In this document: positions 1-64,000 of the stretch, in pieces
Numbering within the stretch: the first letter of the stretch is position 1
Layout of the letters: the number at the start of each line of letters is the position of its first letter
NCBI GenBank assembly: GCA_046757585.1
Contig: JBHHYR010000001.1
Span: 3,354-67,353, forward strand
Direction: 5' to 3'
DNA length: 64,000 nt
Source of the DNA: Candidatus Binatia bacterium
GTDB taxonomy: Bacteria; Desulfobacterota; Binatia; HRBIN30
The notes under the pieces: generated by a model
What the model saw: only the letters and a program-made list of their open reading frames with translations
Told to the model about the DNA's origin: nothing
The model's database searches: none
Position numbers and translations under genes: made by a program

Positions 1-768
1 GACCCTCCACAAGAGGGTATTTGTGCCCCTGGTAGTTGTACCACGGCATCAGCGACAGGGGCTTTTTGACCTTGAAGTGCCGCCGAACTCAGGTGAGAAG
101 AAAGCCGAACGCGAAGGGGATGTGTTGCGGATTTTGCCCCCAGCGATTCCGGACCGACGGACGCGTCACTTGGACGTCAACCGAAAGCCCACTGCTGTCA
201 ACGCTCGGAAACTGATCCTTATCAACGCTCTAAAATTGACCCACCCCTGCGCCGTTCCTTTTTCGGTGCGCTTGTTCCGTGCTGCCATTGTGGCGAGCAC
301 GGAGAGAGCCCGGTAGGGGGACCGGGTGTCCACCACGACGTGCGCACGCAGACCGCCTCCCCTTCCAAACCGGCGCGCTAGGATGCCCCCAGGTTCGACG
401 ATCGCGGCTGCGGACATCCTGACATCCGACCAATGCAGCGGCATTTGTCGGCTCAGTGCTCGGCCGCAGCGCCGCTGCCCGCGAGCGACCGCTCTCGCAG
501 CTTGCGAGTCCGGCCCGAATCCCGTTTGACCGGGCTGCTACCAAAACGATACACGATACAAGGAGGGTCAATCCTAGCCGCTAGGACTTTGACGCGTCTG
601 AATTGACTGAGGTGCGGCAGGTGTTGAGCAATAGTCCGAAGATGACAATGCATCGGGGCCGTACCCCCTGCTGTGGACTTTCGACCGGACGACCCGTGAC
701 CAGATTGCCCGGGTCGAGTTCCCCTCGAAGCCTCGCTTTGGCCGGACCCACGCCTGGGCACGCCAGCG

Positions 769-1713
769 ATGACTGAGCGGATGCGTCTCGGTCTCCTGCT
801 CGGCGGTATCGCGGATGCTGGCGCGCTGGGTGTGCTGGCGGCGGAAGCGGAAGCACTCGGGTTCGACTCACTCTGGGCTGGTGACCACATCGTGTTCCCC
901 GCACCCATCCTGGACCCCTTGCAGGTGCTGGCGTGCTTTGCGAGTCACACCCAGCGCGTGCAACTGGGCACTTGCGTGTACCTCCTGCCCCTCCGCCATC
1001 CGACGGTCGTGGCCAAGATGGTGTCCTCGCTGGACGTCATCACCGGAGGCCGGATGATCTTCGGGGTTGGCGTCGGCGGCGAGTTCCCGGCCGAGTTCCG
1101 AGCCAGCGGCGTGCCGGTGAACGAGCGGGGCGCACGAACCAATGAAGCCATCACGATCCTGCGCCGCCTCTGGCAAGGGGAGGAAGTCGAACATGCCGGG
1201 CGCTTTTTTCAGATAGGCCCTGTACGGCTCCAGCCCGGACCGGTGCAAGGCGGGGGGCCGCCGATCTGGATTGGTGGCCGTTCGGAGGCCGCGCTGCGGC
1301 GTACGGCACGCTGTGGTGACGGGTACGTTGGCTACCTGCTGAGTCCTGACGGTTTCTCCGAGCGCGTGGCGCGCATTCGCGCCCTCGCGGCGGAGCAGGG
1401 ACAGCCCAAGCGGCCGATTGCGGCGGCTCTCATGACCTTCGCCATCGTCGACCGCGAGCGCCGAGCGGCCCTCCAGCGGGCCGGCGCAGTGCTGGGGGCC
1501 ATGTACGGCCGGGACATGGAGCACGCCGCCGCCCGCTACTGTATCGCGGGGTCCCCCCACGACTGCCGCGCCGCCGTTGCGCGCTATGCTGCAGCGGGTG
1601 TCCAGCACCTGATCTTCACGCCGCTTGCTTACGGCGATGCTACCATCCCGCAGATCCGGGCGCTTGCAGACGCACTCGAAATCCGGCCAGAGAGCGGGAG
1701 CGGTGCGCAGTGA
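769..1713 (+). CDS. LLM-class (luciferase-like) flavin/F420-dependent oxidoreductase
   Basis: 314-aa ORF with blocks FDSLWAGDHI, GRMIFGVGVGG and PPIWIGG, typical of the luciferase-like monooxygenase/F420 oxidoreductase family. Confidence 0.8.
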   Translation: MTERMRLGLLLGGIADAGALGVLAAEAEALGFDSLWAGDHIVFPAPILDPLQVLACFASHTQRVQLGTCVYLLPLRHPTVVAKMVSSLDVITGGRMIFGVGVGGEFPAEFRASGVPVNERGARTNEAITILRRLWQGEEVEHAGRFFQIGPVRLQPGPVQGGGPPIWIGGRSEAALRRTARCGDGYVGYLLSPDGFSERVARIRALAAEQGQPKRPIAAALMTFAIVDRERRAALQRAGAVLGAMYGRDMEHAAARYCIAGSPHDCRAAVARYAAAGVQHLIFTPLAYGDATIPQIRALADALEIRPESGSGAQ

Positions 1714-1901
1714 GCTGTGCGACGAGGAGAGCCCCCTGTGAACTACCACCTCCGACGGTGGAACAGTCCCGCGGGAAGGCCCGCCGGTCCGTCCCGCGAA
1801 GAGGCGAGACGGACGTGGCATACGTGCAACGCGTGTGCTTGACAAAGGGGGGATGTGAACGCGAACCTTTGAGCAATCTGGGCACGCGATCGAAACGTAG
1901 T

Positions 1902-2734
1902 ATGAGACGGTGGCAGCGCACCCCCAATGTGGGGAATGAAGTGGCGAAGAGGTCTGTGCCCGTCTGGGCCGCGCTCACGGCCCTGCTCTTAGCGGCATCG
2001 CTTGGCGTGCCGCTGCCCGGCGTGGCGTGCGCGGCTGGCCTCCAGGGACCTGCGGTACTGTCCATCGGAGGCGAGCAACGCCCGCTGGTGACGTCGGGGG
2101 ATCGGCTTGCCCGCAGGGTTCAGGGTCGTTTCCGGCCCGAAGCGGGATTAGCCAAGGGGAAATTCCTCATTGCCAGCCGGCGTCTTCGTGATCCGAACTT
2201 CTCCGAAACGGTCATCCTGCTCATCGCGTACGGCGTGAACGGGGCGATGGGTGTGGTCATCAACAGACCTACGGATGTGAAGCTCTCCACGGTGTTGCCG
2301 GAGGTCAAGGAACTGCGGCGGCGGACAGACACCCTGTATATCGGCGGACCCGTGGCCCGAAACGGCGCCGTGTTACTCCTACGCTCCAGCAAACGCCCGG
2401 CGGAGTCCGTTCACGTGTTCGACCACGTGTATGCCAGCCCGAGCCTCGCCGCCCTGCGGAAGGCACTGGGCGGAAAGGTGCCCCTGCAGGGCTTTCATGC
2501 CTACGCAGGCCACGCCGGCTGGGCACCCGGGCAGCTCGACGCAGAAGTGGCGCGAGGCGACTGGCACGTGTCACCGGCCGATCCGGAAACCGTCTTTGAC
2601 CAGGCACCCCTGAAAGTCTGGCAGAAGATCATCCGCCGGGTTGAGGGGAAATGGGTGCGGGAGCACCAGCCGGACCTGGTCGTGGCAAGGGAACGTGTGA
2701 CACGACCCGGGGAGAGCAAGCAACAGGGACCGCC

Positions 2735-2738
<4 letters not shown>
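1902..2738 (+). CDS. YqgE/AlgH-family protein with N-terminal signal-like segment
   Basis: Core [46 protein letters not shown] matches the UPF0301/AlgH family. The internal ATG at 1902 precedes the hydrophobic segment [17 protein letters not shown]. The stop overlaps the glnS GTG (GTGA). Confidence 0.7.
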
Positions 2739-4441
<1,703 letters not shown>

Positions 4442-4482
4442 GGCCGTGAGCCGACTGCCATTGGCGGGTCGAGGAGGGAAGC

Positions 4483-4902
4483 ATGCCTCAACGGGAGATA
4501 GAAGTCGTTCTCATGCGACAGCTGGCAAGCTACCTCGCTATGCCGATCCTCATCGTCGATCCCAGAGGCGATCTCCTCTTTTTCAATGAGTCCGCCGAAC
4601 TGATCCTCGGCCGGCGGTTCGACGAAACCGGCGAAATCCGCCGCGGCCAGTGGTCCAGGACCTTCAAACCAACCAATCGGGATGGTTCACCACTCAAGCG
4701 CGAAGAGCAACCGCTGTTCATTGCCACCAGTCAGCACAAGCCAGCCCACCGCCGTTTCTGGATCCGCGGGCTCGATGGGAATGCGCGCGAGATTGAGGGG
4801 ACGGCGTTTCCGCTGATCGGGCAAAGCGGTCGAAATCTCGGCGCCGTGGGAATTTTCTGGCAGACCAAGGGAAGCATCAGGAACCAGCGACGGCAGCGCT
4901 GA
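4483..4902 (+). CDS. PAS-domain protein (stand-alone sensor-like)
   Basis: 139 aa with a PAS-like pattern: ILIVDPRGDLLFFNESAELILG ... REIEGTAFPLIG..G..LGAVGIFW. A GGAGGGAAGC RBS lies just before the ATG. Confidence 0.55.
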   Translation: MPQREIEVVLMRQLASYLAMPILIVDPRGDLLFFNESAELILGRRFDETGEIRRGQWSRTFKPTNRDGSPLKREEQPLFIATSQHKPAHRRFWIRGLDGNAREIEGTAFPLIGQSGRNLGAVGIFWQTKGSIRNQRRQR

Positions 4903-4929
4903 GGGCTGGCAGAATCATCCCTGAGCACC

Positions 4930-6111
4930 TCACGGACAGCGCACGTCCGGCGTCGCCGCGCCGGCTTCCTCCGGATCCGCCCGGTGGATCGCGGAGGATT
5001 TGAAGGTCACGTAGACCCGCGTACCAACGTTGAGGGCCATCTCCCGGTACGAGTGGTGTGTGATGCGGGCCATCAGCGGCTGGCCACAGTCGACGGTCAT
5101 CACAACCCCGCGCGCGTCTTGTTCGACCTTGCAGATGTGCCCGGGAAAGCAATTGCGGGCACTCGAGTGCAGCGGCGCCAGCGACACGATGATGGCCGTC
5201 GGATCAATGGCTACCGTTCGTGGCGCGAACGCGTCGGGAATTTCAATGCGCAGCGCTCCGCTCAGGAAGTAGTTGGCCCCGTCCTGGCGAGCGGTGGTGC
5301 CGCGCAGCAGGTTGACCAGCGGGAACGGCGCCAGGCGCCCGCCGACAAGCGAGACGATCGTGTCACTTACGCGATACGCCTGTGCGACGTTGTGCGTTGT
5401 CAGAATCACCGTCTTGCCTGCCGCGCCGAGGCGGCTCATGAGCGACTCGACAACGGGAACGTGCTGCCGGTCCACGTTGGCGGTCAATTCATCGAAGAGA
5501 TACACGGGCGGGTCGATTGCCAGGGCACGTGCGATGGCCACACGTTGCGACTCGCCGCCGGAGAGTTTCCACGCTGGTCGTTCAGCGAACCCCGCCAGCC
5601 CGACCGCCGCCAAAGCGGCCTCGACGCGCTCCTTCGCTGCCAGACGCCGCGCGCGCAGCCCGTACGTGATATTGGCGCGCACGGACCGGCGAAAGAGCAG
5701 CGGCGCGTGCGCCACCAGGGTCACCTGGCGCCGGTACGCCCGCAGGGCAGGCTCTCGGAATGACACCGGGCAGCCGCGGAACTCTACGACCCCGGCACTC
5801 GGGCACGCCAGGAATGCGAGGACGCGCAGCAGACTGGTCTTTCCCGCTCCGTTTGGTCCAACAATGGCGGTGACCCGTTCCGCTGGCAGATCGAGCGCCG
5901 GGATGTCCAGCACGACCCGCCCCCCCTGTGCCGCCCGAAACCCACGCAACCGGTAGGCAGGCCCGTCCGACAGCGGCCGCCGCCCGTCCTCACCGGCCGC
6001 CGCGTCGCGGTGCCTGCCGTACGGGGCGAGGGGTGAAGACGTGTGAGTCATCGTTCTCGAGCTGTGGACCGCACGTCGGCCCGCCTCCAACCCGGGCCAA
6101 CTCGCGTACAC
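4930..6111 (-). CDS. tupC: ABC transporter ATP-binding protein with C-terminal TOBE-like domain (tungstate/molybdate type)
   Basis: Walker A GPNGAGKTS, signature LSGGESQRV and Walker B LFDE. The C-terminal beta-rich segment (ICKVEQDARGVVMTVDCG..MARITHHS) is TOBE-like. It is last in the operon with the permease and binding protein. The start may instead be the ATG at 6051. Confidence 0.8.
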   Translation of the reverse strand: MYASWPGLEAGRRAVHSSRTMTHTSSPLAPYGRHRDAAAGEDGRRPLSDGPAYRLRGFRAAQGGRVVLDIPALDLPAERVTAIVGPNGAGKTSLLRVLAFLACPSAGVVEFRGCPVSFREPALRAYRRQVTLVAHAPLLFRRSVRANITYGLRARRLAAKERVEAALAAVGLAGFAERPAWKLSGGESQRVAIARALAIDPPVYLFDELTANVDRQHVPVVESLMSRLGAAGKTVILTTHNVAQAYRVSDTIVSLVGGRLAPFPLVNLLRGTTARQDGANYFLSGALRIEIPDAFAPRTVAIDPTAIIVSLAPLHSSARNCFPGHICKVEQDARGVVMTVDCGQPLMARITHHSYREMALNVGTRVYVTFKSSAIHRADPEEAGAATPDVRCP

Positions 6112-6124
6112 TGCTCCATATCAG

Positions 6125-6811
6125 TCAGTGCGTCGGAGCCAACAGCGCCACCCCGGCATTCACAGCCAAGGCGGTAGCCAAGAGGATGAGCCCGAGTGCG
6201 AAGCCAAAGGCAAACTCCCCCTTGCTGGTTTCAAGCGCGATGGCGGTGGTCATCGTGCGGGTGCTGCCGGCGATGTTTCCCCCCGCCATGAGCGCCACGC
6301 CGAGTTCGGAAATCAGCCGGCCGAACCCCGTACCGACGGCCGCGACAACGCCCCGGCGCATCTCAACCAACACGGTACACGCCGCTGCGAAACGCGAGGC
6401 GCCCAGTGTGAGCGCGGTTTCCTCGATGCGCGGGTCGGCACCGCTGATCACGGCCATGCTCAGCGCTGCCATCAACGGCGTCACCAATATGATCTCACCA
6501 AAGACCATCGCCGACGGCGTGTACAGCAGACCTAGTGGACCGAGGAGACCCCGCCGCGACAGCAGTGTGTAGGCAAGCAACCCGACCACCACCGTGGGTA
6601 GGGCCGTCGACGTTCTGAGGCACAGCTCAACCAACCGGCGGCCACGGAACTCGCGCACGGCGACCCAGAACCCGACGGGGACGCCCGCCACCGTCGCCAC
6701 GGCGATCGCCAGCATAGACACGCGCAGTGACACGCCGGCCGCCGACAGCACCTGCGGATCCAGCGTCAGCAGCAGACGCAGGGCCGACGCGAACGCCTCA
6801 CCGAACGACAT
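6125..6811 (-). CDS. tupB: ABC transporter permease (tungstate type)
   Basis: 228-aa polytopic membrane protein with a BPD-transporter EAA-like loop (IEETALTLGASRF), located between the binding-protein and ATPase genes. Confidence 0.8.
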   Translation of the reverse strand: MSFGEAFASALRLLLTLDPQVLSAAGVSLRVSMLAIAVATVAGVPVGFWVAVREFRGRRLVELCLRTSTALPTVVVGLLAYTLLSRRGLLGPLGLLYTPSAMVFGEIILVTPLMAALSMAVISGADPRIEETALTLGASRFAAACTVLVEMRRGVVAAVGTGFGRLISELGVALMAGGNIAGSTRTMTTAIALETSKGEFAFGFALGLILLATALAVNAGVALLAPTH

Positions 6812-6832
6812 GCCTACCCCTCCAGAAGCACG

Positions 6833-7699
6833 TCATGGCGACCGTGGCAGTGGGATCGCGGTGGGATGAAACAGGATCTGCCCCTCCCGTTCAAAGCTGC
6901 CAATGAGCCTCTGCCCTTGGGCCGAGGTGAACCATGCGATCAATTCCATCGCCTCGATGTACTTCACGTGTGGGTGGCGAGCCGGGTTCACGGCAATGAT
7001 GGTGTACGGATTGAACAGGAGGGGATCCCCCTGCGACACGATCACGAGCTCGTCTCGTTTCTTGTAGGCCAGAAACGTCCCGCGGTCAGCCAACGTGTAG
7101 GCCTGGCGTTCGTTGGCCATGAGCAACACCTGTCCCATGCCTTGGCCAGCAGAAACGTACCACGAGCCGCTTGGGGTGATGCCGGCGGCTTTCCAAATAG
7201 CCTTTTCCTTCTGGTGGGTGCCGGACTCGTCGCCCCGCGAGATGAACGTCGCCCGCGCCGTCGCGAGCCATTTGAAAGCGTCCACGGCCCCGGGCGCGCC
7301 ATGCAGGTGCGCCGGGTCGTTGGGTGGGCCGACGATGAGGAAATCATTGTACATGACGGACCGCCGATTGACGCCGAAGCCTGCTTGCACAAACGCCTGC
7401 TCCAGACCGGGGGCGTGGGAGAGCACGACGTCGACGTCCCCGTTCTCGGCAAGTTTCAACGCCTTGCCGCTGCCGACTGCAATGACGTCTACCTTCACAC
7501 GAAAGCGTTGCTCGAAGGGCGGCAGAACGACCGCCAAGAGGCCGGAATTTTCGGTGCTGGTGGTGGTTGAGAGCCGCAAGTGCTCCTGTCCGGGCGCCTG
7601 CGTTGCGGCGAGCAACGCACACGCCGCGGCACAGAATACGACGACCCCCCCCTTCTGCCACAACCGCCGCTGCACAACCTGTCCGACCCGACTCCCCAC
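6833..7699 (-). CDS. tupA: periplasmic tungstate-binding protein (TupA-like)
   Basis: Signal peptide, then LRLSTTTSTENSGLL (the TTTS anion-binding motif of TupA) and NDFLIVGPPNDPA. GTG start with a GGAGGG RBS. Confidence 0.75.
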   Translation of the reverse strand: MGSRVGQVVQRRLWQKGGVVVFCAAACALLAATQAPGQEHLRLSTTTSTENSGLLAVVLPPFEQRFRVKVDVIAVGSGKALKLAENGDVDVVLSHAPGLEQAFVQAGFGVNRRSVMYNDFLIVGPPNDPAHLHGAPGAVDAFKWLATARATFISRGDESGTHQKEKAIWKAAGITPSGSWYVSAGQGMGQVLLMANERQAYTLADRGTFLAYKKRDELVIVSQGDPLLFNPYTIIAVNPARHPHVKYIEAMELIAWFTSAQGQRLIGSFEREGQILFHPTAIPLPRSP

Positions 7700-7781
7700 G
7701 CTCTCGTCCCTCCGTATGCGCGGCTATAGCAATCGGAGCGCGACGCGTGCAATGCGCCGAGCTCGGGCGGCGAATGCGGAG

Positions 7782-8060
7782 CTACTGCGCTCGTGTGAAG
7801 CGGGCTCGTAGCGCTTGCCGAACCCGTTCTTGCACCTCATGCGGGATCTCGTCGCACGGCAGTTCGCTGGTGAGCTTGATGACCCCTTCGTAGCTGCTGG
7901 CAAAAGCGGCACAGTCAGGGCAGTTCCGGAAGTGCCGTTCGATGATTGCTGCCAGTTTCGGCTCGAGCGTGCCGTCGAAGTACTCCTGCAGGACGGCGAT
8001 CACATCCTCACACGTTCGCTTTCCCACGAGCCGCATCATCACCGCGACGAGCCGTTTCAT
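7782..8060 (-). CDS. soluble zinc-binding anti-sigma factor (ZAS, RsrA-like)
   Basis: 92 aa with no TM segment and an H-x3-C-x2-C motif (HFRNCPDC) plus an upstream Cys (KRTCEDV). Its ATG overlaps the sigma gene stop (ATGA). Confidence 0.75.
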   Translation of the reverse strand: MKRLVAVMMRLVGKRTCEDVIAVLQEYFDGTLEPKLAAIIERHFRNCPDCAAFASSYEGVIKLTSELPCDEIPHEVQERVRQALRARFTRAQ

Positions 8061-8644
8061 TCCTCGCCTCCGGCGTAGCGCTGGAGCTGCGCTCGCAGCC
8101 ACAAGCGCGCTCGATGCAGGCGCGTGCGGGTCGCTGCCACTGACAAACCGGTAGCTGCGGCGATATCCTCATGGGTGGCGCCTTCTGCGTCTTTGAGCCA
8201 CACGATCGCCCGATCCACCTCGGGCAGGCCCTCGAGCGCACGTGTGAGTGCGGTGCGCAACTCGGCCCGGCGCGCTGGGGCTTCGGCCGACTCTGTCCAG
8301 TCCTGCCCGGGCTGGGCGTGCATCCCCATCCAGTTGAACTGCGGGATGTCCTCCTCCAACGTGACCGGATTGCGGGCGGCAGAGCGGCGGCGCATGAGTG
8401 CACAGTTCACCGCAATGCGGTGCAACCACGTGCCGAAGGCAGCTGTGCCGCGGAAGCTGGCGAGCTTCTCGAACGCCGAGAGCATCGCTTCCTGGTACAC
8501 GTCAGCGGCGTCGGCGGAGTTTCGCAGTATCTTGAGCACAACCTGATACACCCGGCCCTCGTAGGGCCGAATTAGTTCCTCGAAGGCCGGTGAATCTCCG
8601 TCCAGAACCCTCGCCACCAGGGCTGCCTCATCGCGATTCGCCAT
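8057..8644 (-). CDS. ECF-type RNA polymerase sigma-70 family factor
   Basis: Region 2 (RVYQVVLKILRNSADAADVYQEAMLSAF) and region 4 HTH (HEDIAAATGLSVAATRTRLHRAR). The start is taken at the internal ATG (MANRDEAALV), by analogy with the paralogue at 53505-54092. Confidence 0.85.
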   Translation of the reverse strand: MANRDEAALVARVLDGDSPAFEELIRPYEGRVYQVVLKILRNSADAADVYQEAMLSAFEKLASFRGTAAFGTWLHRIAVNCALMRRRSAARNPVTLEEDIPQFNWMGMHAQPGQDWTESAEAPARRAELRTALTRALEGLPEVDRAIVWLKDAEGATHEDIAAATGLSVAATRTRLHRARLWLRAQLQRYAGGEE

Positions 8645-8809
8645 GGGCGACACCCTAGCACGACGTGCGAGAGCTGCGTATGCCAACACGCGACCTCCCC
8701 TGGTTTGATGCAGCCCGAGGGCGCGCGTTACAGCGACCCTCATCTCCTCGCAGCCCCGTCCGCCCGGCGCACCTCGACCGGGCAAGCACCATCATGGTAG
8801 GGCAACGCC

Positions 8810-10651
8810 GTGAAGGCGGACGAGGACACCGCGACGCAGATTCCGGAGTCCGCAGCGGATGCAGCAGCCGGCGCTCGCCTTCGATCCGACTGGTGGTCGG
8901 CGGCAGCGGGCCGGCACGCGAACAGCGCCCTGATCCACCTGGCAATTATCCTCCCGCTCGCTCTCGTGATGTTTTCCTTCCAGCTGGGGCGGGCAGATTG
9001 GGAGGACGATTCGGAATCGTGCGCCGGCCAAATCATCCAGGAAATGATCGCCGGCAACGGCTGGGTGCTTCCACTGCGGAACGCGCGTCACATCCCTGCC
9101 AAGCCGCCCCTTTTCTATTGGCTCGGAGCGGTGAGCGCCACCGTGCGACACAGCGGTGTCGACCTACTCGATCCGCGTCTGCCATCCGCGATGCTGGCAA
9201 CACTGGGGATCGCCATCGTGTACGCGTTCGCCCGCCGCGTCGCCGGGAGCCGCGTTGCTCTCTGGTCTGCCCTCATCCTCGTGACCACCCCACAATTCGT
9301 CATCGAAGCGCGCAATTCTCGCGTCGACATGACGTTCTGCATCTTCCTCGCGGCGGGTCTGGTCCTCGCGCAGCGGGTGTGCCAGGGGAAGGCCGGGCGT
9401 CGCGTGGCGCTGCTGGCAGCGTTCAGCTTCGGCCTCGCCACGCTCAGCAAGGGACCGCTCGCGTTCGTGCTGGCGGCGCTGGTATTGGGCACAGAGGCGG
9501 TGGTCGCCCGGCCGCTACCCGGCTGGCGGGCGCTGATCGCACCATCTTGTTTGCTGGCCGGGGTCGGCATTCCTGCGCTGTGGTACGGCGCTGCCACGAT
9601 TGCGCAGGGGTGGGCCTTTCTCCGCCTGCATTTCTACGCAGAAAACGCGAGCCGCTTGCTCGGCCAACAGGGACACTATCCGCTGTGGTGGTATGTCTGG
9701 CCATTGCTCGCGGGCGGGCTGCCGTGGACCCTGGCGCTGCCCGGTGCTACTCGAAAGGACTCCGCCTTGCCTGCACCGCTGCGGCGTTTCCTATGGGTAT
9801 GGGTGAGCGCGATGTTTGCCTTCTTTTCCCTCTCGCCCGGGAAACGACGGGCTTACCTTCTGGTGCTACGACCCGCACTGGCGATCTTGCTGGCAGGATG
9901 GCTCGCCCCGAGGTTGACCCAGCGTCACCACGGACGGCATGGTGCCACGGCCGTGCCTCGGCTGGCACGCCCTGTCCTTGCCGGTCTCGTCGTCCTGACA
10001 CTCGTGGGCATCGGCGCGCTGCGCTTTGGCTTGGGTGGCTTCGGTTCGTCCGAAACGCAGTGGAGTTACTGGTGGCGTTTATACTTGCAGGAACACCCCC
10101 TACCAGCGCTTGGCCTTATCGCCGGAATCGGCGCTGGCAGTGAATTGATGCTGCGTTGGACCTGGCGTCGCCGCTTTGATCTGGCCGCTTACGCCCTGAC
10201 AGGCACCCTCGCATGGGGATTCGTCATCGGCATTTCCGCTACCGCGATCGTCCGCGGCAACGGCGGATCCTTCCAGCACCTCGCTCGGCAGATTTCAGAG
10301 CGCGTGCGATCAACCGCCCCGCTCGCTTTTTTCGAGGTGGACGACGAGACTGCCATTGCCCTCCTCTTTCATGTGCGCCGCCACATCCCGGTGGTGCAGG
10401 CGGCGAGCCCAGACTACCCATGCGCCCCGCCTGCGCCGGGATTCTATCTGGTGGCGGAGCACGCCTGGGATGACCGCTCGTGTTTCCGGGACCCGCGCTG
10501 GCAAGCCATCGAGCGCGGTGGGCCCGCGGTCGACTCACTACGGTGGCGGCGCCTGGTGCTCGCACGCTACGAACCGCAGGCGTCAAAGCGGCTCAGGACA
10601 CACGCTGCCCCCGTTGCACGTTCAACGCCCAGTCGTAACGGAGATACTTGA
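8810..10651 (+). CDS. glycosyltransferase family 39 / ArnT-PMT-like membrane glycosyltransferase
   Basis: 613-aa polytopic protein. An N-terminal loop (GWVLPLRNARHIPAKPPLFYWLGAV) is typical of the lipid-linked sugar transferases ArnT/PMT_2. GTG start. Confidence 0.75.
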   Translation: MKADEDTATQIPESAADAAAGARLRSDWWSAAAGRHANSALIHLAIILPLALVMFSFQLGRADWEDDSESCAGQIIQEMIAGNGWVLPLRNARHIPAKPPLFYWLGAVSATVRHSGVDLLDPRLPSAMLATLGIAIVYAFARRVAGSRVALWSALILVTTPQFVIEARNSRVDMTFCIFLAAGLVLAQRVCQGKAGRRVALLAAFSFGLATLSKGPLAFVLAALVLGTEAVVARPLPGWRALIAPSCLLAGVGIPALWYGAATIAQGWAFLRLHFYAENASRLLGQQGHYPLWWYVWPLLAGGLPWTLALPGATRKDSALPAPLRRFLWVWVSAMFAFFSLSPGKRRAYLLVLRPALAILLAGWLAPRLTQRHHGRHGATAVPRLARPVLAGLVVLTLVGIGALRFGLGGFGSSETQWSYWWRLYLQEHPLPALGLIAGIGAGSELMLRWTWRRRFDLAAYALTGTLAWGFVIGISATAIVRGNGGSFQHLARQISERVRSTAPLAFFEVDDETAIALLFHVRRHIPVVQAASPDYPCAPPAPGFYLVAEHAWDDRSCFRDPRWQAIERGGPAVDSLRWRRLVLARYEPQASKRLRTHAAPVARSTPSRNGDT

Positions 10652-11459
10652 ACTGGATGTCCCGCCGGCGCAGCAGTGCCGCTTGCTGGGGGGTGTGCAC
10701 GTAGCGGGCGACGAAATTGCCCACCGATCCGGCCGCGGCAGCAAAGTCGGGTGCAAACCAGTCGAAGATGCTTGACAACGCGACCTGGCCACTAGTGGGA
10801 TCAATGCGGTTGCGGCTGGGATCATTGATGAAGCGCCGCGCTTGCTCGTCCAGTTGCTGGTCGATCCGATTGCCGCGATACGCCTCGCGGCGGAGCTTGG
10901 GGCAGCTGGTGGCGCCGCACACGAGGGCGAAATGGATGCGAGGCTCATGGAACTGCCGGCGCAGTATCTTATTTTCGATCTCGTCCGGGGTACGCAGCCG
11001 CCCGGCCACTGGAAACGTGTACCAGCGGAACAGCCGTGCCCGCGACAGCAGCGTTTCGGGAGAAAACCCCTTCAGCACCGCAGCAACGATCCCAGCGTTG
11101 TAGGCGTTGATCCAGAGGGCCAGGCGGCCTGGCCGCGTCATCGCGGCTGGATTTGCCTGCGCGAGCTGGGCCATGTAGCGGTCCAGTTTCTGGCGCCCAT
11201 GCTCCGCCAGTTGCTCGTAGGCCACCTTGCCCTCGTCATCGACATATTGCCTCAGGATTTCATCCCACAACGCTTGATCGACCTGGGTCAGCGATGCTGC
11301 GGAATCGGGATTCGTCCGCCGCATTCCCAGGACGGCAGCGAGGAGCAGGCTGGCCAAGACGCCCGCGGCCCAACGCAGACGGCGACGCGTGACGCGCGTT
11401 GTCGTCGCTGCTTTTCCACCTTCTGCGGGGCAATGACCGTTTTCCAATTGCGTCATCAA
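10593..11459 (-). CDS. DUF547 domain protein
   Basis: INAYNAGIV...IHFALVCGATSCPKL is the conserved DUF547 core; an N-terminal signal anchor is present. Confidence 0.7.
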   Translation of the reverse strand: MMTQLENGHCPAEGGKAATTTRVTRRRLRWAAGVLASLLLAAVLGMRRTNPDSAASLTQVDQALWDEILRQYVDDEGKVAYEQLAEHGRQKLDRYMAQLAQANPAAMTRPGRLALWINAYNAGIVAAVLKGFSPETLLSRARLFRWYTFPVAGRLRTPDEIENKILRRQFHEPRIHFALVCGATSCPKLRREAYRGNRIDQQLDEQARRFINDPSRNRIDPTSGQVALSSIFDWFAPDFAAAAGSVGNFVARYVHTPQQAALLRRRDIQFKYLRYDWALNVQRGQRVS

Positions 11460-11741
11460 GGCTACCCGATCCCGAGAGCCTCCGTGCCTCTCGCGTGATC
11501 CCTTGCCAAATATGATGCTGGATGCGCTCCTGCGTTACAGCCCGTGCATGCCGGCAGCTGCGCAATGCGACTTGCGGAAGCACCGGGCACAGCCGGCCGC
11601 ATCCGCACGTGCAACGAGGCGGCTCGCCAGGGCATCAAACCCGCCGGCATGACGGGACGTCAGAGTGTACAAGCCGCGTGGCGTTTGGTGCCTTCTGGTA
11701 GGATGAAGGGCCAAGCCGCCGCCCAGGGGAGCAGACCGGGG

Positions 11742-12455
11742 ATGATGGTACGCGGCGCCTGGCTCCTCGCCACGCTCGCCGCTACCCTGTGTTTCCGGCC
11801 TGGACCAAGCGCGCTGGCTTCGGAACAGGGGCGCGTTCTGTTCCAGGAAGACTTTGAAGCAGGAATCAGCGACCGCTGGGTGGAGCGCGGGTTTCCGAGC
11901 ATCGAGCGGAAGAATACCTTCTCGCTGGCAACCGACCCAGTTGGAAATCACTACCTGAAGGTCGAAAGCGCGCAATCGGCCTCCGGCCGGGGCGTTCATC
12001 TGAGGTTTTCTCCGCGGGCGTGCTCCGATGTGAGTTGGCGCTGGATGGTGTCCCACGCAATCGCCACCGCTGATATCACGCGGCGCGAAGGTGACGACGG
12101 GGCTGCTAAGCTGTATGTGGTTTTCGATGGCCCATCGCTGTGGAACCCGTTCGACAAGCGCGTCATCGTCTATGTGTGGGACAACGCCGCACCAGTTGGT
12201 CGCGTGTTCCACAACGCCTGGCTCCCGGAGAAGGAGCGGATGCTCGTATTGGAGAGCGGAAACGAGAAGGCCGGCAGGTGGGTCACCGAACGTGTGCACT
12301 TGGCGCAAGATTTCGGTCGCGCGTTCCCGGGCGAAAGACCCGGCGAGGTCGAAGCACTGGCCTTCATGGCCGACACGGACAATACTGCCACACAGGTGTC
12401 AGCCGGCCTGGATGACTTGGTCATCCGTTGCAGGGCACCAGAGCAGAGGCACTAG
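11742..12455 (+). CDS. DUF3047 domain protein (secreted)
   Basis: Signal-like MMVRGAWLLATLAATL, then the conserved W..M..........DDGAAKLYVVF...RVIVYVWD pattern of DUF3047. The TAG stop is formed at the junction with the repeat element. Confidence 0.65.
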   Translation: MMVRGAWLLATLAATLCFRPGPSALASEQGRVLFQEDFEAGISDRWVERGFPSIERKNTFSLATDPVGNHYLKVESAQSASGRGVHLRFSPRACSDVSWRWMVSHAIATADITRREGDDGAAKLYVVFDGPSLWNPFDKRVIVYVWDNAAPVGRVFHNAWLPEKERMLVLESGNEKAGRWVTERVHLAQDFGRAFPGERPGEVEALAFMADTDNTATQVSAGLDDLVIRCRAPEQRH

Positions 12456-12620
12456 CAGTCCGTTGGAAAACAGGCGCCGTAGCGAGGGCGAGCGATTTTC
12501 CGTCAGATCAAGGCGCCGAACCGGAGGCAAATCCGATGATTTTGTTGAGGATTCGGCAACGCAGAGCTGGCGGAAAATAGCCGCCCGCAGTAGGAGTCCT
12601 GTTTTTCAACGGGCTGCTAG
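12452..12620 (+). mobile_element. MITE-like 169-bp element, copy 1 (about 23-bp terminal inverted repeats, TA flanks)
   Basis: It starts CTAGCAGTCCGTTGGAAAACAGG and ends CCTGTTTTTCAACGGGCTGCTAG. It matches 33300-33468 with only about 5 mismatches counted by eye, and its first 59 bp recur at 63942-64000. Confidence 0.75.
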
Positions 12621-12706
12621 GCGCGTGCTGAGCAAATCGCATCCGCTGCGGGCCCGTGGTCTGCCACGATCCCGATCCGTAATGGCAGCGTAGGGACCGC
12701 CGGGCC

Positions 12707-13384
12707 TCACGTGACCGGTTTGGTGCTCTGTTCCGACTGGAGCGTCTCACCGTTGGCGTTCTTCTCGCGTAGCAGATTGATCAGTCTCACTGGCCCGTGG
12801 TTGCTCAGGATTTCCTGAAACTGCGAGCGGTAGTTGGCAACCAAGCTCACGCCTTCGATGATGACGTCGATCGCGCGCCACCGACCGTTGCGCCTGCGCA
12901 GGCGGTAGTCAAGCGTGAAATCGCTAGCACCAGGCCGTATGACCTTGGTCTTCACCGTCCAGTCGCCGCCGGGCTCTTGACGGTCGCCAGTGACGACGAT
13001 GCGTTCATTGTTGTAGTTCTCGACGTTCTTGCCGTACGTCATCGACAGGAACTGCTTAAACTCCTCGACGAACCGCGCCTGCTGCGCAGGCGTCAACCGT
13101 TTCCAGTTCCGCGCGAGCACAAGTCGCGAAAGGGTTTTGAAGTCGAAGTACGGGTAGACGATTTCCTGGATCTTGTGGCGCTTCTGAGCCGCCGTCAGGT
13201 TCTGGTCAGCCAGTACCGTGATAACCCGATCGCTCGTGCGCTTGACCACCACAGTCGGGCTTTCTTCGGCAGGGACGCTGGCGGGGCGCAGGCAACAGAC
13301 GCCGAGCAACGCCAAGGCAACCAGCACAGCCGCGCCGCGGACCCGCCGCCTTTTCCGCAGTAGGTCGCCAGCTTGCGCGTTCAT
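12707..13384 (-). CDS. mlaC: MlaC/Ttg2D-family phospholipid-binding periplasmic protein
   Basis: Signal peptide plus YPYFDFKTLSRLVLARNWKRLTPAQQARFVEEFK..L..TYG and IDVIIEGVSLVANYRSQF, characteristic of the toluene-tolerance Ttg2D/MlaC family. Confidence 0.8.
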   Translation of the reverse strand: MNAQAGDLLRKRRRVRGAAVLVALALLGVCCLRPASVPAEESPTVVVKRTSDRVITVLADQNLTAAQKRHKIQEIVYPYFDFKTLSRLVLARNWKRLTPAQQARFVEEFKQFLSMTYGKNVENYNNERIVVTGDRQEPGGDWTVKTKVIRPGASDFTLDYRLRRRNGRWRAIDVIIEGVSLVANYRSQFQEILSNHGPVRLINLLREKNANGETLQSEQSTKPVT

Positions 13385-13590
13385 CTATGCTTTTTGATGC
13401 CCGACAGTCGCGAGTGTTACACGCGGCGGTGTCGTCGCTGCGTCGGATCTTAGGCACGGCACTCCGCGCCCGCTCCCATTGCAACACCCCAGCGCCCGGT
13501 GCATCGAAACGAGGAATGGCACAAGGAGGGTGTCACGATGGACGGGTCCAAGAGACGGGTGACGATCCTCGCGTACGGGTTGGTCTCCGC

Positions 13591-14559
13591 TCAACCCCCC
13601 CGTCTGCACGTGTGGGTCCAATCCAGCAGGACGGCCCCCGCGGCGAGCAGCCAGGCCCGGCGGGTGGACGGACCCGAGAGGACCCGCGCCGCGAGGGCGC
13701 GCCACGAGACGTCCGTTCCGGACCGCCTGCTCAGACGGATGCGGGCATCGATCCCGTGGTGGTCGGAATATGGCATGTCCCGCCACCAGTTACAGATGAG
13801 GTCCACCTCCGCCTCCGCACGCCATGCCGCATCGTGTCTGGCGAAGACGTAGTCTCTCCAGCGTCCGTGTTTGGCGTTGCGGTCGAAATGTGTCCCACAG
13901 TTGGGCAGCTGCGTGGTCAGATCCTGCCAGGCGAGGTGTTCGACCATCGTATCGTACAGCGGAGCAGCGGGACGGACATTGAAATCGCCCGCGATGAGCA
14001 CGGGCACGCCCGGCTCGACACTGGACGCCATGGTAGCAAGCTGTTGCACTTGGGCGCTCCGCACGGCGGCGTACGCGCCGCCCGACTGCAAGTGTGTGTT
14101 GAGAATGACGAGCGTCTGGCGCGAGGGGCGATGGCGCAGGTCGAGCCGTTGGATGCCCTTGTCCGCATACCCATCCCCGTGCCAGATGCGGTACTCGCAT
14201 TCCTCCGCGTCAAACTTCTCGAATCGCGCCTGCAGGACATCCCACTTGTGGGAAACGAACGCCAGCAGGCCGCCCTTGCGGATCCTCATGAAGAGCCCTG
14301 CGAGATCCACGAAGGGCAGAAACCACGGCGGAAAAGGTTTTGTGGGAATCCCGCCCACGCGCTGGTAGCGCGCACCCAGGGTGCGTTCAAGCAAGTCTGC
14401 ATCGGCCGGGTAGAAGATCTCTTGCAAAACCACAACATCAGGCAGCGGCTCGATATCGAGAATGCGCTGTGCCGCAGCCCGCATCCGGGGCTGGCGCAGC
14501 CGGGACGTGATCGGCGCGCCGTGCAGGTTCCAACAGATGAGCCGCACCCGGAGTGTCAT
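13591..14559 (-). CDS. endonuclease/exonuclease/phosphatase (EEP) family protein, sphingomyelinase/phosphodiesterase-like
   Basis: LICWNLHG...VVVLQEIF...LNTHL...IAGDFN...SDHHG are the canonical EEP catalytic blocks. The start could be 14559 (ATG) or 14595. Confidence 0.75.
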   Translation of the reverse strand: MTLRVRLICWNLHGAPITSRLRQPRMRAAAQRILDIEPLPDVVVLQEIFYPADADLLERTLGARYQRVGGIPTKPFPPWFLPFVDLAGLFMRIRKGGLLAFVSHKWDVLQARFEKFDAEECEYRIWHGDGYADKGIQRLDLRHRPSRQTLVILNTHLQSGGAYAAVRSAQVQQLATMASSVEPGVPVLIAGDFNVRPAAPLYDTMVEHLAWQDLTTQLPNCGTHFDRNAKHGRWRDYVFARHDAAWRAEAEVDLICNWWRDMPYSDHHGIDARIRLSRRSGTDVSWRALAARVLSGPSTRRAWLLAAGAVLLDWTHTCRRGG

Positions 14560-14916
14560 GATCGTCAGGCTACCGCCGGTGCCCCACAAATCCAATCCAT
14601 CCGCATGTGATCCGAGCTTGAGGGCGGGGGGACTGGAATTTGCGTTCGGTTTTTGCGATATGGGCGTTCCAGCAGCCAGACGGGAAGGTTCTTCAGATGA
14701 GCCCGGTTTCTAGTTCGAAAGGGGCAGGCCCCTTTCACCTTGAACGGAACGACCAAGCGGAAGCGAGACGGCGCGCGGCGTAGGCGCATAGCAGCTTCCG
14801 AGAGGTTGGGCGACACGCCACGACTGCACGATCATGATGGCCAACAGGAGGAAGGGGTCGACACCCCTATTGACAGAATGTGCGCAAGCTGGGTAACGAA
14901 AGCCGAGGGGGAGACT

Positions 14917-16278
14917 GTGGGGAAGGGGCTCAAACAGACGCGCGCCGGCCGGCAGCCTGTGAAGAGAAGAGCCGCCACGCCAGAGCGCGTCGAGCGCAAG
15001 AGTTTCCGAACGGCCTTCCTGGAGCCGTTTCGTCCGTTACTGGAACAAATTGATGCTGCGCGGCAGGTGAACGTATACCCGTTCTACCCGTGCGTCGAGC
15101 CGCGGTCACCCTCGAACGGCTCTGCGGAGGCCCGCCAGGAGATTGTCCTGGTGGCGAACGATTACCTCGGCCTCGGGATGGATGGGCGTGTCCGCGACGC
15201 GGCACGCGAGGCGATTGCACGGCTGGGAACGAGCCGCTGTGCTTCCCCGCTGGCCGGCGGGTACACCGCGCTCCACCGCACCATCGAAGCCCGCCTCGCG
15301 GCGTTTCTGGGTCAGGAGGCCGTCGCGCTGTTTGCGTCCGGCTACCAGGCGAACGTCGGCATCATCTCGGCGCTGATGCTGCGCGGCGATCTGATCGTCA
15401 CCGACTTGTTCAATCACGCATCGATCGTGGACGGGGCGCGCTTGTCCGGGGCTGATGTCCGAGTGTTTCAGCACAACAGCCCGACACATCTCAGGCGCGT
15501 TCTCGAGCAGCATGCCAAGGGCCGGCGCGCCCTCGTGATCGTGGAGGGAATCTACAGCGCTGATGGAGACATCGTGTGCCTGCCTGAGATCTGTGCGGTG
15601 GCACACGCGCACCGGGCGTTGGTCATGGTCGACGAAGCGCACTCCCTCGGAGTCCTGGGACAGGCGGGTGCCGGCGCCGCCGAACATTTCGGCTGCCTGC
15701 ACGAGGTCGACCTCATCATGGGCACGATGAGCAAGTCACTGGCCAGCGTCGGCGGGTTCATCGCCGCCGACAGGCACTTGGTCGAGGTCATCCGGCACAA
15801 TGCCCGCTCTCTCATCTTCTCCGCGGCCTTGCCGCCCGCCGGCGTGGCGGCAGCGTTGGTTGCCTTGGAGATTCTCCAGGCCGAGCCGCAGCGACGCGAG
15901 CGGCTGTGGCACAACGCACGACGAATGGTCGGCGGCCTGAGGACACAGGGGTTCGACACGATGCGCAGTGAAACGCCGGTGATCCCCATCCTGGTCGGTG
16001 ATCCGGTACGGACGCTCGAGTTCACCGCCCGACTGCGCGACCGCGGCGTCCTGGTGTGCCCCGCCATCCCGCCGATGGTGCAAGGCCACCTCAGCCGGAT
16101 ACGCGCACATGTGACGGCCGCGCACGACGACGCCACCATCGATGCAGCGCTCACGATCATCGGTGACGTCGCAGCCGCTATTGGATTTCATGAGCACCGG
16201 CCGCGCCGGCAGCCTACCGCCCTCGCGGACGCCGTGCTGTCCGCACCACGTCCGGTATCACCGGCCAGCCCGCGATGA
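14917..16278 (+). CDS. alpha-oxoamine synthase family PLP enzyme, serine palmitoyltransferase-like
   Basis: ANDYLGL, SGYQANVG, IVEGIYSADGD, VDEAHSLG and the PLP-lysine block GTMSKSLASVGG. Start proposed at GTG 14917, behind a GAGGGGGAG RBS; the six-frame ORF begins at TTG 14740. Confidence 0.85.
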   Translation: MGKGLKQTRAGRQPVKRRAATPERVERKSFRTAFLEPFRPLLEQIDAARQVNVYPFYPCVEPRSPSNGSAEARQEIVLVANDYLGLGMDGRVRDAAREAIARLGTSRCASPLAGGYTALHRTIEARLAAFLGQEAVALFASGYQANVGIISALMLRGDLIVTDLFNHASIVDGARLSGADVRVFQHNSPTHLRRVLEQHAKGRRALVIVEGIYSADGDIVCLPEICAVAHAHRALVMVDEAHSLGVLGQAGAGAAEHFGCLHEVDLIMGTMSKSLASVGGFIAADRHLVEVIRHNARSLIFSAALPPAGVAAALVALEILQAEPQRRERLWHNARRMVGGLRTQGFDTMRSETPVIPILVGDPVRTLEFTARLRDRGVLVCPAIPPMVQGHLSRIRAHVTAAHDDATIDAALTIIGDVAAAIGFHEHRPRRQPTALADAVLSAPRPVSPASPR

Positions 16279-16294
16279 CCAGGCGGTCAACCCG

Positions 16295-16675
16295 ATGAGT
16301 CAACTCCACGTGGTCCCCCGCCGATCTCGGCCGACGTTGCCGACGATTGCGCAGGTGAAAGAAACGCTCCGACGCCTGATTGAAGAGCAGGCGGGCATTC
16401 CCGCCTCCGTCATCCGGGACGATTCCACCATCGAGGGAGACCTTGCGATGGATTCGCTGTCGTTCATCTCTCTCCAAGTGGCAGTGGAAGAAGTCTTCGA
16501 CATCACCTGCGACCCGGCGGATATCGAGGCGCGGAACCGTTTCGATGCAATCGCGGCGTTCATTCGCGAGCAGACCGGCGCCCGGAACGGCGCGGCACCG
16601 CAGCCACCGGCAGGTGGCGCTCGGCAGGGTGCATCGGGGCGCCGCGCGCGCGGTAGGCCCCGCTCCAAGAGCTGA
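16295..16675 (+). CDS. acyl carrier protein (dedicated), with Arg/Gly-rich tail
   Basis: GDLAMDSLSFISL carries the DSL phosphopantetheine-attachment serine. The gene lies between the oxoamine synthase and the AMP-ligase. Confidence 0.8.
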   Translation: MSQLHVVPRRSRPTLPTIAQVKETLRRLIEEQAGIPASVIRDDSTIEGDLAMDSLSFISLQVAVEEVFDITCDPADIEARNRFDAIAAFIREQTGARNGAAPQPPAGGARQGASGRRARGRPRSKS

Positions 16676-16687
16676 GCGCTACACAAC

Positions 16688-18517
16688 ATGGTTCGGAAGA
16701 AGACAGCGGGGCTGCCCGGGTGGCAGCCAGGGGGAAAAATGGGCACAACCAAGACACCGGCAGTGCTCCCCGTCACCGGGGCGGCATTGGTTCCCGCGGC
16801 AGACACGTTGGTCGAATGCTTTGCACAGCAGGCACGGGACCGCGCCAGGGTCGCGTTCTGGCTCGAGCGCGTCGACGAGCTTCCGCGAACGGTCAGATGG
16901 GCGGAGCTGGCAGACTCTGCCGCCCAGGCCGCCCTGCGCCTGCGTGCACTGGGCGTGGAGCGAGGCGACCGCGTGCTGCTGGTGTTGCCGACCGGTGCCG
17001 ATTTCGTCTTCCTCTTTTGGGGTGTGTTACTGGCAGGGGCCACACCGGTTCCGGCCTATCCTCCGGCCGGCTGGCGGCAACTCGCGTCATTTTCCGACAT
17101 GCTAGCAGGCATGGCAGCGATGACTGATGCCCGCCTCGCGGTCGTCCCTGACGCTCTGCGGGACATGTTGGCAGCCAGCCCCCATCAGGAACTCCGGAAC
17201 ACGAGCGTCATCGCCCCGGAGCAACTATGGGCCACCGCGGTGAGCGCTGCGGCGCTGCCGCCCGCAGCCGCCCCCGGGGATTTCGCTTTGATCCAGTTCT
17301 CCTCGGGCAGTACCGGGGCGCCGCGCGGCATCCGTCTCACCCAGACGAATCTCCTCTCCAACATCCGCGCGTTCGCAGATCGCATGCGCGTGCGGCGCGA
17401 AGATGCACTGGTGACGTGGTTGCCCCTGTATCATGACATGGGACTGATCGGCACCATGATCGCCCCGCTGATCGTGGGGATGCCGCTGATCTTGATTCCT
17501 CCCACGGACTTTCTGCGTCAACCAGGCTTCTGGCTACGGACCATGGCGCAGTATCGAGCCACCATTAGCGTGGCACCTCAGTTCGCTTACAGCCTGTGTG
17601 CAAGGAAAGTCGACCCACACGAACTGGCAGGGGTGGACTTGTCGCCGCTGCGCATCCTCTTAAACGGGGCGGAACCGATCCGTCCGGACGCGGTGGCGGC
17701 GTTCGAAGAACGCTACCGGGTGCTCGGGCTCCGGCGCGGCGTGGTCACTCCCTGCTACGGTCTGGCTGAGGGCACCCTAGCCGTCTGCATGCGGCCGCCG
17801 GGTGGCAGGCTGTTTGTCAAGCACCTGTACGGCAACGGTGAAGGACCCGCGTCGAAAGCGGACGGTATGGCGTACGGCGGACCCGTCGTTTCCGTGGGGC
17901 CCCCACTGGCAGGCACCGAGGTGCGCATCCGCGCTCCACGGGGTGGATGGCATCCCGAGGGACGGGTGGGTGAAATCTGCGCTCGCGGGTCGTCGGTCAG
18001 CCAAACGCAGCTCACGCATGACGGCGTTGCACCGACGGTCGACCGGGACGGCTGGTTGCACACAGGAGACCTCGGGTTTGTTTCTCACGGGGAACTCTTC
18101 GTGACCGGACGACAGAAAGACCTCATCATCATCGGCGGGCGCAATCTCTATCCGCAGGAAATCGAGGAAGAGGCAGGCAGACTCCCAGGGTTTCGCACCG
18201 GCCGTGTCGCCGCCTTCGGTGTCCTGGACCCGGACCGTGGAACCGAGGTGCTCGTGGTGACCGGGGAGACCAGCGGGACACCCAACAGCGACCCGACGGT
18301 GGCAGTCAGTCACCTGCGCCGGCAACTCCTGCACCGCTTCGGCGTGGCCCCGTACGACATTGTGTTGCTGGGCCGCGGCCAGCTCCCTGTCACCACCAGT
18401 GGGAAGCTACGCCGGTTTGAAGCCCGGGCGGTTTACGAGCGTAACTTGTTTTCCGATGTAAGCTACCGGCTACGTCCGGTGCCAGTCGAACGGCTCGCGG
18501 AGGCCGGCCAGCGGTGA
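16688..18517 (+). CDS. fatty acyl-AMP ligase / acyl-ACP synthetase (AMP-binding family)
   Basis: AMP-binding core FSSGSTGAPRGIRLTQTNL, YGLAEG, TGDLGF and a GRQKDLIIIGGRNLYPQEIE block typical of the FAAL subfamily. Confidence 0.85.
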   Translation: MVRKKTAGLPGWQPGGKMGTTKTPAVLPVTGAALVPAADTLVECFAQQARDRARVAFWLERVDELPRTVRWAELADSAAQAALRLRALGVERGDRVLLVLPTGADFVFLFWGVLLAGATPVPAYPPAGWRQLASFSDMLAGMAAMTDARLAVVPDALRDMLAASPHQELRNTSVIAPEQLWATAVSAAALPPAAAPGDFALIQFSSGSTGAPRGIRLTQTNLLSNIRAFADRMRVRREDALVTWLPLYHDMGLIGTMIAPLIVGMPLILIPPTDFLRQPGFWLRTMAQYRATISVAPQFAYSLCARKVDPHELAGVDLSPLRILLNGAEPIRPDAVAAFEERYRVLGLRRGVVTPCYGLAEGTLAVCMRPPGGRLFVKHLYGNGEGPASKADGMAYGGPVVSVGPPLAGTEVRIRAPRGGWHPEGRVGEICARGSSVSQTQLTHDGVAPTVDRDGWLHTGDLGFVSHGELFVTGRQKDLIIIGGRNLYPQEIEEEAGRLPGFRTGRVAAFGVLDPDRGTEVLVVTGETSGTPNSDPTVAVSHLRRQLLHRFGVAPYDIVLLGRGQLPVTTSGKLRRFEARAVYERNLFSDVSYRLRPVPVERLAEAGQR

Positions 18518-18539
18518 GAGGCGGGGCGCCAGCCCGCAC

Positions 18540-19493
18540 TCAGCGAAAAGCCCGCTTGCGATAGAGACGCCAGAATACGCTGCCCAAGGCAAGCAAACGA
18601 GGGCGTCTGCTACGCCAACTGGGATCTGCCCTCACACCGGAGTGGCGCTCGATCTTCCAGAGCACGTATTCGACACCCCCTTTGAAGGTGAAGGCTCCTT
18701 TGAGAATGCGCAGCAACGAGAGCAGCTTGCCTTCAGCGCGGCGCAGTCGCCAGCTGTGGCAGGCCCCCCACCGCGCTAGGGCTGGCATGCGCACTACCAC
18801 CATTGGCGCGCCGGACACCGTGTCGATCGACGTCGGATAAGGCAAAGCAGCCAGCGCAGCCTGCGTGACACGTTCGTACCGGAGGGGGGCGGCATCATAG
18901 AGACGGGCGGGGGTCTCTCCCCGTTCTGCCCGCACCTCGGAGTGGTAACTTTCCCGCAACACCCGTTTCCATAGATCCGCGATCCGGAAATGCTGCGGCA
19001 CGAGCGCAACACCCTGCCGGATGAAGGTCACCACCGCCGTGCTCAAGGCGTTGGCCACAGCCTCCGCAGCCGCTGCATTGCGCGTGTAAACGAGCGCGCA
19101 CGGCTGGGCAAAGCGGGCCCAAAAGTACGGATGAAAACAGCGAGCTGACGTGTAGCGGGCAAGACCAGCCAGGGACACCACCGCGTACTTCGCGCGCACG
19201 GGACCACTCTCCCCAGACGCCTCGATGTAGAAGACGTTCGGCGGAAGCAGCGCGTTCAACAGCGCCCAGATCCGACGCGTGTAGAAATGCCGGTAGTCGT
19301 CGACAAGGACATAGAAGTCCAGAACCCCATTACGATCGTCACCGGTCCGCAAGCAAGAGCCGTAAAACAGAATGGCCTGGACCGCCCTGCCGTGGCGCCG
19401 GCGAATTGACTCAGCAAGCACCTGCGCCCCAGCCGCAACGGGCTGGCGCAACTCTTCGGCGATCAACTCAACCAGGGCGGGTTGGGGCTCCAA
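18540..19493 (-). CDS. nucleotidyltransferase-fold protein, Tam41/Mmp37-like (putative lipid-phosphate cytidylyltransferase)
   Basis: FYGSCLRTGDDRNGVLDFYVLVDD (an NTase G-S...D-x-D-like signature), followed by VRAKYAVVSLAGL....HPYFWARFAQPCALVY. This resembles the Tam41 KYGVVS...LYLAGRLQKPV region. TTG start, 6 nt after the kinase stop. Confidence 0.45.
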   Translation of the reverse strand: MEPQPALVELIAEELRQPVAAGAQVLAESIRRRHGRAVQAILFYGSCLRTGDDRNGVLDFYVLVDDYRHFYTRRIWALLNALLPPNVFYIEASGESGPVRAKYAVVSLAGLARYTSARCFHPYFWARFAQPCALVYTRNAAAAEAVANALSTAVVTFIRQGVALVPQHFRIADLWKRVLRESYHSEVRAERGETPARLYDAAPLRYERVTQAALAALPYPTSIDTVSGAPMVVVRMPALARWGACHSWRLRRAEGKLLSLLRILKGAFTFKGGVEYVLWKIERHSGVRADPSWRSRRPRLLALGSVFWRLYRKRAFR

Positions 19494-19499
19494 TGCACC

Positions 19500-20585
19500 C
19501 TACCATCGCAGAAACAACGCCGAGTGGCCACCGCGCAGGACGACGGGCCGGCCCGGCTCAGCAGTGAACAATTCCCCGTCGAGCGTGAATCCGCCATCCA
19601 GATGCAGGAGCACCTCGTGCACGTTGCGACTCACGTAGCCGAACTCCGGGCGGACGTACCGGTTCGGCCTGCCGCGCATCACCGACCAGGCGGCTCGAAC
19701 GCAATGCTGCGGCGCATAGGTGAGGGCGCTATAGCGGAGTGGGCCGGCGCCCCGACCCCAGAACGGCCGCAGACCGAGGAGCAGTCGCTCCAGCGTTGTC
19801 GCCAGGATCCCAAAATACGCGTTGGCCGCCAACGCCTCGTGGTCCAGCCGGCCCCAGGCTTGCAACGGCGGAAACAATGCACCGCCACGTCCCAGCATGG
19901 CTCTGGCCAGGAATACGGCTAGGGCAAGCCCCGGTCCCGCATCGCGGCGCATGCCCAGCGGGTGGATGCGCTGGCGACAAAAGCGAATCCCGTGGTAGAT
20001 CGCTCCCGCCCCGAAGAACATGCCAAAGATGGGCTCCGCGGACGGCGTCACGTCCACGCGCATGACCGCCCGTCGCACGACTACGCCGTCGAGCCGGCCC
20101 GACCGGGCAGAGCCGAGAAGATGTTCCAGGGCTCTGATCGGCCGCTGCCCTGTGCCGACGTCGCCGGCAATCATGTTCGTCGTCCCTCCCGGCAGCACGG
20201 CGAGCAACGGAAAACGTTCCAGGTGCGGCTCCCGGAACAGCGCGGTCAGCACCGCTTGGACTGTGCCGTCCCCACCGTTGACGACAATGATCTCGCTACC
20301 CTCACGTGCGAGCCTACCAGTGGCCGCCTCGATGTCTGCCGGTTGCTCGACCTCGTAGTGCGGGACACCCGGAGTTCCCCCCATGGCCCGCAAAATGGAC
20401 TGAAAGCCGTTGCTGCGCAGATTACGCCCGCTGGCGGGATTGTTGATTGCTCCGACGCGAATGGGGCGTCCGGAATCGAAGGGACGCAGGATCGCCGGTC
20501 GGGCCGGCACCGGCGCGCTACTGGGCGGGGTCTCGACTGCCCGGCGATGCGCCTGGAATCTGGCGAAGCGCGCTAGCGAGCTCAT
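19500..20585 (-). CDS. DAGK-catalytic-domain lipid kinase (diacylglycerol/sphingosine/ceramide kinase family)
   Basis: NPASG....IIVVNGGDGTV...LAVLPGGTTNMIA are the DAGK_cat motifs. The internal ATG at 20585 overlaps the upstream stop (ATGA); the six-frame ORF is over-extended to 20909. Confidence 0.8.
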   Translation of the reverse strand: MSSLARFARFQAHRRAVETPPSSAPVPARPAILRPFDSGRPIRVGAINNPASGRNLRSNGFQSILRAMGGTPGVPHYEVEQPADIEAATGRLAREGSEIIVVNGGDGTVQAVLTALFREPHLERFPLLAVLPGGTTNMIAGDVGTGQRPIRALEHLLGSARSGRLDGVVVRRAVMRVDVTPSAEPIFGMFFGAGAIYHGIRFCRQRIHPLGMRRDAGPGLALAVFLARAMLGRGGALFPPLQAWGRLDHEALAANAYFGILATTLERLLLGLRPFWGRGAGPLRYSALTYAPQHCVRAAWSVMRGRPNRYVRPEFGYVSRNVHEVLLHLDGGFTLDGELFTAEPGRPVVLRGGHSALFLRW

Positions 20586-21832
20586 CCCAGTCCCATTACG
20601 TGTGGCCGAACCGTGGGGTGTGGCACAAATGGCCTGGACACACCGGACGCGTCGCCCGCCACCCCCTGCGGCACCGCGAGCCACGGGCGTAGTGGACCGC
20701 ATGTGGTGCGCCGATGCACCGCCATGGTCAGCCGCACACTGAGAAACACCGCGCACGTCAGAGTCCAGGTGGCCACCGCCATGATCCCAACGTCTGGCGC
20801 GAGCAACCCGCCCGTAAGCAGGGTGAGATTCGGATTCCGGCGTGCCAGGACGAGCCGGGAATACGAATCGATCGGACGCCAACAAAAGAGCGAGAACCTC
20901 CCCACCCACAACGTAAACGCGCCTTCAACCAGACGGCCGACAACGTACCCAACCACAACCGTTCCCAGCACGAGATCAAGGGTCAGTCCCTCCAACGGCG
21001 CTTGAAACTCCTCGAGCCCCATTCCCCACGCGAGGTACCAGAAGGGCGGGTGAATGATGTCGAGCCCGTGATCAAGGGCATGGCCGATGGACGTCGAGCC
21101 AACCGTCACCCGTGCCAGCTTGCCGTCAACGGTATCCAGAAAGGTCATCAACCAGGCCAAGCCGAGGCCGAACCCATAGCGCCCCGTGGCAAACAGGAAC
21201 GTGACCATGACGACGAGGAGCACGCTGAGGATGGTCACATGGTTGGGACGAATGCCCGCGCGGGTACAGAGGTGGGTGGCCCAGCGCGCGGGCGCCGGCC
21301 AGAGCCATTTCGTGACAAAATCAGTCACACCCTTATACGAGCCGTTGAACAGATGGCGCTCGAGCGCCGCCCGACGGTCCGGGCCGATGCGCACGACAGT
21401 TGCAGGCTCCGACCTGAGCAGCTTTTCGTCGTACGCTTCAGACAGGGCATCCGGGAACTTTATCTGGATTCCCGGCATCTCCTGGGCGCCTGCCTCCCCG
21501 TGCAGCCAGCGCCGGGCCACACACGCACGTGCGCTCGACACGTGCGCCGCGACGCGAATTGCTCGGCCACCTTCGTGAACCTGCAGGCCGACATTTGGGG
21601 CACCGACAAGGTCTCTGATGACCCGTTCGTCATACAGATAATCGGCCCGGACGAAAATGACGGTAGCCGCAGGATCCAGCTCGTCGGTTTCGCTGGCCAG
21701 GCCAGCCACACCCGCACGCTCGAACACACGCTGCAGCCGCTCCGCGGACGACAGCCCCCACAGGCGAACGTTGCACTCGCCCACGATACACCCGTACACC
21801 TTCGTTGCATGATCGCGGCCTGGTGACGCCAT
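20582..21832 (-). CDS. CDP-alcohol phosphatidyltransferase with about 170-aa N-terminal cytoplasmic domain
   Basis: DTVDGKLARVTVGSTSIGHALDHGLDIIH fits the CDP-alcohol phosphotransferase signature D-G-x2-A-R-x7,8-G-x3-D-x3-D. Several TM helices follow it, and a soluble domain precedes it. Confidence 0.8.
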   Translation of the reverse strand: MASPGRDHATKVYGCIVGECNVRLWGLSSAERLQRVFERAGVAGLASETDELDPAATVIFVRADYLYDERVIRDLVGAPNVGLQVHEGGRAIRVAAHVSSARACVARRWLHGEAGAQEMPGIQIKFPDALSEAYDEKLLRSEPATVVRIGPDRRAALERHLFNGSYKGVTDFVTKWLWPAPARWATHLCTRAGIRPNHVTILSVLLVVMVTFLFATGRYGFGLGLAWLMTFLDTVDGKLARVTVGSTSIGHALDHGLDIIHPPFWYLAWGMGLEEFQAPLEGLTLDLVLGTVVVGYVVGRLVEGAFTLWVGRFSLFCWRPIDSYSRLVLARRNPNLTLLTGGLLAPDVGIMAVATWTLTCAVFLSVRLTMAVHRRTTCGPLRPWLAVPQGVAGDASGVSRPFVPHPTVRPHVMGLG

Positions 21833-22060
21833 CAAACACTCCTCGCCTCCGCAGTCAGTCCTCGCCTGGTTAGGCCCCTTATCATCAACCCGCCCCGCAA
21901 GACAAAGGGCTCCACCTGTTGAGAATAGTAGCGCAATGAGTCAGATGCGCCAGTTGGCTTCCCGTTGCACGGGTCCAGGGCGCAAACCTACCGTACGCAT
22001 AAGCAGCCCGATCATCGTCTTTCACGCCAGCTTATCTGATCCGATTGTTCCGGTTGCGGC

Positions 22061-22101
22061 GCGGCATTACTCCTGATGAGATTCATCAGGAGTAATGCCG
22101 C
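22061..22101. repeat. perfect inverted repeat (19-bp arms, 3-nt spacer)
   Basis: GCGGCATTACTCCTGATGA-gat-TCATCAGGAGTAATGCCGC, read directly. It lies in the lower-GC gap between the lptG stop (22175) and the CDP-alcohol transferase start (21832). Confidence 0.95.
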
Positions 22102-22174
22102 CTGTCATTCGGCTGGCGTCGAGGCATCGCCGCACGCGGCGCTGGGCCCGAGGTTTCGAGCACCCCCAGGGTGT

Positions 22175-23239
22175 TCAGCGTACTCGCTGCATCAGCCACA
22201 GGCCAAGCGCCAGCGCCAATGCTCCCGGCAACGTGGCGCTGGCGATCGGATCGAGGCCAAAGACCAGGCCGAACTCTGCAAAGGTCTGGTTGAACATCTG
22301 GAAGCCGATGCCGAGCAAGGCTCCGAGGACGATCCGCTGTCCCACCCTCACTGAGGTCCCAGCGACGAGTACCAGAGGCACAGCCAAGAACATCATGATA
22401 CCCGTGATCAGAGGCAGCGTGATCCGCTTCCAAAATGCGATCTGGTAGCGGCGTGGGCTCTCGCCCCGTGCCCGCAGCGAACGGATCGACCTGTACAGGT
22501 CGTACAGTGACAGGTATTCCGGCGGAAAGGACAAGAGCCGCAGCTGTCGCGGGCTCACAAACTTCTTCCACACCCGCGTGGCCACTTTCCGGGTAGTCAC
22601 CACGTCGTTGCGGATCCGGCCCTCCACCAGTTCCTCGAGCGTCCACTGGTGGTTCGCGTAGGAGGCTGTACGCGCATAGGCGAAGGAGTCCAGCCGGTGC
22701 TGCGCATCAAACTGGTAAACGTACAGATCGTGCAGCTGTGCGCCCGGCAACGGCGTGCGGACGTTGATGAAGCGAGAGCCGTCTCGCGTCCAAAAGCCAT
22801 TCGCTGTGCTCAGCGCTAAACCGCCCGACAGCACAATCGAGCGTTGTGCCGCGGCTTGTTGCGCCAGCGGGGCGGCAGCGAACTCGCCGACCCCGACCGC
22901 CGCCACGACGAGCCAGGCGGTCACCTTCATGACCGACCAAATCAGGCGACCCGGCGCGATGCCTGCGGCCCAGACGGACACCAGTTCGTTCCGGCTCGCG
23001 AGGGTACCAAGGGCACTGACGCCGCCAAGCAAGGCGGCAGCCGGAAAGAGTTCGTAGGCCTCGCTGGGCAGTGTCATGAAGACGAACCATAACGCCTGTC
23101 GCATGCCGTACTGCGCTACGCCAACGTCTTCGAGCTCATGCATCAAGTGAATCACGGAAAAGATCGCGAGGAGGGCAGCGAGGGCAGCGAGGAAGTCCGC
23201 CGCCACTACAGTTGCAAGGTAGCGATCGAGCGTTTTCAT
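22175..23239 (-). CDS. lptG: LPS export ABC transporter permease LptG
   Basis: MKTLDRYLA... N-terminus, six predicted TM helices and a periplasmic beta-jellyroll region, typical of the YjgP/YjgQ family. Its ATG overlaps the lptF stop (ATGA). Confidence 0.8.
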   Translation of the reverse strand: MKTLDRYLATVVAADFLAALAALLAIFSVIHLMHELEDVGVAQYGMRQALWFVFMTLPSEAYELFPAAALLGGVSALGTLASRNELVSVWAAGIAPGRLIWSVMKVTAWLVVAAVGVGEFAAAPLAQQAAAQRSIVLSGGLALSTANGFWTRDGSRFINVRTPLPGAQLHDLYVYQFDAQHRLDSFAYARTASYANHQWTLEELVEGRIRNDVVTTRKVATRVWKKFVSPRQLRLLSFPPEYLSLYDLYRSIRSLRARGESPRRYQIAFWKRITLPLITGIMMFLAVPLVLVAGTSVRVGQRIVLGALLGIGFQMFNQTFAEFGLVFGLDPIASATLPGALALALGLWLMQRVR

Positions 23240-24438
23240 CGATCGCGAGCAGCGGCGCGATCGGCCTGCCATCGCGCCACTCGGTGACGCAACCGGCCGG
23301 GCGTGCGGCGCCACCACCGAGCAGCAGGCACGGCGGCAAAGCCGGCGAGGATCCCAGCCAGACACAGCGCGTGCACACCCCAGATGCCTGGAAAAGGCGG
23401 CAGTGTCCCGTGTGCTACCCAATCCTTGGCCGCGCCCAGGAGATGGCGGTAGGCCATGTAGAGAAGGATGGCGGCAAACAGCTTGGCGTATTTTCCACGG
23501 TACGGGTCCACCCGGCTGAGCGGCAATGCGATCAGCACCAGGAGGAGGGCCGACACGGGCATCGCCAAGCGCCACTGCAGTTCGGCGATATCCGCTGGGG
23601 CGTCCGACCGCAGGAGCGCGAGGGTGGAGCGCGCCTTTTGCCGTCGCTCACCCGCCGTCTCGGCCTGCAACGCGGTACGGATCGTGAGCGTTCGGTAGCG
23701 TGTGATTTCATACCTGCCCGTTTTCGGATGCAGGTCGTAGCGGTATCCATCCACCAGCGTGAGGAAGCGGTAGCCGGTAGCTTCATCCACATGTTCCGCG
23801 GCGTAGTTCGAAACCAGAATCGACACCTGCCCGTCGTGTCGATCTTGCAGGAACACGTCTCCCATGCGTCCGTCGGCTGTGCGGTGGTCCGCGAAAATGA
23901 CCTGCGCACCTCTGCGGCCGATCTCGTAAAACCGCCCTGGACTCAACGCACCAACGTCCAAGTCGCGCGCGGCATGAGTCTTTACATGCTCGAACCGGCC
24001 GGCCGCCCAGGGACGCACGGAGAGCGACATCCCGCCGATCACGGTTGCGGCAAACAGCGCAAACCCGAGCACGATGTAGGGAACACGGCCCGGTGCCACG
24101 CCGCACGCTTCCAGGGCCGTGATTTCGTTGTCCTGGAAGAAGCGGCCTAAGCCGAGCAGCACCGCAAGGTAGAGCACGACCGGCAAGAGAGAAGGAAAGG
24201 CCATGATCGTTCTGAGCGCGAGCAGATGCAGGATGACGTTCGCCGGCAAGGCGCCTTCCGCCGCATCGGTCAGGAGGCTGCCGAACCGGCGGATGAGAAA
24301 AATACCGAGAACGACGGCCAGGACGCCGACGAAGTGAATCAGGATTTCCCCGATCACGTAGCGCGGTAGGACCGGCAGCAACCTTCCGGCACCCACGCGT
24401 CCGACCCAACGTGGCGATACGCTCCCTGGGCAGGTCAT
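23236..24438 (-). CDS. lptF: LPS export ABC transporter permease LptF
   Basis: LPRYVIGEIL... YjgP/YjgQ-family pattern, paired with lptG. Its ATG overlaps the upstream stop (ATGA). Confidence 0.78.
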   Translation of the reverse strand: MTCPGSVSPRWVGRVGAGRLLPVLPRYVIGEILIHFVGVLAVVLGIFLIRRFGSLLTDAAEGALPANVILHLLALRTIMAFPSLLPVVLYLAVLLGLGRFFQDNEITALEACGVAPGRVPYIVLGFALFAATVIGGMSLSVRPWAAGRFEHVKTHAARDLDVGALSPGRFYEIGRRGAQVIFADHRTADGRMGDVFLQDRHDGQVSILVSNYAAEHVDEATGYRFLTLVDGYRYDLHPKTGRYEITRYRTLTIRTALQAETAGERRQKARSTLALLRSDAPADIAELQWRLAMPVSALLLVLIALPLSRVDPYRGKYAKLFAAILLYMAYRHLLGAAKDWVAHGTLPPFPGIWGVHALCLAGILAGFAAVPAARWWRRTPGRLRHRVARWQADRAAARDR

Positions 24439-25643
24439 GTCGCGCGCACGACGAACAGCGCGATCCCCAGGGTGACCAACGCCGCGGAGGCGAATCGGCG
24501 GAGGCGGCCTTCCATGGAGACAGCCGTGAAACGGCGGAAGAGGCCGAACAGGGCCAGCACCAATGCCAGAGCCACCAGCTGACCGGCCTCTACGCCGAGG
24601 TTGAAGCCGGCGAGCACGGGGACCAGCGCACCCCGTCCGATCTCCAGGTCGCTGATCGCGCCCGCGAAGCCGAGGCCGTGAATGAGACCAAAGGCCGAGG
24701 CGGCCAACCAGGGGAGCGCGCGTGGATAGAGCCGTCGTTGGCTGGCACGCATGTGCGCCAGGGAGAACAGCATGACGCCGAGGAGCGCAGGCGCAGGGAC
24801 CGACAGCCAGCCGCTCGCGCTCGCGGCGAGGGCCACAATGGCAAAGGCCACGAGCGCGGCGCGGCCGTGCGCCAGCAGCGGTTCGGCCGCCACTACAGCG
24901 ACGCTCAACCCGATGAGCGCTTCGACCGCGGCCGCGCGGTCCACCGTGATCAGCCGCCCCAGCGCGAGACCCAGCGTGAGGCTGTGGCCCAAGGTAAAGC
25001 CGGTCACGGCGCGCACCACCGCACCGAGTGACTCGGCACTGAGAAGCAGCGCCGCCAGGAAGGCGAGATGATCGTAGCCGGTGGCGATGTGCGTGACCCC
25101 GAGCAGAAAGAAGCTGGCCAGACCGTGGTCGCCCAGTGCCCGGCCCCGGTGAGCAAGCGAGAGGGTTCGCTGTGTATCGGACAGCACCGCTTCGTGACTC
25201 GTGACCGTCCCGCCCGCGGCACGCACGCGGACCCGCGCGATGTGCATGTGCGACGGCGCCTGGTCAAAGAACGCGCCGAACACAATGGTATCCGCAGAGC
25301 CACCGGGGCAGCGACTCTGCCAGCGATACACGAGCGCATTCGCCGGACCGGGGAGTCGTTCGGGATGCGATACGGCCGGACACGGCCTGTTCCGGACCAG
25401 GGCAGACACGTGCGCGACGAGGTAGGCACCCAGTGCCTCCTCTGGTGCCGAACCGGGCACCAGGTCGCCCAGCGTCCCGACGCCCATCGCGGGCGCCGCC
25501 CGGGCGATTTCGAGCCACGGCACCTTGAGCCGCACGGTGACCGTCTCGCCCGCGATGTCCCAGATGGAATAGGAGGTGCTCCGGGCATGTGCGGACACCT
25601 GAGCGGGCCAGAGTAGCGGCACGCCGAACAGGAGCGCCGCCAT
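24435..25643 (-). CDS. HupE/UreJ-family membrane protein with extra N-terminal periplasmic domain
   Basis: C-terminal half: GVTHIATGYDHLAFLAALLL...GFTLGHSLTL...GLIHGLGFA, the HupE/UreJ signature. The start is taken at ATG 25643 (signal-like MAALLFGVPLLWPAQVSA). The 619-aa six-frame ORF overlaps the next gene. Confidence 0.7.
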   Translation of the reverse strand: MAALLFGVPLLWPAQVSAHARSTSYSIWDIAGETVTVRLKVPWLEIARAAPAMGVGTLGDLVPGSAPEEALGAYLVAHVSALVRNRPCPAVSHPERLPGPANALVYRWQSRCPGGSADTIVFGAFFDQAPSHMHIARVRVRAAGGTVTSHEAVLSDTQRTLSLAHRGRALGDHGLASFFLLGVTHIATGYDHLAFLAALLLSAESLGAVVRAVTGFTLGHSLTLGLALGRLITVDRAAAVEALIGLSVAVVAAEPLLAHGRAALVAFAIVALAASASGWLSVPAPALLGVMLFSLAHMRASQRRLYPRALPWLAASAFGLIHGLGFAGAISDLEIGRGALVPVLAGFNLGVEAGQLVALALVLALFGLFRRFTAVSMEGRLRRFASAALVTLGIALFVVRAT

Positions 25644-25662
25644 ACACCACGACTGGCACCAA

Positions 25663-26538
25663 TCAACCGCCAACGTCGCCTCGAATGATCGCTGCCTGTG
25701 CGCGTAGGCGCGCCAGCGCCGTGGCCACCGCCCGTTCGCGCGCCTCGCGTCGCCAGTCCGCAAGCACTGCAGCACGCAGGCGCGAAAAATCGGCCGCTGG
25801 CTCCACCACGCGGTCGCTGACGAGCAAGACACGGTAGCCCCGCCCCGACCGGATCGGCGCACTGGTGGCACCAGGCGCCAGCTCGGCCGCCGCGTGGGCT
25901 GCCGTTGGCCCGAGATACTCGACCAGCTTGCCGAGCGGTAGCAGTCCGTCTGGGAGCGGTACCGGGGGCCGGTCGCCCAAGCGGGCAGCAACCTCCGCAA
26001 ACGGCGCGCCGGCGGCCAGCGCGCGCGCGGCTTCAGCCGCCCGGGCGCGGCCGGCGGCGTCGTGCTGGGCGTCCGCCACGTCCACGAAAATTTGGCGCAG
26101 CGCGACGCGCGCCTGGCCGCGGTAGCGCTCGCTATTGCGCTGGAAATAGGCACGCAGCGCTGCATCGTTCGGATCGGCCACTTCCTGCGCGCCGGCAATC
26201 GAGTCGAGCATGGTCCGCACCAGCATGTTGCGTACGACCCGATCGCGTTCCGCCAGACCCAGCGCGAGCGCGCGCTGGACGAGTATTTCCTCATCGATCA
26301 GCTTGTCGAGCGCCAGCCGGCGGCCCGCCGCGGGCAGCCGGCCGCGCCGCGGGGTGACTGCCACCGCGTCCAGCAGGGCACGCGCAATGGGTTTCCCATT
26401 GACCAGCGCCACGACCCCAGGCGGGAGGACGCCCGAAGACGCGGCCGGCGCGACGAGCCCGTACGCACCCAAGGCAAGGCCAGCCAGCATCGCCAGGGGG
26501 AGCAGCCAGCGCTCGAGCGCAGACGGCCGGCGCGTCAT
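25663..26538 (-). CDS. SurA/PpiD-like periplasmic chaperone / parvulin-type PPIase-domain protein
   Basis: TM anchor, then VNGKPI....LIDEEILVQRA (a SurA N-domain-like segment) and a parvulin-like segment, ALRQIFV....A..LAAGAPFAEVA. Its ATG overlaps the upstream stop. Confidence 0.6.
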   Translation of the reverse strand: MTRRPSALERWLLPLAMLAGLALGAYGLVAPAASSGVLPPGVVALVNGKPIARALLDAVAVTPRRGRLPAAGRRLALDKLIDEEILVQRALALGLAERDRVVRNMLVRTMLDSIAGAQEVADPNDAALRAYFQRNSERYRGQARVALRQIFVDVADAQHDAAGRARAAEAARALAAGAPFAEVAARLGDRPPVPLPDGLLPLGKLVEYLGPTAAHAAAELAPGATSAPIRSGRGYRVLLVSDRVVEPAADFSRLRAAVLADWRREARERAVATALARLRAQAAIIRGDVGG

Positions 26539-28715
26539 TGCGGCGGTGCAGCTGCCGCGAAGTCGACGAAAATCGGCGAGGACCAGGCGCGCTCCCGCGC
26601 CGGGGCCGCACAGTTGTCGGACTCCTCTCGGCACAGCCTGACGCTCACGCAGGCGCCGCGCTCATCCCGCGTGCAGCGGAGCCCGGCCGCATTCACCTGC
26701 ATGGTGGGGCTCTGAAGCGCTCGCACATAGTAGACCGTATCGCGCCTGTCGCGGGCGAAATCAGGGTCGGTAAACCGCACCGTGCAGGCCTCCTGCCCTC
26801 GCGCACAGGGAAGGACTTTCCAGGGGTCCTCGATCAGCGGGCCGACCGGCTCGCCGGGTCGGATCTGCGGGCGGATGCGCACCACCTCGATCCGTTCGAT
26901 CGGCAGACGCTGATCGGAAGGGTTGTAGCATTCGCCGTAGCAGAGCCTGGTGAGCAGACCCGGGGGCGCGCTGGCTGCCGTGTCGGCCGGGCAGCCGGGC
27001 TGCTGCTTGAAGCCACCGATGGCGTGCACCTCGAATGTCGGATTGGTGTCGAGGGAGACCTCGGAACCCATGGGCAACCGCCGGCCCTTTGCGCTGAGCA
27101 GGTTGAACCAGAGCAGGATGCGTGCGCCAGAGGTGCCGTACACGTCGCGGCGCTCGAGCGCCTCCCAGATTGCCCGCCGCCCCCTCCCCCGAACGTGAAC
27201 GGCCGCGAGCCCGCTGGCGTAAAAGAAGCTGTTCTGGCGTTCGTATTCCCAGAACGCCGGGCTGCGGCGCACCTTGCTGGTGGGCGTTCCCTTGTCGACC
27301 CCGAACAGCCAGCGGAAAGCACTCCCCCGGTCGTCGTCAGTGAATCCTTGCCGGATTTCCTTGTAACCGGTGCCGGGCTGCGCGCGGTGATCATCGCTCG
27401 ACGCGAGCAGGCCAAAGCGGTAGCGCAGCGGATGTCTGGGATCATCGAAGTTGGTGAGGGCCAGCGCATACTGCACCGTCGCCCGCGGCCGGAGACTGAA
27501 CGCCGGGTTGTAGCAATCGCGGCACTGGCCGCAGTCGAGCCAGTCCTCCGGGCGTGCATCGGGAATGGTCTCATCCCCGTAGAGCCCCGCCGCCAGGAAC
27601 GCCGCCCGTGCCCGCTCGACCGCCGCTTCACAGGCCGGAGTACCCGGCTGGGCGCAGCGCTCGTGTGCCAGCTCGCCGGCGCGCCAGCAGCACGGCAAGT
27701 AGTCGGGGCGCGGCTGCGGGCAGACGGGGGTCGTGCCCTGCCGCTCCTCCGGCCTGTAGTCACGATACTCCTCGTTGTTGCCGTGACCCGAGTACACCTC
27801 GATCAAGCGCTGGCGCTCGACGTCATGGTTGAGACGATCGAGCTGGTTCTCCCAGTGTGCCCCTGGCGGCACCATCAGCCCCCAGCCGGTACCGTGGGGG
27901 ATGACCAGCACGTCGAAACCCCACTGACCCAGTTTCTCGAACAGCGTTTGCGGGTCAGGCGCCGCTTCGAGGCAATCGCGCGAGAGCGCACGCGAGTCCA
28001 CGCCCGATGGGCAGAAATCCCCCCAGCCGAGATGCACCATCCACGACAGCAGACGGAGGTACCCGGAGGCGTGTAGGGGGTCGCGCAGGGCGGTGCCCGC
28101 TATGCCCGCGAAGTCGGGCCACTCCTGATCGGGGCCTGGCGGTTGGCGCGAAGAGATCGGGCGGGGCGGCAGGCGCTTCGGGTCGAGGTCACGGAAGATC
28201 ACGTTCTTGTGACCGTAATACTTCGCTTCCGTCTCGGCCATCTGCGTCCACTCCCAGCCTGGGAAGACGACGAGGTCCGGATCGGCAGGGGGACCTGCCA
28301 CGGCCTGGCACTGACCCATCTCGGCGATGCTCTGGCGCCACATGTCGTTGGTGAGTGCTTCAGCGTGGTCCGTGATTGCGAAGAAGTCGAGGTTCGAACA
28401 GAAGCGCGCGAAGTCACAGGCGTCGGCGATCGGATGCAGGCCGGTGTTGCGGCTGATCGGCAGCGCGGTGATGAAGGCATCGAACGACTTGGCCGTATGC
28501 ACGTGCAGGTCGCCGAAGAGGATCTGCTCGGCCGGCCGAGCCCGGGGAGCGCCGCTGGTCACCGGCACGCGGTGTCTCGGCGGGTGTGACTTCGTTGGCT
28601 CGGACGGCCGCGAGCAGGCTGACTGCAGCAGCACACTGCTAACCAGCACCCACACCGAAATTACCGACTCCGCGTGCCGCGCCGGGAGCGGCCGTATCCG
28701 TTGAGCGTTCTTCAC
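26535..28715 (-). CDS. DUF3604 domain protein (PHP-like metal hydrolase fold), secreted
   Basis: ILFGDLHVHTAKSFDAF...FFAITDHAE...IPHGT match the DUF3604 metal-binding blocks. Start proposed at GTG 28715, behind a GGAAG RBS and before a hydrophobic signal. The six-frame ORF runs to 29201 and would overlap the GT2 gene. Confidence 0.7.
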   Translation of the reverse strand: MKNAQRIRPLPARHAESVISVWVLVSSVLLQSACSRPSEPTKSHPPRHRVPVTSGAPRARPAEQILFGDLHVHTAKSFDAFITALPISRNTGLHPIADACDFARFCSNLDFFAITDHAEALTNDMWRQSIAEMGQCQAVAGPPADPDLVVFPGWEWTQMAETEAKYYGHKNVIFRDLDPKRLPPRPISSRQPPGPDQEWPDFAGIAGTALRDPLHASGYLRLLSWMVHLGWGDFCPSGVDSRALSRDCLEAAPDPQTLFEKLGQWGFDVLVIPHGTGWGLMVPPGAHWENQLDRLNHDVERQRLIEVYSGHGNNEEYRDYRPEERQGTTPVCPQPRPDYLPCCWRAGELAHERCAQPGTPACEAAVERARAAFLAAGLYGDETIPDARPEDWLDCGQCRDCYNPAFSLRPRATVQYALALTNFDDPRHPLRYRFGLLASSDDHRAQPGTGYKEIRQGFTDDDRGSAFRWLFGVDKGTPTSKVRRSPAFWEYERQNSFFYASGLAAVHVRGRGRRAIWEALERRDVYGTSGARILLWFNLLSAKGRRLPMGSEVSLDTNPTFEVHAIGGFKQQPGCPADTAASAPPGLLTRLCYGECYNPSDQRLPIERIEVVRIRPQIRPGEPVGPLIEDPWKVLPCARGQEACTVRFTDPDFARDRRDTVYYVRALQSPTMQVNAAGLRCTRDERGACVSVRLCREESDNCAAPARERAWSSPIFVDFAAAAPPQ

Positions 28716-28899
28716 ACCATCGCTTCCTAGATCGATCCGCTTCCGGTCGTCAACCCGACTCTCCCACGCCACCGGCCAACGCGCAGCGGCATCGGTGCCG
28801 CCCAGAACTGAGGAGGAAAAGCTGTGATTATCAAGTGAGCCGCACCGGCAAGCATCCCGTCTCTGGCCGCGGACGACATTGCCAGTGCGAAACGTCCTT

Positions 28900-30021
28900 T
28901 TACCTCGCGGCTCTGTGAGGTATCGGTCGGGGGCTGGTCTGTGGTCGCTGCCGCTGCATGACCGGCCGGCTTTGCCGGGCCACCCACGGGCTGTATCCCT
29001 TGAAGCGCCTCGGAGCGTAGAGCCACACGCGCCTGCACAGGCCGCGCCAGGCCGCACGGCGCAACGGCGACCGCCACAAGCCTTGCCAAGCCGCCCACCA
29101 GAGCTTCGTCGGTGCATACCAGCACACCTTGAGCCAGAACAACCCGAGCACCTGCGAGAACGCTGGCTCTGGATAGCAGCGCGCAATCTGGTTGGCAGCA
29201 CGCAGCTGGAGCAGCCACGCTCTGGCCCAATCGAGATACGCGCGACCCGGCGTGAAGCCCATCTTCTGCATGCGGCGCAGGAGGTAATGCCGTTGGAGGT
29301 CGCTGGCGGTAAACCGGATGCCGAGGCCGGTCAGCTGTGCGGCAAAAATAGTGAGGCGCCGCTCTGCTATCTGCGTTCCCCTACGCTGGGTCGTGCGGCC
29401 TCCGTGCATCCTCCGCCGCACCAGAACTTCCGGCAGAGTTGCAAGCTTGTGGTCCGCTACGATGCGGACCCACAGGTCGAAATCCGAGCCCAGGTCGTAC
29501 TCCTCATGATGGCCGTACTGCCGTATGACGGCCGTGCGAGCCATACTCGCGGAATTCTCCAAACAGGAGCGGAAGAGCCGTTCGGCTGCAATGTCATCCG
29601 CCGCGATGGGCTTGCGCTTGACCCGTCTCAGCGAGCGGCCCTGCTCATCCATGCGCCTGATCCAGGCACCCACTGCGGCGTACTCGCGGTGGCGGTCCAG
29701 GAAAGCCACCTGCTTGGCAAGCCGCTCCGGATAGGCGCAGTCATCGCTATCCAGAAACGCCAGGTATTCGCCACGTGCGAGTTCAATACCTGCATTGCGC
29801 GTTCTGGGGATGCCGAGGTTGGCCGTGTTACAGACCAGGCGAATACGCCGGTCGCGGTACGAGCGCACAATCTCCCGCGTTGCGTCAGTCGAGCCGTCAT
29901 CGATCACGAGCAGCTCAAAATCCGTGAAGGTCTGGACCAGGATACTGTCGATCGCGTCGGCGACGTAGCGTTCCCGATTGTATACAGGGATCAGCACCGT
30001 GACCTTTGGTGATCTATTCAT
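28900..30021 (-). CDS. glycosyltransferase family 2
   Basis: VTVLIPVYNRERYVADAIDSILVQTFTDFELLVIDDGSTD and LDSDD (DxD) are the GT2 (GT-A) signatures. Confidence 0.85.
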   Translation of the reverse strand: MNRSPKVTVLIPVYNRERYVADAIDSILVQTFTDFELLVIDDGSTDATREIVRSYRDRRIRLVCNTANLGIPRTRNAGIELARGEYLAFLDSDDCAYPERLAKQVAFLDRHREYAAVGAWIRRMDEQGRSLRRVKRKPIAADDIAAERLFRSCLENSASMARTAVIRQYGHHEEYDLGSDFDLWVRIVADHKLATLPEVLVRRRMHGGRTTQRRGTQIAERRLTIFAAQLTGLGIRFTASDLQRHYLLRRMQKMGFTPGRAYLDWARAWLLQLRAANQIARCYPEPAFSQVLGLFWLKVCWYAPTKLWWAAWQGLWRSPLRRAAWRGLCRRVWLYAPRRFKGYSPWVARQSRPVMQRQRPQTSPRPIPHRAAR

Positions 30022-30532
30022 GGTGGTGAGCAGCACGCTGTGAAAATCCGGCCGGTCGAGATCTCTGCCTGAGTCGGAGGAAGGACCGGAAAATCTTCTT
30101 TGCTGCCGGATTCGCGGAGTTGGGAAGCAGGTATCTCATGTCCCGACGAGCAGGTCGCGCATGCGATTGGCACTTTCCTCAACCAAGCTCAGCGAGCGTC
30201 TCGTTCGCGCCAATCCACGTTTCAGCGTCCTGCTCGGCGGTGAAATAGCCCCGCGTGCCCACCCGCCTTTTCGCGCCGCATATTGAAGTGGTCGGGCGGT
30301 CTGGAACCTGTAACACTGATTGTTCTCCAACGCGTACTCCCCTGTCCGTGGCTGTGCTGGTAGCACGGAACTGCGAGCGACAGCAACCCGCCGAGGTACC
30401 CTGACCGCCGGGAAGAACGGGTTGCCCATGTGAGGCGGGACTTTCATACCCCACCGGGCGCGGCGCTGGATGGAGCCCGCGCGCTACACCATGGCGCGCA
30501 CGAACGATACTCTCTTGCGGCGAGGTGGCGAG

Positions 30533-31534
30533 TCACGCCCGGCGCAGCTTGCGCCAGAGCGCCGGCACGAGCTGCAACGGACCCAAGGGATTGCGCTGGG
30601 CGCGCCGCAGCTCGGCTTCCACCTGGTCGATGTGCCGCAGCACCGGCGCCATCGCGGCGACCCCGTGCTCGATACGTTGCCAGTCTTCCCACAGCTCGGC
30701 CGCGTGCGGACCAACTTCGTCAGTCGCGAGGCGCCGCAGCCATCGGTACGCGTCGCGGGTCAAGACATTGACGCGGCCGTCGCACCCCAGATCATCATCG
30801 CTGAACTGGCTGTGTCGCATGCTGCGGCGCAAAAACTCCGCTGCGTACGTTTGGATCGCGTTCTTCGTGCCGGCAGTCACAGGAATGTCCAGCGCCCCGG
30901 CCACCCGTTCCATCTGAGCCACGGGATTCGCCATGAGGAGGTCGTAGTCGACCACGACGAAGGGCCGCTCCTGGATCCGCCGGAAATAGGGCACGACATT
31001 CACCAGCCACTCGAGATCACTGTGCTCTTGCCTACCGCGGCGTGGGTCGAGCTTCGCCCGAGACCGGGCAACGCTCAACGGATTGCGCACGGCCACGACG
31101 TAACGCACATCCAAATCCAGAGATCGATAGACGTCTTCCCAGAACGGCAGCAGGCGCAGCGTGCGCCCGTACTTGTAGCCCCACAGCGGGTAGCGGCCGA
31201 AGCGGCGTCGGATGGTTTCCACAGCTTCCTGGTGCAACGCCTGCACCGGTGGCGCACGCCACTGGTCCGGCTCGATCAGGGCGACGCTGTCGGCTCTGAG
31301 GACCAGAATCCTGCGTAGGCGTTTGTTGATGGCAAGCAAGCTTTGGTCTTCAAAGAAACCGGTTGGGTTTTTCCCGCCGGCCGGCTTGAGGTGATCACCG
31401 AGTTCTATCCCGAGCGCCTGCAGGCCGCGTGTAATGGCACTGGTGCCGCTGCGGCCGGCGCCGACGACGACCATAGCGCGCGCTTCCGACAGCGTGCGGG
31501 CTTCCGTCGCGACCCGGCTGGCTGCTGCAGGCAT
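30533..31534 (-). CDS. sulfotransferase family protein
   Basis: P-loop-like PAPS 5-phosphosulfate-binding motif VVGAGRSGTS and a downstream RNPLSVARS block. The start abuts the upstream sulfotransferase stop. Confidence 0.65.
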   Translation of the reverse strand: MPAAASRVATEARTLSEARAMVVVGAGRSGTSAITRGLQALGIELGDHLKPAGGKNPTGFFEDQSLLAINKRLRRILVLRADSVALIEPDQWRAPPVQALHQEAVETIRRRFGRYPLWGYKYGRTLRLLPFWEDVYRSLDLDVRYVVAVRNPLSVARSRAKLDPRRGRQEHSDLEWLVNVVPYFRRIQERPFVVVDYDLLMANPVAQMERVAGALDIPVTAGTKNAIQTYAAEFLRRSMRHSQFSDDDLGCDGRVNVLTRDAYRWLRRLATDEVGPHAAELWEDWQRIEHGVAAMAPVLRHIDQVEAELRRAQRNPLGPLQLVPALWRKLRRA

Positions 31535-31536
31535 GG

Positions 31537-32457
31537 TCAGTACCCGAAAGTGGAAGAAAGCCGGCTGCGGACGAGCGCGTCCATTTCGGCAGTTTGCTCA
31601 GGGGTAAAGTAATCGCGGTAGCCACCCACTTTGCCACGCCGCACCTTGAAGGAATCCGGATCATTCGGGTTGTGAAGTCTCAACCCCCAGTTCGAGAAAT
31701 AGTGCGTTCGTTCCAACTGCTTCAAGTTGTCGAAGGCGGCAAACGCGACCGCGTCTTCGATCGCCTCGTCCCCGAACGACTCGCCCATGAAAGAAGTCAA
31801 CCGTCTCATGGTGTCCGCCGGACGAGCGCGCAAATCTTCGTAGCGGAGCAGGAACCGCGGCGCGATCTGGGAAAGATTTCGCTCCCAGCGGTTCAAGTAC
31901 GCCACGAGGGCGGGCAGGCCGAGCTCGGGATGCATGACGAACTCCCACATCGGAATGGCTGCCGGGTCGACCGGCTGGCGCAGGGTGTGCGCGATCAGTT
32001 CGCGCTTGTAGGCGCTGATCCGTTTCGTGAATTGCAGGTACCACGACACCGCGACGTCGCAAGGGTGACGGGCCAGGAACACAACCTTCTTGCGATCCCA
32101 CCCCGACTGTACCGCGAGGGACGCAAAGGATCTCTCGAGCACGCCTTCGTACGTATAGTGGCCATTGGTGATCAGGAATCTCGGCAGCGCTGGGTTGCGG
32201 TTGTAAAGCTCATCGGTCTTCACGATCCGCCGTGACGGTAGGCCGTATTTCACCTGGTACAGCCGAGAAACCATGACCCGCAGCCAGGTACCGCCGCTCT
32301 TCGGATGCACGACGATGACAATGTCCGCTCGGGCGGCCTTGGCAAGCTGAAAACGGGACAGCAGCCGAAACCGAGCAGGGAGTCGAAGTGGTTTCGGGAG
32401 TCCGGCGGTCGAAGCCAGAATGGCGGCATGCTTCAGCACGTCAGGGACTTGAGTCAT
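31537..32457 (-). CDS. sulfotransferase (Sulfotransfer_1-like)
   Basis: 5-PSB motif HPKSGGTWL and 3-PB motif FLARHPCDVAVSWY. Confidence 0.8.
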   Translation of the reverse strand: MTQVPDVLKHAAILASTAGLPKPLRLPARFRLLSRFQLAKAARADIVIVVHPKSGGTWLRVMVSRLYQVKYGLPSRRIVKTDELYNRNPALPRFLITNGHYTYEGVLERSFASLAVQSGWDRKKVVFLARHPCDVAVSWYLQFTKRISAYKRELIAHTLRQPVDPAAIPMWEFVMHPELGLPALVAYLNRWERNLSQIAPRFLLRYEDLRARPADTMRRLTSFMGESFGDEAIEDAVAFAAFDNLKQLERTHYFSNWGLRLHNPNDPDSFKVRRGKVGGYRDYFTPEQTAEMDALVRSRLSSTFGY

Positions 32458-32511
32458 GGTGTCGCCAGATGCACGCGCATGCGAGCCTGCTTGTCCGCAC
32501 GGATCTGAACG

Positions 32512-33288
32512 CTAGTACCGCTGGTGCTGCAGGCCGACCGCGCGGAGCAGGCGGTCGATCGGCCTGAACCGGTTGATCACGACAATGAACACCTTACGCA
32601 GGCGATCCTGCGGGCAATGGATTTCGCGCACGCCATGCCACGATTGCTGCGTACGCGCGAACAGTACACTGCGGTTGCCCAGCGCCTGCGTGGAAATCAC
32701 CTGCTGAAAGTCGTCGAACTCGGGGGCTGACGCACGCTTGAAACGTCCCCCATCGTCGAGCACCAATGTCTCTCCTCCCCAAGCGGGGTCCCAGTCCTCG
32801 GTGGTGTTGAAGTAGAAGATGTGCGAGCCGAGCTTGCGTTTGGCATCGCAGTGGGGCGAAACGGAACACCCGTTCGGCGTGTAGTGCCAATGAAACCCCA
32901 CATCGAGGGAGTCGACACGGAGCATCCGGCGTAAGAAGCCTTGGTATTTCTTGCCCCGCAACTCCGCGATGAATTCCTTCCAGGGGGACGCAACATCAAG
33001 ATCATCGCTGTAATCGAGGTAGTAGCGATCGTGGCTTTTCTGGCCGTGAGAACGTTTCTTGCCGAAGAATGGCTTGAAACGGGAGACATCGGGGAGTGTT
33101 TCGAGCAAGCGCCGGTACCCTATCGTCGTCAGAAGCCCCTCGGGGTTGATCCAAGGATAGGGCTTCTGCGACCGGAAAGCATCGGCGCTAATCGCTGCCA
33201 GACGGTCGAAATCCAAGTATGTCATGGCATCCCTGTTGCGCTGAAACGCTCTTTCATGAACCAGATCGACCCCAAGTATAGAAGACAT
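32512..33288 (-). CDS. 2OG-Fe(II) oxygenase-like protein
   Basis: Candidate facial triad: H-x-D (SPHCDAK) and a distal His (QSWHGV), in a beta-rich context. Start at ATG 33288, because the upstream part of the six-frame ORF runs into the repeat element. Confidence 0.55.
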   Translation of the reverse strand: MSSILGVDLVHERAFQRNRDAMTYLDFDRLAAISADAFRSQKPYPWINPEGLLTTIGYRRLLETLPDVSRFKPFFGKKRSHGQKSHDRYYLDYSDDLDVASPWKEFIAELRGKKYQGFLRRMLRVDSLDVGFHWHYTPNGCSVSPHCDAKRKLGSHIFYFNTTEDWDPAWGGETLVLDDGGRFKRASAPEFDDFQQVISTQALGNRSVLFARTQQSWHGVREIHCPQDRLRKVFIVVINRFRPIDRLLRAVGLQHQRY

Positions 33289-33299
33289 GGCGGGCAAGT

Positions 33300-33468
33300 C
33301 TAGCAGTCCGTCGAAAAACAGGCGCCGTAGCGAGGGCGAGCGATTTTCCGTCAGATCAAGGCGCCGAACCGGAGGCAAATCCGATGATTTTGTTGAGGAT
33401 TCGGCAACGCAGAGCTGGCGGAAAATAGCCGCCCGCAGTAGGGGCCCTGTTTTTCAACGGGCTGCTGG
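33300..33468 (+). mobile_element. MITE-like 169-bp element, copy 2
   Basis: Near-identical to 12452-12620, in the same orientation. It fills the gap between the ELM1-family gene stop (33484) and the oxygenase start (33288). Confidence 0.75.
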
Positions 33469-33483
33469 CCCGTGGTGGACGCG

Positions 33484-34638
33484 CTAATCAGCCAGCAGGG
33501 CACGAACGCGGGCGACCGCGCGCGCCATGTCGTCCAGAGGCTGCCGCCGCACGGTGTCTGCGCTCTCGCCCAGCCGTGTCACCAAGCCGCGTACCTTGAG
33601 CGCCCGGTGGTACGCGTCAAAGTCACGTCGCGGCTTGATCAGCCCCAGATCTACCCGTCGATCATACCGGCCGGCCGGCCCGTCCGCGGGCGCGGCCGCG
33701 CCAGCCGCGTCGCTACGGTCCACCTGCAGCTGGCCGCCAGGGCGCAGAAAGGTGCGCACCGCGAATCGCCAGCCGGCCCGTCGCGGCCATTCGAACAACG
33801 CCACTGGCTTGGCAGTCGCGCACGCTTCCACGAGCATCGACGCGCTGTCCGCGGTGACAATGAAGCGATCCGCTAGCGCGAGAAACGCTAGATAGGGATT
33901 CTCTGGGTCATGCGGGTGCCAGCGGTGGCAGTACGCGGGACATGTGACGGCGGCCAACAGCGCGTCGGCGGCGGCCACCGGCGTGCGCGGGCTGGTGCTG
34001 AGCAGGAGCGATCCACCGCTGGCGCGCACCTGGGCGCTGGCCTCGCGAGCGAGACGTGCCGCGGTGACCGGATCGAGCACGTACGAGGAGCTGTTTCCAC
34101 CTACGAAGAGAGCCGTGTACGGCCGCACGAACCCCTCGAGCCGTGATGCCCAGCGAGACGCGGCCTCGGCCAGCCGCTCAGGGGCAAGGCGATTCAACGG
34201 TGCCGTCAGATGCAACACGTTCGGACGCTGCGGCAAACAATACTGGGGCAGCGTGATGACGAGATCGAATAGGGCCAGCGGCGCCTGGGTATGCAGGAGA
34301 TGCACGAGCCGGGTGTGGCCCGCCGACTGCTTCTTGATCCATCGCGCTACCGGTACGCTGCGCCGCGAGGCGGCGATCACCAGGTCCGGCCAGGGCGGCC
34401 TCAGCGGACTCGATCTACGGTGGTTCAGGCTCAGCAGCGAAGCGCCAAGCAACAAGTTGGGGCAACGGTTCAATGGGTTGTGCACCAGCTGTTTGGTCTC
34501 GTAGGGCCATCCCAGGGCGGCTGCCAGGCTCAACATCTGTCCGTTTCCGCCGGTTCCCTTGCCCAAGAGAACCCACACCGTCGGTGGGGATGCCCGGCAT
34601 GCGGTCTCCGTTAGCGGAGCACCTTCTTCAGAATCCAT
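33484..34638 (-). CDS. ELM1 (mitochondrial-fission ELM1 / DUF1022) family protein, GT-B-like
   Basis: VWVLLGKGTGGNGQMLSLAAALGWPYETK...PWPDLVIAASRRSVPVARWIKKQS is the family N-terminal pattern. An alternative GTG start at 34578 would remove the 28-nt overlap with gpmA. Confidence 0.72.
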   Translation of the reverse strand: MDSEEGAPLTETACRASPPTVWVLLGKGTGGNGQMLSLAAALGWPYETKQLVHNPLNRCPNLLLGASLLSLNHRRSSPLRPPWPDLVIAASRRSVPVARWIKKQSAGHTRLVHLLHTQAPLALFDLVITLPQYCLPQRPNVLHLTAPLNRLAPERLAEAASRWASRLEGFVRPYTALFVGGNSSSYVLDPVTAARLAREASAQVRASGGSLLLSTSPRTPVAAADALLAAVTCPAYCHRWHPHDPENPYLAFLALADRFIVTADSASMLVEACATAKPVALFEWPRRAGWRFAVRTFLRPGGQLQVDRSDAAGAAAPADGPAGRYDRRVDLGLIKPRRDFDAYHRALKVRGLVTRLGESADTVRRQPLDDMARAVARVRALLAD

Positions 34639-35345
34639 TCGAGAAGTTCGGGACGGCGTCGGAGATAATAGTGCCGCAGCGGCCGCACGTCGCGGTTCAG
34701 TTCGTACACCAGGGGCTCGCCGGTTGGAACATGGATGGCGGGCACCTCCGCGTCGGGGATATCGTCGAGATACTTGATGAGTCCCCGCAGAGTGTTGCCG
34801 TGTGCGACGACGAGGATCTGTTTGCCGCGTCGGAGCTCCGGCACGATGGTATCATGCCAATAGGGGAGGAGGCGCGTCACAGTGTCTTTCAGGCTTTCGG
34901 TGTGCGGGAGTGCAGCCGTGCCGAGCGCGGCATAGCGTGGGTCAAACCCCGGGTAGCGGGCGTCGCCCCTGTCGAGTGGGGGGGGCGGCACGGCGAAGTG
35001 CCGTTGCCAGACGAGCACCTGTCTAGCACCGTACTTCCGCACGGCCTCCCACCGGCTCAACCCCTGCAACGCTCCGTAATGCCGTTCGTTCAGACACCAG
35101 CTCTGCTGGACGGGGACGCACGCGAAATTCATGGTTTCAAGCACGATCCGCAGTGTTTCGGTCGCGCGTTTCAGACAGGAAGTGAAGCACAGATCAAACG
35201 CAAATCCCTTCGCTCTCAACAGACGTCCCGCCCGCTTCGCCTGCGCCACGCCACGCCTGCTCAGAGCGACATCGGTCCAGCCGGTGAACCGTCTCTCGCG
35301 GTTCCAAACGCTTTCGCCGTGGCGCAGGAGTGTGAGCTTGACCAT
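34611..35345 (-). CDS. gpmA: 2,3-bisphosphoglycerate-dependent phosphoglycerate mutase
   Basis: LLRHGESVWNRERRFTGWTDVALS (catalytic His motif) and VVAHGNTLRGLIKYLD..IPTGEPLVYEL. Confidence 0.9.
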   Translation of the reverse strand: MVKLTLLRHGESVWNRERRFTGWTDVALSRRGVAQAKRAGRLLRAKGFAFDLCFTSCLKRATETLRIVLETMNFACVPVQQSWCLNERHYGALQGLSRWEAVRKYGARQVLVWQRHFAVPPPPLDRGDARYPGFDPRYAALGTAALPHTESLKDTVTRLLPYWHDTIVPELRRGKQILVVAHGNTLRGLIKYLDDIPDAEVPAIHVPTGEPLVYELNRDVRPLRHYYLRRRPELLEWILKKVLR

Positions 35346-35369
35346 CGTCGTTCATCGGCTCCTCGACGA

Positions 35370-37907
35370 TCAGAGCGTCGCGCTGCAGCGGTCTCCCGGC
35401 ACAGCCTCGTGGCCCTCGTCCGGTACGCGACTGGGATCGGTGATGCCCAACAGCGCCCGCACCTTGGCGGCTACTGCATCGACTTCCCGCAGTGCGGGGC
35501 GTGGCCCCGTCTGCAGCGGTTCGCCGAAAAAGCGAGCGATGCCACGTTCGACCATGCGGTGGTGCAGCGCGTTGAGATCCCGCGGGGGCCGCACGAGGCC
35601 GTGTGCGATGAACCACGCACACAGGTATTCTAAGCCCTGTTGCGGCCGTACCGTCCCACGCCGGTTCAGTGGGCGCGCCGTGGCACGCGCGACCACCCAC
35701 TCTCTGAGCCGCAGCCACGGCCCCAGGAGCTGCTCCGGCAGCGGGTAAATGTACATCGGTTTGCCGGTGGCGGCTGCCTCGGCGAGCATCGACTCGCTGT
35801 CTCCAGTCACAACCAGCACATCGGCCAAGGCCAAGTACCCCAGGTAGGGGTTCGCTCGGCGTCCCGGCTGCCACTGATGCACGGACGCGGAGCCGCCAAG
35901 TCCCGCCTTGAGGGCCTCCGTAGCCTCCGCCCCCGTGCGGCGGCTGGTCACAGCGAACACGGACCCGCCCGCGGCTTGGGCGACGGCACGCACTTCCTCG
36001 GCCATGCGCCGCGCGGTCTTCCGATCCAGCCGGTGCCGCAGCGAAGTCCCTCCCACCACGAGCACGATCCGCGGGCGCGGGCGGTTGTCCAGCAGATTGG
36101 GCCAGCGGGCGGCCGCCTTCGCAAGCCGCGCCGGCGTGACGGGGTTGAGCGGCACAACGGTTTCAATGCGCCGCGGATGGCGCGGAAAACGGAAGTGCCC
36201 GCAGGTGATCACCACGTCGAACCGCCCGACGACATCACCACCCTTACGCCCCAGCTGCACCAACCGGGTTCCGCCTTGACTCTGCTTGCCGATCCAGCGT
36301 GCCACCGGTGCGGTCCGCCGGCCGGTCGCGATCACCACGTCGGGCCACGGCGGGGCGAGCCCCGCCGACCGCCGTCTATCGAGCGAGATTCGCTTCGCCC
36401 CGAGCAGGCCGTTGCTCAGGAGGTTGAGCGCGTTGAACCGTAACGCCTTGGTCTCGTAAGGCCAACCGAGCGCCTGGGCGAGTCCGACGGATTGGATTGT
36501 GTGGCCCGGCTTGTGATCGGTAAGGACCCACACTCTTGGGGCGCTTCCCAGCCAGCAGCCCCCCGACCGCACCCGGGTTTCGCTGCGCCCCATTGCAGTC
36601 CGCCACGACGCGACGAGCCGCCAGTGCACGTGTGGGTGACGCGCAGCGGCCGCTTCGAACCGTGCGAACCACCACTCCGGCTCACGCGGTCGCCGGCGCG
36701 ATCGGGTTCCATCGTGCAGGATCCCTGCGCCCGCACCAGCGGACACGCTCGCGTACACGAAGCGGCCGGCGTACCGGAACAGCTCTTCAACAACCCAGGG
36801 AACGTCTTCGTCCGGCAACAGCTCCAGCCCGCCGGTACACGCGACGCCGTCGAACTGTTCCGTAGGTGGCGTCGCCATGGACGGCACGGCAGGATCGTAG
36901 CGTGTGACGATGTGTTCCCCGTCCGCAGCGAGGTCCATTTCGGCCACTCCCATCGCACCGTCGTCCCCGCTCCAGCGGTACTCCAAAATTGTGCGTGCGC
37001 CCGTCATAGTGATCAGCTCGCGGAGCCGCGCTTCCGGGGCAGCCGCAGCGGGTCGTACCGTTGCACGGGGGCCATCGCCACGGCCGCGCGCGGCGCGTAG
37101 CCGCGCCAGCAATGCCGTATACCCGGCGCTCGGACGGGCAGCCGTGAACACTTGGTACCCACTTGCGTCAGCCGCCCGTTCAAGATCGAACCAGACGTCA
37201 TCGATGGGGTTCGACTGGTAGACGAACCGGCGTGGAAATGGCCGCCATGGTTGTGTGTGCAGAACGGTGTAGTGCAACAATCTCGACCGCCCCCGCACAT
37301 ACTCCCGGTCACGCGCGTTCCACTCGGGAGCCAGGGCACCGTGCAACCCCGGCACTGCAAGTGCCTTGGCCAGCAGGGAATTTTTTCGGCCACGCTGCGC
37401 GGCGTCAAGGGTCCAGATCTCCGCCATCCGTGCACAGTCGATCAACATGACCGAGGAGTCCTTCGCGTCGATAGCAAGGAAACCATGGCCACCCATGTCG
37501 GTGTCGAACAGCTCTGCGGGATCGCGCAGGTAGACTTGATCCACGTCGTTGTATATCGCCCGCCCGCTGCGGCCGGCAAAGTGCGGAATGGCGAAGCGGT
37601 AGTTCGTGAAGCCTGTGAGCCACAGGTGCCGGCGCCAGCCGAAACCTGCCAGTTCCTTCATGAGATAGATCTCATACACCCGCGACGGATCCCGCACCTG
37701 TTCGATGGACCAGATGAACACCCGCTCAGCGCGCCAATGGGCCGGCTCAGTGCCCAGGAAGATGCGTACCGGTGGCTTCGAACAGGGGGGGACGCCGCTG
37801 CGCACGTCGAGCACGACTCGCTCGGGCTGCATCCGCACGGCGGCGCGGCCATTGTCTGCCCGGGACCAGAACCGCGCGGCCACGCGCGCCGCTGTCGCAA
37901 GGGTCAT
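35370..37907 (-). CDS. multidomain GT8-like glycosyltransferase / methyltransferase-like middle region / ELM1-family fusion protein
   Basis: N-terminus: NYRFAIPHF..AIYNDVDQVY (GT8 DxD). Middle: FDGVACTGGLELLPDEDVPWVVEELFRYAGRFVYASV, which resembles a methyltransferase C-terminal region. C-terminus: VWVLTDHKPGHTIQSVGLAQALGWPYETK...PWPDVVIATGRRTAPVARWIGKQS, paralogous to 33484-34638. Confidence 0.7.
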   Translation of the reverse strand: MTLATAARVAARFWSRADNGRAAVRMQPERVVLDVRSGVPPCSKPPVRIFLGTEPAHWRAERVFIWSIEQVRDPSRVYEIYLMKELAGFGWRRHLWLTGFTNYRFAIPHFAGRSGRAIYNDVDQVYLRDPAELFDTDMGGHGFLAIDAKDSSVMLIDCARMAEIWTLDAAQRGRKNSLLAKALAVPGLHGALAPEWNARDREYVRGRSRLLHYTVLHTQPWRPFPRRFVYQSNPIDDVWFDLERAADASGYQVFTAARPSAGYTALLARLRAARGRGDGPRATVRPAAAAPEARLRELITMTGARTILEYRWSGDDGAMGVAEMDLAADGEHIVTRYDPAVPSMATPPTEQFDGVACTGGLELLPDEDVPWVVEELFRYAGRFVYASVSAGAGAGILHDGTRSRRRPREPEWWFARFEAAAARHPHVHWRLVASWRTAMGRSETRVRSGGCWLGSAPRVWVLTDHKPGHTIQSVGLAQALGWPYETKALRFNALNLLSNGLLGAKRISLDRRRSAGLAPPWPDVVIATGRRTAPVARWIGKQSQGGTRLVQLGRKGGDVVGRFDVVITCGHFRFPRHPRRIETVVPLNPVTPARLAKAAARWPNLLDNRPRPRIVLVVGGTSLRHRLDRKTARRMAEEVRAVAQAAGGSVFAVTSRRTGAEATEALKAGLGGSASVHQWQPGRRANPYLGYLALADVLVVTGDSESMLAEAAATGKPMYIYPLPEQLLGPWLRLREWVVARATARPLNRRGTVRPQQGLEYLCAWFIAHGLVRPPRDLNALHHRMVERGIARFFGEPLQTGPRPALREVDAVAAKVRALLGITDPSRVPDEGHEAVPGDRCSATL

Positions 37908-38162
37908 AACCGCTTCCGTCTACCGGCGGTGATCAGTTGACACGAACGCCCGCCCTGCCATCCACCTGAGATGCCTGGTTAGCAGGAAGCGGTGCAAGAA
38001 ACCATCCGCGGGCGGCGTTCGGTGCCAGCGAGGGCGGCCGGAACGCAGTGCCCGGGAGTACGGTGCGCCCCGGGCACTGGGGTCGCCGCCTCCCTGCGCT
38101 CTCCGACGCAGCGAACTCTCACTTCGCCTTGGCGGACACCCGATTGTATGCGAAAGGGAGCC

Positions 38163-39419
38163 ATGCCGATGAGCGGGGACCGAAAGCACGTGACCGTGTT
38201 CATCCATGGCCTGACGGCTGGGGGGGCGCAGCGCCGCACCCTTGCTCTGACCCGCGCCTTTGCCGCGCGTGGCCACCACGTGGATCTGGTCGTGGTGCAC
38301 GCGGCCGGGCCGCTACGGAATCAACTCTCCCATCTGGTACACCTTGTCGAGCTCGATCCCTGGACAACCCATCTTCCTGTGCTGAGACAGTCGAGGCGGG
38401 GCCAAGTGTTTGCGAGCATTCCGGCGCTGGCACGCTATCTCCGAGCGCAGCACCCCGACGTCATGCTGTCAGCAGCGAGCCACGTCAATCTGGGAGCACT
38501 CTGGGCTCGGCGGCTGGCGCGGGTTGGCACGCCCCTGGTCTTGCGAGTCAGCAATCATCTTTCGCGCGCGGCGTTCAACACAAGACGGGCGCCGCGCCTG
38601 CTTGCGCCGTTGCTGGCTCGGCACTGTTATCCCTGGGCGGATGCGATCATTGCGGTCTCGAACAGCGTGGCAGACGATCTGGCGAAGGTGACGCGAGCGC
38701 CGCGCGAACGGATCGTGACGATCTACAGCCCGGTTCTCACGGTAGAGCTGCAACGACAAATGGCCGCCCCGTTCGAGCACGCGTGGTTTGCACCCGGCGC
38801 TCCTCCCGTGGTGCTTGGCGCCGGTCGTTTCGTCGCGCAAAAGGATTTCCCCACCCTGCTCAAGGCCTTTGCACGGGTGCGCGCGGAACGTCCGGCACGA
38901 CTGATGATTCTGGGTGGAGCCAAGACTCCCAGGCGGCGGAGACGGCTGCTGGCACTGGCGCAGCGACTGCGGATGGCTGACGATGTAGCCCTGCCCGGCT
39001 TCATCCCGAATCCATTGCCCTACATGGCGCGCGCCGCAGTCTTCGTTCTGTCCTCGGCATGGGAAGGACTCCCCGCGGTGTTGATCGAGGCAATGGCGTG
39101 TGGCTGCCCAGTGGTGAGCACCGATTGTCCGGGCGGGTCCGCCGAAATATTGGAACGGGGCCGCTACGGACCGCTGGTTCCGGTCGGCGACGCTCCCGCG
39201 CTGGCGCATGCCATTTTGTCGCAGCTCGACGCGACACCAGACCGCGAGCGCCTGCGAGCGCGAGCCGCAATGTTCTCCGCCCCTGCCGCTGCGGATCGCT
39301 ACCTGGAGGTCCTGCTCGGCGTATGTCGCGGTGGCCCGCCGCGCATTGACTCACAACCCCTTCACCCACTTGCGAGGGGCAGCACCGCGCGCGGCGCCAG
39401 CCCTCAGCTCCGGGCCTGA
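38163..39419 (+). CDS. glycosyltransferase family 4 (GT-B)
   Basis: VTVFIHGLTAGGAQR at the N-terminus and the C-terminal E-x7-E region (SSAWEGLPAVLIEAMACGCPVVSTD). ATG at 38163 behind an AGGGAG RBS. Confidence 0.85.
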   Translation: MPMSGDRKHVTVFIHGLTAGGAQRRTLALTRAFAARGHHVDLVVVHAAGPLRNQLSHLVHLVELDPWTTHLPVLRQSRRGQVFASIPALARYLRAQHPDVMLSAASHVNLGALWARRLARVGTPLVLRVSNHLSRAAFNTRRAPRLLAPLLARHCYPWADAIIAVSNSVADDLAKVTRAPRERIVTIYSPVLTVELQRQMAAPFEHAWFAPGAPPVVLGAGRFVAQKDFPTLLKAFARVRAERPARLMILGGAKTPRRRRRLLALAQRLRMADDVALPGFIPNPLPYMARAAVFVLSSAWEGLPAVLIEAMACGCPVVSTDCPGGSAEILERGRYGPLVPVGDAPALAHAILSQLDATPDRERLRARAAMFSAPAAADRYLEVLLGVCRGGPPRIDSQPLHPLARGSTARGASPQLRA

Positions 39420-41201
39420 CGTACCCGCCGCCGCGGGCTGCATCCCACCGGCTGCCTGGCTCGTGGCGCCCTTTTCGTCTAATGGAGCAAGCGGGGTGAT
39501 CCGGCCATCTCCGACGTGATAGACATGGTCGGCAATGTCGATCAGCCGCCCCTGGTGGCAAATCGCCAGGATCGTCATCGTGCCCCGGAGTTCCAGCAAG
39601 GTCGCGCAAATTCCTTCCTCAGTCGCCGGGTCTAGGCCGGTCGTCGCTTCGTCCAAGATCAGTAGCCGCGGCCGGCGTGCCAACGCACGGGCCAAGGCGA
39701 TTCGCTGCCGCTGACCGCCGGAGATCCGTAGGCCTCGTTCGCCGACCATGGTGTCCGGTCCCTCCGGCAGTGCGGTCACGAATTCCCACGCGCCCGCCGC
39801 CCGCAATGCGGCTTCGACATCCGCTGCCGTCAGATCCGGGTCACCGAGCGTAACGTTGAGGCGGACGCTGTCGTGCAAGAGGAACGTCTCCTGCGGCACG
39901 TAGCCAATCATGGCACGCCAGAGGCGTGCGTCCAAAATGCGGAGCGAGACATCATCGATGAACACGTCTCCTGCTTGCGGTTCGATCAGACCGATGAGCA
40001 GGTCGGCAACGGTTGTCTTCCCGGCACCGGAGGGGCCGACAAGCACGGTCAGCCGGCCGGCAGGGACCCTGAGGCACGCGTCGCGTAGTACCCACCGTTG
40101 CTCGTACGCAAAGCTCGCATGCTGTAGCACCACCTCGCGCTGGAGCACGGGCGGTGTCCTCCCAGGTTTCACCTCATGTGCCGCTTCGGCCTGCTCGATC
40201 ATCGCGTTCAACGACCAGAACGCGCTCTCGCAAGCACCCATGCGCTGCACTTCCTTTTGAACCTTGCCTAGGCCGGCAACGATCTGCGCACACAGCAGCG
40301 CGAGCATGATCACGGTTGCCAGCGGCAACGTCGAGCGGGTCAATGCAACGTACAGGCCAGCCGCCAGGAACGCCACGATCAAGGGCTCCTGCAGTGCTCG
40401 CAGCGCTTCCTTGCTCAACACCTCGCGCTGCAGTGCGCGGTTCAGACGCCGGGTCTCACTTTCCAGCAGGGGCCCGATCAAGGTTTCGCGCGCCATCGCC
40501 TTGAGGGGCTTGACGCCCTGCAGCGTATCGGTAAGCCGCCCGAGCAGGGACTTCGTCAGCCGCGTTTGCCGTGTGCCTGCCCGGCGCGTCACATGGACCA
40601 GCCGATTGAAGGCGTACACGATCACCGCACCTGCAACCAGCGCCACAAGCGTCGCCCGCCATGACACGAGGAACGCCACACAGGCGTACACCACCGCCTC
40701 GACCAACAGGGAGAGGATCATGGTCGCGTGCAGGTAGGCTTCCGAAGCGCGCCGGGCTTCGGACGCCACCGCGTTGGCGAAGGCACCGACCGGTTGGTGA
40801 ACGTAATACTCCCAGCGTGTGCGCAACAGCGCGCGGATGAGCGCAAGCCGCAGGTCCGTCGCGACCTGGGCCACCGTGTACCCCACCTGCTTGTTGGCCA
40901 GGAGCACGAGGCCCGCTTTCACGGTCATCCCCGTTACGATCACCGCGAGGAGCACACCCGTGGTGGGCTGCAGTCCCACCACCTGTAAGGCGCGGGTGAC
41001 CGCCTGTTCCAGGGCGTTCGGGCTGCCACCGCCGTGCGTGCCCCCACCGGTCCGTGCGCCGGAGCGATTTGCGGCCAGCCCGATCAAGGGTAGGAGACTC
41101 GAGAGGCCCACGCCGGCAGCAAGACCACCAAGCAGCAGACAGATCAGCATGACGGCGGTGTGCCACGGGTACCTCCGCGCGAAACGGATCAAGAGCTGCA
41201 T
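39351..41201 (-). CDS. ABC exporter, fused TMD-NBD (MsbA-like lipid/glycolipid flippase)
   Basis: Six-helix N-terminal domain, then Walker A GPSGAGKTT, signature ISGGQRQRIALARA and Walker B LILDEAT. The convergent 3-prime end overlaps the GT4 gene by 69 nt. Confidence 0.85.
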   Translation of the reverse strand: MQLLIRFARRYPWHTAVMLICLLLGGLAAGVGLSSLLPLIGLAANRSGARTGGGTHGGGSPNALEQAVTRALQVVGLQPTTGVLLAVIVTGMTVKAGLVLLANKQVGYTVAQVATDLRLALIRALLRTRWEYYVHQPVGAFANAVASEARRASEAYLHATMILSLLVEAVVYACVAFLVSWRATLVALVAGAVIVYAFNRLVHVTRRAGTRQTRLTKSLLGRLTDTLQGVKPLKAMARETLIGPLLESETRRLNRALQREVLSKEALRALQEPLIVAFLAAGLYVALTRSTLPLATVIMLALLCAQIVAGLGKVQKEVQRMGACESAFWSLNAMIEQAEAAHEVKPGRTPPVLQREVVLQHASFAYEQRWVLRDACLRVPAGRLTVLVGPSGAGKTTVADLLIGLIEPQAGDVFIDDVSLRILDARLWRAMIGYVPQETFLLHDSVRLNVTLGDPDLTAADVEAALRAAGAWEFVTALPEGPDTMVGERGLRISGGQRQRIALARALARRPRLLILDEATTGLDPATEEGICATLLELRGTMTILAICHQGRLIDIADHVYHVGDGRITPLAPLDEKGATSQAAGGMQPAAAGTSGPELRAGAARGAAPRKWVKGL

Positions 41202-41312
41202 AGCGCCACCCGTGTGGTCTTGTAGCAGGATGTGTGTGGAAGCGACACCTCCACGCGCCTTGACATTGTGGCCGCGCTGCGCGCATCTCTACCCTGGTCG
41301 ACCGCGAAGCCT

Positions 41313-42536
41313 ATGAGTCCGAATGTCGCCTCCGAGGCCCCGCCGGCCGCATCCCCACGGCAGGAGGGGGCGGCCCGCCGCGGTGGCGAGCCCGCGCGGG
41401 CAACGCCGCCCGTGTATGCGCTCCCGGTCCAACATCGTCGCGACCGGACCCGCTTCATCAAAGTACCGTGGTCGGTCTACGCGGACGATCCGGTCTGGGT
41501 ACCGCCCCTCGTGGTGGAACGCCGGCAGCATCTATCGCAGCGCAACCCGTTTTTCGCCCACGCGCGGGCGCAGTTCTGGGTTGCCTACCGGCAGGGCCGG
41601 CCGGTCGGCCGCATCAGCGCCCAGGTGGATGACCTGCACCTGGAGCGTTATCACGACGCGACGGGCTATTTCGGATTTCTGGAATGCATCGACGATGGCC
41701 CGACGTTTCACACCTTGTTCACGGCCGCGGAAGAATGGCTGCGCCAGCAAGGCATGCGGCGCGCGATCGGGCCGTTCAACTTCTCCATCAACGACGAGTG
41801 CGGCCTGTTGATCGACGGTTTCGATACCCCCCCCATGTTCCTGATGGGCCACGGTCGTCCTTACTATGATGAACGCGTCAAGCAGCAAGGCTACCGAAAG
41901 GCCAAGGACACCGTGGCATATCTCCTCGCCACGGCGCAGTCGCCCCCCGCGGTCATGCAGGCGACCGTCCGCCGTGCCGGCTCGGGGCGCATACAGGTTC
42001 GCCCGCTGCGCCTCGCACATTTGCGCGAGGACCTCGACATCTTGCGCGACATCTTCAACGATGCCTGGTCGGACAACTGGAACTACACCCCGTTCACAGC
42101 CGCGGAATTGGCGGGGCTTGGCCAGAGCTTGAAGCTGTTTGTCCCGCCCGAGTTCGTGCAGATCGCGGAAGTGGACGGCATCCCCGCAGCAATGATCGTC
42201 GTAGTACCGAACCTCAACGAAAGCATTCGCGACCTCGGAGGTCACTTACTCCCGTTTGGCTGGCTGCGGCTGCTGTGGCGCCTCAAATGGGCCGGGCCAC
42301 GGACAGGCCGTGTGCCCCTGATGGGCGTGCGGCACGCGTATCAGCGCAGCTCGCTGGGCATGGCGTTGGTCTTCCTCCTGGTCGAGGCGGTGCGTGGCCC
42401 GGTGGCGCAACGCGGCATCGAACAGATGGAGCTCTCCTGGACGCTCGAAGACAACCGGGCGATGCGTCACATCAAGGAACGCCTCGGCGCTCGTTTGTAC
42501 AAGACCTACCGCATCTACGAAAAGACCTTGGTCTAA
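41313..42536 (+). CDS. GNAT-fold-like acyltransferase family protein (uncharacterised)
   Basis: Conserved N-terminal pattern FIKVPWSVYADDPVWVPPL....RNPFF.HA....WVAYR.GRPVGRISAQ.D plus GPFNFSINDECGLLIDGF. I recognise this as a family usually annotated as N-acetyltransferase. Recalled from memory, not searched. Confidence 0.5.
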   Translation: MSPNVASEAPPAASPRQEGAARRGGEPARATPPVYALPVQHRRDRTRFIKVPWSVYADDPVWVPPLVVERRQHLSQRNPFFAHARAQFWVAYRQGRPVGRISAQVDDLHLERYHDATGYFGFLECIDDGPTFHTLFTAAEEWLRQQGMRRAIGPFNFSINDECGLLIDGFDTPPMFLMGHGRPYYDERVKQQGYRKAKDTVAYLLATAQSPPAVMQATVRRAGSGRIQVRPLRLAHLREDLDILRDIFNDAWSDNWNYTPFTAAELAGLGQSLKLFVPPEFVQIAEVDGIPAAMIVVVPNLNESIRDLGGHLLPFGWLRLLWRLKWAGPRTGRVPLMGVRHAYQRSSLGMALVFLLVEAVRGPVAQRGIEQMELSWTLEDNRAMRHIKERLGARLYKTYRIYEKTLV

Positions 42537-42577
42537 AGACACGGGCCGTCCATCTTCAGGCGTCAGAGGCAGGCACG

Positions 42578-43420
42578 TTGCACGAATCGGAACCGGGAGA
42601 GGACGGCGTCTCAGGCAACCATTTTACCGCTCTGGTCCTGGCGGGGCGCCGTCCTAGTGGCGATGCGTTTGGCCGGATCACCGGCGTGTCTGATAAAGTA
42701 CTGATTCCTGTCGCCGGTGTGGCAATGTTGGTGCGGGTCGTTCGGACGCTGCGCGCCGCGCAATACGTGAACCGGGTCGTCGTTTGTGGAGTCGACGCGG
42801 CGATGCTTGCGGACCAGATGGAGCTCCGCGCATTCATGGACGCCGGAGAGGTGGCACTCCTGGACAGCCGGGCAACGCCCAGCGCCAGCGTGTTGCACGC
42901 TCTGGACCGGCTGCCGCAGTGTGTGCCGCTGTTGGTCACAACCGCGGATCATCCCTTACTGACCGCGGAAATGGTCGACTACTTTTGCAAGGCGGCGTTG
43001 CAGACTGGAGGCGACGTCGCCGTGGGACTGGTGGGTGCAGACGTGGTGCGCGCCGCGTTCCCGGAGTCCAAACGCACGTATCTGAGGTTTCGCGCCCAGG
43101 CCTACTGTGGGAGCAATCTTTTCGCGCTGCTGAGTCCCGCGGCGCGGCGTGCGCCCGCTGCGTGGATGCAGGTTGAGCAATACCGGAAACGACCTTGGAA
43201 GATGGTGCGCGCCTTGGGAGGCGTCGTGCTGCTCCGCTTTCTGCTGGGACGCCTGACGCTCGACGCCGTCGTCCGCTTGGCGTCCCGCAGGATCGGTATC
43301 CGGGCAGCTCCGGTCATACTCCCCTATCCCGACGCTGCTATCGACGTCGACACGCCGAAGGATTTGGCGCTGGCCGAGGCTATCCTGCGCCAGCGCGGGG
43401 AAACCGGACAGCGGCTCTGA
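42578..43420 (+). CDS. MobA-like NTP-transferase-domain protein
   Basis: ALVLAGRRPSGD...KVLIPVAGVAML...LLVTTADHPLL resembles NTP_transf_3 proteins. Start uncertain (TTG 42578 proposed). Confidence 0.5.
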   Translation: MHESEPGEDGVSGNHFTALVLAGRRPSGDAFGRITGVSDKVLIPVAGVAMLVRVVRTLRAAQYVNRVVVCGVDAAMLADQMELRAFMDAGEVALLDSRATPSASVLHALDRLPQCVPLLVTTADHPLLTAEMVDYFCKAALQTGGDVAVGLVGADVVRAAFPESKRTYLRFRAQAYCGSNLFALLSPAARRAPAAWMQVEQYRKRPWKMVRALGGVVLLRFLLGRLTLDAVVRLASRRIGIRAAPVILPYPDAAIDVDTPKDLALAEAILRQRGETGQRL

Positions 43421-43467
43421 GACGAGCGCAGGCGGTGCGACCTCGCTTCATCAGGCAGCGCGGGCTG

Positions 43468-44211
43468 CTACTGCCGCTCCATGATCTGCCACCTGGCAAC
43501 GAACTCGTGCGCTTTCCTGAGATCCTGCGGAAAATCGATCTCCATCCACTGCTGCGCATCGACGGATACAGCTTGCACGTGGCCGCGTTGCGCCAAATCG
43601 TTGATGACCGACAGGTACCAGAGGCGTCGCGCGCCCGGCTCCATCACGGCTGCTTCCAGTGCCTCACGGAATAACCCGGGCCCGGCACCCCGAAATATCA
43701 GCATCCCGATCGATTCGCCGTGGGTTTCCTGTGGAGGTAGGTCCTTTCCGATGCCGAGCAACGTGCGGCCATCGCAGCGCACTTTCATGTCGTCCGCGTC
43801 GTACGCGCCTTTGCGGCCGATCGCGACGGTGATGGGGGCGGGCTCGCTGGCAAGGAGCTGGCGCAGCACCGCAGCCTCGAACAGCGTGTCCCCATTGAGG
43901 AGAATGAAATCATCGTGCATGGCTTGGCGGGCCACCCAGCAACTCACCAAATTGTCCGCCACGTGGAAGAAGGGATTGTGCACCGTGTCGATCTGCGACG
44001 GCCGTGCACACGCCTGCGCGAGGGCTTCCTGGACCTTGCTGGCCGCAAACCCGACGACGACGGTGACCTTGCGGACGCCGCACGCCGCAAGCTCCTGCAA
44101 TTGCCAGTCGATGATTCGTTGACCCGCAACCGGCAACAGACACTTGGGCTGGCTGGCCGTCAGAGGAAGCAGGCGCTTACCTTGCCCAGCATTCAACATG
44201 AGCGCGTTCAC
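43468..44211 (-). CDS. sugar-/alcohol-phosphate nucleotidyltransferase (LicC/GlmU-N-like)
   Basis: MLNAGQGKRLLPLTASQPKCLLPVAG is the G-x-G-x-R-L nucleotide-binding signature. At 247 aa it is a single-domain protein. Confidence 0.78.
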   Translation of the reverse strand: MNALMLNAGQGKRLLPLTASQPKCLLPVAGQRIIDWQLQELAACGVRKVTVVVGFAASKVQEALAQACARPSQIDTVHNPFFHVADNLVSCWVARQAMHDDFILLNGDTLFEAAVLRQLLASEPAPITVAIGRKGAYDADDMKVRCDGRTLLGIGKDLPPQETHGESIGMLIFRGAGPGLFREALEAAVMEPGARRLWYLSVINDLAQRGHVQAVSVDAQQWMEIDFPQDLRKAHEFVARWQIMERQ

Positions 44212-44296
44212 GTGCGTCCCCCCGCTACGCGTGCCCTACTGCACATAAGGAAGTCTGCGCCAAGCGGAATTTCTGACGACGGACCCGCTCAACCCG

Positions 44297-44785
44297 TCAC
44301 CGCAGCTCTGAACTCCTATCCTTACGGCGCGTTCTGCGAGGCGGCGATACACGGTGGGGCCGGAGAGTGCGCAGACGCAAGCGGCGGAGCCGCATGTCAG
44401 CCCCTGGCGCCGTCTCGAGGCGCTGTTTCCACTCCTGCAACGTATCCCTCAGAAGAACCGGGTTCAAGTCTAGGATAGCGCAGATCGATTCAAAGGAAAA
44501 CAGCCATGGAGACCCGTCCTCGAAGATCCACTGCGCGGCCTCGGCGAAGAGTCGCCTTCCACGCGGGCGGCTGGCTGTGGCGTATTTTTGGAAGGACCGA
44601 ATCGCATCCTCCAAGATCGCCACCATCAGTCGTCTTTCTCCCTCAATCTCGCGCTGGCCGGGCCGCGCATCGAAATACTGTGCTGGAAAGACCACTTCCG
44701 GTCGGAAAAGGCCGACGGTGTCCGCGTCGAGACGCGGCACTCCCGCGCCGACTGCTATGGCCAGCTCACCACCATTCATCGTCAT
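44297..44785 (-). CDS. uncharacterised small protein with Arg-rich C-terminal tail (paralogue A)
   Basis: Shares the core ..PAQ(Y/F)...ERRLM.A(I/V)L(E/Q)DA......Y.......R.......W......(L/P)F(S/A)F..IC..L.L(N/D).......(L/I).EW with 59006-59446. GAAGGG RBS before the ATG. Confidence 0.5.
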   Translation of the reverse strand: MTMNGGELAIAVGAGVPRLDADTVGLFRPEVVFPAQYFDARPGQREIEGERRLMVAILEDAIRSFQKYATASRPRGRRLFAEAAQWIFEDGSPWLFSFESICAILDLNPVLLRDTLQEWKQRLETAPGADMRLRRLRLRTLRPHRVSPPRRTRRKDRSSELR

Positions 44786-44984
44786 GGCACCCTTCTGTGA
44801 GTCAGATGCTGGGCACGCGGGAACGTTGCAGTGGGTACCGTCAATCTCTCGACTCGACATCTTTCCGGAGGCCGTACCGCTGGCCGCGCTGCCGCCAGGG
44901 TGTCCGCCGGGCGTGCAACGCCGGACACACCCGCCGCATCTGACTAGGTTGAGAATGCCTGGCAGAAGAGGGGGGTGCGCGCGC

Positions 44985-45680
44985 ATGCGACTGAGTGCAC
45001 TGAGCGCCGTCGGGGCCACCGTGGCGTTGTTGGCGGTCCGATTGGTAACCTCGGAACCGGCTTGGGCAGAACATGCCGCATCCGCTGCCGAGCGGACCGC
45101 CGCCGGCAAACAGCTCGCGCAGCGCGCGTTGGACTGGTTGCATCGGGGCGAAGATGCCGCCACCAAACACGCCAGGCTGGCAGCCTACCGCAGAGGGGCC
45201 GAGCTGGCGCAACGCGCGATTGCCGCCGACCCAACAAACGCCGACGCACACTTTGCCGCGTTCGCTAACAAGGGACGTATCCTGCTCCTTGAAGGAGCGA
45301 CCGTCAACCTGTTGAACCTCCTGCGGTTGAATCGCGAACTCGATCGAACTCTGGAGCTCAATCCAAACCATGTCGACGCACTGGCGGCCCGGGGCGGTAT
45401 GTATCGCCAGCTCCCGTGGCTGCTCGGCGGCGACCTCAACAAGGCGGCGAGGTACCTCTCACGCGCCGTGGCACTTGATCCCCAAGCGGTAGGTGCACGC
45501 ATCGAGCTGGCCGAGGCCTACCGTGATATGGGCCATCCAGAGCGCAGCGTGCCTTTGCTGGAAAAGGCAGCTCGATTAGCGCAAAACATGGGCAAGGCAC
45601 GGCAGCTCGCCCAGGCGCGGGGCCTGCTTCGCGCACTGACGTCGAAGCGGCAGCCGGACCTCTCTTCCCCAAACAACTAG
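44985..45680 (+). CDS. TPR-repeat protein with signal peptide
   Basis: Signal MRLSALSAVGATVALLAV..AWA, then repeated A..Y..A...DP....A helix pairs (DPTNADAHF, NPNHVDAL, DPQAVGARIELAEAY). Confidence 0.65.
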   Translation: MRLSALSAVGATVALLAVRLVTSEPAWAEHAASAAERTAAGKQLAQRALDWLHRGEDAATKHARLAAYRRGAELAQRAIAADPTNADAHFAAFANKGRILLLEGATVNLLNLLRLNRELDRTLELNPNHVDALAARGGMYRQLPWLLGGDLNKAARYLSRAVALDPQAVGARIELAEAYRDMGHPERSVPLLEKAARLAQNMGKARQLAQARGLLRALTSKRQPDLSSPNN

Positions 45681-45693
45681 ACGAAGGATCGCC

Positions 45694-47079
45694 GTGTTCA
45701 GGGACCTCCCCGGTCGTTCGGTGCAACGTCTTGCCTGGGTCACGCTGTGGATCCTTTCCTTCCCGGTGCTGGACGCCCCCGTTGCTGGGGCAGAGCTGAC
45801 GCTGCAGCAAGCCGTCGCGCAGGCGGTTCACGCCAACACGGAAATTCGGATTGCGGCGCTCGAAACTGCGAAGGCCCAAGACGAGTCATCGCAGGCCCGC
45901 AGTGTTTATCTGCCGCGGCTGTGGGTGAGCAGCAATGCAGGGTACTCGAGCCGCTTGAACAAGAAGCTCCGGGCGGTGGACCGAAACGGACGGGAGCGCA
46001 CCTTTGGACTGGCCTCGCTCGGCGCCACGCGAGGGTTTTTCAACGCCGGCGTGGATCAGGTCCTGTTCGATGTCAGACGCTGGATCGAGGCCAACCAGAC
46101 GCAGCGCGGCGCGGAAGCCGCCGGGGTAGCTGAAGCAGCCCGCCGCGAGGAGATCGTGGCCGAGGTCGTGCGCCGGTACACCGATGTCCTTCGGCTGCAG
46201 CACCATCTCCGTCTCGACAAGCAGCATGTCACCCAGGCGGTGCAGCTGCGGGAGCAGGCCGCGGCGCTCGCGAAGGTGGGGAAGGCACTGGCCACGGACA
46301 TCGAGCTGGCAGCGCTGGGTGTCGACGCCGCACGCGCCGCTCGGGAAGCCCGTACCGCGGATCTCACCAGCGCCCGCGAGTCACTCATGCGCACAATTGG
46401 TTGGGGTGGCGGCAACACCTCCGCACCTCCGGCGCTGGTCGAGCAGAGTCTCCCCGACACCGGTACCCTCAGCACCGGTCGCATCGAGGACGCGGAGCTC
46501 TCGCAGACGCCTGACGTCAAGCTCCTCGGCTTGCGCGCACAGATGGAAGAGCAGAACGTGCAGGCGGCGCGGGCGGAGCGCCTTCCGACGGTGGCCCTCA
46601 CCGGTGAGTACTCGAACTTCGGGCCGAAGCGCTTCGACAATTTTCAAGATGAGTTCCGTCTCGGCGTCGAGGCTCGGCTGACCCTCTTCGACGGCTTGCA
46701 GACGCGCAATGCCATTGCAAAGGCCGAAAAGGGCCTCGCAGTGGCGCGCCTCCGGCATGACGCCGCGCTCGCGCTGAGGCGGGAACAAATTGACGCCATG
46801 ATCCGCCGGCTGGCGGCGGCGCGCCGGTCCACCGAGCTGGCGGCGCGTCGGGCTGTGGACGCCAAGGAACGACTGCGGCTCGCGGGTATCCGCCTCAGAA
46901 CGGGACAGAACACCATCGCTACGGCGGCGGATGCACTCGAGGGCTGGGCCCGGATCGCCCACGCTGCGGTCGATGCGCGCTTCGATCAGTTCGTGCTCTG
47001 GTCCCGGCTGGAACATGCACGCGGCCGTCTGGCCAAGACGCTGGGCAGCCCTGCCGCCGGCTCGGCCCCCATGCATTGA
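45694..47079 (+). CDS. TolC-family outer-membrane efflux protein
   Basis: LTLQQAVAQAVHANTEIRIA at the N-terminus and duplicated coiled-coil/OEP repeats. It is followed by MFP and ABC genes. Confidence 0.85.
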   Translation: MFRDLPGRSVQRLAWVTLWILSFPVLDAPVAGAELTLQQAVAQAVHANTEIRIAALETAKAQDESSQARSVYLPRLWVSSNAGYSSRLNKKLRAVDRNGRERTFGLASLGATRGFFNAGVDQVLFDVRRWIEANQTQRGAEAAGVAEAARREEIVAEVVRRYTDVLRLQHHLRLDKQHVTQAVQLREQAAALAKVGKALATDIELAALGVDAARAAREARTADLTSARESLMRTIGWGGGNTSAPPALVEQSLPDTGTLSTGRIEDAELSQTPDVKLLGLRAQMEEQNVQAARAERLPTVALTGEYSNFGPKRFDNFQDEFRLGVEARLTLFDGLQTRNAIAKAEKGLAVARLRHDAALALRREQIDAMIRRLAAARRSTELAARRAVDAKERLRLAGIRLRTGQNTIATAADALEGWARIAHAAVDARFDQFVLWSRLEHARGRLAKTLGSPAAGSAPMH

Positions 47080-47087
47080 CGGGCAGC

Positions 47088-48257
47088 ATGCTTGAGCCAG
47101 CTCTTAGACGCACGCCCCGGGCGCTCGTTGCGGCCGCGGTGGTCGTGCTCGTCCTCTTTGCCGTCGCGATGAGCCTGCGGCGCCGGCCACTGGTGGTGGA
47201 CACGGCCGCCGCCACCATTGGCCCGCTCGTGGTGCGTGTAGTCACCAACGGCACGGTGGAGCCGGTGCACGACCTCGAAGTGCGCGCGCGCTCCCGCGGG
47301 CGCGTTGCTGCAGTGCTGGACGCCGGCACACATGTGGAGCAAGGGGACATCCTCGTGCGCCTCGATGACACCGAGCTCCGCGCGCAACGTGCGCAGGCCG
47401 AGTCCGATCGGCTCGCCGCGCAGCTGCGGCTGGAACAGACGCGCACCACCCGCGAGCTGGCCCGCCGTCAGCTCGCAACGGACCAGTACCTCTACGACCA
47501 GGGTGCGGTGACCCGCGAGCGGTACCAGCAGAGCAGCGCTCGGTTTGCAAAAGCCAGCGCTGACCTCCAGGCCGTGACGAAACAAGTGGCCCGCCTGGTG
47601 GCCAGCCTCACCCTGCGGATTGCCCAGCTCTCGATGCAGGAACAAGCGGCGGCAGTGGTGGCCCCGTTTCCCGGCACCGTCTACCGCACCCACGTCAAGG
47701 TCGGTCAAGTCGTGGAGCCGGGCACGGTCCTGCTCAAGTTCGCCGATCTGCGCAACCTGCGCGTGCGGGTGAACGTTGATCAGACCGATCTGGGCCGCGT
47801 GCGTACCGGCCAGCCCGTGCGCATCACGTCGGACGCCTACCCCAGCCGGTCGTGGTCAGGACACGTTGCGGAGCTCATCCCCGACGTGGTCGTCAAGGAA
47901 AGTCGCTCTGTCTCGGAAGCGCTCGTGCCATTGGAGCCGCCGGTCGGCGCCCTGGTTCCCGGCATGACCGTGGACGCGGAAATCACGGTTGCGCGGCGGG
48001 ACAGCGCACTCCTGGTTCCGAGCGTGGCCATTTTCTCCGAGCAAGGCCGGACGGTGGCCTACCGGGTCGAACACCGGAGAGCCCGGCGCACCCTGGTGAC
48101 GATCGGTCGATCCAACGCGACCCACGTCGAGGTCACCGATGGGCTCACTGCGGGAGATATCATCGTGCTCGCTCCGGCGGCTGGCCTCGCCGACGGGGTA
48201 CGCCTGACGCCGCGGCGACAGGACACTGCAACAGACACGGCGCCTGCCGCATCATAG
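47088..48257 (+). CDS. efflux periplasmic adaptor (HlyD/MacA-type membrane fusion protein)
   Basis: TM anchor, a lipoyl-like GDILVRLDD, a coiled-coil region, and VAPFPGTVY/GQPVRIT barrel motifs. Confidence 0.85.
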   Translation: MLEPALRRTPRALVAAAVVVLVLFAVAMSLRRRPLVVDTAAATIGPLVVRVVTNGTVEPVHDLEVRARSRGRVAAVLDAGTHVEQGDILVRLDDTELRAQRAQAESDRLAAQLRLEQTRTTRELARRQLATDQYLYDQGAVTRERYQQSSARFAKASADLQAVTKQVARLVASLTLRIAQLSMQEQAAAVVAPFPGTVYRTHVKVGQVVEPGTVLLKFADLRNLRVRVNVDQTDLGRVRTGQPVRITSDAYPSRSWSGHVAELIPDVVVKESRSVSEALVPLEPPVGALVPGMTVDAEITVARRDSALLVPSVAIFSEQGRTVAYRVEHRRARRTLVTIGRSNATHVEVTDGLTAGDIIVLAPAAGLADGVRLTPRRQDTATDTAPAAS

Positions 48258-48274
48258 CTGCCGGAGGTGGGTGC

Positions 48275-48946
48275 ATGATTAGACTCATGAGCGTTTCGAA
48301 GCGATACGATCTCGACGGCGTTGGGGTGCAAGCACTGGATGACGTCACCTGCCACATTCCAGCCGGGCAGTTCGCGGCGATCGTCGGCCCCTCCGGTTCA
48401 GGCAAGTCGACGCTCCTCCACATCCTGGGCCTGCTGGATACCCGTTTCGAGGGGCGCTATCTGTTGGACGGCCGACCCGTGTCTGGGCTTTCGGAAGACC
48501 AGCTGGCGGCGCTGCGCAGCGGCGAGATGGGGTTTGTCTTCCAAGCGTTCAACCTCCTGCCGCAGCTCACCATTCTTGAGAACGTCGCCTTACCGGCGCT
48601 GTACGCCGGCGATCGTTCGCCCGCCGTCTGCCGGGCCGCAGCGCGCGCGCGGCTCGAGCAGCTTGGCCTGTCCGACCGGCTCGCGCACCGCCCGGCGCAA
48701 CTTTCCGCGGGCCAGCGCCAACGGGTTGCCATCGCTCGGGCGATCGTCAACAGCCCTCGGCTGCTGCTTGCAGACGAGCCTACCGGTGCCCTCGACAGCC
48801 GCACGGCGCAGGAAATCCTCGGCATCCTGCGCGGGCTGCATCGGGAGGGCATGACCGTCGTGGTGGTCACCCATAACCCTCGCGTCGCCGCCGCCGCGCA
48901 GCGGGTGATCGATGTCCTCGACGGCGCAATACGCGACGCGGCTTAG
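48275..48946 (+). CDS. MacB/LolD-type ABC ATP-binding protein
   Basis: GPSGSGKSTLLHILG, MGFVFQAFNLLP, LSAGQRQRVAIARA and LLADEPTGALD. GGAGGTGGG RBS. Confidence 0.9.
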   Translation: MIRLMSVSKRYDLDGVGVQALDDVTCHIPAGQFAAIVGPSGSGKSTLLHILGLLDTRFEGRYLLDGRPVSGLSEDQLAALRSGEMGFVFQAFNLLPQLTILENVALPALYAGDRSPAVCRAAARARLEQLGLSDRLAHRPAQLSAGQRQRVAIARAIVNSPRLLLADEPTGALDSRTAQEILGILRGLHREGMTVVVVTHNPRVAAAAQRVIDVLDGAIRDAA

Positions 48947-50126
48947 GCTGCTTTGGCGCTTTGCCCTCGACGGCCTGGCGGGTCAGAAGCGTCGTTCCAT
49001 CCTCACCGTTTTGGGAATCGCGATCGGCACGGCGAGCGTCGTCGGCGTCGTCTCCGTCGGCCTGCTCGGACGCGAGTACATCATTGATCAGATCGAGGGA
49101 GTCGGTGCGAACCTCATCTTCGCCTACAGCGACGACGAGGGCACCAGCCCAGACGAAGTGACCTTCGACGACGTCGCCGCCCTCGCGCGTCGCGCCGTAG
49201 GGGTCGCTGCCATGGCCCCCGTTCTGGAAGACGATCAGACCCTGACCGTACACGATCGGCCACAGCGAATTTCAGTATTAGGCACCACACCGTCGTATCT
49301 GCAGGTGCGAAATCTCGTCATGGAGTCCGGACGCTTCTACAGCGCGCAGGAGGAAGCGTCACGGGACAAGGTGTGTGTGCTGTCACATGATCTGGCGCGC
49401 AAGCTATATGGAACCACCCGGGTGCGCAATCGTTGGCTGCGCCTGTACGCGCTCCGCTTCCGCGTGTTGGGTGTGTACCGTGAAGCCGTGAGCAGTGCGG
49501 CCGCCGTCCAGAGGAGCGAAGCCGCCGGCCTCACGGCCATCATCCCGTTTGCCACCTTACGCAGTCTATCGGGCATTCGCTGGGTGCACGTGGTCTACGT
49601 GCAAGCCGAACGACCGGACCTGGTCCCCCTGGCCGTGCAGTCGATCCACGCGACTTTACGCGCGCGGCATCGGCCGGCAGCCAGTTTCAAGGTGAAATCT
49701 CTGCAAGGTTATCTCGACATTGCCAAACGCATCACGAACGCTATCACCTGGGGGCTCATGGGTGTAGCGGGGATATCGCTCGTGGTCGGCGGAATCGGCA
49801 TCATGAATATCATGCTCGTGAGCGTTACGGAGCGGACCAAGGACATTGGGATCCGGCTCTCAGTCGGTGCGCGGCCACGTGACATCCTGATCCAGTTCCT
49901 GTTCGAGGCGGTGATCCTAGCACTGTCCGGCGGCGTCCTCGGCGTGGCAGTCGGGACTGTTCTGCCGGCTTACGTCGGCATGCTCTACGGGGTGCACGTA
50001 CCCATTTCACCGGCAAGCGCAGCGATTGCCTTCAGCGTGTCGGTGCTCGTGGGCCTTTTCTTCGGCTACTATCCGGCACGCAAGGCGGCACGGATGAACC
50101 TGGTTGATTCGCTGCGCTATGAATAA
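48912..50126 (+). CDS. MacB-type ABC permease (FtsX-like)
   Basis: QKRRSILTVLGIAIGTASVV at the N-terminus, a large periplasmic loop and a C-terminal FtsX domain (GIGIMNIMLVSVTERTKDIGIRLSVGA). Confidence 0.85.
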   Translation: MSSTAQYATRLRLLWRFALDGLAGQKRRSILTVLGIAIGTASVVGVVSVGLLGREYIIDQIEGVGANLIFAYSDDEGTSPDEVTFDDVAALARRAVGVAAMAPVLEDDQTLTVHDRPQRISVLGTTPSYLQVRNLVMESGRFYSAQEEASRDKVCVLSHDLARKLYGTTRVRNRWLRLYALRFRVLGVYREAVSSAAAVQRSEAAGLTAIIPFATLRSLSGIRWVHVVYVQAERPDLVPLAVQSIHATLRARHRPAASFKVKSLQGYLDIAKRITNAITWGLMGVAGISLVVGGIGIMNIMLVSVTERTKDIGIRLSVGARPRDILIQFLFEAVILALSGGVLGVAVGTVLPAYVGMLYGVHVPISPASAAIAFSVSVLVGLFFGYYPARKAARMNLVDSLRYE

Positions 50127-50181
50127 TAGATGATCCGGTCTGCCGCGGAGCCCCGTACGGCCCACAGGGGGACGGTCACCG

Positions 50182-51030
50182 CTAGTAGGCAGCCAGCGGT
50201 TTGGCCCGCCATTCGCTGCCTTCCTGAGCGGCCGGAAGGACGGGGACGCCGGCGAGAAAGCTGGCGGGGCGATGCAGGCCTACCAGTTTGTCAGCCGCCT
50301 CGGTCAGCGCCTCCTCGGCAACCTGGCGTCGTGGCCACCACTGAAAGCCTTCCCGCCACCAGATCGGCAAGGCGAGGAGGTTGCTCATCAGAGGTACCTG
50401 CCGCCGACTGAAAATGAACTTGTGTGTCAGCGCTCCTGTCGACACGTCGACCAGGGCCAGTGAAAACGCGACGTTGGCGGGCTGGCGGCTCCCGAACCGC
50501 GACCCCGAGAATTCCTCGTAGCACGTCACCACACCCATGATCACCTTGCTCGCCCCCCCTTTTTTGCCAAGCGTGACCGCCAGGGACGGTTGGTATCGGT
50601 CGCGCAATACCGGATCGGCAGCGGACACGAGCTGGGAGCCCTGCTCGAAGGGCACCAGATCAACGCCACGACGCTGCAGTCCGCGAAACAACACGGCGGC
50701 AAACTGGGTCCCGGCACCATGCGGAACCTGGCCAGCGGGAAGCTGCTCGCCGGTCAAGTGGCACATCACATGATCGCCGTTGGCCGGCAGGAAGCTGCCA
50801 TCGCGCAGTGGCAGCACGAGCACCCGATCTGCTCCGCTCACGAGGGAGCGCCGTTGCACGCTCGCGGCGAGCGTGTTCGGCTGGCGGTTGCCATGCGGCA
50901 ACCCGCAGCCCGCGCCCAGCGCGGCAACAACGCACAGTGATACGGCGGCTGCGGCAAGCCCCCTACCAGCGTTCGTTCCGGGATTGGGGGCGTTGCAGCC
51001 CACCGCCGGCGCCGCTGAACGGCTCATCAT
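50182..51030 (-). CDS. secreted/lipoprotein-like hypothetical protein
   Basis: Hydrophobic leader AAAVSLCVVAALGAGC. GGTGGAG RBS. Its ATG overlaps the upstream stop (ATGA). No family recognised. Confidence 0.5.
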   Translation of the reverse strand: MMSRSAAPAVGCNAPNPGTNAGRGLAAAAVSLCVVAALGAGCGLPHGNRQPNTLAASVQRRSLVSGADRVLVLPLRDGSFLPANGDHVMCHLTGEQLPAGQVPHGAGTQFAAVLFRGLQRRGVDLVPFEQGSQLVSAADPVLRDRYQPSLAVTLGKKGGASKVIMGVVTCYEEFSGSRFGSRQPANVAFSLALVDVSTGALTHKFIFSRRQVPLMSNLLALPIWWREGFQWWPRRQVAEEALTEAADKLVGLHRPASFLAGVPVLPAAQEGSEWRAKPLAAY

Positions 51031-51557
51031 GGCTCCACCCTCAAATTCGGGTGGCGGCGCCAGAGGTACGCTGCCATCGCGCCGGCTGCCAGCACGTTCC
51101 CAACCAGGACCGCAGGCCATGCCAAGACGTGCAGGACGGCCTCGGCAAACAGCGTGGTGCCCACAACGAACCCGCACTCAAAAATCACGAAGAACAGGAG
51201 GATGCCAAAGCCCAGATTGGGGGTCCGTTCGGCTATCGCCAACAGCCGAGAGGCCGCGCCGCCTACCAGGGTAAAGATGAGCGCATGCACCCACGTGAAC
51301 ACCAGCGCCATGTCGAACGACGCCGGCAGGGTGTGTGGTGAATCGAGGGCCGCTGCTGTCCCCCGAAACAGAGCCGTTCCCAGAAGGGTCGGCGTATACA
51401 GCGGTCGTCCCTCCAGCGAATCCAGAATCAGGAACCAGATCGCGAGCGTTGCCGCGCCGAGCGCGCCGGCAACAAGCCCCTCCGCGTATACCTTCGACGA
51501 CACTTGGGCGCGCTCTTCGGAATGCGTTTGCGCCACCGCACGGAGTTGCTCTTGCAT
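51027..51557 (-). CDS. integral membrane protein, four predicted helices (uncharacterised)
   Basis: Strong AAGGAGGG RBS and four hydrophobic stretches. Translationally coupled to the downstream lipoprotein-like gene. Confidence 0.6.
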   Translation of the reverse strand: MQEQLRAVAQTHSEERAQVSSKVYAEGLVAGALGAATLAIWFLILDSLEGRPLYTPTLLGTALFRGTAAALDSPHTLPASFDMALVFTWVHALIFTLVGGAASRLLAIAERTPNLGFGILLFFVIFECGFVVGTTLFAEAVLHVLAWPAVLVGNVLAAGAMAAYLWRRHPNLRVEP

Positions 51558-51735
51558 ACGCCCTCCTTTTCGGGAGCTTCAACCCGCATTGGCATAGGAT
51601 TAGATGCGTCAGGGTGCAGGGTGTGGCACAGCCCGAGAGGGCGGTCCGGCTGCACGCGTTACAGCCGCGCGTCCTGCTCGTTCTTCCTCGTTGGCGCTCA
51701 GCCGATCGAGCCCGCAGCACGCCGGCTGGCAGGCT

Positions 51736-53073
51736 TCAGTAGTAGTCGACCGGGTCGATCCGACGCTTCGCACCCCAGTAGAAGTACAAATTGCTCGGAA
51801 TGCCTTGGCCCGTATACGCGTTGGGGGGCAACAGGAGACGCCTGACGATCGACCGCATCGAGTAGAACCGTTCCGTGCACCGCCACACGCCTTCCTCTAC
51901 CTGCTGGGGTGTCAGGTTCTTCGGCACGAACATGCAGCGGTGATTGTTAGTGAACTGATCGGCATCCGGGATGATCACCCGCCCCTCTTGCTCGAGCTGT
52001 GTGCGCATGGGCGTGCCGCGGCGCGGCGTCACCGTGTTGAAAAAGGCCACCGGCGCCTTCACTTCGTCAAGGAACCGGATGGTTTCGTCGAAGATGCCTT
52101 CGCGGTCATCGTCGAGCCCGAACAGGAAGTTCAACGAGTAGAAGATGCCGTAGCTGCGCAACCGTGCCAGCAGCCTCTTGTACTCCCCGGCGTGGTTCTG
52201 CACCTTCTCGATGCTCTTGAGGCTCCCTTGGCTGATGCTCTCCACCCCGATGTTCACGTGATAGACGCCGGCCTTGGCAGCGAGGTCAAGGAGCTCCTCG
52301 TCGTGGTTGGTGTTGATCGTCCACAAACAGCTGAACTTGATTTTCTCCGGCGCCAGCGCGTGAAAGAGATCTTTCGCATACTGGTGCTTGCCCGCGATCT
52401 GGTCATCGATGAACTGAAAATTACGCAGACCCGTGACCTTGATCACCTCGCGGATCTCCTTGATGACATCGTCGACCGGTCGCGTTCGGAACGCGCCACC
52501 GTAGAACACCGGAATCTCGCAGAAGGAGCAGCGATACGGACAGCCTCGGGTCGCCTGAATCGGGATCGCCTTGAACAGATACCGGTTGAGCTTCAACAGT
52601 TCATGCCGCGGGCGCGGCAACCCCTTCAAGTCATGGAGTTTCTCCGCCTTGTAGATCGGCCGTAGCTTGCCATCCACCGCATCCTGGAGGACCTGCTCCC
52701 ACACCAGATCCGCTTCGCCGACTACCACGGCATCAGCGTGCTGCAGCGTCTCCTGCGGGAGCAAGGAGGCGTGAAAGCCGCCCATGACCACCAGGACCCC
52801 GCGGCGGCGAAACTCGTCGGCCAGCTGATAGGCGCGCAGCGCGGAGCCGATGGTGGTCGTCATGCCGACGAGGTCATAGCCCCCGTTGAAGTTGATGTCT
52901 TCCAGCCGCTCGTCGCAGAGCTCGACGTCGACATCTGGTGGCGTGAGACCAGCTATCAAGGGCGTCATCAAGCCCATGATGAACCGCCGTCTGCTCTTCA
53001 AGGGCGTGTGGTCCAGATGAACGGTGGTGGGTTGGACCAGCAAGACTCTCATGCGTTTGCCACGCACAGCCAT
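51736..53073 (-). CDS. B12-binding-domain radical SAM protein (class B)
   Basis: N-terminal Rossmann-like B12 domain (VLLVQP...DLVGMTT...) and the radical SAM cluster motif ATRGCPYRCSFCE (C-x3-C-x2-C). Confidence 0.85.
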   Translation of the reverse strand: MAVRGKRMRVLLVQPTTVHLDHTPLKSRRRFIMGLMTPLIAGLTPPDVDVELCDERLEDINFNGGYDLVGMTTTIGSALRAYQLADEFRRRGVLVVMGGFHASLLPQETLQHADAVVVGEADLVWEQVLQDAVDGKLRPIYKAEKLHDLKGLPRPRHELLKLNRYLFKAIPIQATRGCPYRCSFCEIPVFYGGAFRTRPVDDVIKEIREVIKVTGLRNFQFIDDQIAGKHQYAKDLFHALAPEKIKFSCLWTINTNHDEELLDLAAKAGVYHVNIGVESISQGSLKSIEKVQNHAGEYKRLLARLRSYGIFYSLNFLFGLDDDREGIFDETIRFLDEVKAPVAFFNTVTPRRGTPMRTQLEQEGRVIIPDADQFTNNHRCMFVPKNLTPQQVEEGVWRCTERFYSMRSIVRRLLLPPNAYTGQGIPSNLYFYWGAKRRIDPVDYY

Positions 53074-53229
53074 GGTAGCATCCTCTCCCCCAAGCGTTAT
53101 CGCGGCCTGTCGTTCGAGTGTCCGGACAACGCAGAGCTTCCGGTGTCGTCGCAGACGGTGAAGCGCGTCATGCCCGCACGTCCGACCCGTGCTTGCGCTG
53201 TCAGACGCGGCGTTACCGCCTTGTGCACC

Positions 53230-53508
53230 TCAGCGCCCCGCTTGAATACGTTCCTCCAGCGCTGCATGGACCCGGCGCTGCACCTCCTCCGGAATGTCCT
53301 CACCTGCCAGCTCACCGGTAAGTTGGATCAGCGTTTCGTAGGTATCCGAGAACGCTTCGCAGTCCGGACAGTCACGAAAATGTCGTTTGATGCTGTCCGC
53401 AGTCTTCGGGTCTAGTGTGCCATCAAAGTAGTCGTGGAGCACGGCGACGACGTCCTCGCACGTTCGCTTGCCGAACCCGCGCATCATCCACGCAACCAGG
53501 CGTTTCAC
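53230..53508 (-). CDS. soluble zinc-binding anti-sigma factor (ZAS, RsrA-like), paralogue 2
   Basis: HFRDCPDC (H-x3-C-x2-C) plus KRTCEDV, with no TM segment. Its GTG start overlaps the sigma stop (GTGA). Collinear with 7782-8060 over its whole length. Confidence 0.75.
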   Translation of the reverse strand: MKRLVAWMMRGFGKRTCEDVVAVLHDYFDGTLDPKTADSIKRHFRDCPDCEAFSDTYETLIQLTGELAGEDIPEEVQRRVHAALEERIQAGR

Positions 53509-54092
53509 TGTTGCGCTCCGAACTGTGCGGCTAAGCGGTCGCGCAGACGCAAGCGCGCGCGGTGCAGTCGCGAGCGGATTGCCAGCACCGTGAGTCCGGT
53601 TGCCGCCGCAACGTCGGCATGGCTGAGACCTTCCACGTCTTTCAGCCACACGATCGCTCGGTCGATGTCCGGCAGTGCACCCAACGCGCCGGCGAGCGCC
53701 GCACGGAGCTCGACCCGATAGGCACAGTCCTCCGCGGAGCGCGCCCAGTTGCGCACGGGTTGCCCGTATCCGCCCATCCAATTGAACCGCGGGATGTCCA
53801 CGTCAGCCATCGCCTGGTCCCGCTTGGTAGCCCGTCGGCTCATCAGGGCGCAGTTCACCGCAATCTGAAACAGCCAGCTTCCAAAGGCCGCGTCACCCCG
53901 AAAGTCATCCAGCTTCTCGAACGCGGCAAGAATCGCGGTTTGATACACGTCGGCGGCGTCGGCCGGGTTACGCGTGATGCGCAGCACGGTCTGGTACACG
54001 CGCTGCCCGTAGGGTCGTAGGAGCTCTTCGAAGGCGGGCAGGTCACCACTGCGGATCCGCGCGATGAGTGCCTGCTCGTGCGGGTCTGCCAT
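53505..54092 (-). CDS. ECF-type sigma factor, paralogue 2
   Basis: RVYQTVLRITRNPADAADVYQTAILAAF and HADVAAATGLTVLAIRSRLHRAR. Collinear with 8057-8644. Confidence 0.85.
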   Translation of the reverse strand: MADPHEQALIARIRSGDLPAFEELLRPYGQRVYQTVLRITRNPADAADVYQTAILAAFEKLDDFRGDAAFGSWLFQIAVNCALMSRRATKRDQAMADVDIPRFNWMGGYGQPVRNWARSAEDCAYRVELRAALAGALGALPDIDRAIVWLKDVEGLSHADVAAATGLTVLAIRSRLHRARLRLRDRLAAQFGAQQ

Positions 54093-54175
54093 CAGTGATA
54101 TGAACACCCCATACGCCGTTTCAGTTCCCATCCGCGGCTGAATAATCCCTCTACCGGGAACGGCGCAGGCGCTCG

Positions 54176-54904
54176 TCAGCGCGGTTTGATTTCGAACGAT
54201 ACTTCAGCCGTATGCCCCGTGGACACCGTCACGGACTTTTCCATCTTGCCGATCACCTCGTGCCAGGCCCGAAGCTTATACGTGCCCGGGGGGACGTCCG
54301 TCAACTGAAAGGCACCATTTTCGTCGCTCAACGTGTAGTATGGGTGCGCCTCCACCACCACGTAGGCACTCATCCAACCATGGACGTCGCAGGTCACTTT
54401 GATGATCTCCGGGTGCGTGAAGGTTTCCTTCAGCTCGGGCTTGAATTTCGGCTGCGCCCGGTTGAGGGGAGTGTTTGCCTTGCTGTAGGTGTGCACGTTG
54501 TGCAGGATCCCGTCTTCGTTGAGGATCGTGAGCGTTCCCCCGGCCGGCAGCAGCACCAGATGCGGAACGTACTGGCACCCCTTCTGGCTCAGCGTCGCTG
54601 CCTGAGGCGCGAACGCTTTGCCCCTGGCCAGATCCACCAGCGACACGACGACATTCTTGAGGCCCTTTGTTGCTGGTGAAACGATGAATTTTTCGTCGCG
54701 CTTTTCCTGACCGCACACCTCGAAGTCCTTGGTCACCTCAAGCGTGTCCGGGGGCGGGTACGTGTTCGCGAACCGGACGACCCCCTTGATCGTACCCCCG
54801 TTCGCGACCGGGCCGCCCTGGTACGCGCTGGCAACCGTGGGGAACGCGGCCAGCAGAGCCGCGGGTACGACGCGAGCACACCACGAACGAATCCTGCATT
54901 GCAT
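54176..54904 (-). CDS. cupredoxin-like protein (type-1 copper motif) with C-terminal Ig/CarboxypepD_reg-like domain
   Basis: Signal peptide; candidate copper ligands H (LHNVH) and C-x2-H-x2-M (CDVHGWM, amicyanin-type spacing); C-terminal GAFQLTDVPPGTYKLRAWH beta-sandwich motif. Confidence 0.55.
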   Translation of the reverse strand: MQCRIRSWCARVVPAALLAAFPTVASAYQGGPVANGGTIKGVVRFANTYPPPDTLEVTKDFEVCGQEKRDEKFIVSPATKGLKNVVVSLVDLARGKAFAPQAATLSQKGCQYVPHLVLLPAGGTLTILNEDGILHNVHTYSKANTPLNRAQPKFKPELKETFTHPEIIKVTCDVHGWMSAYVVVEAHPYYTLSDENGAFQLTDVPPGTYKLRAWHEVIGKMEKSVTVSTGHTAEVSFEIKPR

Positions 54905-54921
54905 TGCGCACCTCTCGTCTC

Positions 54922-55947
54922 CTAGTTGAACGTCCACTTGGACTTCTTAGGTCCCAGGCTGATCACGTAGGCCACCAGATCACGCAGCTCCGCATCCGAC
55001 AGGACGCCCTGCCACCGCGGACAAACCAGCGGTGGCGCAGGGCCCTCGGGATCCAGTTTCGGCTGCGCGCGTCCCTGCAGCACGATACGCTTCAATGCCG
55101 TCGCATCGTACTTCTGGCTGGCCCGAGTCAACGGGGGAACCTGCTCGTCGGGAGCAGCGTTGGGATTCCGGAATCCGCCCGCGGTACCGTGTTCGCCGTG
55201 GCAGCCACGGCAGCCGAGCTTCTCGAACACCAGTTCGCCCCGGACCACCGGCTTGCGGCGATACGCGGCGAGCTTCCAGCGCTGATCGTCCGCGTATGCT
55301 TGTCCCCGGAGCCCGTGCAGGAACGCCACCAGCGCAGTGATTTCCTGCGGCTTGAGGTGGAAGTTCGGCATGAACGTTCCGGGCCGGTGTGCAGCCGGAT
55401 CGTGCAACCAACCCGCTTCCCATTCCATGCTCTGCCAGTACCCCACCCACGTGAGATCGGGGGCATTGTATCGGCCCCGGCGCCCGATCCGGTGACAGGC
55501 ATAGCAGTCGTACGCGTCAAAGAGTTGGCGCCCCGCCTCTTCCTGACTACCGGCGTGCGCCACGATCGCCTGCGGGTCGAAGTCACGGCGCATGTGCTTG
55601 AGATCGGCGATCAGCGTGTCGATTTCCTGGTCCGTGAAGCCGAAGTTGGGCATTTTCGTCCCGGGCTTGACCGCTGACGGATTGTGCAGCCAGGTGCGCA
55701 GCCACTGGACCGTGCGACGGTTGGCGACTTGATTGAGCACGGGCCCCACGGTACCGCCCGTGGTGCCAATGGTGTGGCAGCTGACACAGCTGCGCTGGAG
55801 CACGATGGCGTTGCTGCGCAGCCGTTCCGGCGGAGTTTTCGGCAGAAAGGGCAGAATCGGTCGGAGGTTACAGCCGGCGCACACCAGCGCCAGCATTGCA
55901 CCTCCGACGAGCAGGTATCTGGACCGTTCCATGACCTCACACGACAT
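54922..55947 (-). CDS. tri-haem c-type cytochrome
   Basis: Three CxxCH motifs (CVSCH, CYACH, CRGCH), two of them followed by class-I-like MPNF Met-ligand segments. N-terminal signal. Confidence 0.8.
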   Translation of the reverse strand: MSCEVMERSRYLLVGGAMLALVCAGCNLRPILPFLPKTPPERLRSNAIVLQRSCVSCHTIGTTGGTVGPVLNQVANRRTVQWLRTWLHNPSAVKPGTKMPNFGFTDQEIDTLIADLKHMRRDFDPQAIVAHAGSQEEAGRQLFDAYDCYACHRIGRRGRYNAPDLTWVGYWQSMEWEAGWLHDPAAHRPGTFMPNFHLKPQEITALVAFLHGLRGQAYADDQRWKLAAYRRKPVVRGELVFEKLGCRGCHGEHGTAGGFRNPNAAPDEQVPPLTRASQKYDATALKRIVLQGRAQPKLDPEGPAPPLVCPRWQGVLSDAELRDLVAYVISLGPKKSKWTFN

Positions 55948-56030
55948 TTCCGTTGCGAAAACGCGGGGGGGGGCTGGCGGGCCCGGCCGCCCAGGCCCCT
56001 CCCGCGCGTTGATACTGTGCAGTGCACCTC

Positions 56031-56597
56031 TTACTTACTGCCTACCTGGACCTGCTCCCCCTTACTAAACGATGTCACGTACATGGCCAAGGCATCCGAA
56101 TCCTCGTCGGACAGGCCACGTCCCATCACGAACATCCGCAGGCAATTGGTATCCATCTGCTCCAGTGTAATCACGCGGCCACTGGGAACCTTGAACTTGG
56201 GAAACGTCGCCGCGGCGCCATGGAGATCGGGTATCGGGACGCGGAACTCGGTCATGGGCAGCTGGGCTTCCCCGCCAGTTGTTCCACCGTTCGGGTGACA
56301 CGACGCGCACGCTAGGCCGCTGTTACCCAGCTCCTTGTCGTGGAAAATCTCGTTCCCGCGACGCAACGTTTCGGCCTGCGTTTTGGCGATCAGGGCCTGC
56401 CGCTGGTGCGCCGCCATCGGAATCAGCTCGTTGACGTTGCCCAGCGCGTCGGCCATGTCGCCCATACCCATCATGCGCATCATGAACGTCGGCGGATTCA
56501 TTTCCACCAGGCGTGGTGATGGCGTGCAGGCCGCAATCGAAATCACGAACACGCCGCTCAATATGATCGCACCTCCCAGGTGCATCCCTCTTTTCAT
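56031..56597 (-). CDS. mono-haem c-type cytochrome, secreted
   Basis: One CxxCH motif (CASCH). Signal/lipobox-like VISIAAC. AAAGGGGA RBS before ATG 56597. Confidence 0.65.
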   Translation of the reverse strand: MKRGMHLGGAIILSGVFVISIAACTPSPRLVEMNPPTFMMRMMGMGDMADALGNVNELIPMAAHQRQALIAKTQAETLRRGNEIFHDKELGNSGLACASCHPNGGTTGGEAQLPMTEFRVPIPDLHGAAATFPKFKVPSGRVITLEQMDTNCLRMFVMGRGLSDEDSDALAMYVTSFSKGEQVQVGSK

Positions 56598-56730
56598 AGG
56601 TTCCCCTTTCGTGGCTTGACCCTGTCGTTGCCTGAATTCAGTCCGTGAGAGCTTGCAATCGGCACCCCTGCTAGGGGGGGCACGGATCGCAAACCGCTTG
56701 TCGGTAAGCAGGGCGCGTCCCATTCTAACC

Positions 56731-57138
56731 TTAGGGTGTCGCGTGTGCCGGGCGTTGCTGGCGTTCATGAATCTCGCGGACGAAAATGGTGCACCACGGC
56801 TCTGCATAGGTTCCAGACACCGTCACCTCCTTCTCGTGCAGCGCCGCCGATTTGATGCGTTGCTCGATTGCCGGAGTCGCGCCGATCAGGTGCGCAATCA
56901 TGTCCCCTTCCATCAACAGCAACGCGTCATGTTCGCCGCGCTCACAGCCCGGCAACTTCTGTTGGAGGAGGTCTTCCCCTGCGCAGATCAGGCGCCCCTG
57001 GAACGTTCCTTCCGTGCGGACACCCTGAAAGTATTTCTGAATGGCAGCTGATAGTGGCTTGTGCTCCTGGGCGCGCACCACGCCGCAGCACAGTCCGGTT
57101 GCCAAGCCGACGGCAGCGAGAAGGGAGTCGACCCGCAT
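56731..57138 (-). CDS. small secreted hypothetical protein
   Basis: AAGGAGGA RBS and signal peptide MRVDSLLAAVGLATGLCCGVVRA. No family recognised. Confidence 0.5.
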   Translation of the reverse strand: MRVDSLLAAVGLATGLCCGVVRAQEHKPLSAAIQKYFQGVRTEGTFQGRLICAGEDLLQQKLPGCERGEHDALLLMEGDMIAHLIGATPAIEQRIKSAALHEKEVTVSGTYAEPWCTIFVREIHERQQRPAHATP

Positions 57139-57510
57139 AGGTCCTCCTTGTGGCATGCTGCAAGAGTGCCAGATGCTTTGCCTTACCCGCCTGCGTACCT
57201 AAGAGATGCTCCCCCCCGGCGTGTCATAGGAACTTTAAGGTCCTTAGATGCCCGCAGGGGCTGGTGCGTTGCACGAAACGTTTCCCGCAACCGCTGCGTG
57301 GGGCGAGGATTGTTCTGCAACACTCTGCGGGTCTGGCGCATCTTAACAAGCACAGAGGAGCCCAGGAGATTCATACCGCCAAACCATGACAACGACGGAC
57401 GGCGCCGCCCCCCGCGCCCGGCCGTCGTCTCCTGGGTTCCTCTACCAACCACCGTGCAGTTCCGGCAAACGAAGTGCGAAAAAAGACAGCCGCGTGCCGC
57501 CACCCGGCGC

Positions 57511-58842
57511 ATGCAGCGTCGGCGGCTGCTTGACCGTCTCTGGCTGCCGTTCCTAACCGGGCTGTTGTGGGCATCGTCCGTGGCGGCGGCCTCGCCCCCG
57601 CGCAAGACTCTCACACGCTTTCACGACCCGGTTATCGTATCCACCTCCCTGCTGGCAGGACTGGCGGACCACCGGACCGCGCAGAGCCGGCTCTACAGCG
57701 CGCGGCGGGGGGTCTTGGTCCCGATTCCGTTTCAGTTCGATGCACGCCATGGCGACGGGGACGTCGTTTTCCCAGACACGGCAGCCGATCAGGAATTCGT
57801 TTTCGACGACAACGACGAGCTAGTCTTCATGGCAAAAGATACCGGTGATCGCGTCCCACGCAGCGTGCTGCCTTCGCAGAGCGACGCCGCACTTGAGATT
57901 GCGGTGACGGATCCGCTCACCGGCGAACAGGGGTGGACATACCTGCTCCATTTCCCAGGCGCCCCCCCACCCAGATCACCCGTTACCTATGCAACCTTCG
58001 ATGTCCAGACCAATCAGGCGCGCACGCCGTTGTACACGATGGAATATTACCCTGGTCGCAATTTCTTTACCGGCATGCGCATCGCACCGGCCGCAGGTGG
58101 AACGGGAGAGAATATCCTCGACCGGATGAAAGTGCGGGTCAATCCAACCTTCTCGCTATTGCTCACCAGTTGGAGCCCCCTGTTCACCGAGGAGGACTTC
58201 TCGGTGAAAATCGACGGCGTCAAAAACGGAGCGGTGCGCGCCATCCGTCGAGTTCGGCAGTGGCTCAACCTGGGCAAGTTCTTTCCCCACGTCCCCGGCG
58301 GCACGGTGTACACTTACTACTATTTCAGTTCGTTCAGTACACCGTCGAAGTTTTCGATCCCGTGGCTGGTCCTGAAAGCCCTGCGCGGTTTCCGTTTCGT
58401 CGGCGCCAACGACTTCCGCAACAGCGCAATCGGGATGACGTACTGGGATGCAGCGAACCCCCAGGGCCTGCCGTACACAGGTCACAACCACGCCACGGTC
58501 AACCGCAGCCAAGATCATGGCTGGTGGGTCGTCAGCGGTCGCGGCGGCACCTGCCTGCATGCCTTCGTCATTCCCGAACAGTGGCGCAAATGGGGCATTG
58601 CGCGAGGCACGATCTTTACGGACGACAGCGGCATGACCGACGCCGAAGGGCCGGAAGACAATCCGGGTTCCTTTCTGGCTGGCTACAGCCTGCTGCACAT
58701 GACGAATCTTCGCCAACCCGGGGTCTATGACATGAACCTTGCGGTCTTCATCTTGCCGCATCCGTACCGGCCAGGTGACGAAGCGCAGCCGCTGGCGATG
58801 CTGAAACATCCGCTGCGAGCGAAGGTGCATCCCGTGGAATGA
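57511..58842 (+). CDS. secreted hypothetical protein (about 440 aa)
   Basis: ATG 57511 followed by signal LWLPFLTGLLWASSVAAA. Non-biased composition along the whole length. No family recognised. Confidence 0.55.
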   Translation: MQRRRLLDRLWLPFLTGLLWASSVAAASPPRKTLTRFHDPVIVSTSLLAGLADHRTAQSRLYSARRGVLVPIPFQFDARHGDGDVVFPDTAADQEFVFDDNDELVFMAKDTGDRVPRSVLPSQSDAALEIAVTDPLTGEQGWTYLLHFPGAPPPRSPVTYATFDVQTNQARTPLYTMEYYPGRNFFTGMRIAPAAGGTGENILDRMKVRVNPTFSLLLTSWSPLFTEEDFSVKIDGVKNGAVRAIRRVRQWLNLGKFFPHVPGGTVYTYYYFSSFSTPSKFSIPWLVLKALRGFRFVGANDFRNSAIGMTYWDAANPQGLPYTGHNHATVNRSQDHGWWVVSGRGGTCLHAFVIPEQWRKWGIARGTIFTDDSGMTDAEGPEDNPGSFLAGYSLLHMTNLRQPGVYDMNLAVFILPHPYRPGDEAQPLAMLKHPLRAKVHPVE

Positions 58843-59005
58843 AGGATTGCCTGTTCCGCGAGGTCGACCGCGGCCCGCATGCAACGTCCAAGATACTTGC
58901 GGCATCGTAAAGGTAGCCTCAAACTGCAAACTCCACCATTCAAGGGGGCGTCTGCCATACCGGCAACCGTATTGTCAGGGGGACGACGGGGATAGCAGGC
59001 AGGAG

Positions 59006-59446
59006 ATGGAGAAAGTACCATACTATGGGGATGTCTGGTCTGTGCCCGACCAACTGGTGGGCGTGGAGACACTCGTGCCTGCCCAGTTCTGGCCTCAGGA
59101 AGCTCCGGACGGTCGTGGGGAACCGGAGCGCCGTCTCATGCGTGCGGTCTTGCAAGACGCTGTTTTATCCTTGAGCACGTATTCGCGGCAGCGAACGGGA
59201 CGTGCTCGCCGCATTGTGGGTGAAGTCGAAATGTGGATGGCAAGCAACGCACGCTCCTACCCCTTTGCATTCGCGACAATCTGCGACGTGCTTGAGCTGG
59301 ACGCCGATCACGTCCGCAAAGCGATTCGCGAGTGGAATCTGGCACTGGTGTCACCGCCACGGGGACGGCGCACACATGCGGGCCGGACGCGATATCGCTT
59401 GAGGCTCAACCGGGACACCCGCAGGCGGCGCCGGGGCGCTGCATGA
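59006..59446 (+). CDS. uncharacterised small protein with Arg-rich C-terminal tail (paralogue B)
   Basis: Homologous to 44297-44785 (ERRLMRAVLQDAV...YPFAFATICDVLELD...IREW). Its stop overlaps the next ATG (ATGA). Start uncertain. Confidence 0.5.
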   Translation: MEKVPYYGDVWSVPDQLVGVETLVPAQFWPQEAPDGRGEPERRLMRAVLQDAVLSLSTYSRQRTGRARRIVGEVEMWMASNARSYPFAFATICDVLELDADHVRKAIREWNLALVSPPRGRRTHAGRTRYRLRLNRDTRRRRRGAA

Positions 59447-60480
59447 CTCGGCTGCGTGCCTACCAACTCCTGTCCGCACTCACCGTGGTGCTGTGCTTCC
59501 TGGTGGGCGCAGTACTTCTGAGCGGCTTCGTGTCCAACACGCTGCTGCCAGCGGCAATGCAACGGGGCCCCACACCACTTGAGACCAACTACTGGGGCTT
59601 TTACATGATGGGGTTTGCCGGGGTGCTGCTCATGACGTGGGGGGCCTGTCTGTTGTACGCCGTGCGCACCCCCGCGCTCGCGCGGGCGGTCGGTACGGCC
59701 ACCGCTTTCGGGCTCAGCCTGAATGCCATCTTCCGCATCCTGGCATGGTTCAGTGGTGAGTACGCCGAGGTCGGTAACCTGCCCCGCATCGAGGCAGCGA
59801 TCATGCTGCTGCTGGCACTGGGGTTCGTCTGGCTGCGCCCGCAGCCGGCTGACATCGCGCGGTCGTCTGCCAAGCGCCGGGGTGTCATGCGTGCTGCCGG
59901 AAGATGGGTCGCCACTGCGGCCTGCCTGGCCCTGCTGCTGGTCGTGGGCACGCTTGATCGCAACTTTCACGGCAGTGCCGAGGTCAGGAGCGACGTGCCG
60001 GCCGCGGTCGGGGAAATTGGCGGTCGGCTGCCCGACTTCACCCTGCCGGACATCACCGGCCGAGCTGTCTCACTGAGTCAGTTCCATGGCCGGAGCCGGG
60101 TCCTGTTGACCTTCGAGCGGTCGCTCGACTGGTGACCATTTACCAAGGCGCGGCTCGTGGAGCTGCGGCAAGTGCTGACGGGCACACCGGACCTCACGGT
60201 GCTCTATGTGATGAGCGGCAACCAAGTGAATGCGAAAGCGCTGAAGTTCATCCACGATCATCGGATGCCGTTCATCTTTCTCGTCGATGGCGACCACCAC
60301 GTCATCGATGAGTTTGGTATCTACAACGACGGGGTGCGCGAAACATTCGAGCAGGGGGTACCACATCCGACCACCTATTTACTCGATCGCCAGGGCATCA
60401 TTCGGTTCAAGGATTCCCGCAAGGACTTCCACGTTTGGCTGTCGGCACCAGTCCTGCGTAACGCACTCAGAGCAATGTGA
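59443..60480 (+). CDS. membrane-anchored redoxin/peroxiredoxin-like thiol-disulfide oxidoreductase with in-frame TGA (probable selenocysteine) at 60133-60135
   Basis: ORFs 59332-60135 and 60157-60480 are in the same frame. Read through the TGA, the sequence is PDFTLPDITGRAVSLSQFHGRSRVLLTFERSLDW-U-PFTKARLVEL...FIFLVDGD...PHPTTYLLDRQGIIRF. This is a continuous thioredoxin-fold AhpC/TSA-redoxin domain with the TGA at the W-C-P-x-C catalytic position. An alternative internal start for the redoxin part alone is ATG 59887. Confidence 0.6.
60149..60167 (+). promoter_or_regulatory. candidate bacterial SECIS hairpin
   Basis: CGCGGCUC-GUG-GAGCUGCG: an 8-bp stem with one G-U pair, starting 13 nt after the UGA, with a G/U-containing apical loop. 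Confidence 0.4.
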
Positions 60481-60660
60481 AGACGGCGCGCCGCCAGGCG
60501 CGCCGAAAACCGCTTGCCGGCTCCACAGTCGCCACGGTGTTTCTGCGGCGCCCGCCCCTCGACCCGCGTAACGCTCTTGCGCGCGGAGCATCGAACTCAT
60601 AATGATGTGAGATGATCCGGTTGCTCGGCAACTTGGTCAGATAAGCTGTTTGAGGACGAC

Positions 60661-61821
60661 ATGACGCAACTGAATATCGAAGAGGTCGTGGGGAAGCGAT
60701 ACACAGAGGGGGCACTGGCCCGCCAGGAGACCCTGTGCTGCCCGACCGACTACGACGACCGCTACCTGGCGGTCCTGCCGGGGGAAATCATCGAGCGGGA
60801 CTACGGCTGTGGAGATCCGTCGGCCTACGTACGAGAAGGCGAAACGGTACTCGATTTGGGCTCGGGCAGTGGCAAGACCTGTTACATTGCGGCGCAGGTC
60901 GTCGGGCCATCGGGCCACGTGATCGGAATCGACATGAACGACGACATGCTAGCCCTTGCCCGCCGGCATCAATCCGAGATCGCGCGTCGTCTGGGGTACA
61001 ACAACGTGAGTTTCCATCGTGGCAAGATCCAGGACCTGCGGACGGACCTCGACGCCGTCGACGCCTACTTACAGCGGCACCCCGTCGCATCGGCGCGAGA
61101 TCTGGCGGCTTTCGAGCGCTTCCGCCGGGAACAGCAGTCGACGCACCCGCTGGTGGCCGATAATGCGGTTGATGTGGTCGTGTCCAACTGTGTTCTCAAC
61201 CTTGTCTCTGACGACGACAAGCAGGTGTTGTTCGCCGAATTGTTTCGGGTGCTCCGCCCCGGGGGCCGCGCGGTGATTTGCGATATCGTGTCGGACGAGT
61301 GCGTTCCCCAGAGCCTCAAAGAAGACCCGGATCTATGGTCCGGTTGCATCGCCGGAGCGTTTCAGGAAGGCGCCTTCCTCGACGCCTTCGCGACAGCGGG
61401 CTTCTATGGCATCGAGTTGCTCAAGCGGGACGTGCAGCCGTGGCGGACCGTTGCCGGCATTGAGTTCCGTTCTGTCGCCGTCCAAGCATGGAAGGGAAAG
61501 CAGGGTGAATGCTGGGACTACAATCAAGCAGTCATCTACCGGGGACCGTGGAGCGAGGTGCGAGACGACGACGGGCATACGCTACGCCGGGGTGTCCCGA
61601 TGGCCGTCTGTGAGAAGACCTTCCGTCTTTACACGCGCGAGCCCTACGCACGGGGCATCATCCCGGTCGCACCACGCGTCGCAGTCGACCCCGCCACGGC
61701 CCGGCCCTTCGACTGTACCCGCGAGGCGGTCCGCCACCCCCGTGAGACCAAAGGTCGAGACTACCAGGCAACGAGCGCCGCCCCGGCCACGTGCTGCGGG
61801 CCGGCGGGCGACTGCTGCTGA
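60661..61821 (+). CDS. arsM: arsenite S-adenosylmethionine methyltransferase-like protein
   Basis: SAM motif VLDLGSGSGKTC and the ArsM-type conserved cysteines: ETLCCPTDYD, DYGCGDP, VVSNCVLNLV and LWSGCIAGAF. Confidence 0.8.
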   Translation: MTQLNIEEVVGKRYTEGALARQETLCCPTDYDDRYLAVLPGEIIERDYGCGDPSAYVREGETVLDLGSGSGKTCYIAAQVVGPSGHVIGIDMNDDMLALARRHQSEIARRLGYNNVSFHRGKIQDLRTDLDAVDAYLQRHPVASARDLAAFERFRREQQSTHPLVADNAVDVVVSNCVLNLVSDDDKQVLFAELFRVLRPGGRAVICDIVSDECVPQSLKEDPDLWSGCIAGAFQEGAFLDAFATAGFYGIELLKRDVQPWRTVAGIEFRSVAVQAWKGKQGECWDYNQAVIYRGPWSEVRDDDGHTLRRGVPMAVCEKTFRLYTREPYARGIIPVAPRVAVDPATARPFDCTREAVRHPRETKGRDYQATSAAPATCCGPAGDCC

Positions 61822-61837
61822 ACCGCACGGTTTCTCC

Positions 61838-62839
61838 ATGCAGGTCGATTGCCTGTCCGCTCCGTGCGACTTCGCGGTAACGCTCCGGCGCCATCGCCTC
61901 GGAGTTCTGCGCCGCGGCGTGCTCCGGACGCTGCAAGTCAACGTCGGCAAGCTGTGCAACCAGGCCTGCCACCATTGTCACGTAGACGCTGGGCCAAAGC
62001 GCACGGAGATCATGGGCCGTGCCGCCGCGGAACGGGTGATCTTGCTGCTCGGGCAGAGTCCCGCCGTTGAAATGCTGGACCTTACTGGAGGCGCGCCCGA
62101 GCTCAACCCGCACTTCCGCTACCTGGTCCAGCAGGCCCGGGCGATGAACCGACGTGTGACGGTTCGCTGCAACCTGACCGTGATCTTCGTTCCGCAGATG
62201 GAAGGTCTGCCACGGTTCTACCGCGACAACGAAGTCGAACTCGTCTGCTCGTTGCCGTGTTACACTGCAGGGAACGTGGACGGCCAGCGCGGCCACGGCG
62301 TGTTCGACCAGAGCATTGAGGCGCTGCGGTTGTTGAACCGTCTCGGCTATGGCCGTGCCGGCTCGCCGCTTGTACTCGACCTCGTCTACAACCCAGTCGG
62401 CGCCTTCCTGCCCCCGCCGCAGGCAGCGCTGGAAGCCCGGTACCGAGAGGAACTGAAACGGCTGTTCGGCATCGAGTTCCGTCACCTGTTGACCGTCACC
62501 AACATGCCAATCAAACGGTTCGCCGACCAGTTGTACCGCTGGGGGCAGTACAACGAGTACATGGGCGTCCTCGTCAACCACTTCAATCCGCGCACGGTCC
62601 GCGCCCTGATGTGCCGCAGTCTGGTCAGTGTCGCCTGGGACGGCAAGCTGTATGACTGCGACTTCAACCAGATGCTGGAGCTCCCGATCATCCCGCCGTT
62701 GGCGGCCGCAGGACAACCGCTGACCGTGTGGGATATCGAGCGAACTGAACAGCTCGAGGGGCGCCCGATCGCCACCGGCGCACACTGTTTTGCGTGTACG
62801 GCCGGCGCCGGTTCGAGCTGCGGGGGGGCGCTGGCGTGA
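61838..62839 (+). CDS. arsS: radical SAM / Cys-rich-domain protein of the ArsS (arsenosugar biosynthesis) family
   Basis: Radical SAM motif CNQACHHCH and the family-typical C-terminal Cys-rich tail AHCFACTAGAGSSCGGAL. It lies directly downstream of arsM. Confidence 0.82.
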   Translation: MQVDCLSAPCDFAVTLRRHRLGVLRRGVLRTLQVNVGKLCNQACHHCHVDAGPKRTEIMGRAAAERVILLLGQSPAVEMLDLTGGAPELNPHFRYLVQQARAMNRRVTVRCNLTVIFVPQMEGLPRFYRDNEVELVCSLPCYTAGNVDGQRGHGVFDQSIEALRLLNRLGYGRAGSPLVLDLVYNPVGAFLPPPQAALEARYREELKRLFGIEFRHLLTVTNMPIKRFADQLYRWGQYNEYMGVLVNHFNPRTVRALMCRSLVSVAWDGKLYDCDFNQMLELPIIPPLAAAGQPLTVWDIERTEQLEGRPIATGAHCFACTAGAGSSCGGALA

Positions 62840-62843
62840 ACGC

Positions 62844-63956
62844 GTGGTAACGACCCTCGTCTTCTTGGTGCTCGCCGCCCTGTTCGTGGCCTACGCCAAC
62901 GGTGCCAACGATAACTTCAAGGGCGTCGCGACGCTGTACGGCAGTGGCACCCTCGAGTACCGCGGCGCGCTTCTCCTGGCGACCGTCGCAACGTTTCTCG
63001 GATCGCTGGCCGCGCTTTACGTCGGCGGGAGCCTGATCAGCAGCTTCAGCGGGAGGGGCCTCGTCCCGGACACGGTTGTGGCCGACCCCGCCTTCTTGAG
63101 CGCCGTCGGCTTCGGCGGAGCCTTGACGGTTCTCCTCGCCACGCGGCTCGGTTTCCCCGTTTCAACCACACACGCACTCGTCGGTGCACTCATCGGCGCT
63201 GGGATCATCGAAGCGGGCGCGGCCGTGAATCTCGGGCGCCTAAGCAGTATGTTCCTCATGCCCCTACTCATCAGCCCGATCATTGCGTCAGCACTGGCAA
63301 GCGCCCAGTATCCAACCTTCAGCGCCTTACGGAGGAGGCTCGGCATCACGCGAGAGACCTGCGTCTGTGCCGGCGAAGAACTCGTCCCAGTCGCTACCCT
63401 CGGCGGGACGGCCACCGCCGCGCGGGTCACAACGCTCACCCTCGATACCACGCCGAAATGTATCGAGCGTTACCAAGGTGCGGTCGTTGGCGTCGACGCC
63501 ACCACGCTCCTCAACGGCCTGCACTACGCTTCTGCAGCCGCCGTGAGCTTCGCCCGGGGTGTGAATGATACGCCCAAGATCGTCGCGTTGCTCCTGGCCG
63601 CACATCTGGTGGCGCCACGGCATGCGTTCGTTCTGGTCGGGATCGCCATCGCCCTTGGAGGGCTACTCGGGGCCCGGCGCGTGGCGGAGACGATGAGCCA
63701 CAAGATCACACCCATGAACCCCGGTCAGGCCTTCACCGGCAACCTCGTCACCGCCCTGTTGGTGCTGTTCGCCAGCCGGCTGGGCCTTCCGGTCTCCACC
63801 ACGCACGTTGCCTGTGGCGCGCTCGGAGGGATCGGGGCCGTGAACCGCCAGGCCCACTGGAGCACCATCGGCCAGATCCTCCTCGCGTGGGTGACCACCC
63901 TGCCGCTGGCGGCAGCGCTCGCGGCCGCCACGGCGCTCGTCCTAGCAGTCCGTTGA
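62844..63956 (+). CDS. PiT-family inorganic phosphate (and arsenate) transporter
   Basis: Duplicated PHO4 signature GANDNFKGVATLYG / GVNDTPKIVA and GFPVSTTHALVGALIG / GLPVSTTHVACGALGG. GTG start at 62844. The last four codons and the stop lie inside repeat copy 3. Confidence 0.85.
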   Translation: MVTTLVFLVLAALFVAYANGANDNFKGVATLYGSGTLEYRGALLLATVATFLGSLAALYVGGSLISSFSGRGLVPDTVVADPAFLSAVGFGGALTVLLATRLGFPVSTTHALVGALIGAGIIEAGAAVNLGRLSSMFLMPLLISPIIASALASAQYPTFSALRRRLGITRETCVCAGEELVPVATLGGTATAARVTTLTLDTTPKCIERYQGAVVGVDATTLLNGLHYASAAAVSFARGVNDTPKIVALLLAAHLVAPRHAFVLVGIAIALGGLLGARRVAETMSHKITPMNPGQAFTGNLVTALLVLFASRLGLPVSTTHVACGALGGIGAVNRQAHWSTIGQILLAWVTTLPLAAALAAATALVLAVR

Positions 63957-64000
63957 AAAACAGGCACCGTAGCGAGGGTAAGCGATTTTGCGTCAGATCA
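63942..64000 (+). mobile_element. MITE-like element, copy 3 (truncated by window end)
   Basis: CTAGCAGTCCGTTGAAAAACAGGCACCGTAGCGAGGGTAAGCGATTTTGCGTCAGATCA aligns with the first 59 bp of copies 1 and 2, with about 4-5 mismatches. Confidence 0.7.

Follow-up and report, generated by a model that had tools for sequence, protein, structure and literature searches.

Gene content of the locus

The window, that is, the whole stretch of 64,000 nucleotides of Candidatus Binatia bacterium DNA that was analyzed, contains the genes and insertions listed in Table 1. An initial annotation had described positions 28900 to 44211 as a glycan-decoration island, and all the genes it named were found in their places, each with profile or fold support.

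Table 1. Features of the locus, with window coordinates and the evidence for each assignment.
Feature	Position	Strand	Evidence and remarks
Spt, ACP and fatty-acyl-AMP ligase (FAAL), ceramide backbone genes	14740-18517	+	PDB, NCBIfam, Pfam domains
CpgC-like (Tam41-like), CpgB-like lipid kinase, CpgA-like CDP-alcohol transferase	18540-21835	-	DAGK_cat and CDP-OH_P_transf domains
LptG2/LptF2, second-copy Lpt permeases	22175-24438	-	PF03739, 208 and 221 bits
HupE_UreJ_2 and DUF3604 pair, between lptF2 and GT2	24435-29201	-	Pfam matches
GT2 glycosyltransferase, accessory decoration	28900-30036	-	PF00535, 125 bits
ST_A, Sulfotransfer_3-type sulfotransferase	30533-31534	-	PF13469, 28 bits, just above cut-off of 27
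ST_B, cytosolic-type PAPS sulfotransferase	31537-32457	-	PF00685 (Sulfotransfer_1), 86 bits
2OG-Fe(II) oxygenase (P4H-like)	32512-33225	-	PF13640; true start ~33225
MITE copy (167 bp), between ELM1 and 2OG gene	33300-33466		97.6% identical to copy at 12452-12620
Stand-alone ELM1/KdoT-family GT-B transferase	33484-34638	-	PF06258, 218 bits
gpmA2, second-copy dPGM phosphoglycerate mutase	34611-35345	-	NCBIfam PRK14115 dPGM equivalog, 334 bits, cut-off 305
Fusion (845 aa): GT8-fold GT-A domain, linker (~aa 300-450), ELM1/KdoT-family GT-B domain	35370-37907	-	PF06258, 221 bits
GT4 glycosyltransferase	37992-39419	+	PF13692 and PF00534, 111 and 102 bits
ABC exporter (TMD-NBD half transporter), candidate flippase	39351-41201	-	ABC_membrane and ABC_tran
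bCerS-like GNAT acyltransferase	41232-42536	+	PF00583; source gene model begins 41313
CC_1153-like MobA/CofC-type nucleotidyltransferase	42275-43420	+	PF12804, 55 bits; conserved part from ~42626
CpgD-like (IMPCT/LicC-type) cytidylyltransferase, NTP_transferase	43468-44211	-	PF12804 and PF00483

For Spt, serine palmitoyltransferases were the best PDB matches (302 bits) and SPT was the best NCBIfam model, with a score under the model's cut-off. A PP-binding domain was found in the ACP (16142-16675) and an AMP-binding domain in the FAAL. The sole Pfam hint for the CpgC-like gene was Tam41_Mmp37, at E 0.11. A search of the draft genome for a CerR reductase gave no convincing candidate, the best match to the CerR-like gene of Nitrospira being 25% identical.

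The GNAT, MobA-like and LicC-like genes had been taken for decoration genes, but by domains and gene order they are counterparts of core genes of the Caulobacter pathway. The GNAT protein (407-aa model, P0002) belongs to a family of at least 7948 members, and we infer that it is the bCerS counterpart from its position beside CC_1153-like and CpgD-like genes, which is that of the Caulobacter cerS (PMC11324152). The MobA-like protein gave a weak match to the F420 enzyme CofC, with conservation beginning at residue 118. The CpgD-like protein matched the NCBIfam IMP cytidylyltransferase (71 bits) and LicC in the PDB (1jyk), and its GQGkRL...PK...NGDT motifs are kept in 41 orthologues.

Both ELM1 domains carry family-level Pfam support, that of the fusion spanning aa 467-740. 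The name GT8-ELM1 given to the fusion held for its ELM1 half, while the N-terminus fails the Pfam GT8 model (13.9 bits against 24.3) and is GT8-like by predicted fold: the AF2 model (pLDDT 82) matched GlyE, LgtC, WbbM and glycogenin in Foldseek (E 1e-8), and the DxD motif NDVDQ is invariant. The stand-alone ELM1 is modeled as a GT-B fold (pLDDT 87), for which Foldseek returned generic sugar-nucleotide GT-B proteins and no TagF-type entry among the 50 matches listed. Bacterial ELM1 proteins can no longer be called functionally uncharacterized, as they had been, since the ELM1-like KdoT of A. baumannii is a CMP-Kdo transferase that adds KdoIII to Kdo2-lipid IVA (PMC12856342), working with the GT4 enzyme GnaT (PMC12856342, PMC10936431). 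The invariant Arg of the TS[PR]RT motif in our ELM1 corresponds to the essential R180 in the SRRT motif of KdoT, which touches the carboxylate of the cytidine-activated donor (PMC12856342). A KdsB-type CMP-sugar synthetase is present in the genome.

The two proposed sulfotransferases were recovered in profile searches. GaGRSGTS and RnPLSVArSR are kept in 17 orthologues of ST_A, and ST_B matched cytosolic SULTs in the PDB (E 4e-13), with the 5'-PSB motif PKSGGTW and the 3'-PB motif RRGKVGGY present. An APS kinase and an ATP sulfurylase, which provide for PAPS supply, are present in the genome; the initial annotation had suggested looking for PAPS synthesis genes. The 2OG oxygenase matched PDB 9ei6 (E 4e-9), and its HxD...H...RK motif (SPHCD...SWH...RK) is invariant in 41 orthologues; the gene stood as annotated except for its start, the opening 26 codons of the listed ORF being MITE sequence and conservation beginning at residue 52 of that long ORF. 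This explains the spurious 26-aa matches of the ORF; the genome has 26 MITE copies of at least 150 bp. GT4 has five paralogues elsewhere in the genome (48-58% identity), and gpmA2 has one on contig C40 (45% identical). At 30-34 kb the GC content is slightly lower (0.62-0.63, against 0.66-0.70 in the flanks).

The supposed MsbA-like exporter is indeed an exporter-type half-transporter; its best NCBIfam matches were HepA, CydD and MsbA, none reaching the cut-off, and it was rejected as an MsbA orthologue (214 bits against 602). The island had also been placed next to lptFG; that pair is there, but the HupE_UreJ_2/DUF3604 pair lies between, and it is a second copy, the other lptF/lptG pair, on contig C81, being 22-24% identical to it. 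The HupE_UreJ_2/DUF3604 pair is probably an unrelated insert; it has a paralogous adjacent pair on contig C186, and the two genes were found near the fusion in relatives in 1/51 and 0/51 loci. A MacAB/TolC-type efflux set follows the island at 45.7-50.1 kb.

Conservation of the locus in other genomes

Fusion-related loci number 439 in GTDB species genomes, and span Binatia, Nitrospirales, Gamma- and Alphaproteobacteria, an Acidoferrum (Acidobacteriota) MAG and Myxococcales. Synteny was counted in the 51 loci that have complete 10-kb flanks around the fusion; these loci are not phylogenetically independent. In 46 of them, a cpg-, bCerS- or spt-type sphingolipid gene lies no more than 10 kb from the fusion; Spt itself is that close in 34/80 loci, and genes like CpgC, CpgB and CpgA are near the fusion in many. 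In Nitrospira sp. DJ, AasR, a CerR-like gene and Spt are followed directly by the fusion on one strand, and in Nitrospira loci the fusion is paired with NeuB and a CMP-sugar synthetase. This synteny shows a genetic tie, in several phyla, between sphingolipid genes and the genes added to the pathway, most of all the fusion.

The MobA-like gene was present in 39/51 loci, the 2OG oxygenase in 31 (mostly right after the fusion or gpmA), the ABC exporter directly upstream of the fusion in 24, gpmA after the fusion in 21 and a GT2 orthologue in 13. The sulfotransferases are accessory to this type of locus, since ST_A was found in 10/51 loci and ST_B in only 2/51. ST_A co-occurred with stand-alone ELM1 (8/1/2/40, p=6e-7) and gpmA with a CDP-alcohol transferase (p=3e-5), both p values overstating the support in loci that are not phylogenetically independent; with the same non-independence, stand-alone ELM1 was anti-correlated with a CpgD-like gene within 10 kb (p ~1e-4).

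Among 40 relatives, a CpgC-like gene was present in 8/8 carriers of the fusion or ELM1, and ELM1 or the fusion in 0/30 genomes lacking it. Three relatives (G016, G038 and G039) keep the fusion, with no CpgD-like gene found at E<=1e-30, and G037 has a split fusion with CpgC-like and CpgD-like genes, its GNAT search giving no match. Among 14 named control genomes, PF06258 was found only in Caulobacter.

Proposed pathway and alternative readings

Judged by its gene content, the island appears to be the head-group-decorating and export part of a ~30-kb ceramide (sphingolipid) cluster. The most likely lipid anchor would be ceramide rather than lipid A or LPS core, because the island is contiguous with the Spt, ACP, FAAL and CpgC/B/A-like genes and because the GT8-like/ELM1 fusion that typifies it is found linked with sphingolipid genes in different phyla. 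The initial annotation's sulfated, phospho-decorated glycolipid or LPS-core locus survives as to glycolipid building and export, credible sulfotransferases and phospho-acid decoration, and gives way as to the anchor. The phospho-alcohol it envisaged is most likely phosphoglycerate, supplied via the cluster's own second gpmA copy, since the LicC-like gene corresponds to CpgD, a CTP:phosphoglycerate cytidylyltransferase preferring D-2-PG (PMC12275187); the enzyme encoded here is accordingly predicted to make CDP-glycerate. On balance, we consider it likely that a sphingolipid supercluster extends over roughly 14.7-44.2 kb of the window, with the island as its distal half, and that it makes a lipid anchored on ceramide phosphate/phosphoglycerate, glycosylated and probably sulfated, flipped by the ABC exporter and exported by LptF2G2.

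In such a pathway, the CpgB-like kinase would phosphorylate newly made ceramide, and the CpgC-like enzyme would turn ceramide phosphate into ceramide phosphoglycerate. A second phosphoglycerate would be added from CDP-glycerate, the CpgD-like enzyme making the donor, the CpgA-like enzyme transferring it and the cluster gpmA giving 2-phosphoglycerate. On the cytoplasmic face, the ELM1 domains (KdoT-family, inverting GT-B) would probably use a cytidine-activated acidic donor, e.g., CMP-Kdo; hexoses would be added by the GT8-fold domain, GT4 and GT2, the 2OG oxygenase would hydroxylate some position of the head group, and ST_A and ST_B would add sulfate from PAPS. The known ceramide glycosyltransferases Sgt1 and Sgt2 are likewise GT4 (PMC6445935). 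The finished anionic glycosphingolipid would be flipped by the ABC exporter and extracted for the outer membrane by LptF2G2, probably with the housekeeping LptB; Caulobacter LptF2G2 is needed for sphingolipid transport (bioRxiv 10.64898/2026.04.12.717747). The periplasmic CerR of Caulobacter (PMC11087976) fits awkwardly with fully cytoplasmic head-group assembly.

We regard as unlikely that the island decorates LPS core or lipid A, with the ELM1-type, GT8-like, GT4 and GT2 enzymes and the sulfotransferases modifying inner or outer core, the ABC protein acting like MsbA and lptFG exporting. In favor of this, GT8 enzymes are classic LPS outer-core transferases, and the genome makes lipid A (LpxC) besides having its KdsB-type enzyme. 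Moreover, KdoT, the sole characterized enzyme of the ELM1 family, acts on LPS with GnaT (PMC12856342, PMC10936431). Against this, no lpx, waaA or heptosyltransferase gene occurs among the scanned window ORFs of at least 230 aa, another lptFG pair exists, ELM1 and the fusion are missing from the 30 relatives without a CpgC-like gene, and the fusion keeps the company of sphingolipid genes, directly following spt in Nitrospira. It is very unlikely that the array is a chance meeting of neighbors, with a sulfated exopolysaccharide or other glycoconjugate made separately by the glycosyltransferase, sulfotransferase and ABC genes, and with a housekeeping gpmA. The best matches of GT2 and GT4 are EPS-type, all under cut-off, the array is interrupted by the DUF3604/HupE insert and the MITE, and both the GC dip and the adjacent efflux set would agree with it; but Wzx/Wzy, Wza/Wzc and an initiating phosphoglycosyltransferase were not found in the window, gpmA is a second copy, and the fusion, 2OG, ABC and gpmA genes share synteny with cpg/bCerS genes across phyla.

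Quite improbable, too, is a role of the ELM1 domains as TagF-like transferases of phosphoglycerate or glycerate from CDP-glycerate, which would supply the missing condensing step of Caulobacter CPG synthesis and give a poly-phosphoglycerate head group with no glycan. The Caulobacter pathway still has no assigned enzyme joining glycerate to activated ceramide (PMC11324152), and Caulobacter alone among the controls has an ELM1 gene. CDP-glycerate, made in the pathway, is a cytidine-activated carboxylate (PMC12275187), as is the KdoT donor bound by the Arg that is invariant here (PMC12856342), and gpmA often follows the fusion. The anti-correlation of stand-alone ELM1 with the CpgD-like gene, the three genomes with a fusion and no detected CpgD-like gene, and the generic sugar-nucleotide GT-B matches in place of TagF speak against it, and the NeuB and CMP-sugar synthetase beside the Nitrospira fusion point to ulosonic-acid donors.

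Comparison with the Caulobacter locus

A comparison by domains and gene order, drawing also on predicted folds and on synteny, shows that the window holds the counterparts of the Caulobacter ceramide-phosphoglycerate (CPG/CPG2) locus CC_1152-CC_1168 (PMC11324152; for these lipids see also PMC12275187 and bioRxiv 10.64898/2026.04.12.717747). The match is domain for domain, and covers GNAT (bCerS), MobA-like (CC_1153), LicC-like (CpgD), lptFG (LptF2G2), Spt, ACP, FAAL, Tam41-like, lipid kinase and CDP-alcohol transferase genes. The genes beyond this set are the GT8-fold/ELM1 fusion, stand-alone ELM1, GT4, GT2, 2OG oxygenase, two sulfotransferases and ABC exporter, and the content of the cluster predicts a sulfated, sugar-bearing bacterial sphingolipid, undescribed so far. 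Caulobacter uses such a cluster for anionic outer-membrane lipids; in Binatia the cluster is extended by sugar transferases, those of KdoT/ELM1 type among them, along with an oxygenase and a pair of sulfotransferases.

Gene content of the island and its flanks

The window (about 65% G+C) derives from a draft assembly of 4.4 Mb in 460 contigs. All the genes named in the initial annotation were found in the island and passed profile searches, including both nucleotidyltransferases, one MobA-like and one of the NTP_transferase type. The lptFG pair lies near the island, as had been described, but a HupE/DUF3604 gene pair stands in between. Promoter and terminator scans gave counts at chance level and so define no operon boundaries. 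Feature positions and profile scores are listed in the table.

Features of the window, their profile matches and their proposed Caulobacter counterparts
Feature	Position in window (strand)	Profile match	Proposed Caulobacter counterpart
MITE copy	12452-12620
MlaC-family lipid-binding protein gene	12707-13384 (-)
CDP-alcohol transferase, kinase, Tam41-like protein			CC_1159-1161 (CpgA, CpgB, CpgC), head-group steps
lptF/lptG	22175-24438		CC_1155/1156 (LptF2/LptG2), sphingolipid transport
HupE_UreJ_2/DUF3604 pair	24435-29201
Island	28900-44211
ST_A (Sulfotransfer_3-type)	30533-31534 (-)	PF13469, 28 bits (cut-off 27)
ST_B (cytosolic-type)	31537-32457 (-)	PF00685, 86 bits
Promoter-like site	33302-33275 (-)
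MITE copy	33300-33466
Stand-alone ELM1	island	PF06258, 218 bits (cut-off 27)
gpmA	island	NCBIfam equivalog PRK14115 (2,3-BPG-dependent phosphoglycerate mutase, dPGM), 334 bits (cut-off 305)
GT8-fold/ELM1 fusion (845 aa)	35370-37907 (-)
Second ELM1 domain	fusion residues 467-740	PF06258, 221 bits (cut-off 27)
GT4	37992-39419
GNAT	island		CC_1154, ceramide synthase
MobA-like	island		CC_1153, CofC-like nucleotidyltransferase
LicC-like NTP transferase	island		CC_1152 (CpgD), CTP:phosphoglycerate cytidylyltransferase
TPR protein gene	44367-45680
OEP/TolC-like, HlyD-like, MacB-type ATPase and permease genes	45694-50126
MITE copy	63942-64000

The HupE_UreJ_2 (619 aa) and DUF3604 (888-aa ORF with a PHP/CehA-like hint) genes separate lptF2 from the GT2 gene, and an adjacent paralogous pair is present on contig C186 (38% and 51% identity). 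This pair is not kept near the fusion in relatives and was rejected as a pathway member. Directly downstream of the island, a TPR protein gene precedes the OEP/HlyD/MacB-type set, which is not conserved beside the fusion in the other loci. An MlaC-family gene just upstream of the Spt/ACP/FAAL genes has a possible link to lipid trafficking. The GT4 gene has five paralogues in the genome (contigs C71, C276, C398 and C219; 48-58% identity), including a tandem pair on C219, and three tandem GT4 copies lie near the fusion in the Binatia loci L102 and L104.

A MITE (167-169 bp) with 26 genomic copies of at least 150 bp occurs at three places in the window. The ELM1 and 2OG oxygenase genes are 258 bp apart, and the 167-bp copy lying between them gives the 2OG ORF a spurious 26-codon N-terminal extension, the listed start being within the element; conservation begins at residue 52 of the listed ORF (41 orthologues), and the HxD...H...RK set is intact. 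The promoter-like site at the edge of this element is of chance-level quality. A contig of about 1 kb (C339) of the same genome carries a partial second GT8-like domain (67% identical) beside a second 2OG gene (62% identical). These may mark a paralogous locus or else stem from strain/bin contamination (CheckM-type estimate 6.3%).

Proposed correspondence with the Caulobacter ceramide locus

The gene set of the window was compared with the sphingolipid locus CC_1152-CC_1168 of Caulobacter crescentus (PMC11324152), equivalences being assigned from domains, motifs and gene order. Upstream of lptFG are genes for a CDP-alcohol transferase, a DAGK-type lipid kinase and a 317-aa protein, followed by FAAL, ACP and aminotransferase (Spt) genes. 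CDP-OH_P_transf and DAGK_cat pass Pfam, and the sole Pfam hint for the 317-aa protein is Tam41_Mmp37 (E 0.11). These three CpgA/CpgB/CpgC-like genes are adjacent and co-conserved in related loci. For Spt, the PDB search placed serine palmitoyltransferases first (302 bits), above KBL/BioF, and the top NCBIfam match is an SPT model, under its cut-off; PP-binding and AMP-binding genes adjoin it. Capnine/sulfonolipid synthesis was also considered and rejected, cysteate acyltransferase scoring 192 bits against the 302 of SPT.

The NTP transferase keeps the GxGxRL...PK...NGD signature, and among named proteins it is closest to IMP cytidylyltransferase and LicC, as reported for CpgD, an enzyme that prefers D-2-phosphoglycerate and yields CDP-glycerate (PMC12275187). 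The GNAT gene stands beside the CofC-like and LicC/IMPCT-like genes with the same domains and order as in Caulobacter. Its protein-database homologues are named only "N-acetyltransferase" or "hypothetical"; we infer from this arrangement that it is the counterpart of the bacterial ceramide synthase bCerS. Caulobacter LptF2/LptG2 function in sphingolipid transport and bind LptB (bioRxiv 10.64898/2026.04.12.717747). PF03739 matches twice in the window, and the other adjacent lptFG pair is on contig C81 (22-24% identity); gpmA likewise has another copy, on contig C40. From domains, motifs and gene order, we infer that a known phosphosphingolipid pathway includes three island genes as well as gpmA and the neighbouring lptFG. 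Counterparts of the CC_1158 phosphoesterase, the TagF-like CC_1167 and LptC2 were not found.

Conservation of the locus in related genomes

With the fusion as marker, 185,579 GTDB species genomes were scanned by pattern and tblastn, giving 439 fusion-related loci. Synteny was assessed by tblastn of the window proteins on 80 retrieved loci, 51 of them with full 10-kb flanks, from taxa including Binatia, Nitrospirales, Gamma- and Alphaproteobacteria, an Acidoferrum MAG and Myxococcales. In raw counts, uncorrected for shared ancestry, 46 of the 51 full-flank loci contain at least one CpgA/B/C-, bCerS-, CC_1153- or CpgD-like gene. The 2OG gene is present in 31, mostly immediately after the fusion, the ABC exporter in 24, mostly immediately before it, and gpmA in 21. 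The other genes are rarer (GT2 in 13, ST_A in 10, stand-alone ELM1 in 9, GT4 in 7 and ST_B in 2). In 34/80 loci an Spt homologue is found no more than 10 kb from the fusion. Among the 40 closest genomes, 10 have a CpgC-like gene; 8 of these also have a fusion or ELM1 gene, which the remaining 30 genomes all lack, again without correction for ancestry. Since the distribution is patchy across genera and phyla, these patterns argue for functional linkage.

The gene order in Nitrospira sp. DJ is lptF, CpgD-like, CC_1153-like, GNAT, fatty-acid hydroxylase, FAAL, CerR-like epimerase, Spt and fusion, then NeuB, HAD and CMP-sugar synthetase. The segment 3' of the fusion in this locus (L063, 12470-19356; CP058931.1) comprises a conserved 463-aa gene, a GFO/IDH/MocA oxidoreductase, a NeuB-cupin fusion, a HAD phosphatase, a CTP_transf_3 CMP-sugar synthetase and a methyltransferase, a pattern of the Nitrospirales. 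These are genes of a nonulosonic/ulosonic acid pathway beside spt.

The fusion protein and the ELM1/KdoT family

The N-terminal part of the fusion had been assigned to GT8. It has a GT8-type fold with a DxD motif, but it fails Pfam PF01501 (13.9 bits against 24.3, E 0.039). The AlphaFold model (26 sequences in the alignment, pLDDT 82) gave GlyE, 3tzt (GT8), LgtC, WbbM and glycogenin as best Foldseek matches (E ~1e-8, TM about 0.5), and N101, D102, D104 and Q105 of the motif NDVDQ are invariant in the 26 sequences. A profile search of the alignment against the PDB returned spurious ribosomal matches only. The linker (residues about 300-450) matched no Pfam family; its conserved stretch DAVVCxGGLExLPDxD would fit a methyltransferase-like remnant.

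Exactly two PF06258 matches were found across the genome, both inside the window. The ELM1 model (AF2, pLDDT 87) is a two-Rossmann GT-B fold, and all its Foldseek matches are GT-B enzymes (E about 5e-6). Bacterial ELM1 proteins had been described as uncharacterised in the initial annotation. This is out of date: Acinetobacter baumannii A1S_2903 (KdoT), which carries the annotation "ELM1-like", is a CMP-Kdo transferase of the inverting GT-B type. It adds KdoIII to Kdo2-lipid IVA, directly before the GT4 enzyme GnaT acts; R180 of its conserved C-terminal SRRT motif is required and, in the model, lies at the carboxylate of the donor (PMC10936431, PMC12856342). Matched by motif and domain position, the proposed equivalent TS[PR]RT is present in 26/26 aligned ELM1 domains, stand-alone and fused, with R and T invariant; SRRT occurs in 5 of them and SPRT in nearly all the others. 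A KdsB-type synthetase gene is present in the genome. Most economically, the ELM1 domains would take an acidic sugar activated with cytidine and pass it to a lipid-linked acceptor; a less favoured alternative has CDP-glycerate as the donor. The locus also puts the newly characterised KdoT family into another lipid setting. Additional sugars would be attached by the GT8-fold domain, GT4 and GT2.

Sulfotransferases and possible alternative head-group modules

Both predicted sulfotransferases pass profile searches with PAPS-motif evidence, ST_A only just. By its sequence, ST_B falls clearly among the PAPS sulfotransferases of cytosolic type, with both the 5'-PSB (PKSGGTW) and 3'-PB (RRGKVGGY) motifs. 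ST_A is borderline against PF13469 and found no sequence-level relative in the PDB; GRSGTS and RNPLSVARS are conserved in 17 orthologues. The genome has the capacity for PAPS supply, as it encodes APS kinase and ATP sulfurylase, the PAPS synthesis genes that the initial annotation had proposed to look for.

In the 51 full-flank loci, stand-alone ELM1 and ST_A occur together in 8 and alone in 1 and 2, respectively, with neither in 40 (raw counts). Both are anti-correlated with a CpgD-like gene within 10 kb, and gpmA is associated with the CDP-alcohol transferase. Three genomes (G016, G038 and G039; loci L014-L019 and L029) retain the fusion, ELM1, 2OG, ST_A, ABC exporter and GNAT, and no CpgD-like gene was found genome-wide in them at E<=1e-30. 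These distributions suggest two alternative anionic head-group extensions, either a second phosphoglycerate (CpgA, CpgD, gpmA) or a sugar with sulfate (ELM1, ST_A). The window genome and locus L030 have both modules. Sulfate may provide a phosphorus-free charge for the outer leaflet. Our literature search found nothing on sulfotransferase-linked bacterial sphingolipid clusters, nor on Binatia sphingolipids.

Export of the predicted lipid

PAPS- and nucleotide-sugar-dependent steps are necessarily cytoplasmic, so the finished lipid would need flipping. The exporter, previously called MsbA-like, is not an MsbA orthologue (TIGR02203, 214 bits against a cut-off of 602), the two having only the ABC exporter architecture in common; its best model is of the HepA family (270 bits, cut-off 725). 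The sphingolipid flippase of the Caulobacter field is still to be found (PMC11087976, bioRxiv 10.64898/2026.04.12.717747), and the conserved ABC exporter beside the fusion is a candidate for this role. LptF2G2 would then extract the flipped lipid.

Lipopolysaccharide or sphingolipid

An LPS core or lipid A locus, as the initial annotation had allowed, would agree with the action of the sole tested ELM1 member on LPS, and the genome does have LpxC. The LpxC gene is elsewhere, however, on contig C150; no lpx, waaA or heptosyltransferase gene was detected among the window ORFs scanned, and the lptFG pair of the window is not the only one. Further observations speak against the sphingolipid model. 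No epimerase-type gene is present in the window, and the best match to the Nitrospira CerR-like protein in the 460-contig draft is only 25% identical (contig C2); CerR is periplasmic in Caulobacter (PMC11087976). In addition, the related genome G037 has a split fusion and gave no GNAT match in our search. The phosphosphingolipid assignment accounts for the neighbouring Spt, GNAT and CpgA/B/C-like genes and is the one we favour.

Taken as a whole, a broader proposal is doubtful, and we offer it tentatively: that Binatia, Nitrospirales and scattered Proteobacteria, Acidobacteriota and Myxococcota make a ceramide-anchored analogue of lipooligosaccharide. The KdoT-type ELM1 and the fused GT8-fold hexosyltransferase may lay down an acidic (Kdo-like) inner core, with ceramide phosphate or phosphoglycerate as a possible acceptor. 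Phosphoglycerate (CpgA/CpgD/gpmA) and sulfated sugar (ELM1 and ST_A) may be interchangeable negative-charge modules, and the dedicated ABC flippase may supply the missing inner-membrane flipping step in bacterial sphingolipid export. The CPG-type locus, LptF2G2 and KdoT are already published; we found no paper that connects bacterial sphingolipids with ELM1/KdoT-type enzymes, with GT8-like domains, with 2OG oxygenases or with sulfotransferases. LPS-substituting bacterial sphingolipids are a young field and, to our knowledge, only Caulobacter (CPG/CPG2, GSL-2) and sphingomonads have known head-group chemistry. The locus yields testable candidates, namely the conserved ABC exporter, the widespread GT8-fold/KdoT-type fusion, the 2OG oxygenase and the sulfotransferases. 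Among the carriers are groups of environmental importance, for example Nitrospira nitrifiers and Binatia.

Comparison with known systems

In its domain set the window resembles the Caulobacter CPG/CPG2 locus: Spt, ACP, acyl-ACP synthetase/FAAL, a GNAT-type putative ceramide synthase beside two nucleotidyltransferases, a DAGK-type putative ceramide kinase, a candidate Tam41-like protein, a CDP-alcohol transferase and a second LptF/LptG pair within the locus. It differs in its host, an uncultured Binatia-type bacterium, and in its additional genes: the GT8-fold/ELM1 fusion, a second ELM1, GT4, GT2, the 2OG oxygenase, two sulfotransferases, a gpmA copy of its own and a flippase candidate of the ABC rather than the Wzx type.

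The Caulobacter ceramide glycosyltransferases Sgt1 and Sgt2, which are GT4 enzymes, and the Sphingomonas-type system convert bacterial ceramide into an anionic outer-membrane glycolipid by glycosylation, as is predicted here, and a GT4 is also present in the window; Sgt1/Sgt2, however, are encoded away from the ceramide locus, are induced by phosphate starvation and involve no ELM1, GT8-like, sulfotransferase or phosphoglycerate genes (PMC6445935).

With KdoT, the window ELM1 domains share PF06258, the GT-B fold and a GT4 gene in the same locus, here for a predicted outer-leaflet glycolipid; the Arg of their C-terminal S-x-R-T motif probably corresponds to the essential one of KdoT. The acceptor of KdoT is Kdo2-lipid IVA, whereas the genetic context here is ceramide and not lipid A; one copy is joined to a GT8-fold domain, and the motif is mostly SPRT instead of SRRT. 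Finally, the sulfotransferases of rhizobial Nod factor and LPS and of mycobacterial sulfolipids also catalyse PAPS-dependent sulfation of a bacterial envelope glycolipid, but on different lipid anchors and from unrelated gene clusters; the predicted sulfotransferases of the window belong to a probable sphingolipid locus, and their occurrence follows that of an ELM1-type transferase.

Follow-up and report, generated by a model that had tools for sequence, protein, structure and literature searches.

An in-frame UGA at an invariant cysteine position

Within the window (the whole stretch of 64 kb of DNA that was analysed), the TGA at 60133-60135 divides an open reading frame at 59332..60135 from another at 60157..60480, and the locus raises the question of whether this triplet ends a gene or is decoded as selenocysteine (Sec). 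Both parts lie in a single shared frame, as the earlier note had stated and as the ORF list and the readthrough translation of 59443-60480 bear out. We consider it very probable that 59443-60480 is one selenoprotein gene, in which UGA encodes Sec, a hairpin serves as the bacterial SECIS (bSECIS) element and the product is a membrane-tethered redoxin resembling TlpA and CcmG. The features of the locus under this reading are as follows (evidence in brackets).

59443..60480, + strand, probable selenoprotein gene, 345 codons including the Sec UGA, then its own TGA stop (translation)
59443..59841, + strand, predicted four-helix membrane domain, residues 1-133 (tblastn synteny; AF2; no invariant Cys)
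59899..59970, + strand, predicted fifth helix, the signal-anchor of the redoxin, MRAAGRWVATAACLALLLVVGTL (hydropathy, positive-inside counts)
60016..60408, + strand, thioredoxin-fold (AhpC-TSA/Redoxin) domain, residues 192-322, spanning the UGA (Pfam PF00578)
60112..60144, + strand, probable active-site motif F-E-R-S-L-D-W-U-P-F-T (columns of alignment A1 invariant or nearly so; 115/115 Sec forms among the matches listed)
60133..60135, + strand, UGA probably read as Sec, residue 231 (alignment with an invariant Cys; TGA in related loci)
60149..60167, + strand, probable bacterial SECIS hairpin, with 5' arm 60149-60156, loop GUG 60157-60159 and 3' arm 60160-60167
60358..60375, + strand, V-P-H-P-T-T loop, with Pro309 (60367-60369) at the predicted cis-Pro position (phmmer alignment with CcmG 3kh7)
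60478..60480, + strand, genuine TGA stop of the gene (translation)

The gene start at 59443 agrees with that of the NCBI protein (P0001) and of a homologue (P0002), and its ATG overlaps the stop codon of the upstream ORF (ATGA). The AhpC-TSA match runs across the TGA at residue 231, so the redoxin domain is uninterrupted, as had been proposed. In the 17 full-length homologues, the TGA column corresponds to the sole invariant Cys (Cys83 of alignment A1), embedded in the motif FERS[LIV]DW-C-PFTKARL, and the Cys forms are single polypeptides that carry TGC or TGT at this position (16 loci). The placement of the TGA at the first Cys of a redox motif, made in the earlier note, thus stands, but the motif is C-P-F-T and not C-x-x-C. 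In a homologue of 61% identity (L001), the corresponding codon is also TGA and the frame goes on beyond it. Further loci with TGA at this position include L002, L006, L007, L014, L016, L017 and L018; in all, 7 GTDB reference genomes (Binatia and Myxococcota-type MAGs) and at least 120 contigs from metagenomes have it. These contigs were retrieved by a DNA pattern that left out the hairpin, and yielded 115 distinct Sec forms, the proteins of which are diverse (among the matches listed, median identity 55%, minimum 33%).

The UGA is therefore conserved, and the open frame that follows it is under purifying selection: dN/dS over the first 46 codons after the UGA is 0.13-0.23, with similar values in the upstream part. 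The earlier note had asked whether homologues might end at this position or lack the downstream half; in the relatives the frame continues. Codons +1 to +7 (PFTKARL) are strongly conserved as protein among the matches listed (P, K and L 100%; T and R 98%; A 93%), and in the Sec forms among these matches residue +2 is F or Y and codons +1 and +3 show synonymous variation of about 1 bit.

A genome-wide reassignment of UGA is not indicated because TGA is the stop codon of 27 of the 39 Pfam-supported genes in the window (the selenoprotein gene included), and an alternative genetic code was ruled out on the same grounds. When the window was scanned for further coding-like in-frame TGAs, nothing but the selenoprotein gene and a spurious antisense case at 25029 was returned. 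No promoter-like site was found in 58700-60800, and the terminator scan of the same interval gave one terminator-like site, within the coding region and with no excess over shuffles.

The hairpin downstream of the UGA

The candidate bSECIS element, CGCGGCUC-GUG-GAGCUGCG, is a hairpin of 8 bp that starts 13 nt past the TGA, and folding returned it as the minimum-free-energy structure (local fold -14.1 kcal/mol), confirming what had been noticed in the earlier note. Taken by itself, the window hairpin is statistically insignificant: folding of the 68-nt segment gave a z-score of only -1.5, and the window is GC-rich, with a comparable hairpin (at least 8 bp) after 3.3% of its TGA triplets. Its significance comes from comparative data. 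Among the matches listed, the hairpin is kept in 115/115 distinct Sec forms, with 99.3% of stem cells paired and a loop that opens with G-U in 111/115. Compensatory changes were found at three of the eight pairs (C-G to G-C, G-C to A-U and C-G to U-A), a level of covariation reached by 0 of 500 shuffles.

Synonymous freedom disappears precisely in the stem codons of the Sec forms and comes back in the Cys forms. In the former (among the matches listed), the stem codons have synonymous entropies of 0.00, 0.07, 0.17, 0.00 and 0.22 bits, compared to 1.23 bits for the loop codon and about 1 bit for the flanks; in the latter, the same stem codons reach 1.63, 1.94 and 1.12 bits. The stem is broken to 2-6 pairs in 14 of the 16 Cys forms (L005 keeps 7 pairs and L008 all 8). 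The hairpin is thus under selection where TGA is present, and the SECIS claim of the earlier note, which had made it depend on conservation of the hairpin in orthologues, is well supported. The stem also coincides with the conserved peptide KARLVEL, so that part of its conservation is at the protein level; as an example for teaching, the locus shows cleanly how RNA and protein constraints act together on one SECIS element.

In the available text of PMC13188914, the bSECIS model is given as a loop of 3-9 nt starting with G and then G/U, a stem of 4-16 bp, a position 16-37 nt from the UGA, a minimum free energy of -7.5 kcal/mol or lower and a stem-loop inside the ORF. The hairpin here lies within all of these bounds (GUG loop of 3 nt, 8 bp, 21 nt from UGA to loop, -14.1 kcal/mol), its triloop being at their lower limit. 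It differs from the consensus in its minimal triloop and in having no bulge. According to the same text, bSECIS elements commonly share little resemblance, whereas the hairpin sequence is near-invariant across two phyla because it also codes for the conserved helix A-R-L-V-E-L. Rfam gave no match for the whole window at the gathering threshold or for 60100-60230 at E<=10 (Rfam may hold no bSECIS model).

Other readings of the TGA have to be weighed against these results. The NCBI annotation comprises the 230-aa N-terminal piece up to the TGA alone (P0001, named "peroxiredoxin family protein"), which, together with the chance frequency of hairpins given above, could be taken to indicate that a Cys-type redoxin gene has recently acquired a nonsense mutation and become a pseudogene, or that the sequence contains an error, the hairpin being coincidental. 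Against this, the same-codon TGA recurs in independent contigs and reference genomes with protein identities of 33-70%, so the contigs are not one clonal sequence, the frame is open to a normal stop at low dN/dS, and the hairpin shows synonymous-site selection with compensatory changes; the pseudogene reading is effectively refuted, and we give it a negligible probability. It is also highly improbable that the locus holds two separate genes, i.e., a membrane protein ending at the TGA and a protein of about 107 aa starting from the in-frame GTG at 60157, as might be supposed from that GTG and from the numerous database fragments of about 82 aa or about 100 aa. Such a split would sever one thioredoxin fold at its active site, the seven codons between TGA and GTG are conserved as protein with synonymous variation, the starts of the gene-caller fragments are scattered over profile positions 91-109, and the Cys homologues, as noted, are not divided.

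UGA with C as the next base is considered prone to leaky termination, and among the matches listed C follows the UGA in all forms, which could point to readthrough without Sec in a genome lacking the Sec machinery (near-cognate Trp, Cys or Arg, or inserted Cys). The position, however, is that of the catalytic Cys, where function would be kept by Sec or Cys alone. The hairpin, furthermore, fits the SelB-type bSECIS model as described in the available part of PMC13188914, including the G-U that opens the loop, and in a related Binatia MAG (L147) an adjoining PrdB-like ORF carries a UxxC motif with TGA in frame, together with a hairpin, which suggests that the Binatia lineage decodes Sec; we regard readthrough without Sec as quite unlikely. 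As for the machinery, no SelA, SelB or SelD domain was found by Pfam in approximately 50 ORFs scanned in the 64-kb window, and ARAGORN detected no tRNA of any kind in the window and no tRNA-Sec in any related locus examined. The proposal of a selenoprotein is strongly supported by the Sec/Cys pairing, the recurrent TGA, the selection on the downstream frame and the contrast between a covarying hairpin in Sec forms and a decayed one in most Cys forms.

Membrane partner, anchor and gene neighbourhood

The earlier note had called the protein membrane-anchored, which is supported and understates the matter, since five helices are predicted, four of which represent a conserved partner protein fused in the window gene. 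Most relatives encode the four-helix part in a gene of its own (about 150 aa), and 31 database homologues are stand-alone proteins. With tblastn it was located next to the redoxin, on the upstream side, in 24 of the first 25 loci, and in 114 when all 146 were counted. It has no conserved Cys, and AF2 models it as four long helices (pLDDT 91). A loop predicted to be periplasmic, W-F-S-G-E-Y-A-E-V-G-N-L-P-R-x-E, is conserved. No match was obtained for this domain among Pfam, NCBIfam and PDB folds; Foldseek against the PDB gave nothing beyond E=0.17 with TM<0.5, and the MAPEG and tetraspanin-like matches were dismissed as generic helical bundles. Judged from gene order and profile searches, the four-helix protein is the one conserved partner of the redoxin and belongs to no known family.

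The fifth helix aligns with the N-terminal anchor of stand-alone homologues of 199 aa and is preceded by an Arg/Lys-rich loop predicted to be cytoplasmic. Hydropathy and the positive-inside rule predict an outward-facing redoxin domain, and the structure model of a homologue (P0008) has an N-terminal helix at residues 2-20; the redoxin domain would thus face the periplasm.

From these data we infer a scheme for SelB binding, actual Sec insertion, chemistry, substrate and the role of the four-helix partner. The hairpin, as bSECIS, would recruit SelB-GTP-Sec-tRNA(Sec) once the UGA enters the ribosomal A site, and the second TGA, 114 codons on and without a hairpin, would end translation. Helices 1-4 would form a Cys-less bundle, normally a separate, translationally coupled partner and here fused, and helix 5 would act as the signal-anchor that puts the TlpA/CcmG-like thioredoxin-fold domain in the periplasm. 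A selenolate located where helix alpha-1 begins would attack an oxidised substrate of the envelope (peroxide, sulfenate or disulfide), and the resulting selenenic acid or selenenylsulfide would have to be resolved by an external thiol because the domain has no resolving Cys.

Downstream on the same strand, arsM begins 180 nt from the selenoprotein gene, followed by arsS and pit, and the earlier note had linked the protein to these arsenic genes. A functional part in the cluster (ArsM-like, ArsS, PiT), e.g., in membrane arsenic or organoarsenical redox, would be in line with this proximity and with the Sec forms known in the ArsM and ArsS families and in arsenate reductases (available text of PMC13188914). 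The link fails on synteny: with the window proteins as queries, ArsM, ArsS and PiT had no tblastn match at 1e-6 in 146 related loci, L147-L150 have other neighbours, and the adjacency was thus seen in this window only, among 150 other loci examined that included the closest Binatia relatives. Moreover, arsM, arsS and pit are packed closely together (a 17-nt gap, then an overlap) and are set off by the 180-nt gap, which contains a strong, all-GC hairpin of 8 bp. ArsM and ArsS belong to families of soluble enzymes of the cytoplasm; for the redoxin domain, a periplasmic position is predicted. We consider an arsenic role improbable.

Annotation and comparison with known systems

The closest relatives in the databases are pieces of about 82 aa that end at W82 or of about 100 aa that begin past the UGA, a fragmentary pattern that is expected of Sec genes that go unrecognised. 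Among the 50%-identity cluster representatives, at least 13 are fragments ending right before Sec, compared to about four full-length Cys forms, so the family would seem to be mostly selenium-dependent. A "(seleno)protein" family model would mend at least 100 gene calls, including that of the window gene, which is stored as 230 aa plus about 107 aa. The locus probably adds an exported, membrane-tethered selenoprotein (as predicted) to the Binatia and the Myxococcota, both of which are common in soils and sediments, and the pairing with a Cys-less four-helix protein, occasionally fused, points to an uncharacterised envelope redox module. It is possible, and we put it forward tentatively, that W-U-P-F-T redoxins and this partner make up an uncatalogued two-component, selenium-dependent envelope redox system that would be widespread among Myxococcota and Binatia of soils and sediments, with Sec predominant over Cys, and in which the partner (fused in the window) would supply or gate substrate or reductant by a mechanism unrelated to that of DsbD, CcdA, DsbB or VKOR.

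None of the NCBIfam selenoprotein models attained its cutoff with the window protein. In the available part of the family table of PMC13188914, no entry was found that combines the W-U-P-F-T motif with this domain; literature term searches, as far as the text of the retrieved papers was available, named no W-U-P-F-T family, and the search for Binatia gave no paper containing Binatia or Binatota. With the Prx-like/Trx-like selenoproteins (PF00578 or cd02966, with UxxC or UxxU; available text of PMC2398784 and PMC13188914), the window protein shares the AhpC-TSA thioredoxin fold, Sec at the N-terminal Cys of the redox motif with coexisting Cys-form homologues, and a bSECIS hairpin in the coding region right after the UGA. 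It differs from these proteins, as they are described there, in its U-x-x-T motif without a resolving Cys, in being exported (predicted) and membrane-anchored, and in its four-helix membrane partner. Among the Sec forms listed, only the divergent L057 and L114 show UxxC (U-P-Y-C), and Thr occupies the second Cys position in 98% of the Sec forms among these matches and in most Cys forms. The motif is thus C-x-x-T with no second Cys even in Cys forms, and the chemistry of the domain would therefore be that of a single Sec without a resolving Cys.

The glutathione peroxidases, as far as the available text of PMC13188914 describes them, likewise have a lone Sec in a U-x-x-T motif where a helix of a thioredoxin-like fold begins. 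The window protein gave no PF00255 match and has ERSxDW upstream of Sec. The upstream motif of glutathione peroxidases is presumably NVAS; the resemblance is one of motif alone and may serve as a lead rather than indicate membership.

The AhpC-TSA match (PF00578, E=1.3e-18, 67.6 bits against a cutoff of 26), accompanied by a Redoxin match (PF08534, 1.1e-09, 38.7 bits against 26.6), is held in common with the peroxiredoxins (BCP/PrxQ, Tpx, AhpE). These are also the top Foldseek matches; that search was run on the model of the Cys homologue P0008 (50% identical), not on the window protein, and returned Tpx, BCP, AhpE, ResA and CcmG at TM 0.7-0.8. Since Foldseek cannot tell the two folds apart, the choice between peroxiredoxin and TlpA-like protein was made on motifs. 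The 1-Cys peroxiredoxin AhpE and the window protein have one catalytic chalcogen each. The peroxiredoxin signature P-x-x-x-T/S-x-x-C is missing in the window family, which has F at -7 and L/I/V at -3, and the NCBIfam peroxiredoxin cutoffs were missed (BCP 34.3 bits against 140, PrxQ 22 bits against 260). Peroxiredoxins have a conserved catalytic Arg ahead of the beta-strand x-T-F-[VIL]-[IV]-D; in what may be the equivalent region, the window family has an invariant P-x-P-T-T-x-x-x-D loop, which aligns with the cis-Pro loop of CcmG. By a manual alignment to the AhpE sequence, the thioredoxin cis-Pro may stand here at the position of the catalytic Arg.

Among solved structures, the best sequence matches to the window redoxin were with the TlpA/ResA/CcmG(DsbE)/Etrx group (cd02966), a profile search of the PDB giving Etrx2, TlpA and ResA as the best (2yp6, 4hqz, 4txo, 1jfu, 4nmu). 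The NCBIfam cutoffs of this group were likewise missed (ResA 22 bits against 170; TlpA 20.8 bits against 230, with homologue P0003), and the neighbours examined included no partner of the CcdA/DsbD type. In the window protein, Thr takes the place of the second Cys of W-C-x-x-C, so that the dithiol of this group is lacking, and compared to CcmG there is an insertion of 12 residues ahead of the cis-Pro. Shared with the group are the N-terminal membrane anchor with an outward-facing domain (predicted here), the Trp directly before the nucleophile and the cis-Pro loop, in which phmmer aligned hPTTYLLDrqGiirfK with aPETYLIDkqGiirhK of CcmG 3kh7; alignment A1 shows no variation at the G, V, P, P, T and T of this loop. 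By its motifs (W-U-x-x-T and cis-Pro), the protein resembles TlpA and CcmG and does not appear to be a true peroxiredoxin.

The reading frame across the TGA and its homologues

The gene under study has 345 codons, one of which is an internal stop (LLTFERSLDW-stop-PFTKARLVELR) at which the ORF track divides the gene:

59443-60480, + strand, probable selenoprotein gene, with TGA 60133-60135 (residue 231) almost certainly read as selenocysteine (Sec)
59332..60135, upstream ORF, ending at TGA 60133-60135
60157..60480, downstream ORF, in the same frame as 59332..60135

When the internal stop was filled in, Pfam AhpC-TSA matched residues 192-322 in one stretch (E=1.3e-18), so that a single domain spans the TGA; the Redoxin model also matched (1.1e-09). 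The earlier note's description of two parts in one frame, together forming an uninterrupted AhpC/TSA-redoxin domain, was thus confirmed. TGA is the stop codon of 27 of the 39 Pfam-supported genes of the window and of the selenoprotein gene itself (60478-60480), so any decoding of the TGA at 60133 has to depend on its local context; a scan of the window found no coding-like in-frame TGA besides 60133-60135.

A database search returned the NCBI protein of the locus itself ([quoted passage not shown], which breaks off at the TGA after 230 aa), a 221-aa protein that is 61% identical and likewise ends in FERSLDW, and 17 full-length proteins of 199-213 aa reading FERS[LIV]DW-C-PFTKARL, the named ones among them being Myxococcota. 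In the alignment of the full-length homologues, this Cys is invariant and the only Cys of the domain, and the third residue after it is Thr or Ser, never Cys. The Cys of all 17 proteins and the TGA of L001 (the locus of the 61% homologue, in which TGA is followed in frame by PFTKARLVELQ up to the contig end) fall at the position of the TGA in the window. The proposal that the TGA replaces the first Cys of a W-C-P-x-C motif therefore holds for the position, and the motif is corrected to W-C-P-F-T.

In a GTDB scan with one genome per species (25 loci), the codon was TGA in 7 loci (L002 from Binatia; L006, L007, L014, L016, L017 and L018 from Myxococcota-type MAGs) and TGC or TGT in 16, and L026 was only a weak partial match. 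Myxococcota MAG BC2.74 (L025) has a second, degraded redoxin copy at 6001-6342, which loses the frame after FERSVDWCP; this copy seems to be a paralogue with a frameshift, adjoining a partial gene for the four-helix membrane domain. Metagenome contigs were scanned with the DNA pattern TTCGARCGNWSNNTNGAYTGGTGACC, which ends short of the hairpin and matches at least 120 contigs. The GTDB loci and the metagenome matches listed gave a set of 115 distinct Sec-form segments (TGA at this codon), whose domains are diverse (median pairwise identity 55%, minimum 33%, among the matches listed). Two metagenome contigs (L057 and L114) form a divergent branch reading W-U-P-Y-C-K-G-Q-L-V-E-L-Q, in which the UxxC motif supplies a resolving Cys.

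A nonsense-mutated pseudogene and a pair of independent genes were considered as explanations of the split. In all 115 Sec-form segments listed the frame runs on through P-[FY]-T-K-A-R-L-V-E-L-R...PDL. Against four relatives, dN/dS was 0.13-0.23 over the 46 codons that follow the UGA, a level much like that of the 60 codons preceding it, so the downstream half is translated in the same frame. Both explanations were set aside.

Selenocysteine at this codon would also account for how the family appears in databases. For the post-UGA half, the nearest relatives are without exception fragments (90-121 aa), and one carries the name [quoted passage not shown]. A profile search over 1.84 billion cluster representatives yielded, as family-specific hits, about 4 full-length proteins and at least 13 fragments, each about 82 aa long, whose last residue is precisely profile position 82, the Trp preceding Sec; several fragments of about 100 aa start after Sec, and one 225-aa piece resembles a second fused form. 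From these counts, Sec is the predominant state and is systematically mis-called.

Conservation of the hairpin after the TGA

60149-60167, hairpin CGCGGCTC-GTG-GAGCTGCG, 8 bp with a 3-nt loop, starting 13 nt after the TGA

This hairpin, noticed earlier in the sequence, was recovered with its GUG loop and belongs to the minimum-free-energy fold. On a single sequence it is weak evidence, because the 68-nt fold reaches a z-score of just -1.5 and a hairpin of at least 8 bp under loose SECIS rules follows 3.3% of all TGA triplets in the window (65% G+C). Among orthologues, it is kept in 115 of the 115 Sec forms listed, 67 of which have exactly CGCGGCUC-GUG-GAGCUGCG, the others having the loops GUC, GUU or GGG. 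Synonymous entropy, counted among codons for the majority amino acid, was 0.00, 0.07, 0.17, 0.00 and 0.22 bits at stem codons +5, +6, +7, +9 and +10 of the Sec forms (1.23 bits at loop codon +8, about 1 bit at flanking codons) and 1.63, 1.94, 0.75, 0.00 and 1.12 bits at the same stem codons of the 16 Cys forms. In the first set of Sec forms 7-8 of the 8 positions are paired; among the 16 Cys forms, 14 are down to 2-6 pairs, with 7 pairs in L005 and all 8 in L008.

Compensatory changes were found at the closing pair (C-G to G-C in L043 and L130), at the basal pair (C-G to U-A in L086) and as G-C to A-U in L063 and, independently, in the divergent L057 and L114, whose hairpin GGCAACUC-GUS-GAGUUGCA stays paired although two of its pairs have changed and the encoded amino acids differ. 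G-U intermediates are present among the Sec forms, with one uncompensated case (L027). Over 102 distinct sequences, 99.3% of cells were paired, against 33-46% in slid controls; double-sided changes occurred at 3 of 8 pairs (shuffled mean 0.2, reached by 0 of 500 shuffles), and RNAalifold independently predicted the same helix. By these comparisons the hairpin is under selection as RNA. [quoted passage not shown]

Selenocysteine machinery, gene neighbourhood and membrane partner

No tRNA gene was found within the 64-kb window and no SelA, SelB or SelD domain among about 50 window ORFs scanned, which neither supports nor refutes Sec machinery elsewhere in the genome; tRNA-Sec was absent from all fetched loci. 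In a related Binatia MAG (L147, GCA_040961615.1), the pair of four-helix and Sec-redoxin genes is preceded, at a distance of about 100 nt, by the following gene:

6402-7157 of L147, + strand, PrdB-like ORF with TGA at 6882-6884

It matches TIGR04483 at 131 bits, below cutoff (positions 17-220 of 238 covered), and its TGA stands in V-P-V-U-P-F-C (UxxC), followed by the 7-bp hairpin ACCAGGC-CGUGU-GCCUGGU. It is probably a second selenoprotein, and would be a hint that the lineage decodes Sec.

The genes around the selenoprotein gene in the window are:

57061-58842, ORF with no Pfam or NCBIfam match
58847-59446, ORF of 199 aa with no Pfam or NCBIfam match
60485-60504, perfect all-GC 8-bp hairpin GGCGCGCC-GCCA-GGCGCGCC, starting 5 nt past the selenoprotein stop codon
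60661-61821, ArsM-like methyltransferase (NF040538, 365 bits, below the cutoff of 500)
61838-62839, ArsS radical SAM protein (TIGR04167, 428 bits, cutoff 300)
62790-63956, PiT/PHO4 transporter of the PiT family

The 199-aa ORF ends on the start codon of the selenoprotein gene, in an ATGA overlap; should this ORF be real, the arrangement suggests translational coupling. The three downstream genes (60661-63956) are tightly packed, 180 nt from the selenoprotein gene, and may form a cluster for the biosynthesis or transport of organoarsenicals. The ArsM-like protein has a Cys-rich tail (CCGPAGDCC) and best matches, below cutoff, the arsinothricin-type ArsM model, and ArsS is a Cys form ending in GSSCGG. 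The hairpin at 60485-60504 opens the 180-nt gap with no T run after it, and may be a terminator or stabiliser dividing the selenoprotein gene from arsM. A functional link to the arsenic genes, as earlier suggested, was not borne out: ArsM, ArsS and PiT were absent nearby at all other loci fetched, and the link is a local juxtaposition rather than a conserved association.

A stable gene order recurs at L006 and some 40-50 further Myxococcota-type loci: ThiI (opposite strand), four-helix gene, redoxin, OmpA-like gene, TPP-dependent enzyme and DinG-like helicase-exonuclease, the OmpA-like gene lying directly downstream of the redoxin in 50 loci. In the Binatia relatives L147, L148 and L150 (+/- 8 kb), thiol-redox and stress genes recur (CMD/AhpD-like, AhpC-TSA, thioredoxin and DsbH-like proteins, YceI, an ECF sigma with zf-HC2 anti-sigma, and a DedA(VTT)-pyridine-nucleotide-disulfide oxidoreductase fusion of about 785 aa, which may be a source of reductant). 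Homologues of the ECF sigma factor (76% identity) and DUF3047 protein (67%) encoded at 8138-8644 and 11811-12449 of the window flank the gene pair in L147 and L150; in the window they lie about 48-51 kb from it, which indicates that the neighbourhood is rearranged.

Membrane anchoring, claimed beforehand, was supported by prediction: residues 1-133 form four hydrophobic helices, followed by a loop with 6 Arg/Lys and a fifth helix before the redoxin domain, which by the positive-inside rule is predicted to be periplasmic. tblastn placed the four-helix part directly before the redoxin at 24 of the 25 loci of the first set and at 114 of the 146 loci listed overall (many contigs being too short to tell), and in 80 of the 86 listed Sec forms with enough upstream sequence. 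Only four such loci (the window, L001, L074 and L134) have an in-frame fusion; in L002 the genes share an ATGA overlap. At 59881-59901 of the window, within the fusion, an internal ATG (59899, Met153) with GGGG at about -8 lies exactly at the start of the stand-alone redoxins, so the redoxin part might be made separately from the fusion too.

In databases, homologues of the four-helix part appear as separate "hypothetical proteins" about 150 aa long, with no Pfam or NCBIfam family. AF2 gave a confident four-helix bundle (pLDDT 91) with no fold neighbour in the PDB. The best-conserved stretch is a predicted periplasmic loop, W-F-S-G-E-Y-A-E-V-G-N-L-P-R-x-E; there is no invariant Cys, and an electron conduit of the DsbD, CcdA, DsbB or VKOR type was rejected for this reason.

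Comparison with known thioredoxin-fold families

The selenoprotein of the window is a real feature, and is new, or at least unannotated, within a well-known class; it is moderately interesting for its annotation and its uncharacterised membrane partner. Thioredoxin-fold families catalogued in PMC2398784 and PMC13188914 include Prx-like (PF00578; UxxC or UxxU), cd02970 (UxxS), VPGUxxT, UGC-TlpA and Redoxin (PF08534; UxxC). The passages of both catalogues retrieved by search terms hold no entry for W-U-P-F-T with PF00578, and the family may sit inside their generic "Prx-like" bin. No NCBIfam model reached its cutoff (BCP 34 bits against 140, SelL-related 28 against 120, WAxxUGC 22 against 300, ResA 22 against 170).

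In a profile search, the closest solved structures were TlpA, ResA and two surface thioredoxins of S. pneumoniae, Etrx2 and Etrx1; the W-C/U of the family aligns with the first Cys of their W-C-x-x-C. The model of a 50%-identical Cys homologue (pLDDT 83) was roughly as close to peroxiredoxins (Tpx, BCP, AhpE) as to TlpA-like proteins (ResA, Etrx, CcmG, TlpA), at TM 0.7-0.8, so that the fold alone does not decide between them and the motifs do. The peroxiredoxin signature P-x-x-x-T/S-x-x-C is absent, the family reading F-E-R-S-[LIV]-D-W-C instead, and the cis-Pro loop of CcmG aligns with its invariant G-V-P-x-P-T-T-x-x-x-D loop. Because of these two features, we file the domain as a TlpA/CcmG-like thioredoxin fold in which the dithiol has become a single Sec/Cys followed by Thr. 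It would work as a one-chalcogen enzyme, in the manner of 1-Cys Prx or GPx, without belonging to either family.
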